This document shows positions 1 to 64,000 of a DNA stretch of 64,000 bases, piece after piece. This stretch comes from an uncultured delta proteobacterium (GTDB lineage Bacteria > Desulfobacterota > Desulfobaccia > Desulfobaccales > 0-14-0-80-60-11), in contig CAWETI010000003.1 in NCBI GenBank assembly GCA_963812015.1, positions 1,216,001 to 1,280,000 on the forward strand, in the 5' to 3' direction. Positions within the stretch are counted from its first letter, which is position 1; each line of letters opens with the position of its first letter. The translations under genes and the position numbers were made by a program. The notes beneath the pieces are model-generated. The model was not told the DNA's origin, did no database searches, and was given only the letters and a program-made list of their open reading frames with translations.

Positions 1-603
1 CCCCCACGGCCTGCTGCGGTGAGTCTGTTCTGGGATGTACTCCACGATGGTATCGCTGCAGATCAGGTAGTGCCCCTTACCGATCAGGGGTGAGTAGAGT
101 TCCAACTCCTTGGCCACATGCTCATGGGTGTGGTAGGAGTCCAGCAGAATAAGTACGTCGCGGCACCCGCCTAAAATATCCTTAACTCGCACCAGAGTCC
201 TGTCCTCGGTAGAGGCGCCATTGATGAGCTCCAGCCGCGCAGAAAGCCGGCCATGGGACGCGAGGCGCGCCTTCAGATCATCGGGCATGTAGATGTCGAT
301 GCCGATAACCTTCTCACCCCCCAACACCTCGAGCAGCATCGCGCTAAAGAGGAGAGACCCCCCCCAGGCCACCCCTACTTCGACGATGTACTGGGGCCGG
401 GTCGCGAAGATGATCTCCTGCAGGGCAAACAAATCCTGGGGAAGATTCAGCACCGGCTCCCCCATCCAGGTGGTCTGGTGGATCCAGCGGTAGTGGTCGG
501 CCCGCATCAAGATATCCAGGGCATCTTTCTTTAAGGCCGTATCTGCAGACATTTCCGCCGCGGAAGCGATCCTCAACTGTTCAAATTCTTCGCGGGTGTA
601 CAT
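1..603 (-). CDS. CmcI family (cephalosporin hydroxylase-like) SAM-dependent methyltransferase; 3' end runs off the window
   Basis: Not in the ORF track. Manual translation from ATG at 603: MYTREEFEQLRIASAAEMSAD...YRWIHQTTWMGEPVLNLPQDLFALQEIIFATRPQYIVEVGVAWGGSLLF...VIGIDI...LLDSYHTHEHVAKELELYSPLI, which are typical CmcI motifs. Confidence 0.9.
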   Translation of the reverse strand, partial: MYTREEFEQLRIASAAEMSADTALKKDALDILMRADHYRWIHQTTWMGEPVLNLPQDLFALQEIIFATRPQYIVEVGVAWGGSLLFSAMLLEVLGGEKVIGIDIYMPDDLKARLASHGRLSARLELINGASTEDRTLVRVKDILGGCRDVLILLDSYHTHEHVAKELELYSPLIGKGHYLICSDTIVEYIPEQTHRSRPWG

Positions 604-636
604 GGTTTTATTACCTTTCATACGGAGTCATTCGCT

Positions 637-1650
637 TCAGCGGAGGTATTCATGGCTGCAGGAACGATAGTAAGTACCGGTTATGCGCAGGCCCTGTTCC
701 AGATTGGTGTCCGGCGACCATGGGACGAGCTCTTTGAATTTACGGTTGCTGAGGACCGCGTCCCCCATCTCAATCACCTTGCGCTCGTTAGGCCAAGGGA
801 TATACCGGACACTGCCCGAGCCGATGTGGCGCACGGTCTCCTCCGCTATCCGGGCAACGCTGTAATGCTCATCTCCGACGACAAGGAACACCTCGCCGTT
901 GGTCGCTTCAAGTTGTGAAGCCATCACCAGAGCTCTCACCGCATCATCAATATACAGCAGATTCCTGAGCTGCTCGCCCTCACCGAACACGGTGATTTCC
1001 TTCCCTTGTAGCGCCAGTCCGATGAAGAAATTATTGAAGGTAAAATCGGGGCTGTGTATCGCGGCCCGGGGACCGAAAATATTCGGCAAGCGCAAAACCG
1101 TGACCGGGATACCATAGGCTCTGCCGTAGATCAGGACATACTTTTCGGAGACGCTCTTGCTGGCGGAATAGACATCGGTGGGAAATTCGGAATGGTTCTC
1201 ATCCGCCGGCTTATAATGCAGCCGCCCCAACTGGGTGGTCGTGCCAAGGTGGACGAACTTGACCCGTCGGTTGAACCGCCGCGTGGCTTCGAGCAGGTTG
1301 ATGACCCCCTTGCTGTTCACATCGGCATTGACCCATGGCTCCCGCATCGAAAAGGGATGGGACGTGGAAGCCGCACAGTTGAAGATGATATCCTTGTTAT
1401 CGATGACCCGGCAAACGTCGCTGAAATTGAGAATATCGGAGCGGATAACCTCAACCTGGCTTTGGATCCCTTCAATATTGAAGAGATTGCCGCCTGAATT
1501 AGGGTCCAGGCAGTCATAGATGGTGACTTGGGCACCACTCTGCAGGCAGGCGTGAGCCAGGTTGCTACCGATAAACCCGAAGCCCCCCGTGATAAGAATT
1601 TTCAGGCCATCGAGCCGAGGAATCGTGAAACTGTCGCTAGTTATGCCCAT
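637..1650 (-). CDS. NAD-dependent epimerase/dehydratase (extended SDR)
   Basis: ILITGGFGFIG Rossmann motif, YSASK catalytic motif, LRLPNIFGP. Start moved to the ATG at 1650, which overlaps the upstream TGA. Confidence 0.9.
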   Translation of the reverse strand: MGITSDSFTIPRLDGLKILITGGFGFIGSNLAHACLQSGAQVTIYDCLDPNSGGNLFNIEGIQSQVEVIRSDILNFSDVCRVIDNKDIIFNCAASTSHPFSMREPWVNADVNSKGVINLLEATRRFNRRVKFVHLGTTTQLGRLHYKPADENHSEFPTDVYSASKSVSEKYVLIYGRAYGIPVTVLRLPNIFGPRAAIHSPDFTFNNFFIGLALQGKEITVFGEGEQLRNLLYIDDAVRALVMASQLEATNGEVFLVVGDEHYSVARIAEETVRHIGSGSVRYIPWPNERKVIEMGDAVLSNRKFKELVPWSPDTNLEQGLRITGTYYRSCSHEYLR

Positions 1651-2780
1651 CACGACCCGTTCTCCTTTCTCCCGAGGATACTCCGGATGGCGTTGCACTG
1701 GGCATCAATCTGGTCGTCGGCCAGATTCATGGCACAGGAGAGGTTGATCCCCCGTAACGATATGTCGTAGGCCACGGGGTTTTTCACCCGGTAGCGCTCC
1801 TCTAACCCGGGATATGCCGGCAGCGAGGAGAGTGGGTAGAAGAACGGCCGGGACGGGATCCCTCGCTCTTCCATGCCGCGCATCACGTCGAACTTGGTCA
1901 CTCCATATAACCTACCAAAAACGAGCGCGGTAGTCCAGGCACCGTTGATCACGTATTCGGGCTCGTGGTTGAACTGCAAGTCCTCCAGGTCACTCAGCCG
2001 CTCCCGGTAGGCCCTGAGGAACTCGCGCTTCTTCCCCACCAACTCCTCGATGCGCTGAAATTGGGCATAGCCCAGGGCCGCCTGGAGGTTAAAAGGCATG
2101 TACTTAAAAGTAACTTCAGAGTTGTAATAAGGCACACCCGCCACTCTGCCGTGATCGCGCAGGAACATGCAGCGTTCGTAGAGCACATCATCGTCCAGCA
2201 ACAGCATACCCCCTTCTCCGGTGGTGATGGTCTTGGTGCGGTGAAAGCTGAAGACCGAGCCGATGCCGAATTTACCGGCCCGTACTCCCTTGTATACCGA
2301 CCCCAGGGCCTCAGCGGCATCCTCCACCAGCGGGATGCCATACTCCTCGGACAGCGCCAGCAGTTCGTCCATCAGCGGCATATTGCCATACAGATCCACT
2401 ACGATGATTGCCTTAGTCTTCGGGGTAATGCTTTGCCGCACCGAGTCCGGGTCGAGGCACCAGTTTTCAGGCTCGATATCGCAGAATATCGGAGTGGCCC
2501 GGAGGTAGGTAATGGGTGCAGCCGTGGCGATCCACGTGCACTCGGGGCAGATAACTTCGTCTCCTTCGGTGATTCCCATGCCGGCCAGCAATAAGTGAAT
2601 GGCCGTGGTGCAGTTGGGCGTCATGATGCCATACCGGCGCCCATGGTAAGAGGCAAACTCTTTCTGGAACGTCTCAACGTAATAGTAGGCTTTTTCATAC
2701 CAGCCATTACGCATAGCATCCTCTACCACCTTTATTTCATGCTCCGTGATCCAGGGACCAGCCATAAAAATTTGGCTCAT
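1650..2780 (-). CDS. DegT/DnrJ/EryC1/StrS PLP-dependent sugar aminotransferase (perosamine-synthase-like)
   Basis: VDLYG, EDAAEALGS, FSFHRTKTITTGEGG with the PLP lysine. Probable start MSQIFMAGP at 2780. Confidence 0.92.
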   Translation of the reverse strand: MSQIFMAGPWITEHEIKVVEDAMRNGWYEKAYYYVETFQKEFASYHGRRYGIMTPNCTTAIHLLLAGMGITEGDEVICPECTWIATAAPITYLRATPIFCDIEPENWCLDPDSVRQSITPKTKAIIVVDLYGNMPLMDELLALSEEYGIPLVEDAAEALGSVYKGVRAGKFGIGSVFSFHRTKTITTGEGGMLLLDDDVLYERCMFLRDHGRVAGVPYYNSEVTFKYMPFNLQAALGYAQFQRIEELVGKKREFLRAYRERLSDLEDLQFNHEPEYVINGAWTTALVFGRLYGVTKFDVMRGMEERGIPSRPFFYPLSSLPAYPGLEERYRVKNPVAYDISLRGINLSCAMNLADDQIDAQCNAIRSILGRKENGS

Positions 2781-2803
2781 AAAACTCTCCCCCGAGGAAA
2801 TAT

Positions 2804-3562
2804 TTATGGTCGGCGCTGCCAGAGATAGAGCCTGGTAGGCCCGAAATCCCCGATCGGCGGCAGTTTGCAAGACAGCAGGTTGATCTCTGAATCGTAGCGC
2901 AACTCTTCACCCTTGTCTCGCGCCAGAGCCGCATAGACGACTCGACTCAAGAAATAATAAGTGCTGGAAAAAGGCACCACGTCAACAAGGGCATAGCTTG
3001 CGCTGGCCCACAGGGTAACCAGATTTTCATCCATGAAGACATTGTGCCAGGGTGGATCGATCCGCTCAAGGTTTAAAAGAGACCTCAAGGCATTAGTTCG
3101 TTCGAGCCCTTGCATGAAACTTTCTATCATGAGATAGTAACCACCCGGTTTCAGAAAAGACATGATTTCAACAAACGCTTTGTGCTGTGTTTCGTGACTA
3201 TCGAGATTGATGAGGCATCGTTCGGTTAAGGCATAATCAAATTGGCCGACGCCAATCGGTAACCCGGGAACTTTGCCCTGTTCGAATACAAGTTTTGCAC
3301 CATATCCCTGTTCTTCCGCGGATGATTTGGCAATACTCACCATCTCTCCCGCAAAATCAAAACCCATACCCTCACAGTTCTTTTCTTGAGCCAGTTTTAA
3401 TAGGGTATCGCCGTTGCCACAGCCGATCTCCAAGATGCGTGAATTTTCCTTTATTGTATTTAAGATTAGGACCTGTTCAAGATTTTTGAGTAAGAAATCA
3501 TCGCTGCCAGCTACTCCCCCCAACTTGGCACGCTCATTCCAAAATTCTTTAATCTTATTCAT
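2804..3562 (-). CDS. Class I SAM-dependent methyltransferase
   Basis: ILEIGCGNG motif I, GFDF, LKPGG. Confidence 0.88.
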   Translation of the reverse strand: MNKIKEFWNERAKLGGVAGSDDFLLKNLEQVLILNTIKENSRILEIGCGNGDTLLKLAQEKNCEGMGFDFAGEMVSIAKSSAEEQGYGAKLVFEQGKVPGLPIGVGQFDYALTERCLINLDSHETQHKAFVEIMSFLKPGGYYLMIESFMQGLERTNALRSLLNLERIDPPWHNVFMDENLVTLWASASYALVDVVPFSSTYYFLSRVVYAALARDKGEELRYDSEINLLSCKLPPIGDFGPTRLYLWQRRP

Positions 3563-3860
3563 AATTCCAAGCCTCTCACCATTAGTGAGATCTTTCCCTC
3601 TGCCCTTTGATTACGCTATGCTTATTGAGGGTAGAATCAATAACCCTTCTTCTGAGATGGTGACATCACTACCAATAGTAGGCCTGGACTAAACGATCGT
3701 CCCGACCATGATATACATTTCTCTGCGAGTCAATCCCATAACCGTTGCTCTCGTGGTAATCCACAGCATCAGCAAGGAACACCACCCAGTTCTCCATATG
3801 GAATCACCTTAGGGGCAACCCGTTAATCTGCACTTTATGCATTAACTATGAAACCCCCTT

Positions 3861-4672
3861 CTATACCGTTTGGTCTCTTGTAAAAAGCAGGTTGCAGGTA
3901 TGCCCCACACGGTATTCCCTTGGAAAATTATCCTGAATGTTACACCCCATCACATAAACTTTTAAAACAAAGCCTATATCCTAATTGATTCATAGTAGTG
4001 ATAAATTAGCCTATATTGATAAACTGGTAAGACCAACAACATCCTGGTATATTAATCTGTTTGGTCACCTAAGTTGGAATATCTCCTGCTGAAAGCCTAA
4101 CAAATAAAAAGTACTCAGGTTTATAGTTACAAAGGTTTTTCAAGAGTGATGGATAATCTTCAATGTATTGCAATACACTATTCATAATGGATTATATCAA
4201 AATTTGAAATGTGCTCGGGCAATCTAGAATGAAAGAATACCTGAGGATTTTTTTGAAAATTCAAGCGCCCAAGCTGGCAAACCTTGTCTGATTCAACTAT
4301 ATGGAATTCGAGGTTATCTATTTGAGGGACCGCTTTCTTTAGGTAAAGATAACCGACGCCGGCACCGCCACCGAAATCTAATATTTTAATATTATTGTTA
4401 AAATTGGCCATTGTGGAGATTATGACCACGAGAAACGGTAGAAGCGAACTATCGCCCTTGAGGAGACTTGGGATTGTCTCTCCTTCGGTTATTTCTCTGG
4501 TTTCCCTTTCAACAATATTGGTCCAGATATCACCATCAAAACCTTCTCCTTTAACCTCAATCTCTCTAAAAGAATTGTACACGCCCTCCCAGGTCTTTTG
4601 AGGCCTCAGCTGACGATATAGTTGAACAACCATAGGCACAGCGAGTCCCCGCAGGCATTTTCTGATATTCAT
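3861..4672 (-). pseudogene. Disrupted SAM-dependent methyltransferase (TIGR04325/LIC12133-like)
   Basis: The ORF with ILDFGGGAG stops at 4178. Coding continues after a frameshift as MNSVLQYIEDYPSLLKNLCNYKPEYFLFVRLSAGDIPT*VTKQ...YQFINIG*FITTMNQLGYRLCFKS, then after a second frameshift as QDNFPREYRVGHTCNLLFTRDQTV* (stop 3861-3863). Confidence 0.8.
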
Positions 4673-5127
4673 GTTATGGACGGCCCTCTTAGCCAGTCGA
4701 AGTCAATGTCAGGATCGTTATAGGCAATGCGGATTTCATCTGCCGGGTTGTAGGCCCGGGATGTCAGGTAGAGTAGGTTGACCGGCCCCTGGACGGTCTT
4801 GCAGCCGTGGGCGATGCCAGGCGGGATCTTCAGCACCCGGGGTGGCTGGAAGTCGCCCATCAGGAAGTCCATGGTCTGCTTATGGGTGGGCGAATCGAGG
4901 CGCAGGTCGCAGAGCCCCACCCGCAAGACCCCGGTGACCACGTACCACCAGTCGGTCTGGAGACGGTGAAAATGCCAGGCCTTGATCACCCTGTCGAACA
5001 TCAGGGAGTGACTCCACTGGCCAAACCCATCGCTGAAAAAATCATCGGTAACCCGAATAATCTCCCGGAAAAAACCGCGCTCATCGGTGTGGGTGGTCAG
5101 TTCCTTGAAAATAACCCCTTCAATCAT
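4669..5127 (-). CDS. dTDP-4-dehydrorhamnose 3,5-epimerase (RmlC-like cupin) family protein
   Basis: HTDERGFFRE, KAWHFH, DLRLDSPT, IPPGIAHG. Confidence 0.9.
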   Translation of the reverse strand: MIEGVIFKELTTHTDERGFFREIIRVTDDFFSDGFGQWSHSLMFDRVIKAWHFHRLQTDWWYVVTGVLRVGLCDLRLDSPTHKQTMDFLMGDFQPPRVLKIPPGIAHGCKTVQGPVNLLYLTSRAYNPADEIRIAYNDPDIDFDWLRGPSIT

Positions 5128-5190
5128 ACTATCTTCTCCCGAAAAAATACAGAGTCCAGGTTCCCACCGGGTAACGGCGGAGCCCCTGGG

Positions 5191-6426
5191 TCAATCCAGC
5201 ACCGCCACCTGGGGGACGTACAGGATCCACTTGCCGCCCGCGGCTCGGAACGCGGTTTCCTTTTCCATGATCTCCTGGGCATGGTTCCAGGCGAACAGCA
5301 GGGCAAAGTCGGGGTAGTGGCGCACAAACTCCTCGTAGGGGCGCACCTGGATGTGGGCGCCGGGGCTGTATTTGCCCTGTTTGATGGGAGTGGTGTCGCT
5401 GATAAACTCCACCAACTCCGGCGTGATGCCGCAGTAATTGGTGATAGTGGTGCTCTTGGAGGTGGCGCCGTAGCCCACTACGCGTCGGCCTCGGGACTTC
5501 AGGTCCTTCAGCAGCGCCATGAGCCGGTCCCGGGAATGTTCGCAGTTCCGGCGGAACTGGTCGTAGGTGGCGGGGAGGTGTAGGCCCAGACCTCGTTCCT
5601 TTTCCCGTTGGGCGGCCACGTGGGAGGAAACCGGCCGGGCTCCCTGGGGCGCGATGACATAGCGCATGGAGCCGCCGTGGGTCGTCTGGGGCTCAATATC
5701 GATGACCTCCAGGCCGTATTGCGCAAAGAGATAGCTGATGGAAGCGACGGAAAAGAGAAAGGTATGCTCGTCATAAATCTGATCGTAGGAGGTATTTTCC
5801 AGCACCTCACCCAGGTAGGGGTCCTCGAACAGGGCCACCCCGCCAGGCTTGAGCAGAATCCTGATCCCTTCGACAATGGAATGGATATAGGGAATGTGGC
5901 ACATGACGTTGGCAGCCAGGAAGGCATCCGCCTGTCCGTGTTCGGCAACGATATGCCGCGCCAAGTCAGCCCCGAAAAATTCGGTGACGGTGTTGATCCC
6001 CTGATCGATGGCGACCTGGGCCACGTTTTTGGAAGGTTCGATCCCCAGGTGCCGGACGCCGGTGGCAGCGAAATTTTGCAGCATGATCCCATCGTTGCTC
6101 CCCATTTCCACCACAAACGGATCGTCCCCGGCAAGGTAATCCGCCATGACGTGGTGGGCGAAGGCCTTGAAATGGAGCGCCATGTAGCGGGAGGTGCCGG
6201 AGAAAAAGGCGTAGTTGTCGTGAAACATCCGCTCCCGGGCCGGCTGGTCCAGCAGCTGCACCATGCCACAGGTGTGGCAAAAACCCACCTGCATGCGGAA
6301 ACGGTATTCACCGGCGAATTGTTCGGGAAGCAGGAAGCCGTTTCCCAGGGGCATGTCGCCGAAATCGATAAACGGCTCCAGGGCAGCTTTACAGATGAGA
6401 CAGTCTTTCATAAGGAACATCCCCAT
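5191..6426 (-). CDS. NDP-sugar 3-C-methyltransferase (TcaB9/EvaC/TylCIII family)
   Basis: Zn ligands CLIC and CHTC, VEMGSNDG, YDQIYDEH, THGGSMRY, GYGATSKS, DTTPIKQGKYSPG, LLFAWNHAQEI. Confidence 0.92.
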   Translation of the reverse strand: MGMFLMKDCLICKAALEPFIDFGDMPLGNGFLLPEQFAGEYRFRMQVGFCHTCGMVQLLDQPARERMFHDNYAFFSGTSRYMALHFKAFAHHVMADYLAGDDPFVVEMGSNDGIMLQNFAATGVRHLGIEPSKNVAQVAIDQGINTVTEFFGADLARHIVAEHGQADAFLAANVMCHIPYIHSIVEGIRILLKPGGVALFEDPYLGEVLENTSYDQIYDEHTFLFSVASISYLFAQYGLEVIDIEPQTTHGGSMRYVIAPQGARPVSSHVAAQREKERGLGLHLPATYDQFRRNCEHSRDRLMALLKDLKSRGRRVVGYGATSKSTTITNYCGITPELVEFISDTTPIKQGKYSPGAHIQVRPYEEFVRHYPDFALLFAWNHAQEIMEKETAFRAAGGKWILYVPQVAVLD

Positions 6427-7051
6427 TCACAGGTTTACAGGGCTGTACTATCAGGCGAGGGGGTATATTCTCTCGACAAAATTGGTTATGCATGGACCCT
6501 TACCCTCATATTCAGGCCACCATTCTGTTTGCTAGGGTGATCCTCAAGTCCCCGGCCTGACCTATTACCGCAAATTATCTTTATAGTATACCGGAATAGG
6601 TCGCTTGGCCCAAGTGGCTGTACCCAGTTTTAAGTGAGAATGGGGTTCAAGTCAAGCCGGAGATCCTGGAGACGAAGGGTAGCCGGAGATCCCGAAATCT
6701 GCCGGCGGTTAGGGAGGCGGTGGGAGACCGGGCGGACGCGGGGAACGGCAAACGGCCACCAGAAAAGCACGACTGGCTGAGCCTCTGCCGAGCCGGGCCC
6801 AGTGGCTTGCTTTCTACCCAATCGCCCGGGTGGCTGAAAAAAACTTGTGTCCAGAAAATCAAATAGGGTAGAATGAAATCGATTTTTCAGGAAAACACCC
6901 CGTCAAAGAGGCTTTTCCCAGAGGCGCCGCAGTCAGCCGTCTTTGCAGTTAGATAAATTTTCCAGAGGGAAGTTAGACAAGAGGAGGGTGGAGAAACGAT
7001 AATGGCCTGGCGTAAAAAGGCCGCCATAGTATCTCAACAGTAAAGGATGAA

Positions 7052-8452
7052 ATGCCGCAGATGAAAATACTCTTCATAGCTTATGATAATGAATCTTTCC
7101 TGACCAGTTTTCCTCTCGGTATTGCGTATCTTGCTGCAGTATTACGGGAAAAAGGATGTGAGGTAAGCATCTATCCCCAAGATGTATACCACTTGCCGGA
7201 AACTCATCTCGTAGAATATCTAAAAAATAATCATTTTGATATCGTTGGGGTTGGTGTTATTGGTGGTTATTACCAGTATAAAAAATTGTTGAAGATTTCT
7301 ACGGCCATTAATTCTATCCCGAACCGGCGGTTTTTTTACCTGCTGGGAGGGCATGGGCCTTCGCCGGAGCCCGAATTCTTTCTGCGCCGGACTGGAGCCG
7401 ACGCGGTGGTCATGGGAGAAGGGGAAGTGGTCTTGGGCAATCTGGTAGATGCCTTGGAGGCCGGCGACAACCTCGCCAAGGTCAAGGGGGTAGCCTACCG
7501 GGATGGTGACCAGGTGGTGATCAACGAAAGGGAAAAACTCATCAAGGACGTTGATGCTTTAGCGTGGCCGGCCTGGGATCTGTTTCGCATGGATTATTAC
7601 ACCATGATGCGGGCTCCCGGGATCAGTCTGACGGAACGGAGCCAGATGGTCTTTACGGGCAGAGGCTGCCCCTTTACCTGTAACTTCTGCTACCGCATGG
7701 ACCCCGGCTTCCGGCCGCGTAGTTCGGAAAATATCATCGAAGAACTTAAGATTCTCCAAAAGGACTATCACGTCAATTTTTTTGAGTTTGAAGATGACTT
7801 GTTCATGATCAGCGAAAAACGGGTCCTTGATTTCTGTGAAAAACTGATGCGAGCGAATCTGGGGATTCGCTTCACCTGTAATGGCCGGTTGAATTATGCC
7901 ACTCGGGAGGTTTTAAGGACCATGAAAAGGGCCGGGTGCACATTCATTAATTATGGCATCGAAGCCCTGGATGATACGGTACTAGAAAATATGAATAAAA
8001 AGCTGACGGTGGCACAAATCGTTAAGGGGGTGGAGAATACTATCGCAGAAGGTCTACACCCCGGGCTGAACATTATTTGGGGCAATATTGGAGATAATGC
8101 CGCAACCCTGAGGAAAGGGGTGGATTTTATTATTAAATATACCACGTTTGGCCAATTCAGAACGATTCGGCCGGTTACTCCTTATCCCGGCTCGCCGCTC
8201 TATTATTACGCCATTGAGAAGGGGTTGCTGGAAGGCCCGGAAGATTTCTATGAACGTAAACATTTAAATTCAGACTTATTTTCGGTTAATTTTACCGAGC
8301 ACTCCGATGAGGAATGCTATCAGTTGCTGTACGACGCCAATAAAAGATTGGTTAATGACTATATCGATCATCAAAAGCAGTCCTATATGGAACAACTCCG
8401 AAAGCTCTATGTGGAGAAGGACACGTCATTTCGCGGTTTTCGCCAAACCTGA
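7052..8452 (+). CDS. B12-binding-domain radical SAM protein (class B methylase-like)
   Basis: PLGIAYLAAVL, LGGHGPS, VMGEGE (B12 domain), and GRGCPFTCNFC (CxxxCxxC). Confidence 0.9.
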   Translation: MPQMKILFIAYDNESFLTSFPLGIAYLAAVLREKGCEVSIYPQDVYHLPETHLVEYLKNNHFDIVGVGVIGGYYQYKKLLKISTAINSIPNRRFFYLLGGHGPSPEPEFFLRRTGADAVVMGEGEVVLGNLVDALEAGDNLAKVKGVAYRDGDQVVINEREKLIKDVDALAWPAWDLFRMDYYTMMRAPGISLTERSQMVFTGRGCPFTCNFCYRMDPGFRPRSSENIIEELKILQKDYHVNFFEFEDDLFMISEKRVLDFCEKLMRANLGIRFTCNGRLNYATREVLRTMKRAGCTFINYGIEALDDTVLENMNKKLTVAQIVKGVENTIAEGLHPGLNIIWGNIGDNAATLRKGVDFIIKYTTFGQFRTIRPVTPYPGSPLYYYAIEKGLLEGPEDFYERKHLNSDLFSVNFTEHSDEECYQLLYDANKRLVNDYIDHQKQSYMEQLRKLYVEKDTSFRGFRQT

Positions 8453-8758
8453 TAATCAACACGCTAGTTGGGAAAGATTGTCTGATCAATGCCGTCTCCA
8501 AACGGCCCTTTGCAACTCATCAATCCATGATGAGATAAGCCCAGGTTCATGGCCTTGGGTAGGTTCTAGGCGCCCCGCCCCGTCAGGAGGGCCAGGAGGC
8601 TGACTTCGGGGTGGGAAAGCCGATTAACCCGGACTGGCTTCCAGATTATGCCAGGACAGGGCAAACGGCTCACGGCAAGAATAAACCGGGCGATGAGAGG
8701 GTGAATTTTTAAATTTTTCATATAAGTTTAGATAAAGAAAACTGAACAATTGAAGTTT

Positions 8759-10228
8759 ATGACCAATAATTATAAGAAAATAATAATAATAATTACATTA
8801 TTGCTCAATGTTTCTTTTTTTGTGTATTATACTGCAAACTCGGATATCAATCCATCAGCCGATGCATTTTATTATTTGGCTTTAGCGGATTCTTTTCATA
8901 ATGGCACAGGCTTTGCTGATATCACTAATGACCCACCTCAGCCAATTTATACTCCTCAAAATGGTATCGCTTTCATTCACATTTTATTGCAAGCCATCGG
9001 CTTGCATGGGGCCGACAGTAGGTTATTAGCAATAAAATTCATTAATTATCTGGGTTTTCTTCTATTAATATATATTTTTTATAACGTATTCAAACAACTC
9101 AAAGTTTCTTCAGAACTCACCTTCTTGTCACTAGGAATATTACTGTCGGGGGCTCATTTTTTTAAAACGATAAACCAGCCTTTAAACGAGGGTGTGTGGT
9201 GCGTATTGACCGCAATTGTTTTTTATTTAGCCATTTCAAACGAAAATAAAGAAAGTTATGCAAGGATAGCGGCAATTGCTTTATCGGGTATAGTTTTAGC
9301 AAATTTTCGTTTGAATGGTCCGGTAATAATATTAAGCATAGCTGTTACCTATGTGCTCTTAAAAAAATTTACTAAGTCATTGATATTTATTATCATCTTT
9401 ATAATATCATACGCAAGTATTTACATAATCCTGGCAATGCTTAAGGCTGATTACAGTGGGTTTCAAAGATTTTCTTCGGTTTATTCTTATAATTTCATTT
9501 TTAATCGACCGCTGATGAGTTTGATTTATACAGTACCGGGCGTTTTTTTAGGTATTACTGGCAGCAACTACATGACCTTGTTTTTTACGCCACCGCGTGA
9601 ATCTTTGGCTGTTACTGGCAAGTGGTTAGTTACTCTTCCTTTCTCGCTCCTTTTATTTCTATTTTACGGCCTTTATCTTCAAAAATATCTTAAATTAAAA
9701 AGTTTTGCAAATCTTCTTATTCTCTGTTACTTAATACTTTTGTTGATTATTTTACAAATAATGCCGGGGGGTGATTCACGTTATATTATAATGATATTGC
9801 CATTTACGTTATTGGCCATTACAACCTATTTTAATGATAGTCGAAAACTTAGATTTTTTTTAGGAATAATTCTAATATTTACAATTTCTGTTAGTATGTA
9901 TAGGTTAATCTGGTTGGACGGCATCTATTTCATTAATAATAAGTCATATGTAAATATAAAGAATCAAATAAGTGAGCCATACATGTTAATCAGTGAGTCA
10001 TCTAGTTATTCTTATTATATTTTTAATAAAGGAAATCATAATGTCAAAGATATAAATACTAAAACAAAGCATATTGTGGTATTTGGTAGGAATAAATTTT
10101 CCGAAAATATAATAAAGTATATACATGATAAATTCGGGATCGATCATATTGAGTATCTTGATGATAAAATTATTACGGGCCGTGGTCCGGAGGAAATATA
10201 CCGGACTATTAAAGTAATCACTAAATAA
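8759..10228 (+). CDS. Polytopic membrane protein, probable GT-C (ArnT/PMT-like) glycosyltransferase
   Basis: Many hydrophobic segments, acidic first loop SADAFYYLALA, PLNEG, DSRYIIMILPF, soluble C-terminal domain; very AT-rich DNA. Confidence 0.6.
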   Translation: MTNNYKKIIIIITLLLNVSFFVYYTANSDINPSADAFYYLALADSFHNGTGFADITNDPPQPIYTPQNGIAFIHILLQAIGLHGADSRLLAIKFINYLGFLLLIYIFYNVFKQLKVSSELTFLSLGILLSGAHFFKTINQPLNEGVWCVLTAIVFYLAISNENKESYARIAAIALSGIVLANFRLNGPVIILSIAVTYVLLKKFTKSLIFIIIFIISYASIYIILAMLKADYSGFQRFSSVYSYNFIFNRPLMSLIYTVPGVFLGITGSNYMTLFFTPPRESLAVTGKWLVTLPFSLLLFLFYGLYLQKYLKLKSFANLLILCYLILLLIILQIMPGGDSRYIIMILPFTLLAITTYFNDSRKLRFFLGIILIFTISVSMYRLIWLDGIYFINNKSYVNIKNQISEPYMLISESSSYSYYIFNKGNHNVKDINTKTKHIVVFGRNKFSENIIKYIHDKFGIDHIEYLDDKIITGRGPEEIYRTIKVITK

Positions 10229-10389
10229 TTTCGGTGCTTATTAAAGCTATAAGTAATGCATGGCGCGTTAGATCTTGCTGGTATTGCGGATCTGGGGTTG
10301 TCCGGTGTTCCCCAAAAGGCATCTGCAAGGGTGGGGCGTCGTTGGGGAGCGTCGATTATGGAGTTTTTTGGGTATTACTGGTAGTAAAT

Positions 10390-10688
10390 ACATGATGGCG
10401 TAGCCCGGGTGGCGGGTGGTACGACTGTCGATGGCCGAGGAACGCCCCGTGCCACAGCTCCCGGAGAGCTCGATTAACCATTTGCCGGATCGGCCTGAGG
10501 GGATGATCCTGGGGCACTCGAGCTTCGGGGGAAAGGTAGCTGAACATGGCTTGCTGCTACACATCGTCACCGCGCATAATCGCTGCCTCCAGATATCATA
10601 TTGTAATCATTGACTATAACACCTTGTGAGGCTTACAAACAGCGATTTTTTAAGGTTCTTAAGGATGAGTTTTTAAACATCCTGCTAG
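10390..10688 (-). mobile_element. IS5-family insertion sequence remnant (internally deleted, one end retained)
   Basis: GGAGG plus ATG at 10577 gives MRGDDV*QQAMFSYLSPEARVPQDHPLRPIRQMVNRALREL, joined near 10450 to the C-terminal-type motif RSSAIDSRTTRHPGYAI. End sequence CTAG-CAGGATGTTTAAAAACTC on the minus strand at 10667-10688. Confidence 0.85.
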
Positions 10689-10751
10689 TGTCGCGTTCAA
10701 CGGGCTAGGCATTCCCGATATTCAGGGAAAGGGCTTTTTCCGAGAGATTTG

Positions 10752-10760
10752 TGCTATAAT
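10752..10760 (+). promoter_or_regulatory. Candidate extended -10 sigma70 promoter for the 10969 operon
   Basis: Perfect TGnTATAAT (TGCTATAAT) about 200 bp upstream of the first gene; no good -35. Confidence 0.45.
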
Positions 10761-10968
10761 GGGGCAGCGATTAGGGTCGGCCTTAAGAACCGATGCAGAC
10801 TTTCCCCGGGCTCAGACTCCCCAAAGCTAATTTTTGGACAGAGGCCATCAAGCTGCGCATAATTTTTTGAATAATATACGCTCCTGTAATGGAGCAGTCT
10901 GCAGCGTCCCATTACTCAGGGGCAGATTCTGCCTTGAAGCAGTTTGAAGGGTTACATTCGATTATTCT

Positions 10969-11967
10969 ATGCGGCCTTCAACTAATCATCCTCTGTTTGA
11001 TCGAACTCGCCTGGAACTCTCACCTCTGGCGGAGAGAATCCATGATTTGGACATCAGTAGCATAAGAGAGGTCAAGGCGGTTCCCAGGGAAAATATTCCC
11101 CGGGAACTTACCCGGGTGGCCCAACGTATGGTCCAGGCCCGCCGGCAAGGCCGGGCCATTATTTTTATGCTGGGCGCTCATGTCTTGCGCGCCGGAGTGC
11201 AGCATTACCTCATTGATTTGATGGCTCGCCAATACGTTTCTTGCCTGGCGGGAAACGGGGCCTGCATGATCCACGACTTTGAGTTTGCCTTGCTTGGCGC
11301 TACTACTGAAAGCGTGGCAAGATACATCGTGGACGGGCGGTTCGGATTGTGGCTGGAGACGGGTTATCTCAACGATCTTATTAATGCTGCCTATCAGCAG
11401 AACCCCGCCTGCGGAATGGGTGAAACCGTAGGGAGAGCTATCCTGGAGGGAGATTACCCCTACAAGGACGTCAGCGTGTTTGCCGCCGCGGTCCGCTGGG
11501 GGGTGCCGGTGACGGTACATGTGGGCATCGGCTACGATATCATCCACGAACATCCCAATTGCAACGGCGCTGCCACAGGGCAGTTATCTTACAATGACTT
11601 TTTGCGCTTAGTCACCGTCGTGCAGGATTTGAAAAATGGGGTGGTGATGAACTTCGGGAGCGCGGTCATGGCGCCTGAAGTTTTTCTCAAGGCCCTGAGC
11701 ATGGCCAGGAACGTGGCCCGGCAGGAGGGAAGGGGGATCCGGAATTTTTGCTCCCTGGTATGTGATATCCGGGACCTGTCCGGGGATTTCACCCAGGAAC
11801 CTCCCAAGACTTCCCCCGCCTATTATTTTCGCCCGTGGAAAACCATGTTAGTCAGGGCCGTTCAAGAAGGTGGGGAAAGCTTTTATGTCCGGGGCTTACA
11901 CGACGAGACCATTCCGGCGTTATGGACGGCCATAGGCGAGGCCGAAACTCAAACGGGGGCAGGTTGA
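10969..11967 (+). CDS. Conserved hypothetical protein with deoxyhypusine-synthase-like fold
   Basis: IIFMLGAHVLRAG, NGACMIHDFE, SVFAAAVRWGVPVTVHVGIGYDIIH and GVVMNFGSAVMAPEVFLKAL follow the order of DHS-like segments. Confidence 0.6.
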   Translation: MRPSTNHPLFDRTRLELSPLAERIHDLDISSIREVKAVPRENIPRELTRVAQRMVQARRQGRAIIFMLGAHVLRAGVQHYLIDLMARQYVSCLAGNGACMIHDFEFALLGATTESVARYIVDGRFGLWLETGYLNDLINAAYQQNPACGMGETVGRAILEGDYPYKDVSVFAAAVRWGVPVTVHVGIGYDIIHEHPNCNGAATGQLSYNDFLRLVTVVQDLKNGVVMNFGSAVMAPEVFLKALSMARNVARQEGRGIRNFCSLVCDIRDLSGDFTQEPPKTSPAYYFRPWKTMLVRAVQEGGESFYVRGLHDETIPALWTAIGEAETQTGAG

Positions 11968-12458
11968 CCAAGAAAAAAGTATTTTCTTTAGGGGAGCTAT
12001 CCCGTCGGATAGCGAAACTGAAGAAACAGGGCAAGACGATCGTCCACTGCCATGGCTGCTTCGATCTGATGCATCCCGGCCACATCAAATACCTCCAGGC
12101 CGCCAAGCAAATGGGGAATATCTTAGTGGTCACGTTATCTCCTGACAAATACGTGGACAAAGGCCTGGGAAGGCCGGTATTCTCTGAAAAACTGCGGGCC
12201 GAGTGCCTCGCAGCCCTGGAGTGCGTGGATTATGTGGCCATCAATGAGTGGCCCACAGCGGAGGAAACGCTGCGTCTCCTCCGGCCGGATTATTATGTCA
12301 AAGGGCAGGAATTCGAAAAGATAGAGGATAAAACCGGAAAGCTCCAACGGGAATTTCAGGTAGTCCACGAGGTGGGCGGTACAATGCGTTTTACCCATGA
12401 AATCGTCTTTTCTTCCACAGAACTGCTGAATAAATATTTTCTGGCCAAGGAAGGGTAA
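11964..12458 (+). CDS. Stand-alone adenylyl/cytidylyltransferase (RfaE domain II / HldC-like)
   Basis: HGCFDLMHPGHIKYL (HxGH), RPVFSEKLRAE, YVKG, FSSTELL. The TTG start at 11964 overlaps the upstream TGA. Confidence 0.9.
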   Translation: MTKKKVFSLGELSRRIAKLKKQGKTIVHCHGCFDLMHPGHIKYLQAAKQMGNILVVTLSPDKYVDKGLGRPVFSEKLRAECLAALECVDYVAINEWPTAEETLRLLRPDYYVKGQEFEKIEDKTGKLQREFQVVHEVGGTMRFTHEIVFSSTELLNKYFLAKEG

Positions 12459-12471
12459 AAGAGGCCTCACC

Positions 12472-14025
12472 ATGCCTGGAAAGGATAAGATCCTTAGCAT
12501 CGTCGAGCTCGGCAACGTGGTGGCAAACCTGCAGAGACAAGGCAAGACGGTGGTCCAATCCCACGGCGTCTTCGACATCATTCATCCCGGCATCATCCAG
12601 CACCTCAGTGAGGCGGCTGCTCTGGGAGATTTGCTAGTGGTGACGATCATCAAGGACAAGGATGTGCGGCGGGGACCGGGGCGGCCGGTGTTCCCGGAAA
12701 GGCTGCGGGCCGAAAATGTCGCGGCCCTAGAATTAGTGGATTACGCCTGCGTGGTGGACGACGATATTCCCTTTGAATGCGTGAAAAGCCTTAACCCCGA
12801 TATTTTTGCCAAAGGGCAAGCTTATAAAGAACGGGATCGGAAGATCCACCGCAAGATCTTTAGGGAAGAACGGCAACTATATTTCGGGAAGAGCAAGCTT
12901 ATTGAAACCAAAAGTTTTTCCTTTAGCGCTTCGGAGATCATTAACCATCTGCTGGGAATTTATCCGGAGGAAACCCAACTTTTCTTGCACGACTTTGCCC
13001 AGAAATATTCTTTTGATGATATCGCCCGCAGGATCGATAGTCTCAGTGATCTCAAAGTGCTAATTATTGGAGATAGCATTATTGACGAATACCATTTTTG
13101 CAGTCCTATGGGTAAATCAGCCAAGGCGCAATTGGTGGTCAACCAATATTTGAGCCACGAGGTATACCCCGGAGGGGTCTTAGCTGTGGCGAACCATGTG
13201 GCGGCGGTATGTCAGGAAGTGACCCTGATAACGATGTTAGGCCAAGAAAATTCCCGGGAAGACTTTATAAGGGCGAACTTGAACCCTATTATCAAAGGAA
13301 AGTATTTTTATCGGGAGGACGGGCCTACAGTAATAAAAAAACGATATATAGATCGCTACAATAACCAGAAGTTATTTGAAATTAATTATATTAAAAACCA
13401 GAATATTAACGGAAAATCTGAAACCTCAATTATTGACGGCCTGAGGGAACAAATCCCACGGCACGATCTGGTGATGGTGGCTGATTTTGGCCACGGCCTG
13501 ATTACCCCACGGATGGTCCAGGCCATGGGGCAATACGCCCACCTGTTAGCCGTGAACACTCAGACTAATGCGGCCAACGTCGGCTTCAACATGATCACCA
13601 AGTATCGAAGTCCCAGGTTTGCGTGTCTATCCGAGGAGGAAGCGCGCCTGGCCATGCAGAATAAAATCGACGATATCAGCGTGGTAGCTAAAGGACTGGC
13701 CAAGACCCTGGGAACGGAAAGGCTCATTGTCACGTTAGGGAAAAAAGGTTCGTTAGGGGTGGACCGGCAAAACAACCTCCATTTTACTCCTATTTTTTCC
13801 CCCAAGGTGGTGGATACGGTGGGGGCCGGGGACGCGGTCTTTTCCTACGCCGGCCCCTGTTCCGCCAAAGGTGTGCCCTTGGACTTGACCGCGTTCGTGG
13901 GCAATGTGGTGGGCGCCCTTGCGGTTCAGATCATGGGCAACAAGGAAGCGGTGAAGAAATATGCCGTGCTGGAATTTATCAGCACCCTGCTAAAGCAAGG
14001 CAGTTCCAGACCAATTAACGGTTAG
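12472..14025 (+). CDS. Fused nucleotidyltransferase-like plus PfkB sugar kinase (HldE-related, reversed domain order)
   Basis: N-terminal HGVFDIIHPGII; C-terminal IIGDSIIDEY, VADFGHG, VTLGKKG, VDTVGAGD. Confidence 0.88.
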   Translation: MPGKDKILSIVELGNVVANLQRQGKTVVQSHGVFDIIHPGIIQHLSEAAALGDLLVVTIIKDKDVRRGPGRPVFPERLRAENVAALELVDYACVVDDDIPFECVKSLNPDIFAKGQAYKERDRKIHRKIFREERQLYFGKSKLIETKSFSFSASEIINHLLGIYPEETQLFLHDFAQKYSFDDIARRIDSLSDLKVLIIGDSIIDEYHFCSPMGKSAKAQLVVNQYLSHEVYPGGVLAVANHVAAVCQEVTLITMLGQENSREDFIRANLNPIIKGKYFYREDGPTVIKKRYIDRYNNQKLFEINYIKNQNINGKSETSIIDGLREQIPRHDLVMVADFGHGLITPRMVQAMGQYAHLLAVNTQTNAANVGFNMITKYRSPRFACLSEEEARLAMQNKIDDISVVAKGLAKTLGTERLIVTLGKKGSLGVDRQNNLHFTPIFSPKVVDTVGAGDAVFSYAGPCSAKGVPLDLTAFVGNVVGALAVQIMGNKEAVKKYAVLEFISTLLKQGSSRPING

Positions 14026-14097
14026 GGAAGGGGGATGGGGTTTACACCACCCCCGGAGAAGGCGTAAAGGGCTGGCCATGAAGCCGGGAGTGATAAG

Positions 14098-14685
14098 TTG
14101 AAGGACTTTGCCGATAGATATTACCACGATTTAAAAAGTCTCGTGGACGGTTTGATGGTCACGGACGCGCAGGGGAGCTCGCGGGAATTTTCTCAGGGGA
14201 TGGGGCAAGCAGCGGACTTGATTGTCGAGCGGACCAAAGCGGGTTACAAAATGCTCTTTATCGGCAATGGCGCCAGCGCTGCCATCTCCAGCCACATGGC
14301 CACGGACTTCTGGAAAAACGGGGGGATGAGGGCCTTGGCTTTCAATGACGGCGTCCTCCTGACTTGTTTGGGCAATGATTACGGTTACGAGCAGGTCTTT
14401 GCCAAACCTATCCAGATGTTTGCCGATCCTGGGGATGTGTTGATGGCGATTAGCAGTTCCGGCCAGTCGCCCAACATCCTCTTTGGGGTTCAGGCAGCCC
14501 GGCAAAAAGGCTGCCAGGTCATCACCCTGTCGGGCTTTAAGCCTGACAATCCCTTACGCTCCCTGGGGAATTATAATTTTTATGTGCCGGCCTCCACTTA
14601 CGGCGCGGTGGAGATTCTGCACCATTCCATCTGTCATTGCCTCTTGGACATGATCAATCAGAGAAAGCCGATAGAATCATCCTAA
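14098..14685 (+). CDS. SIS-domain phosphosugar isomerase (divergent GmhA-like)
   Basis: GNGASAAISSH, GNDYGYEQVF, GDVLMAISSSGQSPNI, ITLSG. Confidence 0.85.
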   Translation: MKDFADRYYHDLKSLVDGLMVTDAQGSSREFSQGMGQAADLIVERTKAGYKMLFIGNGASAAISSHMATDFWKNGGMRALAFNDGVLLTCLGNDYGYEQVFAKPIQMFADPGDVLMAISSSGQSPNILFGVQAARQKGCQVITLSGFKPDNPLRSLGNYNFYVPASTYGAVEILHHSICHCLLDMINQRKPIESS

Positions 14686-14703
14686 AGGGAAGAAGACCTA
14701 TAT

Positions 14704-15702
14704 ATGAGCAAAGCCAAAAAAGTCATGGTCACGGGCGGGGCTGGTTATGTTGGGGCGGTTTTGGCGCCCAAACTCCTGGCCCGAGGACACCAGGTCAAGG
14801 TTATTGACCTCTACATCTACGGTGCAGACGTCTTAAAGGCCGTCCAAGATAATCCTCGCCTCATCCAGGTGAGAGGAGACATTCGTGACCGGGGGTTGCT
14901 GGCCAGAGAGATTTCGGGGTATGACACGGTTATTCACCTCGCCTGTATTTCTAACGATCCCAGCTATGAACTGAATCCTACCCTCGGCAAGTCCATCAAT
15001 TACGACGCCTTTGTCGATCTGGTGGAAATAGCCAAGCAGGCGGGGGTCCGGCACTTTATCTACGCCTCCAGTTCCAGTGTTTACGGCATTAAAGATGAAC
15101 TCGAGGTAACCGAGGATCTGCCCCTCGCCCCGTTGACCGACTACTCCAAGTACAAGGCCAAGTGCGAAGAATACCTGGATGGGGCGGCCACGGACGATTT
15201 TATCGTCACCACTATCCGACCGGCGACGGTCTGTGGCTACTCGCCGCGGCAGCGCCTGGACCTGACCGTGAACATCCTGACAAATCATGCGGTTAACCGC
15301 GGGAAAATCACGGTATTCGGCGGAGAGCAGAGAAGACCCAACCTCCACATTGAGGACATGACGGATTTATACCTTTTCCTGCTCGGCCAACCGCCGGAGA
15401 AAATCCACCGGAAGATCTACAATGTCGGCTACCAGAATTACACCGTCCGTGAGCTCGCAGAAATGGTGCGGGACACCCTGAGCGGCGATATCGTCATCGA
15501 AACCACCCCCACGGATGATATCCGCTCCTATCACGTGTCCTCCCAAAAGATTAAGGAGGAGCTGGGCTTCGAGGCCAGGCACACCATCCAGGATGCCGTC
15601 CGGGACTTAAAGAGGGCATTCGTTGCGGGTCTTTTGCCCAATTCCATGGAGGACAGCCGGTACTATAATATCAAGACCATGATAGCCACCAATCTCCAAT
15701 GA
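14704..15702 (+). CDS. NAD-dependent epimerase/dehydratase (extended SDR)
   Basis: VTGGAGYVG, YASSSSVYG, YSKYK, RPATVCGYSPRQRLDL. Confidence 0.92.
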   Translation: MSKAKKVMVTGGAGYVGAVLAPKLLARGHQVKVIDLYIYGADVLKAVQDNPRLIQVRGDIRDRGLLAREISGYDTVIHLACISNDPSYELNPTLGKSINYDAFVDLVEIAKQAGVRHFIYASSSSVYGIKDELEVTEDLPLAPLTDYSKYKAKCEEYLDGAATDDFIVTTIRPATVCGYSPRQRLDLTVNILTNHAVNRGKITVFGGEQRRPNLHIEDMTDLYLFLLGQPPEKIHRKIYNVGYQNYTVRELAEMVRDTLSGDIVIETTPTDDIRSYHVSSQKIKEELGFEARHTIQDAVRDLKRAFVAGLLPNSMEDSRYYNIKTMIATNLQ

Positions 15703-15715
15703 AAGTGATCGCCCC

Positions 15716-16816
15716 ATGAGAGTTTCGTTCTCCTACTTAAAGGAACAATTTAAAGACCACCAGGTCTACCTGGACAAAATTTCAGAGGTCGTAACGACCG
15801 GCGATTACACCCTGGGCAAGGCGGTCACCGAATTTGAGCAGAGGTTCGCCGCCCTTTTGGGGGCGAAGTATGCCATCGGGGTAAACTCAGGCACGGATGC
15901 CTTGTTCCTTTCGCTTAAGGCCATGGGGGTGGGTCCCGGAGACGAAGTGATCACCACCCCCAACACCTTTATTGCCACCGTGGGGGCCATCGTCGCCTCG
16001 GGGGCCCGACCGGTGTTCGTTGACTGTAATGATGAATATGTCATTAATGCCGACCTCATCGAACCGGCCATCACCTCCAGGACCAGGGCCATCATGCCGG
16101 TGCATTACGCCGGCGTGGCGGCCGACATGGATAAGATCATGGCCATGGCCCACCAACACGGGCTGCCGGTCATCGAGGACGCCTGTCAGGCCATTTTGGG
16201 GGCCTTGCAGGGAAAATGCGCCGGGACCTTTGGTTTGACCGGGGCCTTTAGTCTCCACCCTTTAAAGAACCTCAACGTCTGGGGCGACTCAGGGGTGATC
16301 ATCACTGATAACGAGGAGATTCGGGATCGGCTGGTGTTGCTCCGCAACCACGGCCTGGTCAACCGGGATGAAGTAGCGTGCTTCGGGTATAATAGCCGGC
16401 TTGACACGATCCAGGCCGCGGTGGGCAACCACTTGATTCAAGAGATCCACTGGATCACCGAAACCAGGATTAAATGGGCTAATAGGTTAGACCAGGCCTT
16501 GTTCCAGCTCTCCGGCTGCATCACGGTGCCCCGAAGACGGCCTCACAAACGCTATGTCCACCACCTTTACATGGTGCAAGCCCGAGACCGGGACAAGTTG
16601 CTCGCCTTTCTGGAAAGCAACGGCATCGAGGCCAAGGTGCATTATCCCATGCCTTTGCATCTGCAAAAGTGCTCCGCCCATTTGGGTTATCAGGCAGGCG
16701 ACTTTCCCGTCACCGAGGCGCTGGCCCAATCGATTATCACCTTGCCGGCGCACCAGCATCTCAAGGAAGAGCATATCGACTATGTTATCGAAAAAATTCG
16801 GGAATTTTATTTGTAA
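15716..16816 (+). CDS. DegT/DnrJ/EryC1/StrS aminotransferase
   Basis: VNSGTDAL, PVHYAG, EDACQA, FSLHPLKNLNVWGDSG, GYNSRLDTIQAA. Confidence 0.93.
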   Translation: MRVSFSYLKEQFKDHQVYLDKISEVVTTGDYTLGKAVTEFEQRFAALLGAKYAIGVNSGTDALFLSLKAMGVGPGDEVITTPNTFIATVGAIVASGARPVFVDCNDEYVINADLIEPAITSRTRAIMPVHYAGVAADMDKIMAMAHQHGLPVIEDACQAILGALQGKCAGTFGLTGAFSLHPLKNLNVWGDSGVIITDNEEIRDRLVLLRNHGLVNRDEVACFGYNSRLDTIQAAVGNHLIQEIHWITETRIKWANRLDQALFQLSGCITVPRRRPHKRYVHHLYMVQARDRDKLLAFLESNGIEAKVHYPMPLHLQKCSAHLGYQAGDFPVTEALAQSIITLPAHQHLKEEHIDYVIEKIREFYL

Positions 16817-16821
16817 ACGCC

Positions 16822-17922
16822 ATGCAAGTCAAATACCTGGATCTTCCCCGGCAGTTTGATGATCCCGAACTCCTCCGGTTGGTCACCGGGGTGTTTGCTC
16901 GCGGCCAGTTTGTCTTGGGACCGGAAGTTGCCGAATTTGAGGGGGAATTAGCTAAACTCTGCGGCACCCGGTTCGCCGTGGGGGTTAATTCAGCCACCGA
17001 TGCCCTCTTCCTGGCCTTGAAGGCCTTGGGGGTAGGCTCTGGGGACGAAGTGATCACGGTGTCCAACAGTTTCATCGCCACCGCCGGGGCGATTGCGGCG
17101 GCCGGGGCCAGACCGGTGTTCGTGGATGTGGGCCCTGATTATAATATGGATGCAGATCTTCTGGAAAAAGCCCTTACCTCCCGCACCAGGGCTATCCTGC
17201 CGGTCCACCTTACCGGAAACCCGGCAGACATGCCCAAAATTATTCGGGTGGCCAAGAAACACTCCCTATTCGTGGTGGAGGATGCCGCCCAGTCTGTGGG
17301 CGCCGCCTTTAACGGGAAGTGCGTGGGTTCCTTCGGAGAGGTTGGCTGTTTCAGTCTCCACCCCCTGAAGAACCTAAATGTTGCGGGAGATGGGGGGGTA
17401 ATGACCACCGGTTCCCCGGAGTTGCATAATCGTTTGGCCCTCTTGCGCAATCATGGGTTAAAAAACCGGGAGGAAATCGATTTTTTCGGTTATAATTCTC
17501 GGTTAGACACCATTCAGGCCGTGGTGGCCAAATATAACTTGGAATTCTTGGATCAGGTTACCGAAAAGCGCATTCAGAATGCCAGGCTTTATGACCAGTT
17601 GTTGGCTGATCTGGAAGACGATGTGGTTATTCCGCCTCGGAACCCGGAGGTTAAACAAGTCTTCCACACTTATGTGATCCAGGTGAACCACCGGGAAAAG
17701 CTTATTGAATATCTGAGCAGGCACCAGGTTGAGACCAAGATTCATTACCCAATTCCCATCCACCTCCAGACTCCCTGCCGTGCCATGGGATGGAAGTCCG
17801 GGGACTTGCCGGAAACGGAAAGACAGGCCGGTCGGATTCTGACGTTGCCCATCCATCAGTTTCTTACCGAGGCCCACATACACTACGTAGCCGCGACTAT
17901 GAAAAAATTTTATCGGAGGTAG
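16822..17922 (+). CDS. DegT/DnrJ/EryC1/StrS aminotransferase (tandem paralogue)
   Basis: Start MQVKYLDL at 16822; PVHLTG, EDAAQS, FSLHPLKNLNVAGDGG, GYNSRLDTIQA. Confidence 0.93.
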   Translation: MQVKYLDLPRQFDDPELLRLVTGVFARGQFVLGPEVAEFEGELAKLCGTRFAVGVNSATDALFLALKALGVGSGDEVITVSNSFIATAGAIAAAGARPVFVDVGPDYNMDADLLEKALTSRTRAILPVHLTGNPADMPKIIRVAKKHSLFVVEDAAQSVGAAFNGKCVGSFGEVGCFSLHPLKNLNVAGDGGVMTTGSPELHNRLALLRNHGLKNREEIDFFGYNSRLDTIQAVVAKYNLEFLDQVTEKRIQNARLYDQLLADLEDDVVIPPRNPEVKQVFHTYVIQVNHREKLIEYLSRHQVETKIHYPIPIHLQTPCRAMGWKSGDLPETERQAGRILTLPIHQFLTEAHIHYVAATMKKFYRR

Positions 17923-17929
17923 AGAAATT

Positions 17930-18265
17930 ATGCCTTCGTCACGCCAAGCCGCCCGATATCTCCTCGCACATTCGCATCGAGCTTTTTAAGATGATAGTTT
18001 TGATTCGCGGGTTCAAGGAAAAGATCATCGAGGTTTACGGCCGTGAGGATATAACGTTGCCCGTACGCCCTGGTATCGGCCAAGGGGGCATCGCGATTGA
18101 GAGGTGTGCCCGTCTGGCGGGTGAGGACTATATGGTGACGGGCCACCACGGTCAAGGGCATTGCCTGGCCGAAGGGCTGGACCCCAGAGCGTTATGGGGA
18201 ATCCTCCGGCAGGGCAACGGGTTGCTGGCTGGGGGCGAGCAGTTCTATGCATCCTGCGAGAGAAA
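17930..18265 (+). pseudogene. Degraded N-terminal fragment of a TPP-dependent E1 alpha gene
   Basis: LFKMIVLIRGFKEKIIEVY...PVRPGIGQGGIA...DYMVTGHHGQGHCLAEG, then shifted-frame ESSGRATGCWLGASSSMHPA, aligns to the intact copy at 26137 (MLRIRRFEEKIIELY...PVHLCIGQEAIA...DYIFTTHRNHGHCLAKG...EFYGKATGCSRGKGGSMHPV). Confidence 0.85.
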
Positions 18266-18295
18266 CCACAAAGCAATTGTGCAAGGTGTAGATCG

Positions 18296-19099
18296 ATGAG
18301 CGAAGGTATAGAATTTTCCGTAATTATGCCTGCACTTGATGAGGAAAAGAACATTACCTTTGCCATTCGTAATGCTTTGGAGGCTATCGACCATTTCGGC
18401 ATTAATGGCGAAATTATCGCGATCAACGATGGTAGCAGCGACAGGACGGCAGCTCTGATTAAGTCTTATATGGGGTGCGATCCTCGAGTTCGGCTTATTT
18501 CTCATGTTCGACCAATGGGGGTAGGGGCTTCTTTTTGGGATGGAGTGGATCAGGCTCAAGGGAAATTCGTCGTCATGCTCCCCGGAGATAATGAAAACGA
18601 TCCCATGGAAATCTTTCGTTACCACACCCTCCTCAAAAGTGTGGATATCGTGATTCCGTTTGCCTTTAACAAACATGTCCGTTCAATCTGGCGCAATGCC
18701 CTCTCTTTTATTTACCGCTTTATTATTAATACGACTTTTTTGGTCAATTTTAATTACACCAATGGCACGGTGCTCTATAGGAAAGCGCTCTTGGATGAAC
18801 TGGAATTTAGAAGCTCCAGCTTCTTTTTCCAAACCGACATCCTGGTGCGCACCATCAAGCGCGGCTATCTCTTTGCCGAGGTGCCTTATCGTCTGGACTT
18901 GCGCTCCGAGGGGGTCTCCAAAGCCGTCACCTTCCCCAGCCTGTTCATGGTGATCTGGGGGTATCTGCGTCTGACCCGTGATATCTACCGGCCGATCCGG
19001 AGGAACGCGACCCAATGCCATGCGTCTTCTTCTCAAACCGCAAAGCGCTATCAGGAATGTGTCAACCGGGAACGCGCCGATTCCAACATCAAACACTAA
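18296..19099 (+). CDS. GT2 glycosyltransferase, DPM1/ArnC-like (probable polyprenyl-phosphate glycosyltransferase)
   Basis: SVIMPALDEE, INDGSSDRT, MLPGDNE, AEVPY. Start MSEGIEF at 18296. Confidence 0.85.
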   Translation: MSEGIEFSVIMPALDEEKNITFAIRNALEAIDHFGINGEIIAINDGSSDRTAALIKSYMGCDPRVRLISHVRPMGVGASFWDGVDQAQGKFVVMLPGDNENDPMEIFRYHTLLKSVDIVIPFAFNKHVRSIWRNALSFIYRFIINTTFLVNFNYTNGTVLYRKALLDELEFRSSSFFFQTDILVRTIKRGYLFAEVPYRLDLRSEGVSKAVTFPSLFMVIWGYLRLTRDIYRPIRRNATQCHASSSQTAKRYQECVNRERADSNIKH

Positions 19100-19109
19100 T
19101 GGTCAAGAG

Positions 19110-20153
19110 ATGAAAGAGTTTCTCAAGGTTGCCCAGGAAGCAATCCTGTTTCGCGTTCGGGATAAGATCACCCACCTCATTCTTCATGTGACCACCCGGT
19201 GTAATCTCAAGTGTCATCATTGTTTCGTTGAGCAAGGGACCAAGACGCAAGAACTTACCATGACGGAGATTGAACATATCGCTGCCGAATTAAACGACCT
19301 GATTTGGCTGGATATCGGGGGCGGAGAACCTTTCTTGCGGGACGATCTTCCTGAGATCATTAGCAAATTTAGAGCCCGGGAATATTCCATCCCTACGAAT
19401 GGCTGGTCGGTGGAACGTATCCTCCCCTCCCTGGAAAAAATTGCGTCGGCCATCGATTTAAACCGTCTCGTCCTCACTATGTCCCTGGACGGGTTTCCCC
19501 AAACCCATGATGCCATTCGCCGGCAACCTGGCAGTTTTGCCCGGACCCGGGAGACATATTTTCTGCTCCGCCAACACTTTCCCCAATTGCGCATCAAGTT
19601 CAACACGGTCTTACACAATCACAACATCGAAGAAATTATCCAATTCATGCGGATGGTCCAGGACGAAATGAAGCCGGCATTTCATTCCGTATTGTTTTTG
19701 CGTGGAGTGCCACAGAATTCGGGTTACTTGCTGCCCGCGCCGCAGGAAATTTCTAATCTTGAAGGGCAGTTGCGATCTATTCAAAATAAGTATCATTATG
19801 GCAGGAAGGGTTTATTATCGATGGTGCAGAAGAATTATCAAGCCATCAAACGGGATATTTGTAACAGAATCATTGAACAAAAAGAACAAATCATACCATG
19901 TTTGGCCGGACAGGCCCATGCCGTGATCTACGCCAATGGCGGGGTGGCGCCCTGCGAATTGCTTCCTGAAATCGGTTCTATTCGCGAAAAGCCGTTAAGC
20001 AATATATTGAACAGCCCCGAATGGAAAAAGGCCATAAATGACATTAAATCAAAGAAATGTTATTGCACGCATGATTGTAATATGATCGAAAATATTCTCT
20101 TTAAGTTTAGCCATTATCCACAATTTATATTGGGCTCTAAGTATAAGCTGTGA
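19110..20153 (+). CDS. Radical SAM protein with SPASM/Twitch domain
   Basis: TTRCNLKCHHC, GGGEPFLR, PTNG, SLDG; C-terminal CLAG...GGVAPCE...CYCTHDC. Confidence 0.92.
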   Translation: MKEFLKVAQEAILFRVRDKITHLILHVTTRCNLKCHHCFVEQGTKTQELTMTEIEHIAAELNDLIWLDIGGGEPFLRDDLPEIISKFRAREYSIPTNGWSVERILPSLEKIASAIDLNRLVLTMSLDGFPQTHDAIRRQPGSFARTRETYFLLRQHFPQLRIKFNTVLHNHNIEEIIQFMRMVQDEMKPAFHSVLFLRGVPQNSGYLLPAPQEISNLEGQLRSIQNKYHYGRKGLLSMVQKNYQAIKRDICNRIIEQKEQIIPCLAGQAHAVIYANGGVAPCELLPEIGSIREKPLSNILNSPEWKKAINDIKSKKCYCTHDCNMIENILFKFSHYPQFILGSKYKL

Positions 20154-20175
20154 TAGGGCAGCGAATCAATAAATT

Positions 20176-21084
20176 ATGGGAAAAAGCAACGCGGCTGAGA
20201 TCAGCATCGTGATCCCGGTTTATAATCCCCCAGATAGTTTCTTCGAACTTCTTAAGGACCTATCCCTTCAAAAGATAAACATCGCCCGTGAGATCATAAT
20301 AGTTGATGACTGTTCCTTAAGTGATGGATATTCGCGACTAAAAAAACACCTTGGCACCTTAGATATTTCCAATATTAACCTGTTGCGCACCCCGAAGAAT
20401 CTCGGCCCGGCCGCGGCGCGTAATCTTGGCAGCGCCCAAGCGACGGGGAGCGTCTTAATCTTCATCGACTCAGATTGCCGCATCAGGGAGCGGGACCATC
20501 TATCTCGCATGCATGCAGCACATTTGCAGCATCCGCACGCCATTATCGGCGGGGGCGTCGTCGGCTTCGGCAAGGGATACGTAGCGTTTTCCGACAACTA
20601 CTGTCATTGGGGCACCAATATCCCCGGAACTCCTGGCACTGCTTTGGCTTCGGGACATCTGGTGACGGCCCATTTGTTGATACCCCGGGCTATTTGGGAA
20701 AAAGTTGGGCCCTTTGACCCGTCCCTGCGTACCGGCGAAGATACAGCTTTCTGCCTCAAGGCCCGGAATCTTAATATTGAGTTGCGACTGCACGGAAATA
20801 TCTCTTTATATCATCATGATCGTGAATCATTTAAGATGTTCGTTAAGAATTTTTATAAGGTGGGAAAAGATCGGGCGGCAGTGCGAAGATCAGTTTATGG
20901 CAGGGTTCCGTGGTATCTTGGGGAAAATAGATTGGTGCGTTGCCTTTTGGTGCCCTTTATTACTTCCGGCTTAATAGTAAAACTGATCGTCACGTGGTGG
21001 CCCCACGATAAAAAAGTGTTATTGGCCTTCCCGGGTATTTCTCTTGGTATGCTGTCGCTGGCAATCGGGGTCGCTGATAGCTAA
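20176..21084 (+). CDS. GT2 glycosyltransferase with C-terminal membrane segments
   Basis: SIVIPVYN, VDDCS, GPAAARNLG, FIDSD, GPFD...GED; hydrophobic C-terminus. Confidence 0.9.
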   Translation: MGKSNAAEISIVIPVYNPPDSFFELLKDLSLQKINIAREIIIVDDCSLSDGYSRLKKHLGTLDISNINLLRTPKNLGPAAARNLGSAQATGSVLIFIDSDCRIRERDHLSRMHAAHLQHPHAIIGGGVVGFGKGYVAFSDNYCHWGTNIPGTPGTALASGHLVTAHLLIPRAIWEKVGPFDPSLRTGEDTAFCLKARNLNIELRLHGNISLYHHDRESFKMFVKNFYKVGKDRAAVRRSVYGRVPWYLGENRLVRCLLVPFITSGLIVKLIVTWWPHDKKVLLAFPGISLGMLSLAIGVADS

Positions 21085-21299
21085 AAAACTACTGTCGGCA
21101 AGGTGGTTGGAAGCCTCGCCCCCAGCATCACGATGCAGGTTACGTTATGGAAACCGACACTTCGAAAGTGATGGGCGGGGGAGTACCCCCGGCTGGGACA
21201 AGGAAAGGTTGCGGTGGTTAGAAGCGGGGAAGCGCTCCTGCGCAGCAACGATACTTTGGGTGTTGGAGTGATAGTTGGAGTTCAATTGAGGCAGGCTCT

Positions 21300-22331
21300 G
21301 TGAGTAAAGCAATGCGCTTTGGTGCACCAGCAATTGTGTTTGACTTGGGCGGAACTCATCTGAGAGGGGCCACGGTCCTGGAGGGTGGCGGCCTGATCAA
21401 TATCGAGAAACGTAAAGTTCGCAATTTTTTGGATGGCAGTTCGATAACCGAGGTTTGGAACAGTCTCTTTGATCAGATCGCGTCGTATGTCTCTGTCTTC
21501 GGGGGCAGCTTGCCTTCGCCAGCGCCAGTGGTGCTGGCGGTGCCCGGACCGGTTCGGGGGCGGAGGATATTATTGGACGCGCCGACGCTCGTGGGCCATG
21601 CCGGGGCCATTCCTGATGTCAAGTCCATTCTGGAGGAGCGCACCGGCCGCCGGGTCTTCATTCTGAATGACGTATCGGCGGCGACCTGGTACTTCAGCGA
21701 GAAGGTGGCCGATGATCGGTTTATGGTCATTACCGTGAGCAGTGGGATCGGCAGCAAGGTGTTCGACCGCCGCCACCCATTAAGGGTATTGGACGACGTT
21801 GAATACGGCGGAGAAATTGGTCACGGGGTCGTGGGTGACTTTCCAGAGCGCATTCGATGTGATTGCGGGGGCTTAAACCATGTGGGGGCGATTTCATCCG
21901 GGAGGGGTATTGTGCGTTTGGCCCAGTTATGGGCCCGGCGCGACCGGCAGCAATTCAATAGCTCGGCGCTGGGGCGGTCGGTGTGCGGCAATCCGGAGCA
22001 GCTCACGAATGAGGATCATATCGTTCCAGCAGTCATCGAGGGCGACCAATGGACCTTAGGTGTCGTAGAATATGCCACGCGACCACTGGCCCAGGCTATA
22101 CTGACCACCTGGCTGGCCATAGGACTGTCCCGAGTCATCGTGATCGGCGGCTTCGCACTGGCATTGGGGTGCCATTACGTCGGCATCTTGGAGAACGAAT
22201 TGCAGAGGTTGTCAGATTACAAATTACTCCGGGGGTGCACCGGCGGGATGGTGACCTTGGGGCAACCGGATGAAGAGGCCTGCCTGATTGGAGCTGCCGT
22301 ATACGTCCAGAGGGAAAATAGCGGCGTTTGA
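21300..22331 (+). CDS. ROK family kinase resembling C7-cyclitol 7-kinase (ValC-like)
   Basis: FDLGGTHLR, LNDVSAA, TVSSGIGSKVF, YGGEIGH, CDCGGLNH, GAISSGRG, IGGFALALG. Confidence 0.85.
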   Translation: MSKAMRFGAPAIVFDLGGTHLRGATVLEGGGLINIEKRKVRNFLDGSSITEVWNSLFDQIASYVSVFGGSLPSPAPVVLAVPGPVRGRRILLDAPTLVGHAGAIPDVKSILEERTGRRVFILNDVSAATWYFSEKVADDRFMVITVSSGIGSKVFDRRHPLRVLDDVEYGGEIGHGVVGDFPERIRCDCGGLNHVGAISSGRGIVRLAQLWARRDRQQFNSSALGRSVCGNPEQLTNEDHIVPAVIEGDQWTLGVVEYATRPLAQAILTTWLAIGLSRVIVIGGFALALGCHYVGILENELQRLSDYKLLRGCTGGMVTLGQPDEEACLIGAAVYVQRENSGV

Positions 22332-22499
22332 GGTTTATTGTCATCGGCGGCAGCGGCGTTTAGTTCCCGGCAAAGGCACTTCCTGAACGTGGCTGATTTC
22401 AGATAAATCGGTGTGCAAAGAATTGCAGACCAGACCCGGCTTACCCAGTGAGTAAGAGACGTCCGAGCCTACCCTACCTAAAAAATTCCCATAAAATAA

Positions 22500-22532
22500 T
22501 TGACACTAGCCAGAATTATGTTGAAATGTAAT
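22500..22532 (+). promoter_or_regulatory. Possible sigma70 promoter upstream of radical SAM 22663
   Basis: Perfect TTGACA at 22500-22505 with an A/T tract upstream; weak -10. Confidence 0.3.
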
Positions 22533-22662
22533 AAAAAGTGAATGTTGCCGGCTTCGTTCCGAAAATGACCCCGAAAACATCTGGAAAAGACAAAAAAATT
22601 ATTTATCATCGAGAAGTTAAATTTGCCGCGCATCAAGGGCCCTCAGTTATCGGTTACCGGCC

Positions 22663-23769
22663 ATGAGCGAGCTTATCTTGGATGGGCACAAGCTCGCCTG
22701 GCATAGGGAGCGGGTGGAGGCATGGCTGCGGGGGGAACGCATCGCGCCCATCACCATCGACTGCGCCCTGACCCGGCGCTGCACCTATAGGTGTGTTTAT
22801 TGTTATGGCCAGTTGCAGGCCAACGACGAAAAGCGCATGACCCGGGACGTGATTTTCCGCTTTTTGGATGACGCCGCGGAAATTGGGGTTAAGGCCATAA
22901 GTTTTGTGAGCGACGGGGAAAGCACCTGTAGCCCGCACCTTTACGATGCCATCCTGCGGGGCCATGAGAATGGTCTGGACATAGCCCTGGGCACGAACGG
23001 TTATCTGCTCAGACCGGAGCGGCTTCCGGAAATTCTTCCCGCCCTGACTTACCTGCGATATAACGTCTCGGCTGCCGAACCCCAGCGGTATGCGGCAATC
23101 CACGGATGCAATCTGGAGGCGTATTATCGGGTTCTGGAAGTTATCCAAAGAAGTGTAGCCCTGAAACGCCAAAATGGGCTGGAGGTCACCATCGGTCTCC
23201 AGATGGTCCTCATGCCGGAGTTCGCCGACCAAATCATCCCTCTGGCTAAACTGGGGGCCTCTCTGGGGGTAGATTATCTGGTGATCAAACATTGCAGCGA
23301 TGATGAGGTGGGGAGCCTGGGGGTCAACTATGCGAAATACTTTGAGCTTCTTGACCTGCTGGCCGAGGCCGAAACGTATTCCACCGACCACTATATCGTC
23401 AGGGCCAAATGGTCCAAAATCTTGAGCGGTGGGAAGCGCAAGTATGTGCAATGCTATGGTCCTCCCTTTATCATGCAATTTTCGGGTTCCGGTCTGGTAG
23501 CTCCCTGTGGCATGCTGTTCAACTCAAAGTATAAAAAATATCATATCGGCAATATTGCCGTAACTCCCTTTAAAGAAATCTGGAAGAGCGAGAGATATTG
23601 GGAGGTAATCAACCTGATTGCCTCGGATAAATTTAATGCCCGGACCATGTGCGGCTCTTTGTGTTTGCAGGACAAGGTCAACGAATTCCTCTGGAATTTT
23701 AGGCACGGATGTGAAGCTCTCCCGGATGTAGCCGGCAGACCGGAACCACTGCATATCAATTTTATTTAA
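22663..23769 (+). CDS. Radical SAM protein with SPASM/Twitch domain
   Basis: TRRCTYRCVYC, SDGES, GTNG; C-terminal QCYGP...GLVAPC...IGN...EIW...CGSLC. Confidence 0.92.
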   Translation: MSELILDGHKLAWHRERVEAWLRGERIAPITIDCALTRRCTYRCVYCYGQLQANDEKRMTRDVIFRFLDDAAEIGVKAISFVSDGESTCSPHLYDAILRGHENGLDIALGTNGYLLRPERLPEILPALTYLRYNVSAAEPQRYAAIHGCNLEAYYRVLEVIQRSVALKRQNGLEVTIGLQMVLMPEFADQIIPLAKLGASLGVDYLVIKHCSDDEVGSLGVNYAKYFELLDLLAEAETYSTDHYIVRAKWSKILSGGKRKYVQCYGPPFIMQFSGSGLVAPCGMLFNSKYKKYHIGNIAVTPFKEIWKSERYWEVINLIASDKFNARTMCGSLCLQDKVNEFLWNFRHGCEALPDVAGRPEPLHINFI

Positions 23770-23946
23770 CATCAAAAGTCGGGGCCAGCCAGAATCTGGA
23801 CCAGAGGCGTCTATCTTGGGGAAGACCGCTCACCTCTTTTTTCTTCACACGCCTTTGTCGCGGCCTTTCTTCCCGGCATACTTTAATGTCTCGACCATTC
23901 TACTTTCTCTGGCCATACTCCCTCATAAGGAGATGGAGATTAAGTC

Positions 23947-24465
23947 ATGAACATTCTGCTGTACGGGCTATCCCTGTTTTTTCTTGCCTTTGGGATTCAC
24001 CTGATAATCTGGAAAGTCCATTTGCCTCATCACCAGAGCAAGGCCCTTCTGCTGATCTTTATGGGAACGTTTTTCCTTGGGGTAATCATCACCCCGCTAT
24101 TACCCCAGGACGGACTCTGGGGCTGTTTCGTTGCCCGGGGTTTCTATGAAGTGGTTCACGCTTTTTTGCTGGTTCTTTCCCTTACCATGGCCTACATCAT
24201 CACCTATTCGGCCCTGGAGGCGGATAGCCCGTCACTGGTAATCATAAGGATGATCGCCGAGGCCATGCCCGGTGGCTTGGCAAAAAAGGACTTGGAAAAC
24301 CGATTGACGGATGACATTTTGATCCGCCCCAGGATAAATGATCTGTTACGGGATAATCTTGTAATCGCGCAGGGGGAAAAATTACGACTTACGCCCCAAG
24401 GGCGATCTTTTATTAAAATATTTGTAATCTTTCGGGCCCTCTTAAAATCTGGCAAAGGTGGTTGA
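23947..24465 (+). CDS. Hypothetical membrane protein (about 3 TM plus winged-helix-like C-terminus)
   Basis: Hydrophobic N-terminal half; soluble SPSLVIIRMI...GLAKKDL...RINDLLRDNLV...LRLTPQGR. Confidence 0.75.
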   Translation: MNILLYGLSLFFLAFGIHLIIWKVHLPHHQSKALLLIFMGTFFLGVIITPLLPQDGLWGCFVARGFYEVVHAFLLVLSLTMAYIITYSALEADSPSLVIIRMIAEAMPGGLAKKDLENRLTDDILIRPRINDLLRDNLVIAQGEKLRLTPQGRSFIKIFVIFRALLKSGKGG

Positions 24466-25000
24466 GATGACCATGTATGAACAAGCCCTACCGATTTTTA
24501 CCCCAATTTTCGGCATGACAATAAACGTTGTTATACAGATATTGGGTTTCCGGATTAAGAGTAACTTATCTCTGCTGCACACAATTTATTTGGGCTTTTT
24601 ATCTGGTCTGATCACTATGATTGTTCTTGATTTGGCTATTCAGGCTCATTATAAAAATAGCTTTCATTATTTTGTGGGAATATTTATTTCAAATATAATA
24701 ATATATGGCAGTCTTGGATATTGTTATTTTAATTTTAATAATTTAGGAGAAACTGCTCGGCGAATAAGATTATTGCGGGAAATTTATGATTCTGAAGATG
24801 GCCTTACGCCACTTGAGTTAAATAAACTCTACAGTGGTAAAGAAGTGATAGCACATCGAATGGCAAGGCTTTTGAATAATAAACAGGTTATTTTAATAAA
24901 TGATAAGTACCTAATCGGCAACCCAACTGTATTATGTATCGCTAACATTATAATTTTCCTCAAATTTATGGTCATTGGGAAAAAATCAGAGTTTGATTAA
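24458..25000 (+). CDS. Hypothetical membrane protein, distant paralogue of the preceding gene
   Basis: Overlaps the upstream stop; about 3 TM, then ETARRIRLLREI...GLTPLEL...RMARLLNNKQV; AT-rich. Confidence 0.75.
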   Translation: MVEMTMYEQALPIFTPIFGMTINVVIQILGFRIKSNLSLLHTIYLGFLSGLITMIVLDLAIQAHYKNSFHYFVGIFISNIIIYGSLGYCYFNFNNLGETARRIRLLREIYDSEDGLTPLELNKLYSGKEVIAHRMARLLNNKQVILINDKYLIGNPTVLCIANIIIFLKFMVIGKKSEFD

Positions 25001-25029
25001 TTCGATTTTAGGGGTAATCGATCGACTCT

Positions 25030-25272
25030 CATCGGCACCGCGACCATGATTTTTTGCAGGGCGTGACGAATTCCCGGCCTGAGGTCATTGGCATTAGCGT
25101 GATTACCTGCTCACATGACGGCGTTATCAATTTTGCTCCCAACTCAAAGAAGCAATGCCTGCTGTGACGGCGGTGAAAGGCGATCTCCATCCGGTCTATT
25201 TCCCGGATGTTATCCGGGAAGAACCGATCGATGTTATGGCCCAGGGGGCGGAATTATCTTTCCCGGAACCAT
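25030..25272 (+). pseudogene. Remnant of the B12-binding domain of a radical SAM gene
   Basis: Manual translation across a frameshift: DHDFLQGVTNSRPEVIGISVITCSHDGVINFA / QLKEAMPAVTAVKGDLHPVYFPDVIREEPIDVMAQGAELSFPE, resembling the PDVIGFS...GGPHPTFFP...VDIICRGEGE pattern. Confidence 0.7.
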
Positions 25273-25540
25273 CACCCGTCTTCCGTAGCTATGATTGCTG
25301 GCTGAAGCCGAGGGTAGTAGGTTAAAGATAAACAAGAAGGATATGAGAATGATGTCGTACTGCTTGCTAATGATATTTCATGTTTGCTTAATCCTGAACC
25401 ATGAATGGTATCTTAAATATATCTTATACCGCAAGCAGAACGAAATGCCTTTCAGCGCAACCTAATATTATCAGTTGCGCTTGAGTTCGTTATTGTTTGC
25501 ATGCGGAACTTATTTTATTAATATGGATATGGAGGTAGCG

Positions 25541-25915
25541 ATGGTTAAATCATTAATACTCATTTTCTTCAATATACTTATTGGCAGTGTTGGTCAGCTT
25601 ATGTTTAAAAGTGGCATGATGCAGGTAGGCAGGATTGGAGTTGGGGAGATAAGCCGGCCATTGGCAACGTTGGGAACGGTTTTCACTAATCCTTATATAT
25701 TATTGGCCCTGCCCCTCTATGCCGGCGCGTTAATAATGTGGCTGATCGTTCTCTCCCGACTGCAGCTCAGTTTTGCTTATCCATTTTTGGCCATGACATA
25801 TGTGGTTAATGCTTTACTGGCGCAAACAATTCTGGGCGAGCATATCCCTTTTCTCAGATGGGTTGCCATAGGTTTAATCTGCAGTGGGGTTATTCTGATT
25901 ACGCGCACGGCATAA
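25541..25915 (+). CDS. EamA/SMR small membrane transporter (ArnE/ArnF-like)
   Basis: GGAGG plus ATG at 25541; GQLMFKSG, WLIVLSRLQLSFAYPF, LGEHI. Confidence 0.88.
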   Translation: MVKSLILIFFNILIGSVGQLMFKSGMMQVGRIGVGEISRPLATLGTVFTNPYILLALPLYAGALIMWLIVLSRLQLSFAYPFLAMTYVVNALLAQTILGEHIPFLRWVAIGLICSGVILITRTA

Positions 25916-26136
25916 GCAACCGGTATGGCCCATCTGGGGCTGGTCCGGCCCCACTTTCACCAGCCGGGTGGAGTTTGCTCCTGAGTCTCACTGTCCCAGG
26001 CCAACCAGGTGTGCGCAACAGAAGAACCGGTGGGGGAGGGGTTGCTTGGGGCATTTATTGAACCGGCCTGGTACTGCCTAAAGACGGCCATAATAGTTCT
26101 CGACTTTAGCTTTCAAACATTAACAGGAGAAAACCG

Positions 26137-27117
26137 TTGGCCAGGATCCCTTTAAAAACCATGAAGCATCTTTTATTTACCATGCTCAGGATCAGACGCT
26201 TTGAAGAAAAGATCATCGAGCTTTACCCGGCACAAAATATGAGGACACCGGTGCATTTATGCATCGGCCAAGAGGCGATTGCCGCGGGGGTATGTGAGAA
26301 TCTGAAGAGAGGGGATTATATTTTCACTACGCACCGGAATCATGGTCATTGCCTGGCCAAGGGGATAAATATCGATTCTTTAATAGCGGAGTTTTACGGG
26401 AAGGCTACCGGGTGCTCCCGAGGCAAAGGGGGTTCCATGCACCCCGTTGCCCCCGAATGCGGCATCTTAGGAACCTCGGCCATTGTGGGCGGCTGCATTG
26501 CCCTGGCAGCGGGAACCGCTTTGGCGTCCAGGCTCAGGCGAGATGGTAAGATCTCCGTGGCTTTTTTCGGTGACGGCGCCGCGGACGAAGGCATCTTTCA
26601 TGAAAGCCTTAATTTTGCCGCGTTAAAAAACCTGCCGGTCCTGTTTATTTGCGAAAACAATTTTTATGCTACTAATTCGCCGCAGGCCGCCAGGCAACCC
26701 CACGACAATATCGCTAAAAGAGGGGCAAGTTACCATATCCCGGGGGTGCAGGTCGATGGCAATGATGTCCTCCAAATATTTCAAACGGTAAAGAAGGCCG
26801 CGGCCAGGGCCCGGGTGGGCAGGGGGCCCAGTCTGATAGAGTGCCGAACCTATCGCTGGAAGGGGCATGTAGGGCCTGATTGTGATTATGAAAAAGGTTG
26901 CCGCCCGGAAGGGGAACTGCGGGATTGGATGAGGAGATGTCCCATTGAATTGTTTCAAAGTCATATTCTGGCCAATAAGATCATGAGCGCCGCGGAAATA
27001 AATCTCTTTATTGAAACCATTGATAAAGAGCTGGCCGCGGCAGTTAAATATGGCCAAGAGAGCCCGTTCCCTGATACAACTGACCTGATTAAAAATGTCT
27101 ATTATGAACGGAAATAA
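26137..27117 (+). CDS. TPP-dependent 2-oxoacid/acetoin dehydrogenase E1 alpha-like subunit
   Basis: HLCIGQEA, THRNHGH, GKGGSMH, FFGDGA...CENN (TPP motif), TYRWKGHVG. Confidence 0.93.
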   Translation: MARIPLKTMKHLLFTMLRIRRFEEKIIELYPAQNMRTPVHLCIGQEAIAAGVCENLKRGDYIFTTHRNHGHCLAKGINIDSLIAEFYGKATGCSRGKGGSMHPVAPECGILGTSAIVGGCIALAAGTALASRLRRDGKISVAFFGDGAADEGIFHESLNFAALKNLPVLFICENNFYATNSPQAARQPHDNIAKRGASYHIPGVQVDGNDVLQIFQTVKKAAARARVGRGPSLIECRTYRWKGHVGPDCDYEKGCRPEGELRDWMRRCPIELFQSHILANKIMSAAEINLFIETIDKELAAAVKYGQESPFPDTTDLIKNVYYERK

Positions 27118-27119
27118 CT

Positions 27120-28163
27120 ATGCCTTGGACTAAGGTTTTTATTGACCAGGATGATTTCGACAACCTCCCGGACCGGGAAGGCTGGCGCTGGATTACTTAT
27201 CGTGACAGCCTACGTGAGGCTCAGTTGCAGATGCTTCACCATGATGAACGGGTGTTTATTCTTGGCGAGGGCGTTGACGATCCCGGGGGGATATTCGGCA
27301 CCACCGCGGGGCTCTACGAAATATTCGGCAAAGACCGGGTGATGGATGTCGCCATTGCGGAAAATGGCTTGACCGGAGTGGCGATGGGAGCCGCTTTGGC
27401 CGGGATGAAACCGATCTTTGTGCATATGAGAATGGACTTTTTGCCGATTTGCCTGGACCAGATTATCAATCATGCGGCCAAGTGGCATTATATGACCGGC
27501 GGGAAGGTCAACGTTCCTCTGGTGATCAGGAGTATTATCGGGCGGGGGTGGGGCTCCGCAGCCCAGCATTCCCAGGCTTTGCACGCCCTTTTCCTCCATA
27601 TTCCGGGTCTAAAAGTGGTCATGCCGGCCACCCCTTATGATGCCAAGGGACTGCTCATTGCGGCCCTCGATGATGGCAACCCGGTGATGTTCATAGAGCA
27701 TAGATGGGTTTATGACTATAAGGGCCATGTGCCTGAAGAGATTTATAAGGTGCCCCTGGGCCAGGGAATAATCAGGCGTCAGGGAAAAGATGTAACCGTT
27801 GTCGCCCTATCCCAGATGGTCTATGAAGCGGGAAAGGCCGGCAAAGTCCTGGCTGCCGAGGGCATAGAGATTGAGATTATTGATCCTAGGACCCTAAACC
27901 CCCTGGACGAAGAACTCATCTTCGAATCGGTGAAAAAGACTGGAAGGCTGGTCATTGGGGATGTCGGTTGTCGAACCGGAGGAGTTGGGGCAGAGATAGC
28001 TTCCCGGGTGGCTGAAAAGGCCTTTACTTTTTTAAAAGCGCCGGTGGCCATAGTTGCCCTGGCTGATACGCCTTCCCCGGCCTCTTATGCCTTGGAAATG
28101 GCCTATTATCCGGGGGCGGCGCAAATTATCGCCGGTGTCAAAGGGGTAATGGGGGTAAATTAG
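27120..28163 (+). CDS. TPP-dependent dehydrogenase E1 beta-like subunit
   Basis: ILGEGV, IAENGLTG, DQIINHAAK, AQHSQ, PYDAKGLL, FIEHR, IDPRTL. Confidence 0.93.
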   Translation: MPWTKVFIDQDDFDNLPDREGWRWITYRDSLREAQLQMLHHDERVFILGEGVDDPGGIFGTTAGLYEIFGKDRVMDVAIAENGLTGVAMGAALAGMKPIFVHMRMDFLPICLDQIINHAAKWHYMTGGKVNVPLVIRSIIGRGWGSAAQHSQALHALFLHIPGLKVVMPATPYDAKGLLIAALDDGNPVMFIEHRWVYDYKGHVPEEIYKVPLGQGIIRRQGKDVTVVALSQMVYEAGKAGKVLAAEGIEIEIIDPRTLNPLDEELIFESVKKTGRLVIGDVGCRTGGVGAEIASRVAEKAFTFLKAPVAIVALADTPSPASYALEMAYYPGAAQIIAGVKGVMGVN

Positions 28164-28233
28164 CCTGATTGGCCCGGAGCCACATTTCAGGGGAAACCTG
28201 CCGCAGTTTTGCTAACCCTCGGGTGCGACACTC

Positions 28234-29049
28234 ATGACGGTGAAGCCTCTCCAAATCTCAGTAATCACCGTATGCCTCAATGCGGTGGAGTTTATTGAGC
28301 AAACCATCCAAAGCGTGGTGGCCCAAAGCTATCCGCATCTAGAATATATCATTATCGATGGTGGCTCCACGGATGGTACAGTGGAGATCATCCGGGGGCA
28401 CGAACCCCATCTGGCCTACTGGCATAGTCGACCGGATCGCGGCGTCGCCCATGCCTTCAACTTGGGACTGACTCAGGCGCAGGGCGATTGGATCCTTTTT
28501 CTCAACGCCGATGATCTCCTGCTGGAGCCCACGGGGATCGAGCACATGGCGGCTCATCTGGCGCGGCACCAGGATGCTGATGTGGTATTCGGCCAGATGG
28601 TAAGCCTGACCCGGGAAAAATATCCCAAGCCGGCGCCCTTATGCCAGATTGGCGGACATCCATGGCGCTGGCCAGAATTCCGCAGAATGAACATGATTCC
28701 CCACCAGGCGGCTTTTACCCACCGGCGTTTTTTTGACCGGGTGGGTGGCTTTGATGAGACCTTCCGCATGGCCATGGACTACGAACACTTTCTCCGGGCT
28801 CGAGACGACCTGGGAGCCCAATTTGTTCCCCTGGTCCTGGTTGGTATGCGGGCCGGTGGTGTCTGTGTCAACAATATTGTTGACACCTTGGCAGAATTCC
28901 GGCGGGCCCAGATCAAAAACCGGGCTTTGCCCCGATGGCTTGCTGAAGTAAATTTCCTGGTCCGCGTGGGACGTCTCTATGCAGGCAAGATGGCCCATCT
29001 GGTCCTGGATCCTTTCGCCTCGAAAATTAACTGGCGGGGCAGAAATTAA
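28234..29049 (+). CDS. GT2 glycosyltransferase (WfgS/WcaE-like)
   Basis: SVITVCLN, IIDGGSTDGT, FLNADD, PHQAAF, MDYE. Confidence 0.92.
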   Translation: MTVKPLQISVITVCLNAVEFIEQTIQSVVAQSYPHLEYIIIDGGSTDGTVEIIRGHEPHLAYWHSRPDRGVAHAFNLGLTQAQGDWILFLNADDLLLEPTGIEHMAAHLARHQDADVVFGQMVSLTREKYPKPAPLCQIGGHPWRWPEFRRMNMIPHQAAFTHRRFFDRVGGFDETFRMAMDYEHFLRARDDLGAQFVPLVLVGMRAGGVCVNNIVDTLAEFRRAQIKNRALPRWLAEVNFLVRVGRLYAGKMAHLVLDPFASKINWRGRN

Positions 29050-29144
29050 TTTTATTCCCAGGGCTTTTCTCGAGTCATAGGGGATAACCCTCGAGTCAGC
29101 CGCTATCGATTCGCTGGTTTGAATAACCTGCAACGGGTTGCCGA

Positions 29145-30308
29145 TTGAGCCACGTTTTTCACATCACGGATGATTTCTCCCCTGAATCCGGGGTAACTGG
29201 GATGGTCATGCAGCTGACCCGTTACCTGGCCGTTCGGGGATGGGCCTCAACTATTCTGACTCCAGCAGGTCGCGCCCGTGCAGGGCCTGGGGAGGCGAAC
29301 CTGGTGCATTTTCCCCTCATACCGGCAGGGGGCTGGCGCTTTCCCCGGGGTCTCAAGGCGTATCTCCGACAGCTCAACCGGATAGACGGCCCCATTCTCC
29401 ATCTCCACGGGGTCTGGATGGGATTCCAGTGGTCGGCGGCCCGGGCGGCGCGGCAACAAAAAATTCCGGCCTTGCTGAGTCCCCATGGTATGCTTAATAG
29501 ATGGCATCTTCGGCATATAGGGTTCAAGGAACTCAGGAAGCTGATCTATTGGCGGGCTTTGGCCTACCCGGCGTTTCGGCATATCCCCCTGATCCATGCG
29601 GTCACGCCCCGGGAACGGGACGAACTGGCCACGTGGTTACCCGGGCAAGGGATCCAGGTCATCCCGAATGCCATCGACCTCGAGGCCACGGACCACCTCC
29701 GGGCCAATGCCGGAAATGAGTCGGCGCCCCCGGTGGACGAGCCGTATGTGCTCTTTCTGGGCCGCCTCCATCCGGTAAAGGGGATCGACCTGCTCATTGA
29801 GGCCTTTGCACAATGTATGCGAGAAAGCACGCGCCGGTTCCGGCTCCTCATCGCCGGGCCGGAGAGCGATCCCGCGTACTCGGCCAAACTTAAATCCCTG
29901 GTCAGATTGTTAAGGATTGAGCAAAAGGTGACCTTCCTGGGTCCGGTATTCGGGCCACAAGAAAAGTTTTCCCTGTACCGGCATGCCTGGGCCTTCTGCG
30001 CCCCCTCCCAAACCGAAGTGATGGGTTTGGTTAACCTGGAAGCCGCATCGGTTCAGTTGCCCGTAGTGACCACGCACGAGACCGGTTTGTGGGATTGGGA
30101 GGAAGGGGGAGGCGTTTTAGTCCATCCCCGGGTTGAAGAATTGAGGCGGGCCCTGGAACAGGTGTTTTCCTGGAGTGAGAGCGAACGGCAGGACCGGGGC
30201 CAAAAATTGCGGCAACTGGTGGAGCGGCGCTATGCGTGGCAGGCGGTGGGGCCGCAATGGCTGGAGCTTTATGCCGGTCTGACCGGAGAGAGAAGGCGCC
30301 ACGCATAG
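29145..30308 (+). CDS. GT4 glycosyltransferase
   Basis: HLHGVW, SPHGML, FLGRLHPVKG, EVMGLVNLEA (ExxGxxxxEA). Confidence 0.92.
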   Translation: MSHVFHITDDFSPESGVTGMVMQLTRYLAVRGWASTILTPAGRARAGPGEANLVHFPLIPAGGWRFPRGLKAYLRQLNRIDGPILHLHGVWMGFQWSAARAARQQKIPALLSPHGMLNRWHLRHIGFKELRKLIYWRALAYPAFRHIPLIHAVTPRERDELATWLPGQGIQVIPNAIDLEATDHLRANAGNESAPPVDEPYVLFLGRLHPVKGIDLLIEAFAQCMRESTRRFRLLIAGPESDPAYSAKLKSLVRLLRIEQKVTFLGPVFGPQEKFSLYRHAWAFCAPSQTEVMGLVNLEAASVQLPVVTTHETGLWDWEEGGGVLVHPRVEELRRALEQVFSWSESERQDRGQKLRQLVERRYAWQAVGPQWLELYAGLTGERRRHA

Positions 30309-30410
30309 GGTGCCGGACCGCAATGAATATCAGCGTAATGCGGCGGGTATTTTTATATACAACGCCGGGGACAATAATAAATAATCTCCGAGAAGAGAGA
30401 GCCATTCCTC

Positions 30411-32159
30411 ATGATTATTTTGGGAATTAATGCATATCATGCTGATTCATCCGCCTGTATTGTGAAAAATGGAGAACTCATTGCGGCAGTAGAAGAGGAA
30501 CGTTTTGAAAGAATTAAACACTGGGCCGGTTTTCCCACACAGTCTATTAAGTACTGTTTACGCGAAGCCGGTGTGGGTATCGAAGAAATTGATCACATTG
30601 CGATGAATCGTAATCCGAAGGCTAATTTGTTGCGTAAAATCTGGTTTATTCTCCGTCAGCGCCCTTCCTTAGCAATGATTAAAGATCGAGCCAAAAATGC
30701 CTCGACTGTAATAGATATCAAAAAAATATTTGCCAGAGAATTTGCGGTAACCGAGGACAAGTTAAACGCCAAAGTATCTTATATAGAGCACCATGTTGCG
30801 CACCTTGCCAGTGCCTTTATGGTGTCCCCATTTGAAGAAGCAGCCGTGGTCTCGGTGGATGGGTTTGGCGACTTTGTCGGGGCTATGTGGGGGATTGGCC
30901 GTGGCAATTCCTTGAAAGTAGAGGAAAAAATCTATTTTCCCCATTCCCTCGGCCTATTTTATCTCGCCATAACGCAATTATTGGGCTTCACCAAATATGG
31001 TGACGAATACAAGGTTATGGGCCTCGCGGCTTATGGAGAGCCTTCGGAACGGTCAAAGATGAGAGAGATTGTCAAACTGAATTCACCCGGCCGGTTTGCC
31101 CTGAACTTGCGCTATTTTCTTCACCAGGTGAAAGGCGCCACCATGACCTGGGATGGTGGTGAGCCCCAGATGGGTTTAGTTTTTTCTCCGGAAATGGAGC
31201 AACTCTTAGGGCCCCGCCGCGCCTCAGGGGAGCCGATAACCGCACGACATGAGAAGATCGCGGCTTCGCTCCAACTGATGTATGAGGAGGCATTTTTCCA
31301 TCTCTTGAACCATGTATACGAGCAGGGGAAAATCCCGAATTTGTGTCTGGCGGGCGGCTGCGCCATGAACAGTTTGGCTAATGGAAAAATATTCGACCGA
31401 ACGCCATTTAAGGAAGTCTATATTCAGGCGGCTGCCGGCGACGCGGGAGGCGCGATTGGGGCCGCCTTTTATGTCTGGAATCAAACTTTACATCGTCCCC
31501 GGAGTTGCGTGATGGCAAGTGCCTACTGGGGCCCGCAATTTAGCGATGAGGCGTTGTCCGAAGCAATAACTCTCAGGAAGAGCGAATTGGCAGAGTCGGG
31601 CTGCAAGATAGAAAAAATCGATGATAAACTAGCATTATGCAGGAATACCGCGCAGGAAATCGCCGCGGGAAAAGTTGTGGGATGGTTCCAGGGGAGAATG
31701 GAATGGGGGCCGAGGGCTCTGGGTAACCGGAGTATCCTCGCAGATCCAAGGCTAAAGGAGATGAAAGATATTTTGAATGAGAGGATTAAGCGCCGGGAGT
31801 CCTTTAGACCATTCGCGCCCTCGATTCTCCTGGAGTCGGTTGATGAATATTTTGAACAACACTACCCGGACCCCTTTATGATCAAAGTGTATATGATCAG
31901 AGCGGAAAAAAGGGGTCTCATCCCGGCGGTCACCCATGTCGACGGGACCGGCAGGCTCCAAACGGTGGCGGAAAAAGACAACCCGCTGTACTGGCGTTTG
32001 ATTAAGGAATTTGAAAAAATTACTCAGATCCCCCTGCTCTTGAACACCTCTTTTAATGAGAATGAGCCTATCGTCTGTCAACCCCAAGAAGCCCTGGACT
32101 GTTTTCTGCGGACCAGAATGGATGTCCTGGTGCTGGGTCCCTATACCATTAAGCGATAA
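30411..32159 (+). CDS. Carbamoyltransferase (NodU/CmcH family)
   Basis: ILGINAYHADSSA, EEERF, EHHVAH, EYKVMGLA, GPRALGNRSIL, RESFRPFAP, HVDGTGR, LNTSFN. Confidence 0.95.
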   Translation: MIILGINAYHADSSACIVKNGELIAAVEEERFERIKHWAGFPTQSIKYCLREAGVGIEEIDHIAMNRNPKANLLRKIWFILRQRPSLAMIKDRAKNASTVIDIKKIFAREFAVTEDKLNAKVSYIEHHVAHLASAFMVSPFEEAAVVSVDGFGDFVGAMWGIGRGNSLKVEEKIYFPHSLGLFYLAITQLLGFTKYGDEYKVMGLAAYGEPSERSKMREIVKLNSPGRFALNLRYFLHQVKGATMTWDGGEPQMGLVFSPEMEQLLGPRRASGEPITARHEKIAASLQLMYEEAFFHLLNHVYEQGKIPNLCLAGGCAMNSLANGKIFDRTPFKEVYIQAAAGDAGGAIGAAFYVWNQTLHRPRSCVMASAYWGPQFSDEALSEAITLRKSELAESGCKIEKIDDKLALCRNTAQEIAAGKVVGWFQGRMEWGPRALGNRSILADPRLKEMKDILNERIKRRESFRPFAPSILLESVDEYFEQHYPDPFMIKVYMIRAEKRGLIPAVTHVDGTGRLQTVAEKDNPLYWRLIKEFEKITQIPLLLNTSFNENEPIVCQPQEALDCFLRTRMDVLVLGPYTIKR

Positions 32160-32275
32160 TCCTCGTAGATCTGGTGAACCGGGAATCCTGGCCTTATCTC
32201 CCTTCTGGTTTCGTGAGGCCAATGGCCCGGCTGTGGGCAAGGTTTTTCTGTTCTTAAAAGATTCAACAAACTGCT

Positions 32276-32304
32276 TTGCGCCACCCGATAAGTGGTGTTA
32301 TAGA
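32276..32304 (+). promoter_or_regulatory. Candidate sigma70 promoter upstream of the wbpV-wbpL-wbpM block
   Basis: TTGCGC-N17-TATAGA with a TG extension. Confidence 0.35.
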
Positions 32305-32415
32305 TGGACGGACTGTCACCACCACTTCCTCATATTCAGGCGGTTTGCTGAGGATGGTTCAAGGGGGGAAAATTTTCCACGCGTGGTACGGCAAAATCCC
32401 CAAGCTGGAAAAGCC

Positions 32416-33399
32416 ATGGATAAGATCTTAGTAACCGGCGCCAACGGCTTTATCGGACGGCAGCTCTGCCGAAGCTTGAGTCAGCAGGGGTTTTGGGTGA
32501 GGGCAGCCATACGCCAGACCGCCATCGCCCCAGCCGACGACCTGCACTATGTGGCGGTGGGCGATATTGGACCGGACACCGATTGGACTGAAGCTTTGCG
32601 AGGGGTTCACCTGGTAGTTCACCTGGCCGGTCGAGCGCATATTATGCGGGATAGCGCATCGAGCCCAATGGCTGAGTATGAACGGATAAACACCTTAGGG
32701 ACCATGCGTTTGGCGCAAATGGCCGCGGCGGCTCACGTCAAGAGATTCATATTCCTCAGTTCCGTTAAGGTGAACGGTGAAGAAACCCATGATCAGCCTT
32801 TTGTGGAAACAGATCGGCCTGCTCCTCAGGACTTCTATGCGATGTCAAAATGGCGAGCTGAAGAAGGCCTGCTCCACATACACCAGCAAGGCAGGCTCCC
32901 GGTAGTTATCATTAGGCCCCCCCTGGTATATGGCCCGGGGGTGCGGGCCAACTTCCTGCAACTCATTCGCTGGGTGGATTCCGGTTTACCGTTACCTTTG
33001 GGAAAAATTAAGAATAAACGCAGCCTGGTTGGATTGAGGAATTTAGTGGATTTTATTATGATATGCCTCCATAAGCCGTCTGCGGTCGGAGAAATATTTT
33101 TGGTAAGCGATCAAGAAGACTTGTCAACTTCCAACCTGGTCCAAAGGATTGGGGGTTTCTTGGGGAGGTCGACGTATCTCATACCCATTCCCTACCCGAT
33201 CATGTCGATCATTGCCCAGATCACGGGTAAGAAGGACGCTTTTGATAAATTGTGCCGTTCTCTTCAGGTAAACATTGAAAAGGCAAGTAATGTGCTCCAT
33301 TGGAAGCCGCCTTTTTCGATAAATGAAGAATTGGAACAAACTATTACATGGTATAAAAATGAATATAAGCGCAATTCATCAGAGGCCGTAATTAATTAA
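32416..33399 (+). CDS. wbpV: NAD-dependent epimerase/4-reductase (WbpV-like)
   Basis: Start MDKILVTGANGFIG at 32416; HLAGRAH, LSSVKVNGE, YAMSK, IRPPLVYGPGVRANF. Confidence 0.8.
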   Translation: MDKILVTGANGFIGRQLCRSLSQQGFWVRAAIRQTAIAPADDLHYVAVGDIGPDTDWTEALRGVHLVVHLAGRAHIMRDSASSPMAEYERINTLGTMRLAQMAAAAHVKRFIFLSSVKVNGEETHDQPFVETDRPAPQDFYAMSKWRAEEGLLHIHQQGRLPVVIIRPPLVYGPGVRANFLQLIRWVDSGLPLPLGKIKNKRSLVGLRNLVDFIMICLHKPSAVGEIFLVSDQEDLSTSNLVQRIGGFLGRSTYLIPIPYPIMSIIAQITGKKDAFDKLCRSLQVNIEKASNVLHWKPPFSINEELEQTITWYKNEYKRNSSEAVIN

Positions 33400-33527
33400 T
33401 AAATTATGAAAAAAGTGCGCCAGATGTGGTGAATTTGCAAATTCAGTGCATAATCAAGTCATTCGCTAGCGAAAAAGGTAATTATATTTAAATCATATAG
33501 GGTTGAGTGCCCTTTTAATCAGAACTT

Positions 33528-34505
33528 ATGGTTACAATGAACCTGTCCACCGTCGTAGCTTTAGGCCTTATGACAATAGGGCTCTCATATTTCGGAGTAT
33601 TAGAGTATAGCAAGTGGGCTATCAGAGAAAATATATTAGATATTCCCAATGAACGCAGTTCTCATACCGAACCGATACCCCGTGGAGGTGGTATAGTTAT
33701 TGTAGCACTCACCTTGGGTGGCATATTAATCTATCAAGTTTTAGGATATTGCTATTCATGGAAAGTTGTTTTTGGTTTTATGCTCGGGAGTCTCTTGGTT
33801 TCTGGAATAAGCTGGGTGGATGATCTCCATTCTCTTCCCATCGGCATTCGTTTCACCGCCCATAGCTTGGCGGCCATTATGGGCATCGCATCTTTCGGAT
33901 ACTGGCATACGGTAAGCTTCCCTCTCATTGGCCAAATACACCTTGGCCTTGTCGGGTTGCCACTGAGTTTTTTTTGGATAGTGGGTTTGACCAATGCTTT
34001 CAATTTCATGGATGGGATAGATGGAATAGCGGCGGGCCAGGCAACAGTTGCCGGAATCTGGTGGTGTGTTTTCGGGTGGCTCTATCTCCAACCGCTTTTG
34101 ATGGTCCTGGGTTTGTTTTTGGCTTGCAGCAGCATTGGATTTTTAGCCCACAATTGGCCCCCGGCCCGAATTTTTATGGGGGATGTGGGCAGTGCCTTCC
34201 TGGGTTATACTTTCGCCATGTTGCCGATCATGGCCACTGATTCCTTGAATCCACAGGGGGGGTGGGATGGTAGCTTCCTGGCCGCGATTCTCCTGACCTG
34301 GCCGTTCTTGATAGATACAACTTTTACATTTCTGCGGCGCCTGTATAATGGCGAGGATGTGCTGCGGTCCCATCGCTCCCATATATATCAGCGTTTGGCG
34401 ATAGCTGGTTACAGCAGTTGCTTTATAAGTATAACTTATATGGGCCTAACTATAATGGGCGGAATCATGGCGATGCTCTGGTCGGCCCCTAAGGTTCATC
34501 CATAA
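33528..34505 (+). CDS. wbpL: MraY/WecA-family polyprenyl-phosphate HexNAc-1-phosphate transferase (WbpL-like)
   Basis: DIPNERSSH, PRGGG, WVDD, NAFNFMDGIDG, IFMGDVGS, HRSHIYQRL. Confidence 0.88.
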   Translation: MVTMNLSTVVALGLMTIGLSYFGVLEYSKWAIRENILDIPNERSSHTEPIPRGGGIVIVALTLGGILIYQVLGYCYSWKVVFGFMLGSLLVSGISWVDDLHSLPIGIRFTAHSLAAIMGIASFGYWHTVSFPLIGQIHLGLVGLPLSFFWIVGLTNAFNFMDGIDGIAAGQATVAGIWWCVFGWLYLQPLLMVLGLFLACSSIGFLAHNWPPARIFMGDVGSAFLGYTFAMLPIMATDSLNPQGGWDGSFLAAILLTWPFLIDTTFTFLRRLYNGEDVLRSHRSHIYQRLAIAGYSSCFISITYMGLTIMGGIMAMLWSAPKVHP

Positions 34506-34509
34506 GGAA

Positions 34510-36384
34510 ATGCCAATGCCGTTGCGTTTGCGCAATAGATTTTTCTTAATTACTGATATAGTTATAGTTTTTTTATGTGTTTACTTAAGTTTTGTTATTA
34601 GGGTAGAAATATTTAACCTTAAACAATTTTGGTCAGGATTGTTATTATTTGCATTCTTAGCTATAATCATTTTTCCGACTGTTTTTTATTTGATTGGCAT
34701 CTATTCTATTTATTGGCAATATGGTTCCATAGACTCAATATTGATATTGGTTAGTGCTGAGGTAGTTGCTACGTTATTTGTTGCAATTATAAGTATTACG
34801 TTATCTATAATATTGCCGAATAAATTTATCATTCCTCGATCAATTCCAATAATTTTCTTATCGTTGGTTTTGATTCTCATTTCTGGTTCCCGCATCATGT
34901 TGCGGTTAATAGCTCACTATCAAGGTAACACTCAAATTATTTGTACCAATCCTATACAGCATGTTCTCATTATGGGGGCTGGGAAAGCCGGCTCTATGGT
35001 CGTTAGAGAAATCAGAAGAAATCCTCAACTGGGAATACACATTGTCGGTTTTCTGGATGATAACCCCGACAAGCATAATATGGTGATTCATGGCGTAAAA
35101 GTATTGGGAGATAAAAATAGCATACCACATTTAGTAAGGAAATATGCAATAAATGAAGTTGTTATAGCTATGCCTAGTGTACATGGGAAACAAATTAGAT
35201 CTATTGTGGATATCTGTAAAAAGAGTGATGTTAATATAAAAATTATGCCAGGTATCTATGAGTTATTGAACGGCAGCATAGCTATCAATCAACTGCGCAA
35301 TGTTCAAATCGAGGACTTACTTCGGAGGGAACCGATTAAAACGGATCTTAATAGTGTCAGAGCCTTGATTCAAGGTAAAAAAGTCATGGTTACCGGGGGA
35401 GGAGGTTCTATCGGCAGTGAGCTAAGTAATCAAATATTCAATTTCGATCCTGAGGAATTGATAATTTTAGGACATGGAGAAAATAGGATCTTTGAGATCA
35501 ACAAGTATTTTAACAACCACCAAACCTTTAAAAATAAGTGCCGTATTATTCCAATAATCGCTGATATACGCTTTTTATACCGCATACAAGCAATTTTTGA
35601 AGAGTATCGTCCGGATATTGTTTTTCATGCTGCCGCCCATAAACATGTACCATTGATGGAACTTAACCCTACCGAAGCAATTATTAACAATATTATCGGG
35701 ACCCGCAATCTATTGCAAGCCAGTTTGTCCACGGGAACCAGCCGATTTATCATGATTTCTACGGACAAGGTGGTAAACCCCACAAGTATTATGGGGGCTA
35801 GCAAAAAGGTGGCAGAATTATTAGTGCAGCAAGCTGCTATTGATAGTGGCCGTCCTTTTATAACCGTAAGGTTTGGTAACGTCCTGGGTAGCACGGGCAG
35901 CGTAGTTTTAACTTTTAAAGAACAGATAGCCGCCGGTGGCCCCGTAACGGTTACCCATCCGGAAATGAAACGCTATTTTATGACCATTCCCGAGGCAGTG
36001 CAGTTGGTTTTGCAAGCATCGGTGCTTGGCAAAGGTGAGGAAGTTTTTATTTTGGATATGGGAGAACCAGTCAAGATCGTGGACTTAGCCAAGGACCTGA
36101 TTCGGCTCTCGGGTTATTCCGAGGATAATATTGAAATTATTTATACCGGCTGCAGGCCGGGCGAAAAACTTTATGAAGAATTATTTGCAGAGGGGGAAGT
36201 TTACGTCAAAACTGTTCATGATAAATTATTTCTTGCATCTAAGGCCGGTAGCATAATTCACTCGAACCTCAACGGGGAAATCGAATTATTGGAGTTGGCG
36301 GCTCAAAACAACGACAGAGCTGAAATTATAAAAATTTTGAAAAAACTTATCCCCGAATATAAACCCTATACTAATGTCGGATAG
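34510..36384 (+). CDS. wbpM: Membrane-anchored UDP-GlcNAc 4,6-dehydratase (WbpM/CapD/PglF)
   Basis: 4 N-terminal TM, IEDLLRR, TGGGGSIGSEL, HAAAHKHVP, STDK, MGASK, VRFGNVLGS, RPGEKLYEEL. Confidence 0.93.
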   Translation: MPMPLRLRNRFFLITDIVIVFLCVYLSFVIRVEIFNLKQFWSGLLLFAFLAIIIFPTVFYLIGIYSIYWQYGSIDSILILVSAEVVATLFVAIISITLSIILPNKFIIPRSIPIIFLSLVLILISGSRIMLRLIAHYQGNTQIICTNPIQHVLIMGAGKAGSMVVREIRRNPQLGIHIVGFLDDNPDKHNMVIHGVKVLGDKNSIPHLVRKYAINEVVIAMPSVHGKQIRSIVDICKKSDVNIKIMPGIYELLNGSIAINQLRNVQIEDLLRREPIKTDLNSVRALIQGKKVMVTGGGGSIGSELSNQIFNFDPEELIILGHGENRIFEINKYFNNHQTFKNKCRIIPIIADIRFLYRIQAIFEEYRPDIVFHAAAHKHVPLMELNPTEAIINNIIGTRNLLQASLSTGTSRFIMISTDKVVNPTSIMGASKKVAELLVQQAAIDSGRPFITVRFGNVLGSTGSVVLTFKEQIAAGGPVTVTHPEMKRYFMTIPEAVQLVLQASVLGKGEEVFILDMGEPVKIVDLAKDLIRLSGYSEDNIEIIYTGCRPGEKLYEELFAEGEVYVKTVHDKLFLASKAGSIIHSNLNGEIELLELAAQNNDRAEIIKILKKLIPEYKPYTNVG

Positions 36385-36445
36385 GCAGATAAAACCTTGG
36401 GGATTGAACCCAAATGGATGTCCTGCTGCGGTATTTTTTAGTTAA

Positions 36446-37672
36446 GTGATTATGATTTTATATCTGGTGGACCGGTATTTTTGGCCTGATGAGTCAGCCG
36501 TTTCGTTGCTGCTCACCGACCTCGCCGAAGACTTGCAGGCCATTGGCCATGAGGTGCATGTCTTTACTTCCCGGCAATTATATAATCAACCCCAGGCCAA
36601 ATTGCCGGAGGAGCAAATTTGGCATGGGGTCAAGATACACCGCCTGCGAACGAGTTGCTTCGGTCGCCGTCATTTCTGGCTACGCCTGGTGGATGCACTT
36701 ACCTTCCATCTGGCGCTACACGCCGCCAATAAGTTAATCGTTAAGCCGGATGCCTGGTTCGTTATGACAGAACCGCCGCTTATTTTAAATACCGTGTTAA
36801 AGTTACGTCGGAAACTGGGTGGTCGAGTAATTCACCATGTGGACGATCTCTACCCTGATCTGGCCATGGCCCTGGGGTCCTTGCCCCGGCGTGGGCCCAT
36901 CGCAACTCTCCTGGAGCGCTGGGCAAAAGAGGGGCTGGCAAACTGTGATCAAGTCCTGGCCTTAGGAGAATGCATGGCCGAGGTTTTGAAGAAAAAGGGG
37001 GTTGCCGATGACCGCCTGGCGATAACGCCACCGTGGGCAGACGGCAGCAGGCTCAAGCCCTTGGACCATGGCGAAAACCGGTTTCGCCAAGAAATTGGCA
37101 TTGCCAGTGATCAGTTGGTGGTGATGTATTCAGGCAATATGGGACAAGGCCACCGGTTTGAAACCATATTGGAGGCGGCTCGTTCCCTGTCGCCTAATGG
37201 CAACGTCCAATTCGTCTTTATCGGCGACGGGGCCAAGAAAAATCAGATTGAAGCCTTTTATCAGGCCCATAACCTTAAAAATATTATGATGCTGCCGTAC
37301 CAACCCAGGGAAAGGCTCAGGGAAACCTTGTCCGCCGGTGATATTCACCTGATTTCCTTGGATCCAAGAGTCCAGGGATTTATCGTGCCCAGCAAGCTGG
37401 CCGGGATTCTGGCGGTGGGTAGGCCGGCGGTATTTGTGGGAGATGAAAAAAACAGCATAGCCTCGGCGATTCTTCGGGAACAATGTGGCCACGTCATCCC
37501 CGAAGGGGATGTCGGACAGCTCCGGAAGATCATCGAGGGATTGCTAAAAAATCCAGAGGAACGCAAGCGGTTAGGGGAATCTGCCAGGAAGTTGTTTGAA
37601 AGGGAATATGACCGCGCCGTAGTGGTACCAAGAATTATCGCTAAAATTGAGAATAGTACGTGTAAAGCGTAG
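36446..37672 (+). CDS. GT4 glycosyltransferase (WbuB-like)
   Basis: YFWPD, TEPP, DDLYPD, MYSGNMGQGH, VPSKL. Confidence 0.92.
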   Translation: MIMILYLVDRYFWPDESAVSLLLTDLAEDLQAIGHEVHVFTSRQLYNQPQAKLPEEQIWHGVKIHRLRTSCFGRRHFWLRLVDALTFHLALHAANKLIVKPDAWFVMTEPPLILNTVLKLRRKLGGRVIHHVDDLYPDLAMALGSLPRRGPIATLLERWAKEGLANCDQVLALGECMAEVLKKKGVADDRLAITPPWADGSRLKPLDHGENRFRQEIGIASDQLVVMYSGNMGQGHRFETILEAARSLSPNGNVQFVFIGDGAKKNQIEAFYQAHNLKNIMMLPYQPRERLRETLSAGDIHLISLDPRVQGFIVPSKLAGILAVGRPAVFVGDEKNSIASAILREQCGHVIPEGDVGQLRKIIEGLLKNPEERKRLGESARKLFEREYDRAVVVPRIIAKIENSTCKA

Positions 37673-38186
37673 TTATTGGGTGAGGGTGACAAGTCATCAC
37701 GGTTAGGAAACACTGCAAATAAGGCATTAAATGGAAGGTATTATTGGCGTGATTTATGAGATAGCACCATAGCGATTATTCAGGATTATAGGAAATTATC
37801 AAAAAACATTAAGTATTTAAAGAGGTTATTAAACTTATCGCGGATATTAACACACCCATTGGACAATTAATAAAACTCATATCGGTACAGGTTTTTGAGC
37901 ACCCGGTGGATGGCCTTGATGATCACGGACCAAAACCCCGAAAACTTTCTTCCTGGTTACTCTGGGGGGCTATGTTATGCGGCCAGTTAAGCACCGCGAA
38001 TAATTCTGCGGCGCCGGGAGTTTATTAGTCTGACAAAGGCGCACACGATCTCTCCTGGGCCTCTCGAGGAGGAAGCGCTCTTCAGCAAGGGGGGCGGCGA
38101 TTGGCGGAACTTGCCAGCTTGCTCCCAACCATGCTCTTGGAACGCCGCAACCTTTACGCCAGGCTTTCCCTTAGACCACCGGATAA

Positions 38187-38215
38187 TTGACAATCCTTGC
38201 TATTCGGTATATATG
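38187..38215 (+). promoter_or_regulatory. Candidate sigma70 promoter upstream of the wzy-like gene
   Basis: TTGACA at 38187-38192 followed 15-17 bp later by TATATATG. Confidence 0.4.
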
Positions 38216-38288
38216 TCGGACACTAAGGTTATTTCCTGAACTTAATTTGGCAAAAACACCTTATTTAAATCAAGAAAAGGTAAAGTAA

Positions 38289-39653
38289 ATGATGGGAAAT
38301 ATTTCATTACTCATATTTTCAACTATATTTATATGTATTATTGTAATATATTTGTATAAAAAATGGCCAGATCTTGATATAATTGATATATATATTATAT
38401 TTGCGCTATTGCATTTTGGTCTAAATCCTTTTATTAGAGGATTATATTTTGGAAGAGATATTGTTATTGATTTTCGTAATAGCAATCCTTTTGCAATAGG
38501 TATAGTCTTTGGCCAGATATTAATTATATTATTGATTATCAGGGGGGTTATGGCATGTTTCCCCATAAGGTTTCTTAAATACATAAAGATTAGATACATA
38601 ATTGAGCAATGTGATCGCATCAATAAATATGTCTTATTTTTAATATATGCTGGTTTAGTTGCATTTCCGATCGTTAGTTACTATGTTTATGGGGTAAAGA
38701 CCTATATACTGCCAGAAGATTTTGAGAAGATTGGAAAATATCTACCATATTGGTTTAGTTCCGTTCGTACAATTTATAATTATATTGCCTTTTGTATTTT
38801 TCTTAGCCTGTTTGCTAAGATTGTAAAATCTAAGAAACATCAACAGATTATGTGGATTATCTTGACGGTCATTTTTGTTTTAACTATAACAATTTTTGGG
38901 AGAAGATATTTTTTAAATATGATCGTATTGGGAGTCATTTTCTGGTTTGTATATAGGCAAGAAAATATTTATCGATTGAAATATTTAGCTATTGGTTTGT
39001 TATCAGTTGGCGCTTTTTTCCTATTTAGTAATATTTATCAATCATATCGCCAGGTTCTTTTTTCAGTAGGTCAGGTTAATACGAAAAAACTAGAAAATCC
39101 ATTTTCAGCAGCATTTAATTTTAATTCCACGATAGACAATCTTAAAGTAAGAGCGGGAACGTGGGAATTCAATTATTTGGTAATTAATCATCAAATTGAT
39201 AAATCGGGAATGACTACGAATGGACGTGTAATTTGGGAGAGTTTTAAAAGTTCTATACCAAGAATTTTATGGCCAGGGAAACAATTTTCCCTTATAGACG
39301 ATATGTTAGCTGAGTTATACAACATTGATAAACGAGATATTAATATTTCTAAAAATATATTCGGCATCGCCCAATTAGAATATAGTTATTATTCTATTAT
39401 AATCGTGCCAATAGTAATTATATTAATAACCGCTATGATGGCCGGCCTTATTGCTATGACTTTACAATACCCAACTTTCATGGTGTTGTTTGTAGGAAAT
39501 ATCATGTGGTATTTAATAAATTTTGAAGAAAATGGTAATCAGATATTTTTCATGCTAAGATATATAATATTGACAAGCGTTTTATTTATATTATATATTA
39601 TGGTATATAAAATATATGTAAATTATATTAATAATAAAAAAATAGATAATTAA
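38289..39653 (+). CDS. wzy: Polytopic membrane protein, probable Wzy O-unit polymerase
   Basis: About 10-11 TM segments, FGRR motif, large loop containing IPRILWPGK, very AT-rich, located in a Wzx-containing locus. Confidence 0.65.
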   Translation: MMGNISLLIFSTIFICIIVIYLYKKWPDLDIIDIYIIFALLHFGLNPFIRGLYFGRDIVIDFRNSNPFAIGIVFGQILIILLIIRGVMACFPIRFLKYIKIRYIIEQCDRINKYVLFLIYAGLVAFPIVSYYVYGVKTYILPEDFEKIGKYLPYWFSSVRTIYNYIAFCIFLSLFAKIVKSKKHQQIMWIILTVIFVLTITIFGRRYFLNMIVLGVIFWFVYRQENIYRLKYLAIGLLSVGAFFLFSNIYQSYRQVLFSVGQVNTKKLENPFSAAFNFNSTIDNLKVRAGTWEFNYLVINHQIDKSGMTTNGRVIWESFKSSIPRILWPGKQFSLIDDMLAELYNIDKRDINISKNIFGIAQLEYSYYSIIIVPIVIILITAMMAGLIAMTLQYPTFMVLFVGNIMWYLINFEENGNQIFFMLRYIILTSVLFILYIMVYKIYVNYINNKKIDN

Positions 39654-39748
39654 TTGTTAATTAATTAGGTCAATATATGATAATTGTATTATTAATAATT
39701 AATAGATCACATAATCAATTGTAAAAATTACGTAAATTGGTATGGTAA

Positions 39749-41563
39749 ATGTGCGGCATTGCGGGTATCTTCGCCTATCATAACTCGGCTCCCCCGATAG
39801 ATGTGGAGGAGACCTTAAAGATTCGGGAGGCCATGCGACCTCGGGGGCCGGATGGGGCTGGGTTATGGATTTCTCAGGATAAACGGGTAGCTCTGGCCCA
39901 TCGCCGTCTCTCAATTATTGATTTGAGTGAGGCTGGAGCCCAACCCATGGGAACTCCCGATCAATCCGTCTGGGTGGTATTCAACGGCGAAATTTATAAC
40001 TACCGGGAACTCCGGCACGGTCTGGAGAACCGGGGGCATCGCTTCCATTCCCAGAGTGATACCGAGGTCTTGCTCCATCTCTACCAGGAATACGGGGATG
40101 GCATGATGGACCGACTGCGGGGCATGTATGCCTTTGCCATTTGGGACGACGCCCGGAAAAGCCTGCTCCTGAGCCGCGATCCCTTTGGCATCAAGCCCCT
40201 CTATTACGCCGATGATGGGAAAACTTTAAGGTTTGCTTCCCAGGTTAAGGCTTTGTTGGCCGGCGGGGCCGTGGATACCAGCCCCCAGCCCGCCGGGCAC
40301 GCCGGTTTTTTCCTCTGGGGCTATGTGCCGGAACCCTACACCCTGTTCCAGGGAGTTCGGGCTCTCCCGGCGGGATCGACCTTGCTCAGAGACCTCCGGG
40401 GAAACTCAGCGGCGAAGAGCTTCTGTGCGATTCCCCAAGAGCTGGAAACGGCTTTTGCGGCCGGGAAGCAAGCCGGCCTCGGCAAGGCCGCGGTTCAAGC
40501 TGAGTTAAGGACAGCCCTGGCTGACAGCGTCAAGCATCATTTGGTGGCCGATGTGCCGGTGGGCGTATTCCTCTCGTCGGGGTTGGATTCGAGTACGATC
40601 ACGGCCTTGGCCAGCCAGGGGCAGGGGCAGTTACATTCCATCACCCTGGGATTCCAGGAATTGCGGGGTAGCGACAGCGATGAAACCGCTTTTGCCGCCA
40701 CGATTGCGGCGCGCTATGGCACGATTCACCGAACCCAATGGGTCACCAGAGAGGATTTTGAAGGCGATCGCCGACGCATCCTGGAAGTGATGGACCAACC
40801 CAGCATCGACGGGATCAATATGTATTTTGTCGCTAAGGTGGCCGCGGCCGCAGGTATGAAAACCGCCCTGTCGGGCCTGGGGGGTGACGAACTCTTCGGC
40901 GGCTATCCCAGTTTTCAGGACATCCCCCGGATGGTCCGGATCCTGGCCCTGGCAGGGAGGTTCCCGGGATGGGGCCGGATGTGCCGGAGAGTTACGGCGC
41001 CCTGGCTGAAACGCTTCACTTCGCCGAAATATGCCGGGTTGATGGAGTATGGCGGCAGCTACGCCGGGGCCTACCTGCTGCGGCGGGGGTTATTCATGCC
41101 CTGGGAACTTCCCGAAGTCATGGACCCAGATATGGCCCGGGCGGGATGGGAAGAGCTGCAGCCGCTGGTGCGTCTGGAAGAGACTATCCCCAACTCTCCG
41201 GCAGATTTTCTGAAGGTTTCGGCCCTGGAAATGGTATGGTATATGCGGAATCAACTCCTCAGGGTGGCTGATTGGGCCGGGATGGCCCATTCCCTGGAAA
41301 TCCGGGTGCCCCTGGTGGATATCGTGCTCCTGAGAAAGATTGCGCCCTTGCTGGCGGCGGACTATCGCCCGGGGAAACTGGACATGGCCGCTACGCTTGC
41401 GACTCCCTTGCCCGATGCAGTCCTCCAGCGCGCCAAATCTGGATTTTTTGTGCCGGTGGGACGCTGGCTGGTGCCGACCTCTACCCCGTTGGCTGCCAAG
41501 CGGTACCGTCATGGGCGCGCCTGGGCCCGAGTCGTCTATAAGCACCATACCGCCCCCTCGTGA
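39749..41563 (+). CDS. asnB: Asparagine-synthase-like glutamine amidotransferase (glycan amidation)
   Basis: MCGIAG, RGPDG, HRRLSIID, FNGEIYNY, RDPFGIKPLY, LSSGLDS, SGLGGDELFGGY. Confidence 0.93.
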   Translation: MCGIAGIFAYHNSAPPIDVEETLKIREAMRPRGPDGAGLWISQDKRVALAHRRLSIIDLSEAGAQPMGTPDQSVWVVFNGEIYNYRELRHGLENRGHRFHSQSDTEVLLHLYQEYGDGMMDRLRGMYAFAIWDDARKSLLLSRDPFGIKPLYYADDGKTLRFASQVKALLAGGAVDTSPQPAGHAGFFLWGYVPEPYTLFQGVRALPAGSTLLRDLRGNSAAKSFCAIPQELETAFAAGKQAGLGKAAVQAELRTALADSVKHHLVADVPVGVFLSSGLDSSTITALASQGQGQLHSITLGFQELRGSDSDETAFAATIAARYGTIHRTQWVTREDFEGDRRRILEVMDQPSIDGINMYFVAKVAAAAGMKTALSGLGGDELFGGYPSFQDIPRMVRILALAGRFPGWGRMCRRVTAPWLKRFTSPKYAGLMEYGGSYAGAYLLRRGLFMPWELPEVMDPDMARAGWEELQPLVRLEETIPNSPADFLKVSALEMVWYMRNQLLRVADWAGMAHSLEIRVPLVDIVLLRKIAPLLAADYRPGKLDMAATLATPLPDAVLQRAKSGFFVPVGRWLVPTSTPLAAKRYRHGRAWARVVYKHHTAPS

Positions 41564-41692
41564 GAGCTTAATTTCAGGCCATGGACGCTTATTGAGGTCT
41601 AGGTTATACTTCTCGAAAATTTCAGATACCATAAAAAATTGGTTTTTAGAAATCCTTATGCGATCATAATTCTTGCAAGATAGGGATGAAGA

Positions 41693-42622
41693 ATGCCGAA
41701 ATTAAAGTGTAATATTCCGAATGGATTTGATTCACCTATAGCACTGCCAAGGGATGAGGGGGAAGAACGCCTTTGGCAAGATTTTAATCGCTCTTGGTGG
41801 GAAGCACACCCGATGACGTATGATTGGGCTCATAAGTTCGATTTCGATGAATTTACAAAAGAATTTTATTTTGATCTGGATAGACGTTTTTTCTCAGGCG
41901 CTCAGGAATATATGCCATGGAATAAAATTCCTTTCGATCCTTTAATTGATTTTAATTCTCTCAGAGATAAAGATGTTCTTGAGATAGGAGTGGGAAGTGG
42001 AAGCCATGCACAATTGCTTGCACATTATTCAAAATCGTTTACTGGCATTGATATTACCGATTATGCGGTTAAAAGCACATCGAAACGGATGAAATGTTTT
42101 GGTTATAATGCAGAAATTATACGTATGGATGCTGAACAAATGAGTTTTAATGATAATAAATTCGATTTTATTTGGAGCTGGGGAGTGATCCACCATTCTT
42201 CAAATACCAATAAAATACTTGCAGAGATGGCAAGAGTTTTGAGACCAGGCGGCCGGGCTATTGTGATGGTGTACCATCGAGGTTTTTTTAATTATTATAT
42301 AGTCAAAGGTTTGATTAGCGGAATATTGAAAGGTAATTTATTTAGAGCAAAATCGATACATAAAACAGCCCAATATTGGACTGATGGCGCTATTGCAAGG
42401 TATTACTCTGCTTCTGAATGGAAGGAGTTATGTTCTAAATTCTTTCATGTTGAAGATATCTCAGTGTTCGGACTGAAATCCGGACTCATCCCATTGCCTG
42501 CAGGGAAAATTAAAGATCTTATTTTGAGGATAATTCCACACCCATTAAGCCGTTTTTTAACCAATGAATGTAAAATGGGCGAATTTCTTGTGGCAAAATT
42601 AGAAAATCGATCGAGCCCTTAG
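41693..42622 (+). CDS. Class I SAM-dependent methyltransferase
   Basis: VLEIGVGSG, GIDI, FDFIWSWGVIHH, RVLRPGG. Confidence 0.92.
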   Translation: MPKLKCNIPNGFDSPIALPRDEGEERLWQDFNRSWWEAHPMTYDWAHKFDFDEFTKEFYFDLDRRFFSGAQEYMPWNKIPFDPLIDFNSLRDKDVLEIGVGSGSHAQLLAHYSKSFTGIDITDYAVKSTSKRMKCFGYNAEIIRMDAEQMSFNDNKFDFIWSWGVIHHSSNTNKILAEMARVLRPGGRAIVMVYHRGFFNYYIVKGLISGILKGNLFRAKSIHKTAQYWTDGAIARYYSASEWKELCSKFFHVEDISVFGLKSGLIPLPAGKIKDLILRIIPHPLSRFLTNECKMGEFLVAKLENRSSP

Positions 42623-42987
42623 TTCTAGAGGAGACGATCTTTTTGAGAACGACTCAAGCTTGGCAAAGGTGCCTCTTATGTCCAACATCCATAGCTTTGT
42701 CGGAAGTTTCCCTCGAATGCAGAAGGTTTTCCGAAAAATCTCCGGCCTCTTATCGAGATGTTTTCCCTGACCCGGGCATTTCTTGCTGCCTTAGCATGGC
42801 GACACTTCACATCATTAAACAAGATGGGGGCGGAAGTGTCGGTGTAGCAATGTCGGAAGGTTTGCCCACCTGGAGGGATTCTCAGGTAATGTCCATGGGG
42901 GAATGGCTGGGGCCAGGGCGATAGCGTAACGCATCCAGGCTTGCGTTGTATGACAAGAATGGTTTAATAACATCAAGGCTTGTGGCA

Positions 42988-44097
42988 ATGAGAATTCTGG
43001 TGCTTGCTTCCGATGCCTTCGGAGGCTACGGTGGGATAGCCAAGTACAACCGGGACCTGATCGACGCTCTATGCGACTACCCCGGGTTGTTGGAAGTGGT
43101 AGCCATTCCCCGGCATATCCCCATGCCCCTGGAGCTGTTGCCCTCCAAGCTTACTTACGTTACTGACGGTATAAACAGTAAATTTAGATATTTTTCGACG
43201 TTGTTGCGCCGCTTGGTAAGTCGACTAAAATACGATATGATTTTTTGTGGACATATTAATTTGCTGCCCATGGCCTATCTGGCAAAATGGAAACTCCGGG
43301 TCCCTCTGATCCTGGTTATATATGGGGTCGATGCCTGGTATCCTCCCGAAAGCACCCTGACAAAGAATATCCTCTCAAAAGTAGACGCGGTGATTTCCAT
43401 TAGCGAATTTACTAAAGATCGGTTTTTAACCTGGGCAGGGGTTAAAGAAGATAAGGTTTTTATTTTGCCCAATGCCGTGGAGCAGAAACATTACGGGGTT
43501 GGGATTAAGAACCCGGATTTGTTGAACCGGTACGGCTTGAACGGAAAAATCGTCTTACTGACCCTGGGGCGCCTGTCCGCAATTGAGCATGGCAAAGGGT
43601 TCGATGAGGTCATTGAGCTGCTGCCAGCGCTGTCAAAGCAAATCCCTGAGATAGCCTATCTGATCGTAGGCGACGGCGATGATCGTCGACGCCTAGAAGA
43701 TAAGGCCAGGTCCCTACGGGTAGCAGACCGAGTGGTTTTTACCGGCTTCATCGAAGAGAACGAAAAGCCGGACCATTACCGGTTGGCTGACGCCTATGTC
43801 ATGATTGGCCGGTTGGAGGGCTTCGGCTTCGCCTTTTTGGAAGCCATGGCCTGCGGCATACCGGTGGTGGGCAGCAAGCTGGATGGCAGTCGGGAAGCCT
43901 TGCGGGAGGGGGCTCTGGGAATCCTGGTGGACCCCCGGCGTCCGGATGACATTCAGGCCGGCATTCTTGAAGCCCTGAAGCGGCCCCGGGGGGTCATCCC
44001 GGCAGGGCTGGATTATTTCTCCTTCGAAAATTATGAGCAACGCTGCCATCAAATCCTGCGGCAGATTGCCACCCCAGGGAAGTCGGCTGGAATTTAG
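42988..44097 (+). CDS. GT4 glycosyltransferase
   Basis: Start MRILVL at 42988; GGIAKY, LGRL...KG, EGFGFAFLEAMACG. Confidence 0.93.
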   Translation: MRILVLASDAFGGYGGIAKYNRDLIDALCDYPGLLEVVAIPRHIPMPLELLPSKLTYVTDGINSKFRYFSTLLRRLVSRLKYDMIFCGHINLLPMAYLAKWKLRVPLILVIYGVDAWYPPESTLTKNILSKVDAVISISEFTKDRFLTWAGVKEDKVFILPNAVEQKHYGVGIKNPDLLNRYGLNGKIVLLTLGRLSAIEHGKGFDEVIELLPALSKQIPEIAYLIVGDGDDRRRLEDKARSLRVADRVVFTGFIEENEKPDHYRLADAYVMIGRLEGFGFAFLEAMACGIPVVGSKLDGSREALREGALGILVDPRRPDDIQAGILEALKRPRGVIPAGLDYFSFENYEQRCHQILRQIATPGKSAGI

Positions 44098-44101
44098 CTT
44101 T

Positions 44102-44142
44102 ATGAAGAAATGAAAAAATGAAAAAATGATAAAAATGAAAAC
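44102..44142 (+). repeat. Imperfect 8-nt tandem repeat (ATGAAAAA) spanning the gmd-like start
   Basis: ATGAAGAA-ATGAAAAA-ATGAAAAA-ATGATAAAA-ATGAAAAC, with ATGs at 44102, 44110, 44118, 44126 and 44135. Confidence 0.8.
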
Positions 44143-45106
44143 AGCGCTGATTTGCGGGATCTCAGGACAGGATGGGGCGTATCTGGCCCAACTTCTCCTG
44201 GCTAAAGGGTACCACGTGGTGGGCAGTTCCCGGGATGCCCAGATGTCATCTTTCGATAATTTGATCCGCCTCGGGGTGCGGAATCAGGTTTCGGTTGAAT
44301 CCGTGGCCCTCAACGATTTTCGGAGCGTGCTGCAGGCTCTCATTAAGGTGGAGCCGGATGAGATTTACAACCTGGCAGGGCAGAGCTCGGTGGCTCTGTC
44401 TTTTCTGCAGCCGGTGGAAACCCTGGAAAGTATCAGTGTGGGGACCCTCAACCTTCTGGAAGCCATCAGGTTCACCGGCAAGCCCGTCAAATTGTACAAT
44501 GCCTGTTCGGGCGAATGTTTTGGGGATATTGCCGACGCCGCCGATGAAACCACCCCGTTTCGCCCCCGCAGCCCGTATGCCGTGGCCAAGGCCGCGGCGT
44601 TTTGGGAAGTGGCCAACTACCGGGAGGCTTATAATATATTCGCCTGTTCCGGGATTTTGTTCAATCATGAATCGCCGTTGCGGCCGGCCCGTTTTGTGAC
44701 CCGCAAGATCGTGAGCGCGGCCTGCCGTATCGCAGCCGGCTCCCGGGAAAAACTTCAACTGGGTAATATTGCCATCCAGCGTGACTGGGGCTGGGCCCCG
44801 GAATATGTGGAAGCCATGTGGCGCATGGTGCAGCAGGAGCAGCCGGATGATTTCGTCATTGCCACGGGAGAGGGCCACTCTTTAGAGGACTTTGTGGCCA
44901 CCGCCTTTACTCAGGTGGGACTGGATTGGCGTGATCATGTCGTCATCGACCCGGGGCTGTTCCGGCCCACCGAAATTGCCATAAGCCGAGGTAATCCCCG
45001 GAAATCCCGGGAAACCTTCGGATGGCAGGCCCAATATAAAATGCCGGAAGTGATCACCTTGATGGTCAAAGATGAGCTGCAACACTTGAAGGGGCATGGA
45101 GCCTAA
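44126..45106 (+). CDS. GDP-mannose 4,6-dehydratase-like protein (divergent paralogue)
   Basis: [47 protein letters not shown]. Confidence 0.88.
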   Translation: MIKMKTALICGISGQDGAYLAQLLLAKGYHVVGSSRDAQMSSFDNLIRLGVRNQVSVESVALNDFRSVLQALIKVEPDEIYNLAGQSSVALSFLQPVETLESISVGTLNLLEAIRFTGKPVKLYNACSGECFGDIADAADETTPFRPRSPYAVAKAAAFWEVANYREAYNIFACSGILFNHESPLRPARFVTRKIVSAACRIAAGSREKLQLGNIAIQRDWGWAPEYVEAMWRMVQQEQPDDFVIATGEGHSLEDFVATAFTQVGLDWRDHVVIDPGLFRPTEIAISRGNPRKSRETFGWQAQYKMPEVITLMVKDELQHLKGHGA

Positions 45107-46298
45107 AATCCGCTTAGCCTACCTGGTGACTCACCCGATCCAATACCAGGCTCCCCTGCTGCGCCGGATTGCCGCGGAGCCCGGCATTGATCTGACGGTA
45201 TTTTTCTGCAGCGATTTTTCCCTGAGAAGTTACCTTGATCCCAGCTTTGGCAAATTCATTGCCTGGGATGTGCCCCTGGTCGGGGGATACCGGCATGAAA
45301 TTCTCCCAGCCCTGGGAAGGCAAGATCGGCTGTCCTTCTGGCGCCCCTTCAACTACGGTTTGGCGAGGCGTCTCCACCAGGGCAATTTTGATGTCCTCTG
45401 GGTCCATGGTTATAACCGCTGGTTCCATTGGCTCGCCATGGCCTGGGCCAAAATCCGCGGGCTCAAGGTGTTGGTGCGCGATGAAGCCACGCGCCGCAGC
45501 GGCTCCCGGCATAAGCTGAAGCGGCTGCTGAAGAGAATATTCTTTCTGGTTCTCAGGAGCTTAGGTGATGGGTTCCTGGCGATCGGGACGCTCAACGCCG
45601 AGTACTATCAATCCTATGGCATTGCCCCGGACCGGATTTTTTCGGTCCCCTACGCGGTGGATAACGCTTTTTTTCGAGATAAGGCCAGGGAGGCTGCAAG
45701 GGACCGGGAGCACTTGCGGCGCGACTTGGGGTTGGAACCCGGCCGGCCCATCATCCTTTACGCCAGCAAATTATCGGAGATCAAACGCGGCGCGGACCTG
45801 CTCGATGCCTATATCCGGATGTCGCCCGACCAGGGCCAAGAACCGGTCCCCTATCTGCTATTCATCGGCGATGGCGACCAGCGGCAATTCCTGGAGGATC
45901 GCGCCGGGGCGAAGCAGTGGAGTTCGATAAAGTTTTTGGGCTTCAAGAATCAGACCGAACTCCCCCGCTATTATGACCTGTGCGACGTGCTGGTGTTGCC
46001 CTCGGTCTTCGAGCCCTGGGGGCTGGTAATCAATGAAGTCATGAATGCCGGGCGGGCAGTGGTGGTGAGCGATCAGGTGGGGTGCGGCCCTGATTTGGTG
46101 AAACAAGGGGAAAACGGTTACGTCTTCAAAACCGGGGATATTGACGGCCTCCGTTGGGCGCTGCACGACATCGTGAGTAATCCGCCGAAATGCCGGGCCT
46201 TTGGGGAAAAAAGCCTGGAAATCATTGAGAAATGGGGCATAGAAGCGGACGTCGCCGGGCTGAACCAAGCCTTGGCATATGTCATGCAGCCTTCATAA
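45096..46298 (+). CDS. GT4 glycosyltransferase
   Basis: THPIQYQ, PYAVDN, YASKL...KR, EPWGLVINEVM. Confidence 0.92.
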   Translation: MEPKIRLAYLVTHPIQYQAPLLRRIAAEPGIDLTVFFCSDFSLRSYLDPSFGKFIAWDVPLVGGYRHEILPALGRQDRLSFWRPFNYGLARRLHQGNFDVLWVHGYNRWFHWLAMAWAKIRGLKVLVRDEATRRSGSRHKLKRLLKRIFFLVLRSLGDGFLAIGTLNAEYYQSYGIAPDRIFSVPYAVDNAFFRDKAREAARDREHLRRDLGLEPGRPIILYASKLSEIKRGADLLDAYIRMSPDQGQEPVPYLLFIGDGDQRQFLEDRAGAKQWSSIKFLGFKNQTELPRYYDLCDVLVLPSVFEPWGLVINEVMNAGRAVVVSDQVGCGPDLVKQGENGYVFKTGDIDGLRWALHDIVSNPPKCRAFGEKSLEIIEKWGIEADVAGLNQALAYVMQPS

Positions 46299-46338
46299 GC
46301 AGGGTGATGGTTTATTATTGGGTCGAAGGAAAGATAAA

Positions 46339-47352
46339 TTGAACATTTTATTTCTCGGGGCCGATGGCGGGAATGCCTTAAAAAGAGCCAAGGCCTTGAG
46401 CCGCCTCGGCCACGCAGTAATGCGGATAGATCCCTATAGTTTGTTCCCTTGTAAAAATTTTGTCGGGAGATTAATTTATTATGGGGGGGCTTCATTAATA
46501 GAGAATTACTTGAAGAGAAAGATTGTCCCGCTTATTAAGAAGTCGAGCTTTGATGTGATTTTCGTGGATAACGGGGAATTAGTTGGATGCAAAGTCTTAA
46601 AAGTTTTAAAACAAGTATCATCCATTATTATTAATTATAATAACGATGATCCCTTCGGGTTCCGGGATAAGAAAAAGTGGCGGTTATATCTGGAAGCCGT
46701 CCCGCACTATGATTTGTTGGCCGTGGTGCGATCGGTCAATGTTGCTGAGGCTTATTCCCTGGGGGCTAAGAAAGTTCTCCAGGTATTCATGGCGGTGGAT
46801 GAATTGGATGGGCCGAGGGAAATTACTCCCCAGGATCGGCGGCGATTTCCCCATGAAGTGCTGTTTATCGGGACCTGGATGCCGGAAAGAGGGCCATTTC
46901 TGCAGGAGTTGATGAAAGCCGGGGTGCCCCTGGCCATGTATGGCAACAGTTGGCAGAAGGCGCCGGAATGGCCCCAGTTGCAAGCGGTGTGGCAAGGCCC
47001 GGCTATTTATGGAGATGATTATCTCAAGGCCATTCAACTGGCCAAGATTTCTCTAGGGCTTCTGTCCAAAGGGAATCGAGATTTGCACACCACCAGAACT
47101 TTTGAAATTCCTTATTGCGGGGGATTGCTGTGTGCCGAACGCACCTCTGAACACTTACAGTTATATCAGGAAGATGTCGAGGCGGTTTACTGGAGTGATG
47201 TGAAGGAATGCATTGAGAAATGCCAGTATCTGCTTAATAATGATAAGATACGCCAAGAGATTGCTGAAAATGGCCGGAGGCGTTGTCTGCGGAACGGCAT
47301 TTTCAACGAACGCAACCTGGCAAAAATGTTGGAAGCAGCCGGCGCTTTCTAA
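46339..47352 (+). CDS. Glycosyltransferase (Glyco_trans_1_2 / CgeB-like)
   Basis: YNNDDPF, FIGTWMPERG, NRDLHTTRTFEIPYCGG. Probable TTG start at 46339. Confidence 0.85.
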   Translation: MNILFLGADGGNALKRAKALSRLGHAVMRIDPYSLFPCKNFVGRLIYYGGASLIENYLKRKIVPLIKKSSFDVIFVDNGELVGCKVLKVLKQVSSIIINYNNDDPFGFRDKKKWRLYLEAVPHYDLLAVVRSVNVAEAYSLGAKKVLQVFMAVDELDGPREITPQDRRRFPHEVLFIGTWMPERGPFLQELMKAGVPLAMYGNSWQKAPEWPQLQAVWQGPAIYGDDYLKAIQLAKISLGLLSKGNRDLHTTRTFEIPYCGGLLCAERTSEHLQLYQEDVEAVYWSDVKECIEKCQYLLNNDKIRQEIAENGRRRCLRNGIFNERNLAKMLEAAGAF

Positions 47353-47406
47353 GGCGTATTCTAGCCAAGATATTCTAAAAATCACCCATATTGGGGTAGT
47401 TATTCA

Positions 47407-48633
47407 GTGAAAATCACGATCAGCGTTTTGGGACGTTTCTGGTTATTTTATCTTGCCAAACAACTCCAAGATCATAACTTTCTGGCTAAGTTAATCACCA
47501 GCTATCCCAAATTTGAGGCTGCCAGATATGGGGTTAATCCCGCCAACGTTGATTCGCTGTTGATCCATGAGATTCATAATCGCGGCTGGCGGAAAATCAG
47601 CCGATTCACCGAATCATGGTTCAATCCGCAATATATGATCTTCGAATTATTTGACCGCCATGCCTCAAGGCATATAACGAGTCAGAGCGATATCTTTGCG
47701 GGGCTGAGCGGTTGTTCCCTCTATTCGCTGCGGCAGGCCCGCCGGCTGGGGGCCAAAACCGTGCTGGAGCGCGGTTCGAGCCACATGCTTTACCAGAGAA
47801 AGATATTGGAAGAAGAATACCGCAAAGTTGGCCTGAGGAAAGAAGTGGTGCACCCCAAAGTCGTGGAGCGGGAATTGATGGAATACCAGGAGGCGGATTT
47901 TATTGCCGTACCGTCGCAATTTGTCAAAGACACCTTCTTGCAGCAGGGGGTACCCGAGGCACGGCTCATCCATGTTCCTTTTGGCGTTGATTTGACGAAT
48001 TTCTATCCTGCCCCCAAGCAAGATACGCTATTCAGGATCATTCATTGCGGCACGATCAGCATCCGGAAAGGCGTCCATTATTTATTGCAAGCCTTTGCTG
48101 AATTAAACCTGCCCCGGGCCGAATTGTGGTTGATCGGCAGCATGACCGATGAGATCAAGCCTTTTTGGCAGAAATTTGCCTCGGCGGCCATCCGCCATCA
48201 AGGTCCCTTTCCCGAAAGAGAATTGTATAAATATTATGCGCAGAGTTCGGTCTTCTGTCTGGCTTCCATCGAAGAAGGGCTGGCCATGGTGCAGGTCCAG
48301 GCCATGGCCTGCGGCTTGCCGGTGATCTGTACGACCAATACCGGGGGGGCCGATATCGTCAGGCAGGGCCAGGACGGGTTCATCGTGCCCATCCGGGATG
48401 TGGACGCCCTCAAAGAGAAAATCCTCTATTTCTATGAGAATCCTGAAGCCGGCGCGGTGATGGGGGAGTCAGCCCGGCTGCGGGTGCAAGCCGGTTATGC
48501 CTGGTCGGATTACGGCGATAAAATGATCGCAGCCTACCGGAAAGTGTTGCACCGGGATGATGAGGCGAATTCCCCCGGCGGAGCCGCTCATCATGGACCG
48601 CGGCGGCCAGGGTTGCCGCATAATCTCAAATAA
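47407..48633 (+). CDS. GT4 glycosyltransferase
   Basis: ERGSSH, VPSQFV, PFGVD, RKG, EEGLAMVQVQAMACG. Confidence 0.92.
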   Translation: MKITISVLGRFWLFYLAKQLQDHNFLAKLITSYPKFEAARYGVNPANVDSLLIHEIHNRGWRKISRFTESWFNPQYMIFELFDRHASRHITSQSDIFAGLSGCSLYSLRQARRLGAKTVLERGSSHMLYQRKILEEEYRKVGLRKEVVHPKVVERELMEYQEADFIAVPSQFVKDTFLQQGVPEARLIHVPFGVDLTNFYPAPKQDTLFRIIHCGTISIRKGVHYLLQAFAELNLPRAELWLIGSMTDEIKPFWQKFASAAIRHQGPFPERELYKYYAQSSVFCLASIEEGLAMVQVQAMACGLPVICTTNTGGADIVRQGQDGFIVPIRDVDALKEKILYFYENPEAGAVMGESARLRVQAGYAWSDYGDKMIAAYRKVLHRDDEANSPGGAAHHGPRRPGLPHNLK

Positions 48634-48676
48634 AGTTACCGACCAACAATCTCGAAAAAAGGGAGATTTACAAGAA

Positions 48677-49807
48677 ATGCCGGTGAACAAAGGGTTCTGG
48701 CGTGGGATGGGGGGCAACCTTGTCTTAATACTGGTGGCGGTGGTGCTGTGTGCGGTGGGACTGGAATTTGCCTGCCGGGCGCTGCCGGTTTCGGACAGCA
48801 TGGGATGGAACCGCACCCCGCCGCTTTCCGAAAGGGCGAAACGGTTTGACGCCTCCGCCCCCATGAAGATCGTGGCACTTGGGAACTCATTCGCAGAGTG
48901 GCGGGCGGGAGAAGGGGTGAACATGTTTGACCTGCTCCAGGAGGATTTATCCCCCCAGGGGTGCAAGATCCTTAATCTCGGCCAAGCCGGCACCGATGTC
49001 ATTGATTATATTGAGTCGTACCGTCGGTATGTGAACTTTACCCCTGACGCCATAATACTATGTCTGACCCTTGGCAACAACGTGTATGATTACTCTGAAA
49101 AATTAGACGTGAGGGAAACCGAGTCGGGTTCGGAAGCCCCGCGATCCGGTATGAAAGGGTTTATAAAAAGGCATAGCGTAGTGTTAAATTATCTCTTCCG
49201 CCTGAGTAAACAATATCTTCCGGTTGTGCAGTCTGGGTCTTTTGATCAGGACCTAAAGAGTCGGCAAAAGAAGGCTGGACTCACTGATGCTCAGGTCCAA
49301 AGCCGCATGGCCAAGCTTGACCCGAAGATCATCGAACTTGCCCGGAGCGATGCAGTGAACCCGTGGGTTCCGGCCATTGGCGCCATCAGCCCGGAGTATT
49401 ACAAGGAGTTATGTAGTGAATCATCACCGAAGGGCCGGGCGATGGCCGAAGACACCCTAAGACTCATCCGGGACTTTTGCTCTGCCCAGAAGGTTAAACA
49501 TTTCCTGGTGTTGCTTCTTCCCGAGAGCCTGCAAGTATCTGAAAAATATGACGAATTTTTCAAGAGGTGCGGCTATGACCTCGATAATTTCCCGTTGCAA
49601 GAGCGCCGCGGCTTGACCAGATACCTCCAGAGGCGCTTGGGAGATTTCGGCATCATGTCATTAGATACGACGCCGGCGCTGGAAAAGGTTTATCCGGCGT
49701 ATATTCCCCTGGATACCCACCCGAATTCCCAGGGACATAAGGCCATTGCCAATGCGATGGCGAAGTTCATAAGCCAGCATTTCGCAGGGAAGCCATCCGC
49801 TGAATAG
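48677..49807 (+). CDS. Membrane-anchored SGNH/GDSL-fold protein (AlgX/AlgJ-like)
   Basis: Single N-terminal TM, ALGNSF block I, NLGQAG, C-terminal DTHPNSQGH (DxH). Confidence 0.8.
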   Translation: MPVNKGFWRGMGGNLVLILVAVVLCAVGLEFACRALPVSDSMGWNRTPPLSERAKRFDASAPMKIVALGNSFAEWRAGEGVNMFDLLQEDLSPQGCKILNLGQAGTDVIDYIESYRRYVNFTPDAIILCLTLGNNVYDYSEKLDVRETESGSEAPRSGMKGFIKRHSVVLNYLFRLSKQYLPVVQSGSFDQDLKSRQKKAGLTDAQVQSRMAKLDPKIIELARSDAVNPWVPAIGAISPEYYKELCSESSPKGRAMAEDTLRLIRDFCSAQKVKHFLVLLLPESLQVSEKYDEFFKRCGYDLDNFPLQERRGLTRYLQRRLGDFGIMSLDTTPALEKVYPAYIPLDTHPNSQGHKAIANAMAKFISQHFAGKPSAE

Positions 49808-49939
49808 GGCGGTTTTATGCATAGCCATTGTCGATATGCCTACTAGACCTCGTGGCCTTTCTTCGCCAGAAAGTAAGGCGGAGGCTGACTAGTTAATCCT
49901 GACGGGGGAGCATATTACCCAGCGCCGATTGCCAACTCT

Positions 49940-50872
49940 ATGGTGGAATTTAAAACCAAACAATGGCTCAGTCATCATGCAGGCTTGAGCGCCGGTCTCT
50001 TTAAAAGAATACTCTATGTTATTATTCGCCCGTTACTATCTTTTAAGTATTCTCGCTATCTCTCTCAGGAAACGATTCAAGCCTATCAGCCGCGTTTTTG
50101 CCTGGGTTCCCGGGGGATGCCGTTGGAAAGCCGGCGCCGCTGGGGCAGTAAGTACCTAAAAAATATCCGGGATGCCATCGTGCTGGTCCAGGGCACCGGC
50201 ACCGGTTGGGATGTGATCAGCTGGGCCCAACTCAGGCCCCGGCAAATTATCGCCACGGATATGTTTCCTTTTGAAGATTCGTGGGGGGAGATCGCCAGGT
50301 ATTGTTATGATCGCTATCAGGTCAGGGTGGATTTCCGGCTGTCTGCCATTGAGGCCGTACCTTTTTTGGCTGATAACAGTGTCGATTTAATTGCTTCGGA
50401 CGCGGTTTATGAGCATTGCCGGGATTTGTCCGCCGTCATGCAGGAGAGCTTCAGAATCCTGAAGCCGGGAGGCTGCATCTATGCGTCCTATGGCCCCCTG
50501 TATTTTTGCGCCAGCGGCGATCACTTTTCCGGGCGTGGCGGGCTTTCGACCTGCTTCAACCATCTCGGGTTGGAGCCGGAGGCCTATCAGCGCTACCTTG
50601 CCGCGAACCAGGAAGAGATCGAGGATTTTCAGGGTGGCGCCAGATACATCGAGCTCAAGTTATTCTCTTATCTAACCACCCGCCAATATCTGAAGATTTA
50701 TCAGGCCGCGCATTTTGTGGTTAAGGAGATAATTTTGGAGATATCGCCGAAGGCATTACAATTTAAGAAAATATATCCTGATAAATTCGATTTTATAGTC
50801 AATAAGTATAAAGATAGGTGCCATCCGGATGATTTATTGATCAAAGTCAATCTCATCATACTTCAAAAATAG
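49940..50872 (+). CDS. Class I SAM-dependent methyltransferase
   Basis: VLVQGTGTG, SVDLIASDAVYEH, RILKPGG. Confidence 0.85.
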   Translation: MVEFKTKQWLSHHAGLSAGLFKRILYVIIRPLLSFKYSRYLSQETIQAYQPRFCLGSRGMPLESRRRWGSKYLKNIRDAIVLVQGTGTGWDVISWAQLRPRQIIATDMFPFEDSWGEIARYCYDRYQVRVDFRLSAIEAVPFLADNSVDLIASDAVYEHCRDLSAVMQESFRILKPGGCIYASYGPLYFCASGDHFSGRGGLSTCFNHLGLEPEAYQRYLAANQEEIEDFQGGARYIELKLFSYLTTRQYLKIYQAAHFVVKEIILEISPKALQFKKIYPDKFDFIVNKYKDRCHPDDLLIKVNLIILQK

Positions 50873-50924
50873 ATAAGTAATGTGCGTATAATATGTTAAA
50901 GATTCTGAAGAAATCACTTACCCG

Positions 50925-50993
50925 GTCATGCTGAGGGAACGAAGCGACCGCAGAATCTCAGGATAAGAGATTCTGCGCGGCGCGCAGAAGGCC
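50925..50993. repeat. REP-like palindromic element
   Basis: Perfect 11-bp inverted repeat CGCAGAATCTC (50949-50959) / GAGATTCTGCG (50967-50977) inside GTCATGCTGAG...CGCAGAAGGC. Confidence 0.65.
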
Positions 50994-51080
50994 AAAAATG
51001 CGCCTTTGGCAGAAGTCTCAGGTTATTATACAAGTTGAATAATACGGCAATATTTTCCTAAAGAGGCAGAGCAGGCGGGC

Positions 51081-52550
51081 ATGATCAACCGGCTAGTCAA
51101 AGGTATCGGCGCCAATTTCTTGGGGCAGATCATTAATATCATCTCGAGAATTGTGCTGGTGCCGCTGTTCTTGCTGGCCTGGGGCACAGATATTTATGGA
51201 GAATGGCTGCTCCTTTCTTCCATGGTGGCGTATCTTTCTTTAACGGAGATGGGGGCCCAGTTATATATTGTCAACCTTATGACCCAGGCCTTCGCCCGCC
51301 GGGACAATGACCACCTGTGCAAGGTCTTGCACACCGGCCTGGCCTTATTCCTCATCGTCCCCATTGCCGTGTTCAGCGTTTTCGTGGCGGTGATTTTCTT
51401 CTTCAACCCGGCCTCATTCCTCCATATTACCCAAACCAGCCATGCCATGGTTATCCTGGTCCTGGCCATCTTGGCTTTTCAGATTGTCATCTCCCTGCCC
51501 ACCAGTGTTTTATTGAGAGTTTACTTCGCCGTGGAAATGCTGCCCCGGGGGGTCATGCTGCTCAACCTGATGCTGCTGATGAGTCTCATCTTGGTGGCCG
51601 GGGGGTTGTGGCTGGGTTGGGGTATGGTTGCCATCGCCCTGCTCCAGCTCGTTCCCTATGGGCTCACCGCCGGCATTGCCCTTTATGATCTCAACCGGAA
51701 ATTTCCCCAATTTAAGATCCTGTCCTTGCAGGAGGCGGATTTTTCTTTTGGCGTGAGTTTCATTAAACCCAGTCTGCACTTTTTCCTCATTCAGCTCGGC
51801 CAGGCTTTTTCTCTGCAAGGGACCGTGCTGGTGGTGGGGATGGTGATGGGGCCGATCCAGGTGGTGCTTTTTTCCACCATGCGGACCATCGTCAACCTGA
51901 TCCGATCATTTCTCGATCAACTCTCCCATGCGGCCTGGCCCGAGATGACGCGCCTGGACGCCCAACAGGATAGTGATAAATTTCTGCTCCTCTTTCGGGT
52001 GATCTTGCGTACGGCCTTGGTGGCTGCCGTCATCTTTATGACGATCTTTCATTTCTTCGGCGGCTATATCTATCATTTCTGGTTGAGGAAAACGGTGCCC
52101 TTCGAGCAGCCGGTGATGGACCTGTTCCTGATCTACATGGGGCAATTTATCTTCTGGCTCACCTGCAGCCATCCCTTGCAGGCCACCAACCGGCATCAGA
52201 CCCTGGCCAAGATGCTGTTCGTCTCCTCTCTCCTCACCATTGCCCTGGCCTACCTGGGCGGACGGCATCTGGGGTTGCCGGGGATTGTCCTGGGCATGAT
52301 CGTCGGGGACCTGATCCTGCCTTTCTGGTTTGTCCCGTATCTGCTGAGGGGTTATCACGCGAGTTTCTCTTGCAAGTTTTTCGCCATGGAAATGACGCCC
52401 TATATCACGAGTTTAGTAATCCTGGCCACCATCCCCTGGCTCGCCCCCCTGGTCATGCTCGGGCTCCTGGTTTGGTGGTTGAAGGCGGTACCCGGCCATA
52501 TCCTGCGACTGGATCAGTGGCGGCAACTCAAAAAGATGGTGCATTTATGA
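51081..52550 (+). CDS. wzx: Wzx/MOP-family polysaccharide flippase
   Basis: About 12-14 TM segments, VPLFLLAWGTDIYGEW, AWPEMTRL, FWL. Confidence 0.85.
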   Translation: MINRLVKGIGANFLGQIINIISRIVLVPLFLLAWGTDIYGEWLLLSSMVAYLSLTEMGAQLYIVNLMTQAFARRDNDHLCKVLHTGLALFLIVPIAVFSVFVAVIFFFNPASFLHITQTSHAMVILVLAILAFQIVISLPTSVLLRVYFAVEMLPRGVMLLNLMLLMSLILVAGGLWLGWGMVAIALLQLVPYGLTAGIALYDLNRKFPQFKILSLQEADFSFGVSFIKPSLHFFLIQLGQAFSLQGTVLVVGMVMGPIQVVLFSTMRTIVNLIRSFLDQLSHAAWPEMTRLDAQQDSDKFLLLFRVILRTALVAAVIFMTIFHFFGGYIYHFWLRKTVPFEQPVMDLFLIYMGQFIFWLTCSHPLQATNRHQTLAKMLFVSSLLTIALAYLGGRHLGLPGIVLGMIVGDLILPFWFVPYLLRGYHASFSCKFFAMEMTPYITSLVILATIPWLAPLVMLGLLVWWLKAVPGHILRLDQWRQLKKMVHL

Positions 52551-52614
52551 GGTCAGGGCGCGGCAACCGGGGACATGTGGGGCTCGTCATGGGCAAGGGG
52601 CGGCCGGCGAAGTC

Positions 52615-53805
52615 ATGAAGATTCTCCATGTGATTGCCAACCTGGCTCCCCGTTACGGCGGCCCTTCCAAGGCCTGCTGGGAAATGGCCCGGGCCGTGGC
52701 CCGGTTAGGGCACGAGGTGAGCATCTATACCACCAACCAGGACGGGCCCGGAGAATTGGAGGTGCCGGTGGATCGCCCGGTGTGGCGGGATGGCGTGGAA
52801 ATCCGCTATTTTCCCATTCAAGCGCCCCGCTTCTGGGGCACTTCCCTGCCCCTGGCCCTGGCCCTGCGGCGCCAGATCCCGACAGTCGATCTGGTGCACA
52901 TCCACTCCCTCTATCTGTTCCACAACCTGGTGGCGGGCCACTACTGCCGGCGCTACGCCGTTCCCTATCTGGTGCGCCCCCACGGGACCCTGGACCCCTT
53001 TATCCGCCGGCGGCACCGCTGGCGCAAGCACCTCATGGAAGGCTGGTTTGAGGACCGCAATATCCGCCAGGCCGCGGCCCTCCACTTCACTACCCGGGAG
53101 GAAGCGGAATTGGCGGCGCCGTTCACCTTCAAAACCCCCGGTCTGGTGGTGCCCCTGGGGATCAACTTCGATGAATTTGCGGCGATGCCGGAGCCGGGCC
53201 GATTCAGGGGCCGGCATCCCGAAATCGGCGACAAGGCCATCGTCCTGTTTTTCGGGCGGATTAACTTCAAAAAGGGCCTGGATATTCTGGCCAAGGCCTT
53301 TGGGGCCGTGGCCCGCCGGCGGGAGGACGTCCATCTGGTGATTGCCGGGCCCGACAATGAGGGTTGGGGCGCCCGGGTCCGCGCCTGGTTAGGGGAGGAG
53401 GGCGTGCTGGACCGCACCACTTTTACCGGGATGCTGTTGGGGCCTGAGAAACTGGCCGTACTGCGGGACGCCGGCATGTTTGTGCTGCCCTCCTATTCGG
53501 AGAATTTTGGCCTGGCGGTCATCGAAGCCATGGCCGCGGGCCTGCCGGTGATTATTTCCGACCAGGTCAATATCTGGCGGGAGATCCAAACCGGGGAGGC
53601 TGGCCGGGTGATCCCGTGTGCGGCCCCGGCCCTGGCCGACCAGATCCTGGACCTCTTGGACCACCCCGCAGCCGCGAGGCACATGGGCCAGCAAGGCCGA
53701 TCTCTGGTGCAGGAGCGCTTCCAATGGCCCCAAATCGCCCAGCGTCTGGCCGAGGCCTACGGCCGGATCATTGAGGCGAACCAAAGGAACCGGGGCGACC
53801 ATTGA
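52615..53805 (+). CDS. GT4 glycosyltransferase
   Basis: YGGPS, PHGTL, FFGRINFKKG, SENFGLAVIEAMA. Confidence 0.94.
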   Translation: MKILHVIANLAPRYGGPSKACWEMARAVARLGHEVSIYTTNQDGPGELEVPVDRPVWRDGVEIRYFPIQAPRFWGTSLPLALALRRQIPTVDLVHIHSLYLFHNLVAGHYCRRYAVPYLVRPHGTLDPFIRRRHRWRKHLMEGWFEDRNIRQAAALHFTTREEAELAAPFTFKTPGLVVPLGINFDEFAAMPEPGRFRGRHPEIGDKAIVLFFGRINFKKGLDILAKAFGAVARRREDVHLVIAGPDNEGWGARVRAWLGEEGVLDRTTFTGMLLGPEKLAVLRDAGMFVLPSYSENFGLAVIEAMAAGLPVIISDQVNIWREIQTGEAGRVIPCAAPALADQILDLLDHPAAARHMGQQGRSLVQERFQWPQIAQRLAEAYGRIIEANQRNRGDH

Positions 53806-53839
53806 CCCGGAGAACTCACCCGCTAGCCCGGAAGAAGCC

Positions 53840-54721
53840 ATGACCGACGAATCCCGAAAGAGTCCGGTATCGGTGCTGATTTGCACCAAGAATGAAGAGC
53901 GCAACCTGGGTGATTGCCTCAAGAGCGTGGCCTGGGCCGATGACTGCACGGTCTTTGATTCCTACAGCGATGATCAGACCGTCAAGATCGCCCAGGCAGA
54001 AGGCGCCAGGGTGGTGCAGCGGCAGTTTGACAATTTTTCCGCCCACAAAAACTGGGCCCTGGACCACCTTGATTTTAAGTATGATTGGATCCTGATTGTG
54101 GATGCTGATGAGCGGGTGACCCCGGAGCTGGCCCGGGAGATCGCGGCGTTAGTCAGCGGCTCGCCGGAACACCACGGTTACTACCTGGCCCGGAAGAACT
54201 TTTTTGCCGGCACCTGGATCCGGCACGGCGGCTGGTATCCCGACTGGAATCTGCGGCTGTTGCGCCGGGGGCGAGGACGCTATGAACCGCGCCTGGTCCA
54301 CGAGCATATCCTCTTGGAGGGCCCCCCGGGCTTTTTGGAGAACCCGCTCATCCATTATGATTACAAGGGGATCGAGCGCTACTTTGACCGCCACAACGTC
54401 TATTCCAGCCTGGAGGCCGTGGAGGCCCATCGGACCCTGACCGCGCCGGGCCGGCCCCAGGGGCTGCCGGCGGCTTTGCGGGCCCCGGGGCCGGAGCGCC
54501 GTCGGTTCTTGAAAAATCTCGCCTACCGGTATCTGCCGGCCCGGGCCTTGATGAAATTTCTGTGGATGTACTTGATTAAACTGGGTTTCTTAGACGGGCG
54601 CATGGGGTTTCGCTATTGCCTGCTCCACACCTTTTACGACTACCAGATCAGTCTCAAGCTGGAAGAATTGCGCGACCCCCACTCCCCTCTGTCCCAAAAA
54701 TACAAGGATATTTCAGCCTGA
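53840..54721 (+). CDS. GT2 glycosyltransferase (WaaE/KdtX-like)
   Basis: Start MTDESRK at 53840; ICTKNEE, DSYSDD, VDADE, WYPDW, VHE, GFLDG. Confidence 0.92.
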   Translation: MTDESRKSPVSVLICTKNEERNLGDCLKSVAWADDCTVFDSYSDDQTVKIAQAEGARVVQRQFDNFSAHKNWALDHLDFKYDWILIVDADERVTPELAREIAALVSGSPEHHGYYLARKNFFAGTWIRHGGWYPDWNLRLLRRGRGRYEPRLVHEHILLEGPPGFLENPLIHYDYKGIERYFDRHNVYSSLEAVEAHRTLTAPGRPQGLPAALRAPGPERRRFLKNLAYRYLPARALMKFLWMYLIKLGFLDGRMGFRYCLLHTFYDYQISLKLEELRDPHSPLSQKYKDISA

Positions 54722-54759
54722 GGGGCTTTGGGCCGGCAGGGGAGGGGAGAGGCGGAAAC

Positions 54760-55713
54760 ATGAGGGCGTTGCCAAACGATGACCGACCCTGCGGGATGTG
54801 CGGCCAGGCGTGCCGGGTGCGCCTGGAGGGGCTGTTTGATGACCGGTTCGGGGCGCCCGGCGCCTACGCCATCCTCCAGTGTACCGATTGCGGCCAGGAG
54901 CAGACCTGGCCCCGACCGGCGGAACCTGAACTCAAAGCGTTATACGAGCGGTTCTATAACGCCGGGGTCGAGCCTGACAGCTTCTACCGGGGCCTTAGGG
55001 AGCGCTTCTTTGCCTCCGGCCTGTATCGCCTCTGGCTCTCGTGGGACGGGGACCTGGGTTTTCACGGGCGCCGGGGCGCCGGCAGGTTGCTGGACGTGGG
55101 GTGCAATGAGGGGCGGGGCTTGGGTCTTTACGCCGGCAACGGCTTTCAGGTGGAAGGCCTGGAGCTGAACGAAGCGGCCGCGGCAGTGGCCCGCCGGCGG
55201 GGTTTCCGGGTGCACACCGAGCCGCTGGCGCAGTTCAGGCCGGAGGAGCCTTATGACGTGGTGGTCCTGGCCAACGTCCTGGAGCACGCCTGGGACCCGG
55301 TGATGATGCTGGGCGAGGTGCGGCGCCTGGTGCGGCCGGAGGGCGAGGTCTGGATTTCCTGCCCCAACGCCGCCAGCCTCTGGCGCCGGGTGTTCGGGCG
55401 CGCCTGGGTCAACTGGCATGTGCCCTACCACCTCTGGCACTTTTCTCCGGCCACCCTGGAAGCGGTCCTGGCGCGAGCCGGCTATGAGGTCGCGGCACTC
55501 GACACCTTGAGCCCGGCTGTCTGGCTGGCCCAGTCTCTCTGTGTCAGCCTGGCCGCCCGGGAGGGCCGCAGCAACCGGGTGATGCGGTCGGCTCCGGTGG
55601 CCGCCGGGCTGACGCTGCTGGCCCGGGCCATGGTATTGCCGTGGTTCAGACATCTCAATCGGGACCGGACCGGGGACTGCCTGATCGTCAGGGCCCGGCC
55701 CCGGCAAGGATGA
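54760..55713 (+). CDS. Class I SAM-dependent methyltransferase with N-terminal Zn ribbon
   Basis: CGMC...CTDC, LLDVGCNEG, VLEH, PYHLWHF. Confidence 0.9.
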   Translation: MRALPNDDRPCGMCGQACRVRLEGLFDDRFGAPGAYAILQCTDCGQEQTWPRPAEPELKALYERFYNAGVEPDSFYRGLRERFFASGLYRLWLSWDGDLGFHGRRGAGRLLDVGCNEGRGLGLYAGNGFQVEGLELNEAAAAVARRRGFRVHTEPLAQFRPEEPYDVVVLANVLEHAWDPVMMLGEVRRLVRPEGEVWISCPNAASLWRRVFGRAWVNWHVPYHLWHFSPATLEAVLARAGYEVAALDTLSPAVWLAQSLCVSLAAREGRSNRVMRSAPVAAGLTLLARAMVLPWFRHLNRDRTGDCLIVRARPRQG

Positions 55714-55716
55714 ATC

Positions 55717-56970
55717 GTGGCGCTGCGACTGTTGATTCACGGCATCAATTATGCTCCCGAGTTTGTCGGGATCGGCCGTTATACCGGGGAGTTGGGCGCC
55801 TGGCTGCAGGCCCGGGGGCATGCGGTCACCGTCCTCACCGCCCCCCCTTACTATCCGGCTTGGCGGGTGCCGGAGGCTTACCGCCGGCCGGCCTGGCGGC
55901 GGGAATGGCTGGATGGGGTGGAGGTCCTCCGGGCCCCCCTCTATGCCCCGGCCCGGGTGACCGGCAAAGGCCGGGTGCTGCATGAACTCTCCTTTGGGGC
56001 CAGTTGCCTCGCCTGGTGGCCGGCTCTTTGGGCGCGGCCCTGGGACGCGGTCCTGGCGGTCTGCCCCCTGCTGCAATCGGGGTTGGTTCCGGCGCTCCTG
56101 GCCCGGCGCCGGCAAATCCCCTTTATTTTCCACGTTCAGGATTTGCAACTGGATGCCGCCCGAGAACTGGCGATCATCCGGCAGCCGCTCCTCCTATCCC
56201 TCCTGGAGCGCCTGGAACGCTTCCTGTTCACGCGGGCCCAGGCGGTGACCACCATTTCCCGGGCCATGGCGGCCAGGATCAAGGACAAGGGGGTGCCGCC
56301 GGCACGGATTCATCTCCTGCCCAACTGGGCGGACCTGGAGGACATCAAACCCGGGGAACGCCGGAACGCCTTGAGAACGGAATTGGGGTTGGAGGATGAA
56401 GTCATGGTCCTCTATGCCGGGAATCTGGGGGAGAAACAGGGGTTGGAGGTGATCCTGGAGGCCGCGGCGTTCACCCGCCATGATCCAGACATCCGCTATG
56501 TTTTCGTGGGGGAAGGGGCTGCCAGAAAACGGCTGATGGACCGGGCCCGGCGTCTGGCCCTGGATAGGGTGAGCTTTTTTCCTTTACAATCCCGGGACCG
56601 ATTTCCGCTGCTGCTGGCCGCAGCCGACATCCACCTCATCGTCCAGAAACGCCAGGCCTCAGACCTGGTCATGCCTTCCAAGCTGGGCAATATTTTGGCC
56701 GCGGGTGGGGCATTTATTGCCACGGCCCTGCCGGAGACGGAATTAGGCAGGGTCACCCTGGAGTCCCGGGCCGGCCTCCTGGCGCCCCCGGAAGATGCCG
56801 GCTCCCTGGCCCAGGCCATCATGAAACTCGCCCGAGACCGTGGGGCCCGCAGAAAAATGGGGGTTAGGGCGCGCAAATTTGCCGAAGCGGGCTTGGGACG
56901 TGATAAAATTCTGGCAGAATGGGAACATTTACTTTATCGTCTGGTAAATCAACAGAGAGCCGGGGCTTGA
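55717..56970 (+). CDS. wcaI: GT4 glycosyltransferase, WcaI family
   Basis: GINYAPE..GIGRYTGE, PPYYPAW, HVQD, PNW, YAGNLGEKQGL, DLVMPSKL. Confidence 0.88.
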   Translation: MALRLLIHGINYAPEFVGIGRYTGELGAWLQARGHAVTVLTAPPYYPAWRVPEAYRRPAWRREWLDGVEVLRAPLYAPARVTGKGRVLHELSFGASCLAWWPALWARPWDAVLAVCPLLQSGLVPALLARRRQIPFIFHVQDLQLDAARELAIIRQPLLLSLLERLERFLFTRAQAVTTISRAMAARIKDKGVPPARIHLLPNWADLEDIKPGERRNALRTELGLEDEVMVLYAGNLGEKQGLEVILEAAAFTRHDPDIRYVFVGEGAARKRLMDRARRLALDRVSFFPLQSRDRFPLLLAAADIHLIVQKRQASDLVMPSKLGNILAAGGAFIATALPETELGRVTLESRAGLLAPPEDAGSLAQAIMKLARDRGARRKMGVRARKFAEAGLGRDKILAEWEHLLYRLVNQQRAGA

Positions 56971-57051
56971 TGCAACCCGGATAAATAAGGTCGAACCGCG
57001 GGGTTAGGGCCCGGGACCGGTTGTTGTCAAGAACCGGCTCAGGCAGGAGAG

Positions 57052-58467
57052 TTGCAGGTGCTTGAACGTCGCCAGGGCATTTTCGATGAATACCGCTGGA
57101 TCATTTCCCGATTGCAGTCGCTCCTGGATGGGTTCGTGGTGGTATTGTTGTTGTTCTTGGTCTGTTGGTTCTGTGGGGAATCCTTCCGGTTAATTTTCCA
57201 GGCCCTGGGGTTGGTGACCTTCCTGTTAACCATCATGGTTTTTCGGGCCGCCCAACTCTATCAGCCCTGGCGCGGCGCCAATTTAATCCGCTTGGTGCGC
57301 CGGGTTTTTCTGGCCTGGCTGGTGATCGTGGCCATCCTCATGATGATGGGTTACGTTACCAAGACTTCGCAGCACTTTTCCCGGAAGGTCCTCCTCACCT
57401 GGATGGTTGTAGTCCCTCTGGCCTTGGTGATGTTGCGGCTGCAGGTCTTTTGGGGCTTGCGCTGGCTGCGGCAGCAGGGCCGCAATGCCCGCACCGTGGT
57501 TATTGCCGGAGCCGGGGACCTGGGGCGGCGCCTGGCGAAAAATGTGGTGGACACCCCCTGGCTGGGGATGCGCCTGCTGGGGTTTTTCGATGATCGGGTG
57601 ACGGGGGAAGTCCATCTGGATCACCAGGGCTATCCGGTGCTGGGCACCCTGGATGACATGGTGGAATTCGTTCAGAAAGAACAGATCGTTATGGTCTATC
57701 TGGCTTTGCCCCTGCGGGCCGAAGACCGCCTCCGGCAGGTGGTGGAATCCCTCCAGGACACCACCGCCTCCGTCTATTATGTGCCGGATGTATTTATTTT
57801 CTCCCTGCTTTCGGCCAGCTTCACCGATTTGCGCGGCATACCCCTCGTGGCTTTGTGGGAAACCCCGTTCTTCGGGGTGAACGGTTGGCTGAAGCGGGCC
57901 GAAGACCTGGTGCTGGCCAGTCTGATCCTGATCCTGGTGTCGCCGCTCCTCGTCTTGATCGCCCTGGGGGTGAAGTTGTCGTCTCCGGGCCCCATAATTT
58001 TCAAGCAACGGCGCTACGGGCTGGATGGCCATGAGATTATGGTCTATAAATTCCGCACCATGAAAGTCTGCGAAGACGGCCCCGAGGTGCCTCAGGCGAT
58101 CCGGGACGACCGCCGGGTGACCCCTTTGGGCAGATTTTTGCGGCGCACCAGCCTGGATGAGTTGCCCCAGTTTTTCAATGTCCTCGCCGGTTCCATGTCC
58201 ATTGTGGGGCCCAGGCCCCATGCGGTGGCCCACAATGAGTATTATCGCCGTCTCATTCCGGGGTATATGCTCCGGCACAAGGTCAGACCAGGCCTCACCG
58301 GTTGGGCCCAGATCAACGGCTGGCGGGGTGAGACGGAAACCCTGGAAAAGATGGAAAAGCGGGTGGAATATGACCTGGATTATCTGCGACGCTGGTCACT
58401 GTGGTTCGATTTGAAGATCATTATTCTGACGATTTTCCGGGGTTTTAAGGACAGCCACGCCTATTGA
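57052..58467 (+). CDS. wcaJ: Undecaprenyl-phosphate glucose phosphotransferase
   Basis: N-terminal TMs, LKRAED, YKFRTM, SLDELPQF, VGPRPHA, VRPGLTGWAQINGWRGET. Confidence 0.93.
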   Translation: MQVLERRQGIFDEYRWIISRLQSLLDGFVVVLLLFLVCWFCGESFRLIFQALGLVTFLLTIMVFRAAQLYQPWRGANLIRLVRRVFLAWLVIVAILMMMGYVTKTSQHFSRKVLLTWMVVVPLALVMLRLQVFWGLRWLRQQGRNARTVVIAGAGDLGRRLAKNVVDTPWLGMRLLGFFDDRVTGEVHLDHQGYPVLGTLDDMVEFVQKEQIVMVYLALPLRAEDRLRQVVESLQDTTASVYYVPDVFIFSLLSASFTDLRGIPLVALWETPFFGVNGWLKRAEDLVLASLILILVSPLLVLIALGVKLSSPGPIIFKQRRYGLDGHEIMVYKFRTMKVCEDGPEVPQAIRDDRRVTPLGRFLRRTSLDELPQFFNVLAGSMSIVGPRPHAVAHNEYYRRLIPGYMLRHKVRPGLTGWAQINGWRGETETLEKMEKRVEYDLDYLRRWSLWFDLKIIILTIFRGFKDSHAY

Positions 58468-58519
58468 ACGGCAACGCCGGGGGGCTGGCTGAAAAGCCTG
58501 AAAGGATGAAGGGAATTTC

Positions 58520-59590
58520 ATGATGAATCAGGGTAAAAAAGCCCTCGTTACCGGGATAACGGGACAGGACGGCAGTTATCTGGCCGAGTTCCTCCTGGCC
58601 AAGGGCTATGAAGTGCATGGCCTGGTGCGCCGCTCCAGCACCTTCAACACCAGGCGCATTGACCACCTCTATGTGGACCCCCATGAACAGGGCGCCCGGT
58701 TTTTTCTCCATTATGGGGATGTGACTGACTCCGGGCAGCTCAGCCATTTGATCTATAATCTTCAACCGGACGAAATCTATCACTTGGCCGCCCAGAGTCA
58801 TGTACGGGTCAGCTTCGACATGCCCGAATATACCGGGGATGTGACCGGTCTGGGGGTGATCCGGCTCCTGGATGCCATTCGCCGCAGCGGCATCAAGACC
58901 CGGTTTTACCAGGCCTCGTCCAGCGAGCTGTTTGGCGCCACCCCGCCGCCCCAAAATGAAGAAACCCCCATGCAGCCCCGGAGCCCGTATGCCGTGGCCA
59001 AGCTCTACGGCTACTGGATGGTGCGCAACTACCGGGAAGCTTATGGACTTTTTGCCACCAACGGCATTCTCTTCAACCATGAATCGCCCCGCCGGGGGGA
59101 GACCTTTGTGACCCGGAAGATTACCCGGGCGGTGGCCAGGATCAAATTTGGCTTGCAAAAGAAACTCTATCTGGGCAACCTCGAGGCCAGGCGGGATTGG
59201 GGCTATGCCCCTGACTTTGTGGAAGCCATGTGGCTCATATTGCAGCAGGATACCCCGGAAGACTTCGTCATTGCCACGGGGGAGTCCCATTCGGTCCGGG
59301 AGTTTTTGGAAGCGGCGTTTGCCCATGCAGACCTGGACTGGCGGGAATACGTCGAGATTGATCCGAGGTACTTCCGGCCCACGGAGGTGGACTTTTTATT
59401 GGGTGACGCCGCCAAGGCCCGGCGCATCCTGGGCTGGCAGCCAAAAGTCAGCTTCATGGAGCTGGTGCGCATCATGGTGGATGCCGATATTAAGGATCTA
59501 ATCGATCTGCGCCAGTGCCAAGACGTGATCCGGCACCTGAGTCAGGAAAACCACCTCGGCCCCCCGGCCGGAGGCCAGGGACCGGGCTAG
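58520..59590 (+). CDS. gmd: GDP-mannose 4,6-dehydratase
   Basis: [56 protein letters not shown]. Confidence 0.96.
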
Positions 59591-59752
59591 GGGTGGGCGC
59601 CATCATATACTGACCTAAAACCGCTTTTTCCCGTCTCCTGGGTGGGGAAGGTGGGATAATTTTTTCCTGCAAGATATGCGTGACATAAACCCCCCGAGAG
59701 CTGGAAAGGCGACCTCACGCCGCCGGAGACGGGGGAATGGATCAGCAGCCTA

Positions 59753-60694
59753 ATGGATGCAAAGGCAAAAATCTATGTGGCCGGGCACCGGGGCCTGGTG
59801 GGGGCCGCGATCCTGCGGCGCTTGCAGGCGGCCGGATTTAAGAACCTGGTGTGCCGCAGCGCCCAGGAATTGGATCTGCGGGACCAAGCCGCGGTAATCG
59901 ATTTTTTTGGGCGGGAACGTCCGGAATACCTGTTTTTGGCGGCTGCCAGGGTAGGGGGAATCAGGGCCAACTCCACCTTCCCGGCGGACTTTATTTACGA
60001 CAACCTGATGATTGAGGCCAACCTCATTCATCAGGCTTACCGGCATGACGTCAAAAAGCTCCTGTTCCTGGGAAGCTCCTGCATTTACCCCAAGCTCTGT
60101 CCCCAGCCCATGAAGGAAGAATATCTCCTGGACGGCAAGCTGGAACCCACCAATGAACCGTACGCAGTGGCGAAAATCGCCGGCATCAAGCTGTGCCAGT
60201 CTTATAACCGGCAGTACGGCACCTGCTTCATCTCGGTGATGCCCACCAATCTTTACGGCCCGGGGGACAATTTCGACCTGCTGGACTCCCACGTCATCCC
60301 CGCCCTGATCCGGAAGTTTCATCAGGCCAAGGTAACGGGGGCCCCGGAGGTGGTGGTTTGGGGCAGCGGCACCCCCAAGCGGGAATTCCTCTACGTGGAT
60401 GACCTGGCGGATGCCTGTCTCTTCTTGATGGAACGCTATCAGGAAGGGGAGATCATCAACGTGGGGGTGGGTCGGGATTTGGAAATCCTGGAGATGGCCC
60501 GCCGGGTAGCGGCCGTGACGGGCTTTCAGGGCCGGCTGGTGCTGGACCCCAGTTATCCCGATGGCACCCCCAGGAAACTGTTGGATGTCAGCCGCCTGAC
60601 TGCCATGGGCTGGAAGGCCACAACCCCTCTTACCGAAGGGCTAAAAATGACCTATGACTGGTTTTGCCGCAGTCCCTGGGCCCGGGAATCCTGA
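59753..60694 (+). CDS. fcl: GDP-L-fucose synthase
   Basis: AGHRGLVG, AARVGGIRAN, GSSCIYP, EPTNEPYAVAK, SHVIPAL, DGTPRK. Confidence 0.96.
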   Translation: MDAKAKIYVAGHRGLVGAAILRRLQAAGFKNLVCRSAQELDLRDQAAVIDFFGRERPEYLFLAAARVGGIRANSTFPADFIYDNLMIEANLIHQAYRHDVKKLLFLGSSCIYPKLCPQPMKEEYLLDGKLEPTNEPYAVAKIAGIKLCQSYNRQYGTCFISVMPTNLYGPGDNFDLLDSHVIPALIRKFHQAKVTGAPEVVVWGSGTPKREFLYVDDLADACLFLMERYQEGEIINVGVGRDLEILEMARRVAAVTGFQGRLVLDPSYPDGTPRKLLDVSRLTAMGWKATTPLTEGLKMTYDWFCRSPWARES

Positions 60695-60700
60695 CGGGGG

Positions 60701-60844
60701 CAGGGCGGGGAGGTGGTGGTCTCCGAGGCCGTGTACCGCCTGGTCCAGAGCGAAGTGACGATTATCCGGGAGCTTGAGGCCCGGTTGAAAGGGATTCACG
60801 AACCGGTAGCCCGCTATGTGGTCGATCGGCTGGCTACGCCTTGA
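60701..60844 (+). pseudogene. C-terminal remnant of a class III adenylate/guanylate cyclase
   Basis: QGGEVVVSEAVYRLVQSEVTIIRELEARLKGIHEPVARYVVDRLATP*; no start codon; fits the GEILISEATY...LKG..EPV..Y cyclase tail. Confidence 0.7.
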
Positions 60845-60895
60845 TGGTGCGGCCGGTGGAATTGGCGGGGGGCCGGGAGAGGTCGTCCGGTCGGG

Positions 60896-61480
60896 TCAAG
60901 CCTGAGCGGTTTTCTGATACTTCTCCAGCATATCTCTCCTGACGGCAAATAAATTCTCCCCTAAGAGGCAGGTCAGAAGATAGTCCACCAGACGGCTGGG
61001 ATTCTGCCGGTAGATTCCCAGGAGTTGTCTCCAGAATTGCCACCGGTGGCGAGGCCGGATCCCCTGGCGCCAGATCAGATGGAATAAGGCAGTCCAATCC
61101 CTGAGGTCACGGGAGCCAGAAAAGAGGCCCGGGGTGGAGGGGGGCGGGGCCGTTCTGTGCTCCCCGGCCTGCAAGGCCAGGGCCTGCCGGGCCGGCCGCA
61201 TGGTGAGGTAGTAGCGGTAAGCCCGGGCCAGATAGCGGGAAGGCTCGTACAGGCGGTCAATAGCCCGGACGTATTCCGACAAGATTTCTGCCTGGGGGCG
61301 GGTGGGCACGTAGTTGAATTTCAGGTTATAAAAATTACCCGAGGTCTCGCCTTGAACCAGGCGGTCTTCTTTTTCGAGGCGGTCCCACAACTTGGTGCCG
61401 GAAAGAATGTGCAGAAGGTTAAGGACGACTACCGGGATACCGTGCTCCTCGACGAACCGGCAAACCCGGTCCCCGGCGCC
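60896..61480 (-). pseudogene. 5'-truncated B12-binding radical SAM gene (DUF4070-type C-terminus)
   Basis: GAGDRVCRFVEEHGIPVVVLNLLHILSGTKLWDRLEKEDRL...NYVPTRP...LYEPSRYLARAY...LIWRQGI...RWQFW; in-frame stop just upstream, and no CxxxCxxC or B12 domain. Confidence 0.8.
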
Positions 61481-61575
61481 GCTGCAAGGACCAGAATGAC
61501 CGTGGAAACTCAGGATTGATCAACAATACCTGCATAATTTTTCTTGTGCCGGTGAGGCTTGATTGGCTGAGAGCG

Positions 61576-63291
61576 TCAAGGTGTTTGGGTCAACCAGGGG
61601 CGCATGTCGATAAGGCGCACATGCTGATCGATGACCAGACTACGAAAGCTGGGTTCAGAGAGCAAGGCATAATTTTGCCGCCCTGCCGTGATATGTCTGA
61701 TTTGCTCGTCAAAGGGGGCGAAAAATGGGCAGTCAAGCCGGTCGGCCAGCTCCGGGGACACCCCGGGAATATGGGGCTTATCTCCGGGAAAGAGAAAGCC
61801 CCCGCCCTTCAGGAAGGCCGGGGTGAAATGCCGGTCATCGACGATGAGAAAGGCGATGCCATACTTCCGACAGAAGGCCACCACCTCCCGGGGATCGGCG
61901 GCATAATAGGCCCGGAAGAGGTCGGTAAAACGAGGCTGCATTGTGGCCCAGTAACCCCGGCTCCAGACTTGGGCCAGTTCATAGGTGGCAAAGGCCCGGC
62001 GCCGGGCGAAGGTGGGAATGGTGTCCATCAGGTGGGGGTGGCCGGCGATGAGGGCATCCTGGGGCGTGGAGCCCAGGGCGGCATAAAGTTTAGTATAGGC
62101 CGAGTAATCTTTGAGACCGACCCCTTCGAGGCGCCAGGCGCCCAGGAATGCTGCCGCCACCAGCGCCAGGATCGCCAGATGACGGGGCCAGCGTTCCACC
62201 CGGAGCGCCGCCCTGAGGCCCAGGGCCAGAACCAGGCAATTAAAGAGGTTTAAGGTATAGATGAGATACCGGTCGGGGACGAATAACTTTAACAGGAAGA
62301 TCCGAGCCAGGAAATAAAGGAGCAGGGAGGCTAATAACAGGTAGCCGGCGGGTTTGAGCCGTTGCCGCCAGGTGGGCCAGTCCAGTCGCCGGACCCCGAC
62401 CGCCAACAGAGTTAATAGTCCCGCGCAAGCCAGGATGCCGGCCACCAAGCCCCATTCCCGAAACGGCGGGATGAATTCCCAGGGGCTGATGAGTTCCCAC
62501 AGGACGGAAGCCTCCGGCAGGAAGCGGTAACGGCCGTTGGCGTAATATTCGGGATGGTTGACCATCTCTCTGGCGCTCACCAGGGGCCCGTAGCCTGCGG
62601 CGCTGAATTGGAGATTCATGGCCATTACCAGCGCGGCCCCAATGCCCAGGAGAATGAAGTGCCCGGCTTGAGCCGGAAAAGGGGGTGGGCGGTCCCGGCC
62701 CAACCGGGCCAGGAGCCAGGCCAACATCGCCGCCGGAGCCGCCACCAGAAAGATATAGGGGATGAACAGGGCCTGGAGCAAGAGCGCTACGCCCATAACC
62801 CAGGGGCGCCGCTCCTGCCAGCCCAGCCAGAAGAGGGCCAGGAGCGGGGCGGCGAAGGACCGGGACAGACCCCCGGACAGGTTGTCCAGGAAGAAAGGCA
62901 TCAGCCAGAAGACGGCCACCATCATCCAACCCAGGCGGCGGTCCGAGAGGTTCACCCCGATCCTAAAGAGACAGATGGCCAAAAAGACGAACAACCCCCC
63001 CGGCAGCAGCTTGGAGAAATAGAGGGGGGACACCCACCAGGAAGCCAGCCAGTAAAGCCCCTTTACGCCCCAGGGGACGTAGGCCCTTGCATAGCCGGTG
63101 AGAAAGTCGCCCGGGAATAAGGCCGGGTTTTGCCACTGCTGCATCCAGTAGATCTGCTGGCGGACATCGTCATTGATGATATAGGGGTGGGTCAGGGCCT
63201 GGTAGTGGGCCAAAACAAAGATGGCCCCGGAAATCAGGGCCACCAGCAGTTCGGGCCAGGGGGGCGCACTCCGACTTCCCTGAGGCGCCAC
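61576..63291 (-). CDS. Polytopic membrane protein, probable GT-C-like transferase
   Basis: NDD acidic motif after TM1, about 10 TM, FVPDRY, soluble C-terminal domain. Probable GTG start at 63291. Confidence 0.6.
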   Translation of the reverse strand: MAPQGSRSAPPWPELLVALISGAIFVLAHYQALTHPYIINDDVRQQIYWMQQWQNPALFPGDFLTGYARAYVPWGVKGLYWLASWWVSPLYFSKLLPGGLFVFLAICLFRIGVNLSDRRLGWMMVAVFWLMPFFLDNLSGGLSRSFAAPLLALFWLGWQERRPWVMGVALLLQALFIPYIFLVAAPAAMLAWLLARLGRDRPPPFPAQAGHFILLGIGAALVMAMNLQFSAAGYGPLVSAREMVNHPEYYANGRYRFLPEASVLWELISPWEFIPPFREWGLVAGILACAGLLTLLAVGVRRLDWPTWRQRLKPAGYLLLASLLLYFLARIFLLKLFVPDRYLIYTLNLFNCLVLALGLRAALRVERWPRHLAILALVAAAFLGAWRLEGVGLKDYSAYTKLYAALGSTPQDALIAGHPHLMDTIPTFARRRAFATYELAQVWSRGYWATMQPRFTDLFRAYYAADPREVVAFCRKYGIAFLIVDDRHFTPAFLKGGGFLFPGDKPHIPGVSPELADRLDCPFFAPFDEQIRHITAGRQNYALLSEPSFRSLVIDQHVRLIDMRPWLTQTP

Positions 63292-63295
63292 GATG

Positions 63296-64000
63296 TTAGA
63301 TAGGCTTTTCAAAGACGCGGAAGACCTTATAACGCTGGGCTCCAAAGGCCGTTAAAATCTTGATCCAATGCCGGTGAGTTTCCGGAATCAGGGAAAAATC
63401 GGCCATATCACAGGGAGTGTGCTTCACCAGATAAATATATGAGCGCAGGAACAGGGCAATATGCAGGCGCCGCCGTTGATAGGGCTGGCTGATCCCCACC
63501 ACCATGGCCCGGACCTTACGGAGCGGCCGGTACTTGGCCCAATAGAGGAGGCGGAGTTTACCCCAGAGGGTGAGACGTCCGTTTAACTCCCGGATGAGGG
63601 GATTGAGGTCCGGCAGGCCGATGCCGAAGCCGGCCACCCGGTCATGGTCCAGGAGAACGAAAGCCATTTCCGGGCGTAGACAGGGTTTAACCATCTCCAA
63701 CATGTCATTGAATTGGCGCCGGGTCAGGGGTACGTGGCCCCACAGGGGTTCCCATTCGGTATTGAACAGCTGGAAGACCTCGTCGGCGCGCCGCTTCACT
63801 TCTTTCGGGTTGTAAGTCACTACCTCGACGCTCTGACCGTGCATGATGTCAGCATAGCGGCGTTCCATGGCCTCAAGATCCACATTCCGGTTGGTGATCT
63901 TGTAGGCATGCCAATCCATGGCCTTGACAAACCCCAGGGAAGTCAAAAGATCCTGGTAGTAGGGCGGGTTGTGGGTCTGGAAGATGACCGGCATGGAGTC
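63296..64000 (-). CDS. YghO-like GNAT N-acetyltransferase; 5' end outside the window
   Basis: HNPPYY, GFVKAMDW, WGHVPLT, LPDLN, VGISQPYQRR, YKVFRVFEK; frame is open to the window edge. Confidence 0.8.
   Translation of the reverse strand, partial: DSMPVIFQTHNPPYYQDLLTSLGFVKAMDWHAYKITNRNVDLEAMERRYADIMHGQSVEVVTYNPKEVKRRADEVFQLFNTEWEPLWGHVPLTRRQFNDMLEMVKPCLRPEMAFVLLDHDRVAGFGIGLPDLNPLIRELNGRLTLWGKLRLLYWAKYRPLRKVRAMVVGISQPYQRRRLHIALFLRSYIYLVKHTPCDMADFSLIPETHRHWIKILTAFGAQRYKVFRVFEKPI

Follow-up and report, generated by a model that had tools for sequence, protein, structure and literature searches.

Seventeen open reading frames (ORFs), all co-directional on the + strand, lie within positions 10969..28163 of the window, the whole 64 kb stretch of DNA that was analysed, and ORF inspection places them in the order given by an earlier note. 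All 17 genes are real. Profile matches in Pfam and NCBIfam uphold the gene labels of that note: CTP_transf_like (g02), CTP_transf_like with PfkB (g03), SIS_2 (g04) and Epimerase (g05), and in the rest of the block two DegT, two GT2, two Radical_SAM with SPASM, ROK and E1 alpha/beta. The features are as follows:

g01, 10969..11967, + strand, GSU2086 family protein with a DHS/ArgZ-C-like fold; predicted heptose C6-epimerase, accessory to the core
g02, 11835..12458, + strand, stand-alone RfaE-II-type nucleotidyltransferase (NT) with an intact HxGH motif; likely start near 11967
g03, 12472..14025, + strand, reversed HldE-like fusion of an N-terminal NT and a C-terminal PfkB kinase; core
g04, 14098..14685, + strand, GmhA-like SIS isomerase; core
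g05, 14704..15702, + strand, extended SDR, predicted NDP-heptose C4-dehydrogenase; amination module
g06, 15716..16816, + strand, DegT aminotransferase 1, best PDB match 3uwc (E 4.5e-124); amination module
g07, 16669..17922, + strand, DegT aminotransferase 2; likely start 16822
E1-alpha remnant, about 17958..18258, + strand, decayed, directly after g07
g08, 18161..19099, + strand, soluble ArnC/GtrB/DPM1-like GT2, predicted polyprenyl-phosphate sugar synthase; likely start 18296
g09, 18978..20153, + strand, radical SAM enzyme with SPASM-type cysteines; likely start 19110; accessory
g10, 20176..21084, + strand, GT2 with two C-terminal transmembrane helices; accessory
g11, 21300..22331, + strand, ROK kinase, ValC-like subfamily; lacks a cyclase partner and is likely a passenger
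g12, 22663..23769, + strand, radical SAM enzyme with Twitch-type cysteines, predicted maker of a keto group; core
g13, 23947..24465, + strand, three transmembrane helices and a small soluble domain; co-occurs with g08 and g14
g14, 24458..25000, + strand, distant paralogue of g13 (hhalign 90%, E 1e-6)
g15, 25475..25915, + strand, ArnE/ArnF-like small transporter (E 4e-11, below cut-off)
g16, 26137..27117, + strand, ThDP E1-alpha that keeps the GDG...NN motif intact; predicted carboligase for a two-carbon unit; core function
g17, 27120..28163, + strand, ThDP E1-beta (Pfam, NCBIfam)

Pfam and NCBIfam profile searches find surface-glycan genes across the whole window and outside it, and the block is not a self-contained unit but a patchwork inside a large surface-glycan island. 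Its mosaic nature is visible in the E1-alpha remnant, a GC content ranging from 33 to 58% and intergenic gaps of up to 474 nt. The remnant shares 72% nucleotide identity over 195 nt with the E1-alpha gene of G029, a genome of another genus of the same family, and has only short matches to g16. In G029 and in G021, a further genome of another genus of this family, an E1 alpha/beta pair follows DegT2 in the same place. Promoter and terminator scans of the block gave numbers close to chance (28 against 19±5 expected and 20 against 20±5 expected, respectively). The core consists of the reversed-HldE kinase, the SIS isomerase, the nucleotidyltransferase, the radical SAM enzyme g12 and the ThDP enzyme. 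Since g09, g10, g11 and g15 are accessory and patchily distributed among the copies, a single pathway spanning all 17 genes, which the earlier note had assumed, was rejected.

G029 retains 15 of the 17 genes, with enzymes 63-75% identical, G021 retains 11, and the Azospirillum oryzae plasmid NZ_CP054615 retains eight. Co-conservation of g03 and g12 is above chance: the 16 g03-positive genomes among 350 include four of the six g12-positive ones (hypergeometric 4e-5, with kin not independent), and the same two of 72,556 plasmids carry both genes while no others carry either one. The viral g12 loci number 80 and form 70 clusters at 90% identity. A ThDP enzyme is present at 68 of them, and a kinase together with an SIS isomerase at 44, all 44 of which also have the ThDP enzyme. 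Because viral loci rarely carry an SDR (6/80) or a DegT protein (7/80), g12 is the sole candidate oxidant found in most minimal copies. A ThDP enzyme is missing from 12 of the 80 viral g12 loci and from 5 of the 16 g03 loci, and a g12-type enzyme from 7 of the 16, these g03 loci lying mostly on short contigs. The cassette is widespread, with carriers among phages and several bacterial phyla, and the gene set proves to be co-conserved in G029, G021, the Azospirillum plasmid and phage loci. The main article texts of the open-licence literature yielded no description of such a pathway, in agreement with the earlier note, which did not recognise the combination.

The ADP-heptose pathway (GmhA, HldE or HldA+HldC, GmhB, HldD) resembles the block in having an SIS isomerase, a PfkB kinase and a cytidylyltransferase-like NT in one operon, whereas the block has no GmhB or HldD and is linked to radical SAM and ThDP enzymes. 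The domain order of g03, NT-kinase, is the reverse of that of HldE, and g03 scores 155 bits against the HldE cut-off of 521. g04 is 35% identical to the housekeeping GmhA of this genome and scores 96 bits against the gmhA cut-off of 209. Because both scores are well below the cut-offs, the substrate may not be a heptose; a heptose substrate and the corresponding activities of the block enzymes are predictions from sequence. The kinase domain of g03 has a GAGD motif with Asp454, and its NT domain has a degenerate HxGH motif that reads HPGI. Neither g02 nor the g03 NT domain carries the nucleotide-promiscuity motif (F/L)XXGRSTT defined in PMC11573728. Elsewhere in the genome there are GmhB, eight GT9 matches, a canonical HldE and GmhA, with the GmhB and GT9 genes about 75-80 kb beyond the block end and none inside it; a profile search found no HldD above cut-off in this genome. 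This separate housekeeping set led to the rejection of an LPS-core heptose operon, and the earlier note had rightly set the block apart from one.

The first genes might make an ordinary or 4-amino NDP-heptose while the radical SAM enzyme, E1 and others serve unrelated sugars. The visibly mosaic block would fit such a loose island, as would the presence of any g03 match in only one of 17 genomes of the same genus. However, the kinase, SIS isomerase, ThDP enzyme and g12 recur jointly in phage operons and plasmids, and the genome's own canonical HldE and GmhA loci lack all the tailoring genes of the block, which makes this explanation very unlikely.

g01 matches NF052581 (GSU2086 family) in NCBIfam above the cut-off (E 6e-110). 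Its structure model (pLDDT 96.9) has a DHS-like fold, with AgrE (Z 19.7) and DHS (Z 19.2) as matches in the structure comparison, and the SDR fold of HldD is absent. A true deoxyhypusine synthase was rejected because the structural identity is 10% and the context is one of heptose genes. Among 25 long g01 homologues, 17 are fusions to SIS, NT, HAD or PfkB domains. In 201 genomes, HldD and GSU2086 occur together in 9, HldD alone in 32, GSU2086 alone in 124 and neither in 36. This complementary distribution and the fusions to heptose enzymes lead to the prediction that the GSU2086-like g01 stands in for HldD, as an analogue at most.

The best PDB match of g05 is 6vo6 (E 7e-44, the next being E 1e-25), which we take to be Cj1427. 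g07 is 52% identical to g06, has the same best PDB match, 3uwc (E 4e-104), and also matches 7b0d (E 1e-100), a glutamine-scyllo-inositol transaminase. 3uwc is presumably a protein of the Coxiella O-antigen region; it is absent from the Foldseek list of an alignment-free g06 model (pLDDT 39), and no article on 3UWC was found in the open-licence literature. Campylobacter Cj1427 and the septacidin pathway oxidise a heptose at C4, as predicted for g05 (excerpts of PMC10680097 and PMC9978623). In septacidin biosynthesis, SepI/SepJ/SepA/SepG carry out heptose 4-oxidation followed by amination, as excerpted from PMC9978623. In contrast to the block, neither system has a ThDP or radical SAM step in these excerpts, and septacidin is an antibiotic made with epimerases not seen in the block.

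The cysteines C40/C44/C47 (CxxxCxxC) and C264/C282/C330/C334 of g12 are invariant in 13 sequences. Against the PDB, the g12 profile has DesII among its best matches (E 1e-7), a weak one tied with SkfB and MoaA, and its C-terminal part has BtrN among its best. The g12 family is large, with 6,394 of 7,998 scored clusters matching at E 1e-60, and shows 74-79% identity across several phyla and an archaeon. Among the fetched copies, close relatives of g09 are present only in G029 and G323.

g16 and g17 form an E1 alpha/beta pair with a ThDP motif inside a sugar cluster. E2 (PF00198) was not found in any of five E1-carrying genomes, a control search being positive in 10 of 14, and a pyruvate dehydrogenase role was therefore rejected. 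Orphan E1 alpha/beta pairs without E2 are also present in the sugar clusters of aldgamycin, kibdelomycin and paulomycin, as described in part of PMC12247030. The 68 viral loci with ThDP have E1 in 42 cases, an AHAS-like enzyme in 20 and a split transketolase in six, mini-E1 and split transketolase being assigned by best hit as a soft distinction, and all 40 long loci with ThDP have exactly one type each. On a quick g12 tree of the 68 viral loci with ThDP and six cellular ones (omitting the 12 viral loci without ThDP and L047), the ThDP type switches 11 times, the minimum possible being two. Thus, the ThDP slot has been swapped repeatedly between an E1 pair, an AHAS/YerE-like enzyme and a split transketolase. 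YerE-like, E1-type and transketolase enzymes are the sugar-branching ThDP groups that act on keto-sugars, according to an excerpt of PMC12247030, which also notes transamination of the branch ketone. The acceptors of YerE (yersiniose) and E1-type enzymes in that excerpt are deoxy-keto-sugars such as CDP-3,6-dideoxy-4-keto-glucose, whereas the acceptor proposed here is a heptose that a radical SAM enzyme would have oxidised.

From the genes observed, their motifs and folds, their co-occurrence and the module structure, we lean towards a pathway in which a radical SAM enzyme would introduce a ketone into an NDP-heptose and a two-carbon branch would be added next, together with optional SDR/DegT amination and export on a lipid carrier. 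g04 would isomerise sedoheptulose 7-phosphate, the g03 kinase would phosphorylate C1, and housekeeping GmhB or another phosphatase would remove the 7-phosphate. Nucleotide addition is assigned to g02 because the g03 NT domain has lost the HxGH histidine, and g01 may invert C6. g12 would then form the ketone, through either a radical dehydrogenation or a radical dehydration, and g16/g17 would attach to this ketone an acetyl unit drawn from pyruvate. Amination by g05 with g06/g07 would take place at C4, on the branch or at both positions, either on this sugar or on a parallel one. The product is likely to be a C9-type cell-surface sugar of the branched kind. As for the lipid-linked higher-carbon amino-sugar of the earlier note, the higher-carbon sugar is probable, amination and the lipid link are possible, and its aminocyclitol alternative is not supported. 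A more general scheme, which we hold as plausible but rather doubtful, is that the g12 family oxidises an NDP-heptose and thereby opens it to branching by any of the three ThDP families. The resulting C9 branched (amino)sugars would decorate bacterial envelopes and phage particles, with a non-SDR and possibly nickel-pincer epimerase as the feeder of this new route.

In a chain extension instead of branching, either the ThDP enzyme would act first and give the SIS isomerase an octulose phosphate (lincosamide-like C8), or g12 would dehydrate the C6-C7 diol and the ThDP enzyme would lengthen the resulting aldehyde to a linear or carbocyclic C9 sugar. The divergence of g04 and g03 from GmhA and HldE and the split transketolases of some copies are consistent with chain extension, as is the existence of carbocyclic nonoses, caryose and bradyrhizose among them. 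However, E1-type and AHAS-like enzymes make up 62 of the 68 viral ThDP loci, their sugar precedents add to ketones in the excerpt of PMC12247030, and no gene link to bradyrhizose or caryophyllose was found in the open-licence literature, and so chain extension seems unlikely. There is a slight chance that the ThDP enzyme instead cleaves or decarboxylates the oxidised heptose to a shorter or ring-contracted sugar. Such a simple reaction would suit both a slot filled by three unrelated families and the many truncated phage copies (about 200+170 aa), but the sugar roles of these families known from the same excerpt are ligations.

g11 was placed as ValC-like by the source labels and cyclase neighbours of its homologues, which are often labelled C7-cyclitol 7-kinase in source records. 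A sugar-phosphate cyclase adjoins the ROK homologue in 43 of 80 metagenome loci by tblastn, which was used for the count because the strict EEVS motif matched only 4/80; scanning GTDB contigs with the ROK protein alone gave no more than three loci. The block shares a ValC-like ROK kinase, DegT proteins and a Twitch-type radical SAM enzyme with C7N aminocyclitol (ValA/ValC) and BtrN/BtrR pathways, and a cyclitol from elsewhere could be phosphorylated by g11, activated, aminated and transferred as a C7N decoration. The cyclase and DegT neighbours of g11 homologues, the match of g07 to 7b0d and the presence of a second DHQS-family gene in the genome point this way. However, none of the 80 ROK loci has g01-g04 or E1, and the kinase and the core are distributed separately: no ValC-like kinase was found in the 16 fetched g03 stretches or the 80 viral g12 loci, g03-positive G323 has one on another, short contig, and G015 has an 82% identical ROK protein and no g03. 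The EEVS-type motif was observed in the ROK-linked cyclases. One of the two DHQS-family genes of this genome is AroB-like; the second, located on a different contig, lacks this motif. No EEVS-type cyclase turned up in the genome. G029 and G207 have the cassette with a single DHQS-family gene. The aminocyclitol product raised in the earlier note therefore receives the least credence, and g11 is likely to be a stray passenger.

ArnC/ArnEF/ArnT and GtrABX resemble the block in having a soluble GT2 and a small transporter, and a protein at 8750-10228, upstream of the block, is a candidate GT-C, its match being below cut-off (E 2e-4). Unlike those systems, the block has the g13/g14 pair, for which no family was found at E 1e-4 in Pfam or NCBIfam and Atlas searches gave unnamed clusters only. 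g08 has zero predicted transmembrane helices and may load the sugar onto undecaprenyl phosphate; g13/g14/g15 may carry the lipid-linked sugar across the membrane, followed by a GT-C-type transfer. The export genes are patchy, with g15 in no other fetched copy and g13/g14 in four.

If true, the branching pathway would add a new class to the surface sugars of bacteria and phages and new radical reactions to the chemistry of nucleotide heptoses. It would also offer candidate roles for reversed-HldE proteins and for the g12 and GSU2086 families, both of them large and unstudied. Nucleotide heptoses act as agonists of innate immunity (PMC11573728). With just five enzymes, the phage version is compact enough for reconstitution in vitro. 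The more general g12 scheme would also hint at the role of the reversed-HldE gene in the Coxiella O-antigen region. Coxiella burnetii CBU0678 is needed for full-length LPS, its function being stated as unknown in the excerpt of PMC5843353. Compared by published description (excerpts of PMC5843353, PMC13252051 and PMC13552124), it is, like g03, a reversed NT-kinase fusion that is second to a canonical HldE, and the catalytic Asp is residue 455 in CBU0678 (PMC5843353, in part) and 454 in g03.

All 17 ORFs at 10969–28163 lie on the plus strand and belong to the families that the earlier note had assigned to them. They hold a cassette that is real and widespread, and no published description of it was found in the open-licence literature. 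The cassette works like ADP-heptose activation and ThDP sugar branching joined together but does not fit the definition of either; on balance, its product would be a heptose-derived surface sugar that is branched and optionally aminated. The features of the region are:

637–6426, minus strand: C-methyltransferase, RmlC-like epimerase, methyltransferase, DegT and SDR genes, a separate methyl-branched sugar cassette
7052–8452, just upstream of the block: B12-type radical SAM gene
8750–10228, upstream: low-GC (31%) gene whose 492-aa membrane product has some 8 predicted helices and a below-cut-off GT-C-type match
10268–10600, minus strand, just upstream of g01: presumably a decayed IS5-type transposase start
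10969–28163, plus strand: the block, g01–g17
about 17958–18258, directly after DegT2: decayed E1-alpha

The block is part of a much larger glycan island: the remainder of the window is occupied by glycosyltransferase, WecA-, PglF- and Gmd-like genes, with NeuB and Wzx genes upstream and an O-antigen ligase gene downstream. One close homologue bears a Desulfobaccales label. Since the housekeeping heptose genes sit elsewhere in the genome (GmhA adjoining a second GSU2086 gene, kinase-first HldE, GmhB and eight GT9 matches; no HldD above cut-off was found in this genome), the block is a second, specialised pathway. It is also a mosaic. The E1-alpha remnant shows 72% identity over 195 nt with the same-position E1-alpha of genome G029 and only short matches with g16, and it seems that the original E1 pair was lost in place and its function is now supplied from downstream by g16/g17. 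A g03 match occurs in one of 17 same-genus genomes, with 37% identity.

The gene set is co-conserved. The NT–PfkB fusion g03 is found in 16 and the radical SAM protein g12 in 6 of 350 genomes of the phylum, with four genomes common to both and three of these carrying both on one contig. The 16 fetched g03 loci contain GSU2086 (12), SIS (12), a ThDP enzyme (11) and a g12-type radical SAM (9), the misses being mostly on short contigs. G029 keeps 15 of the 17 genes, g11 and g15 being missing at the locus, and G021 keeps 11. Among 72,556 plasmids, g03 and g12 hit the same two records; the Azospirillum oryzae plasmid has the order NT–PfkB, SIS, SDR, E1-alpha, E1-beta, DegT, DegT, hypothetical gene and g12 (60%). 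g12 is strongly conserved, its best 120 homologues being 73–89% identical and including Nitrospirae, Planctomycetes, Omnitrophica, a CPR bacterium and a Nanoarchaeia archaeon. The B12-type radical SAM may be part of the pathway; G228 and G359 have copies of it, 56–57% identical, in the neighbourhood of the cassette, and a C-terminal fragment with 57% identity is located at G000:C3:1210015.

An IMG/VR scan gave 83 g12 loci, of which 80 (70 clusters at 90% identity) were kept; head, tail-tube or terminase genes are present on several contigs of a first, overlapping viral scan. A ThDP enzyme is present in 68 of the 80 loci, and kinase plus SIS in 44, all 44 with a ThDP enzyme; SDR occurs in 6, DegT in 7, and GSU2086, ROK and EEVS in none. 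Because SDR is not seen in most minimal copies, the ketone is likely to be made by g12, whose best structural relatives, although weak, include DesII and BtrN. As ThDP enzyme, 42 loci have an E1 pair, 20 an AHAS/YerE-like protein and 6 a split transketolase; none of the 40 long loci with ThDP combines two types. On a quick g12 tree the ThDP type switches 11 times against a minimum of 2, and the AHAS-like label changes at least 5 times at well-supported branches. E1-alpha carries its ThDP motif, and a search of five E1-carrying genomes gave no E2. E1-type, YerE-like and transketolase enzymes are the sugar-branching groups in excerpts of a review of ketone-accepting ThDP enzymes (PMC12247030). 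The main rival, chain extension instead of branching, is rather improbable. In the clusters L032, L035, L036, L038 and L136, split transketolases are repeatedly accompanied by a conserved methyltransferase and two more families of radical SAM paralogues. In phage loci L147, L149, L150–L152, L154 and L155, some with head/tail genes, the minimal core lies beside a GT41 or phrog_14945 glycosyltransferase, suggesting virion glycosylation.

The SDR g05 matches 6vo6, which we take to be Cj1427, far better than any other structure. Cj1427 is described as a GDP-heptose C4-dehydrogenase in excerpts of PMC10680097, and g05 and the DegT pair resemble the septacidin SepI/SepG steps as excerpted from PMC9978623. 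In five of the six close copies of g03, HPGI or HPGV replaces the HxGH of the NT domain, the sixth having no motif match, and a stand-alone g02 with intact HPGH adjoins g03 in five of them, whereas all 13 copies lacking g02 retain HxGH in the fused protein. Therefore, judging from these motifs, nucleotidyl transfer is likely to be carried out by g02 and phosphorylation by g03. Coxiella CBU0678, required for full-length LPS and of unknown function according to excerpts of PMC5843353, PMC13252051 and PMC13552124, shares domain order and catalytic Asp position with g03.

The confident g01 model (pLDDT 96.9) has its top matches in AgrE, at Z 19.7 and rmsd 3.5 with 219 aligned, and in deoxyhypusine synthase, at Z 19.2 and rmsd 4.1 with 272 aligned; other folds score well below these. 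Fusions to SIS, NT, HAD or PfkB domains are seen in 17 of 25 long homologues, a selection from 150 listed. HldD and GSU2086 are near-complementary over 201 genomes (both 9, HldD only 32, GSU2086 only 124, neither 36), and in 13 of 22 HldD-carrying families, kin not being independent, no HldD genome has GSU2086. In a Geobacter Tn-seq table, GSU2086 mutants behave like those of the flanking hldE and gmhA, polarity being possible (PMC5585712). The distribution, fusions and Tn-seq behaviour make g01 a likely HldD analogue. The genome with the housekeeping gmhA–GSU2086 pair L001:8057-9697 has no HldD above cut-off, which favours GSU2086 as a replacement for HldD more generally. A nickel-pincer cofactor for g01 is a lead only: LarC and LarE occur in 5/5 carriers tested but also in 5–6/14 controls, and the reference list of PMC13524815 cites such a cofactor for ornithine cyclodeaminases.

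A lipid-linked route is plausible and less secure than the core. The GT2 protein g08 resembles ArnC, GtrB and DPM synthase, and is accompanied in G029, G207 and G090 by g13/g14, two distantly related paralogues that each have three transmembrane helices. The transporter g15 has no match in any other fetched copy. The 492-aa membrane protein is a candidate transferase for a lipid-linked sugar.

The aminocyclitol alternative in the earlier note is unlikely, given the ROK distribution and the DHQS-family genes of this genome. The g11 subfamily is ValC-like: among 80 metagenome loci that were retained out of 246 and include several redundant ones, 43 have a DHQS-family cyclase nearby and none has g01–g04 or E1. 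ROK is patchy: two of 60 relatives have the g11 type, G015 carries an 82% identical copy but lacks g03, and the copy of G029 lies on another contig among unrelated genes. Only this genome and G323 have ROK placed between g10 and g12. Of this genome's two DHQS-family genes, one is AroB-like and the other lacks the EEVS-type motif; we take the latter to be EboD-like, forming eboD/eboE with the adjoining isomerase-like ORF (L039:8760-11381). G029 and G207 have a single DHQS-family gene each. Thus, g11 is probably a passenger or salvage kinase. A Dehalococcoidales genome encodes a natural ROK–cyclase fusion with an EEVS-type motif, 27% identical to g11 (L019:3352-5559), and the ROK, cyclase, DegT and SDR clusters of many uncultured bacteria (L057–L134) look like unstudied aminocyclitol pathways.
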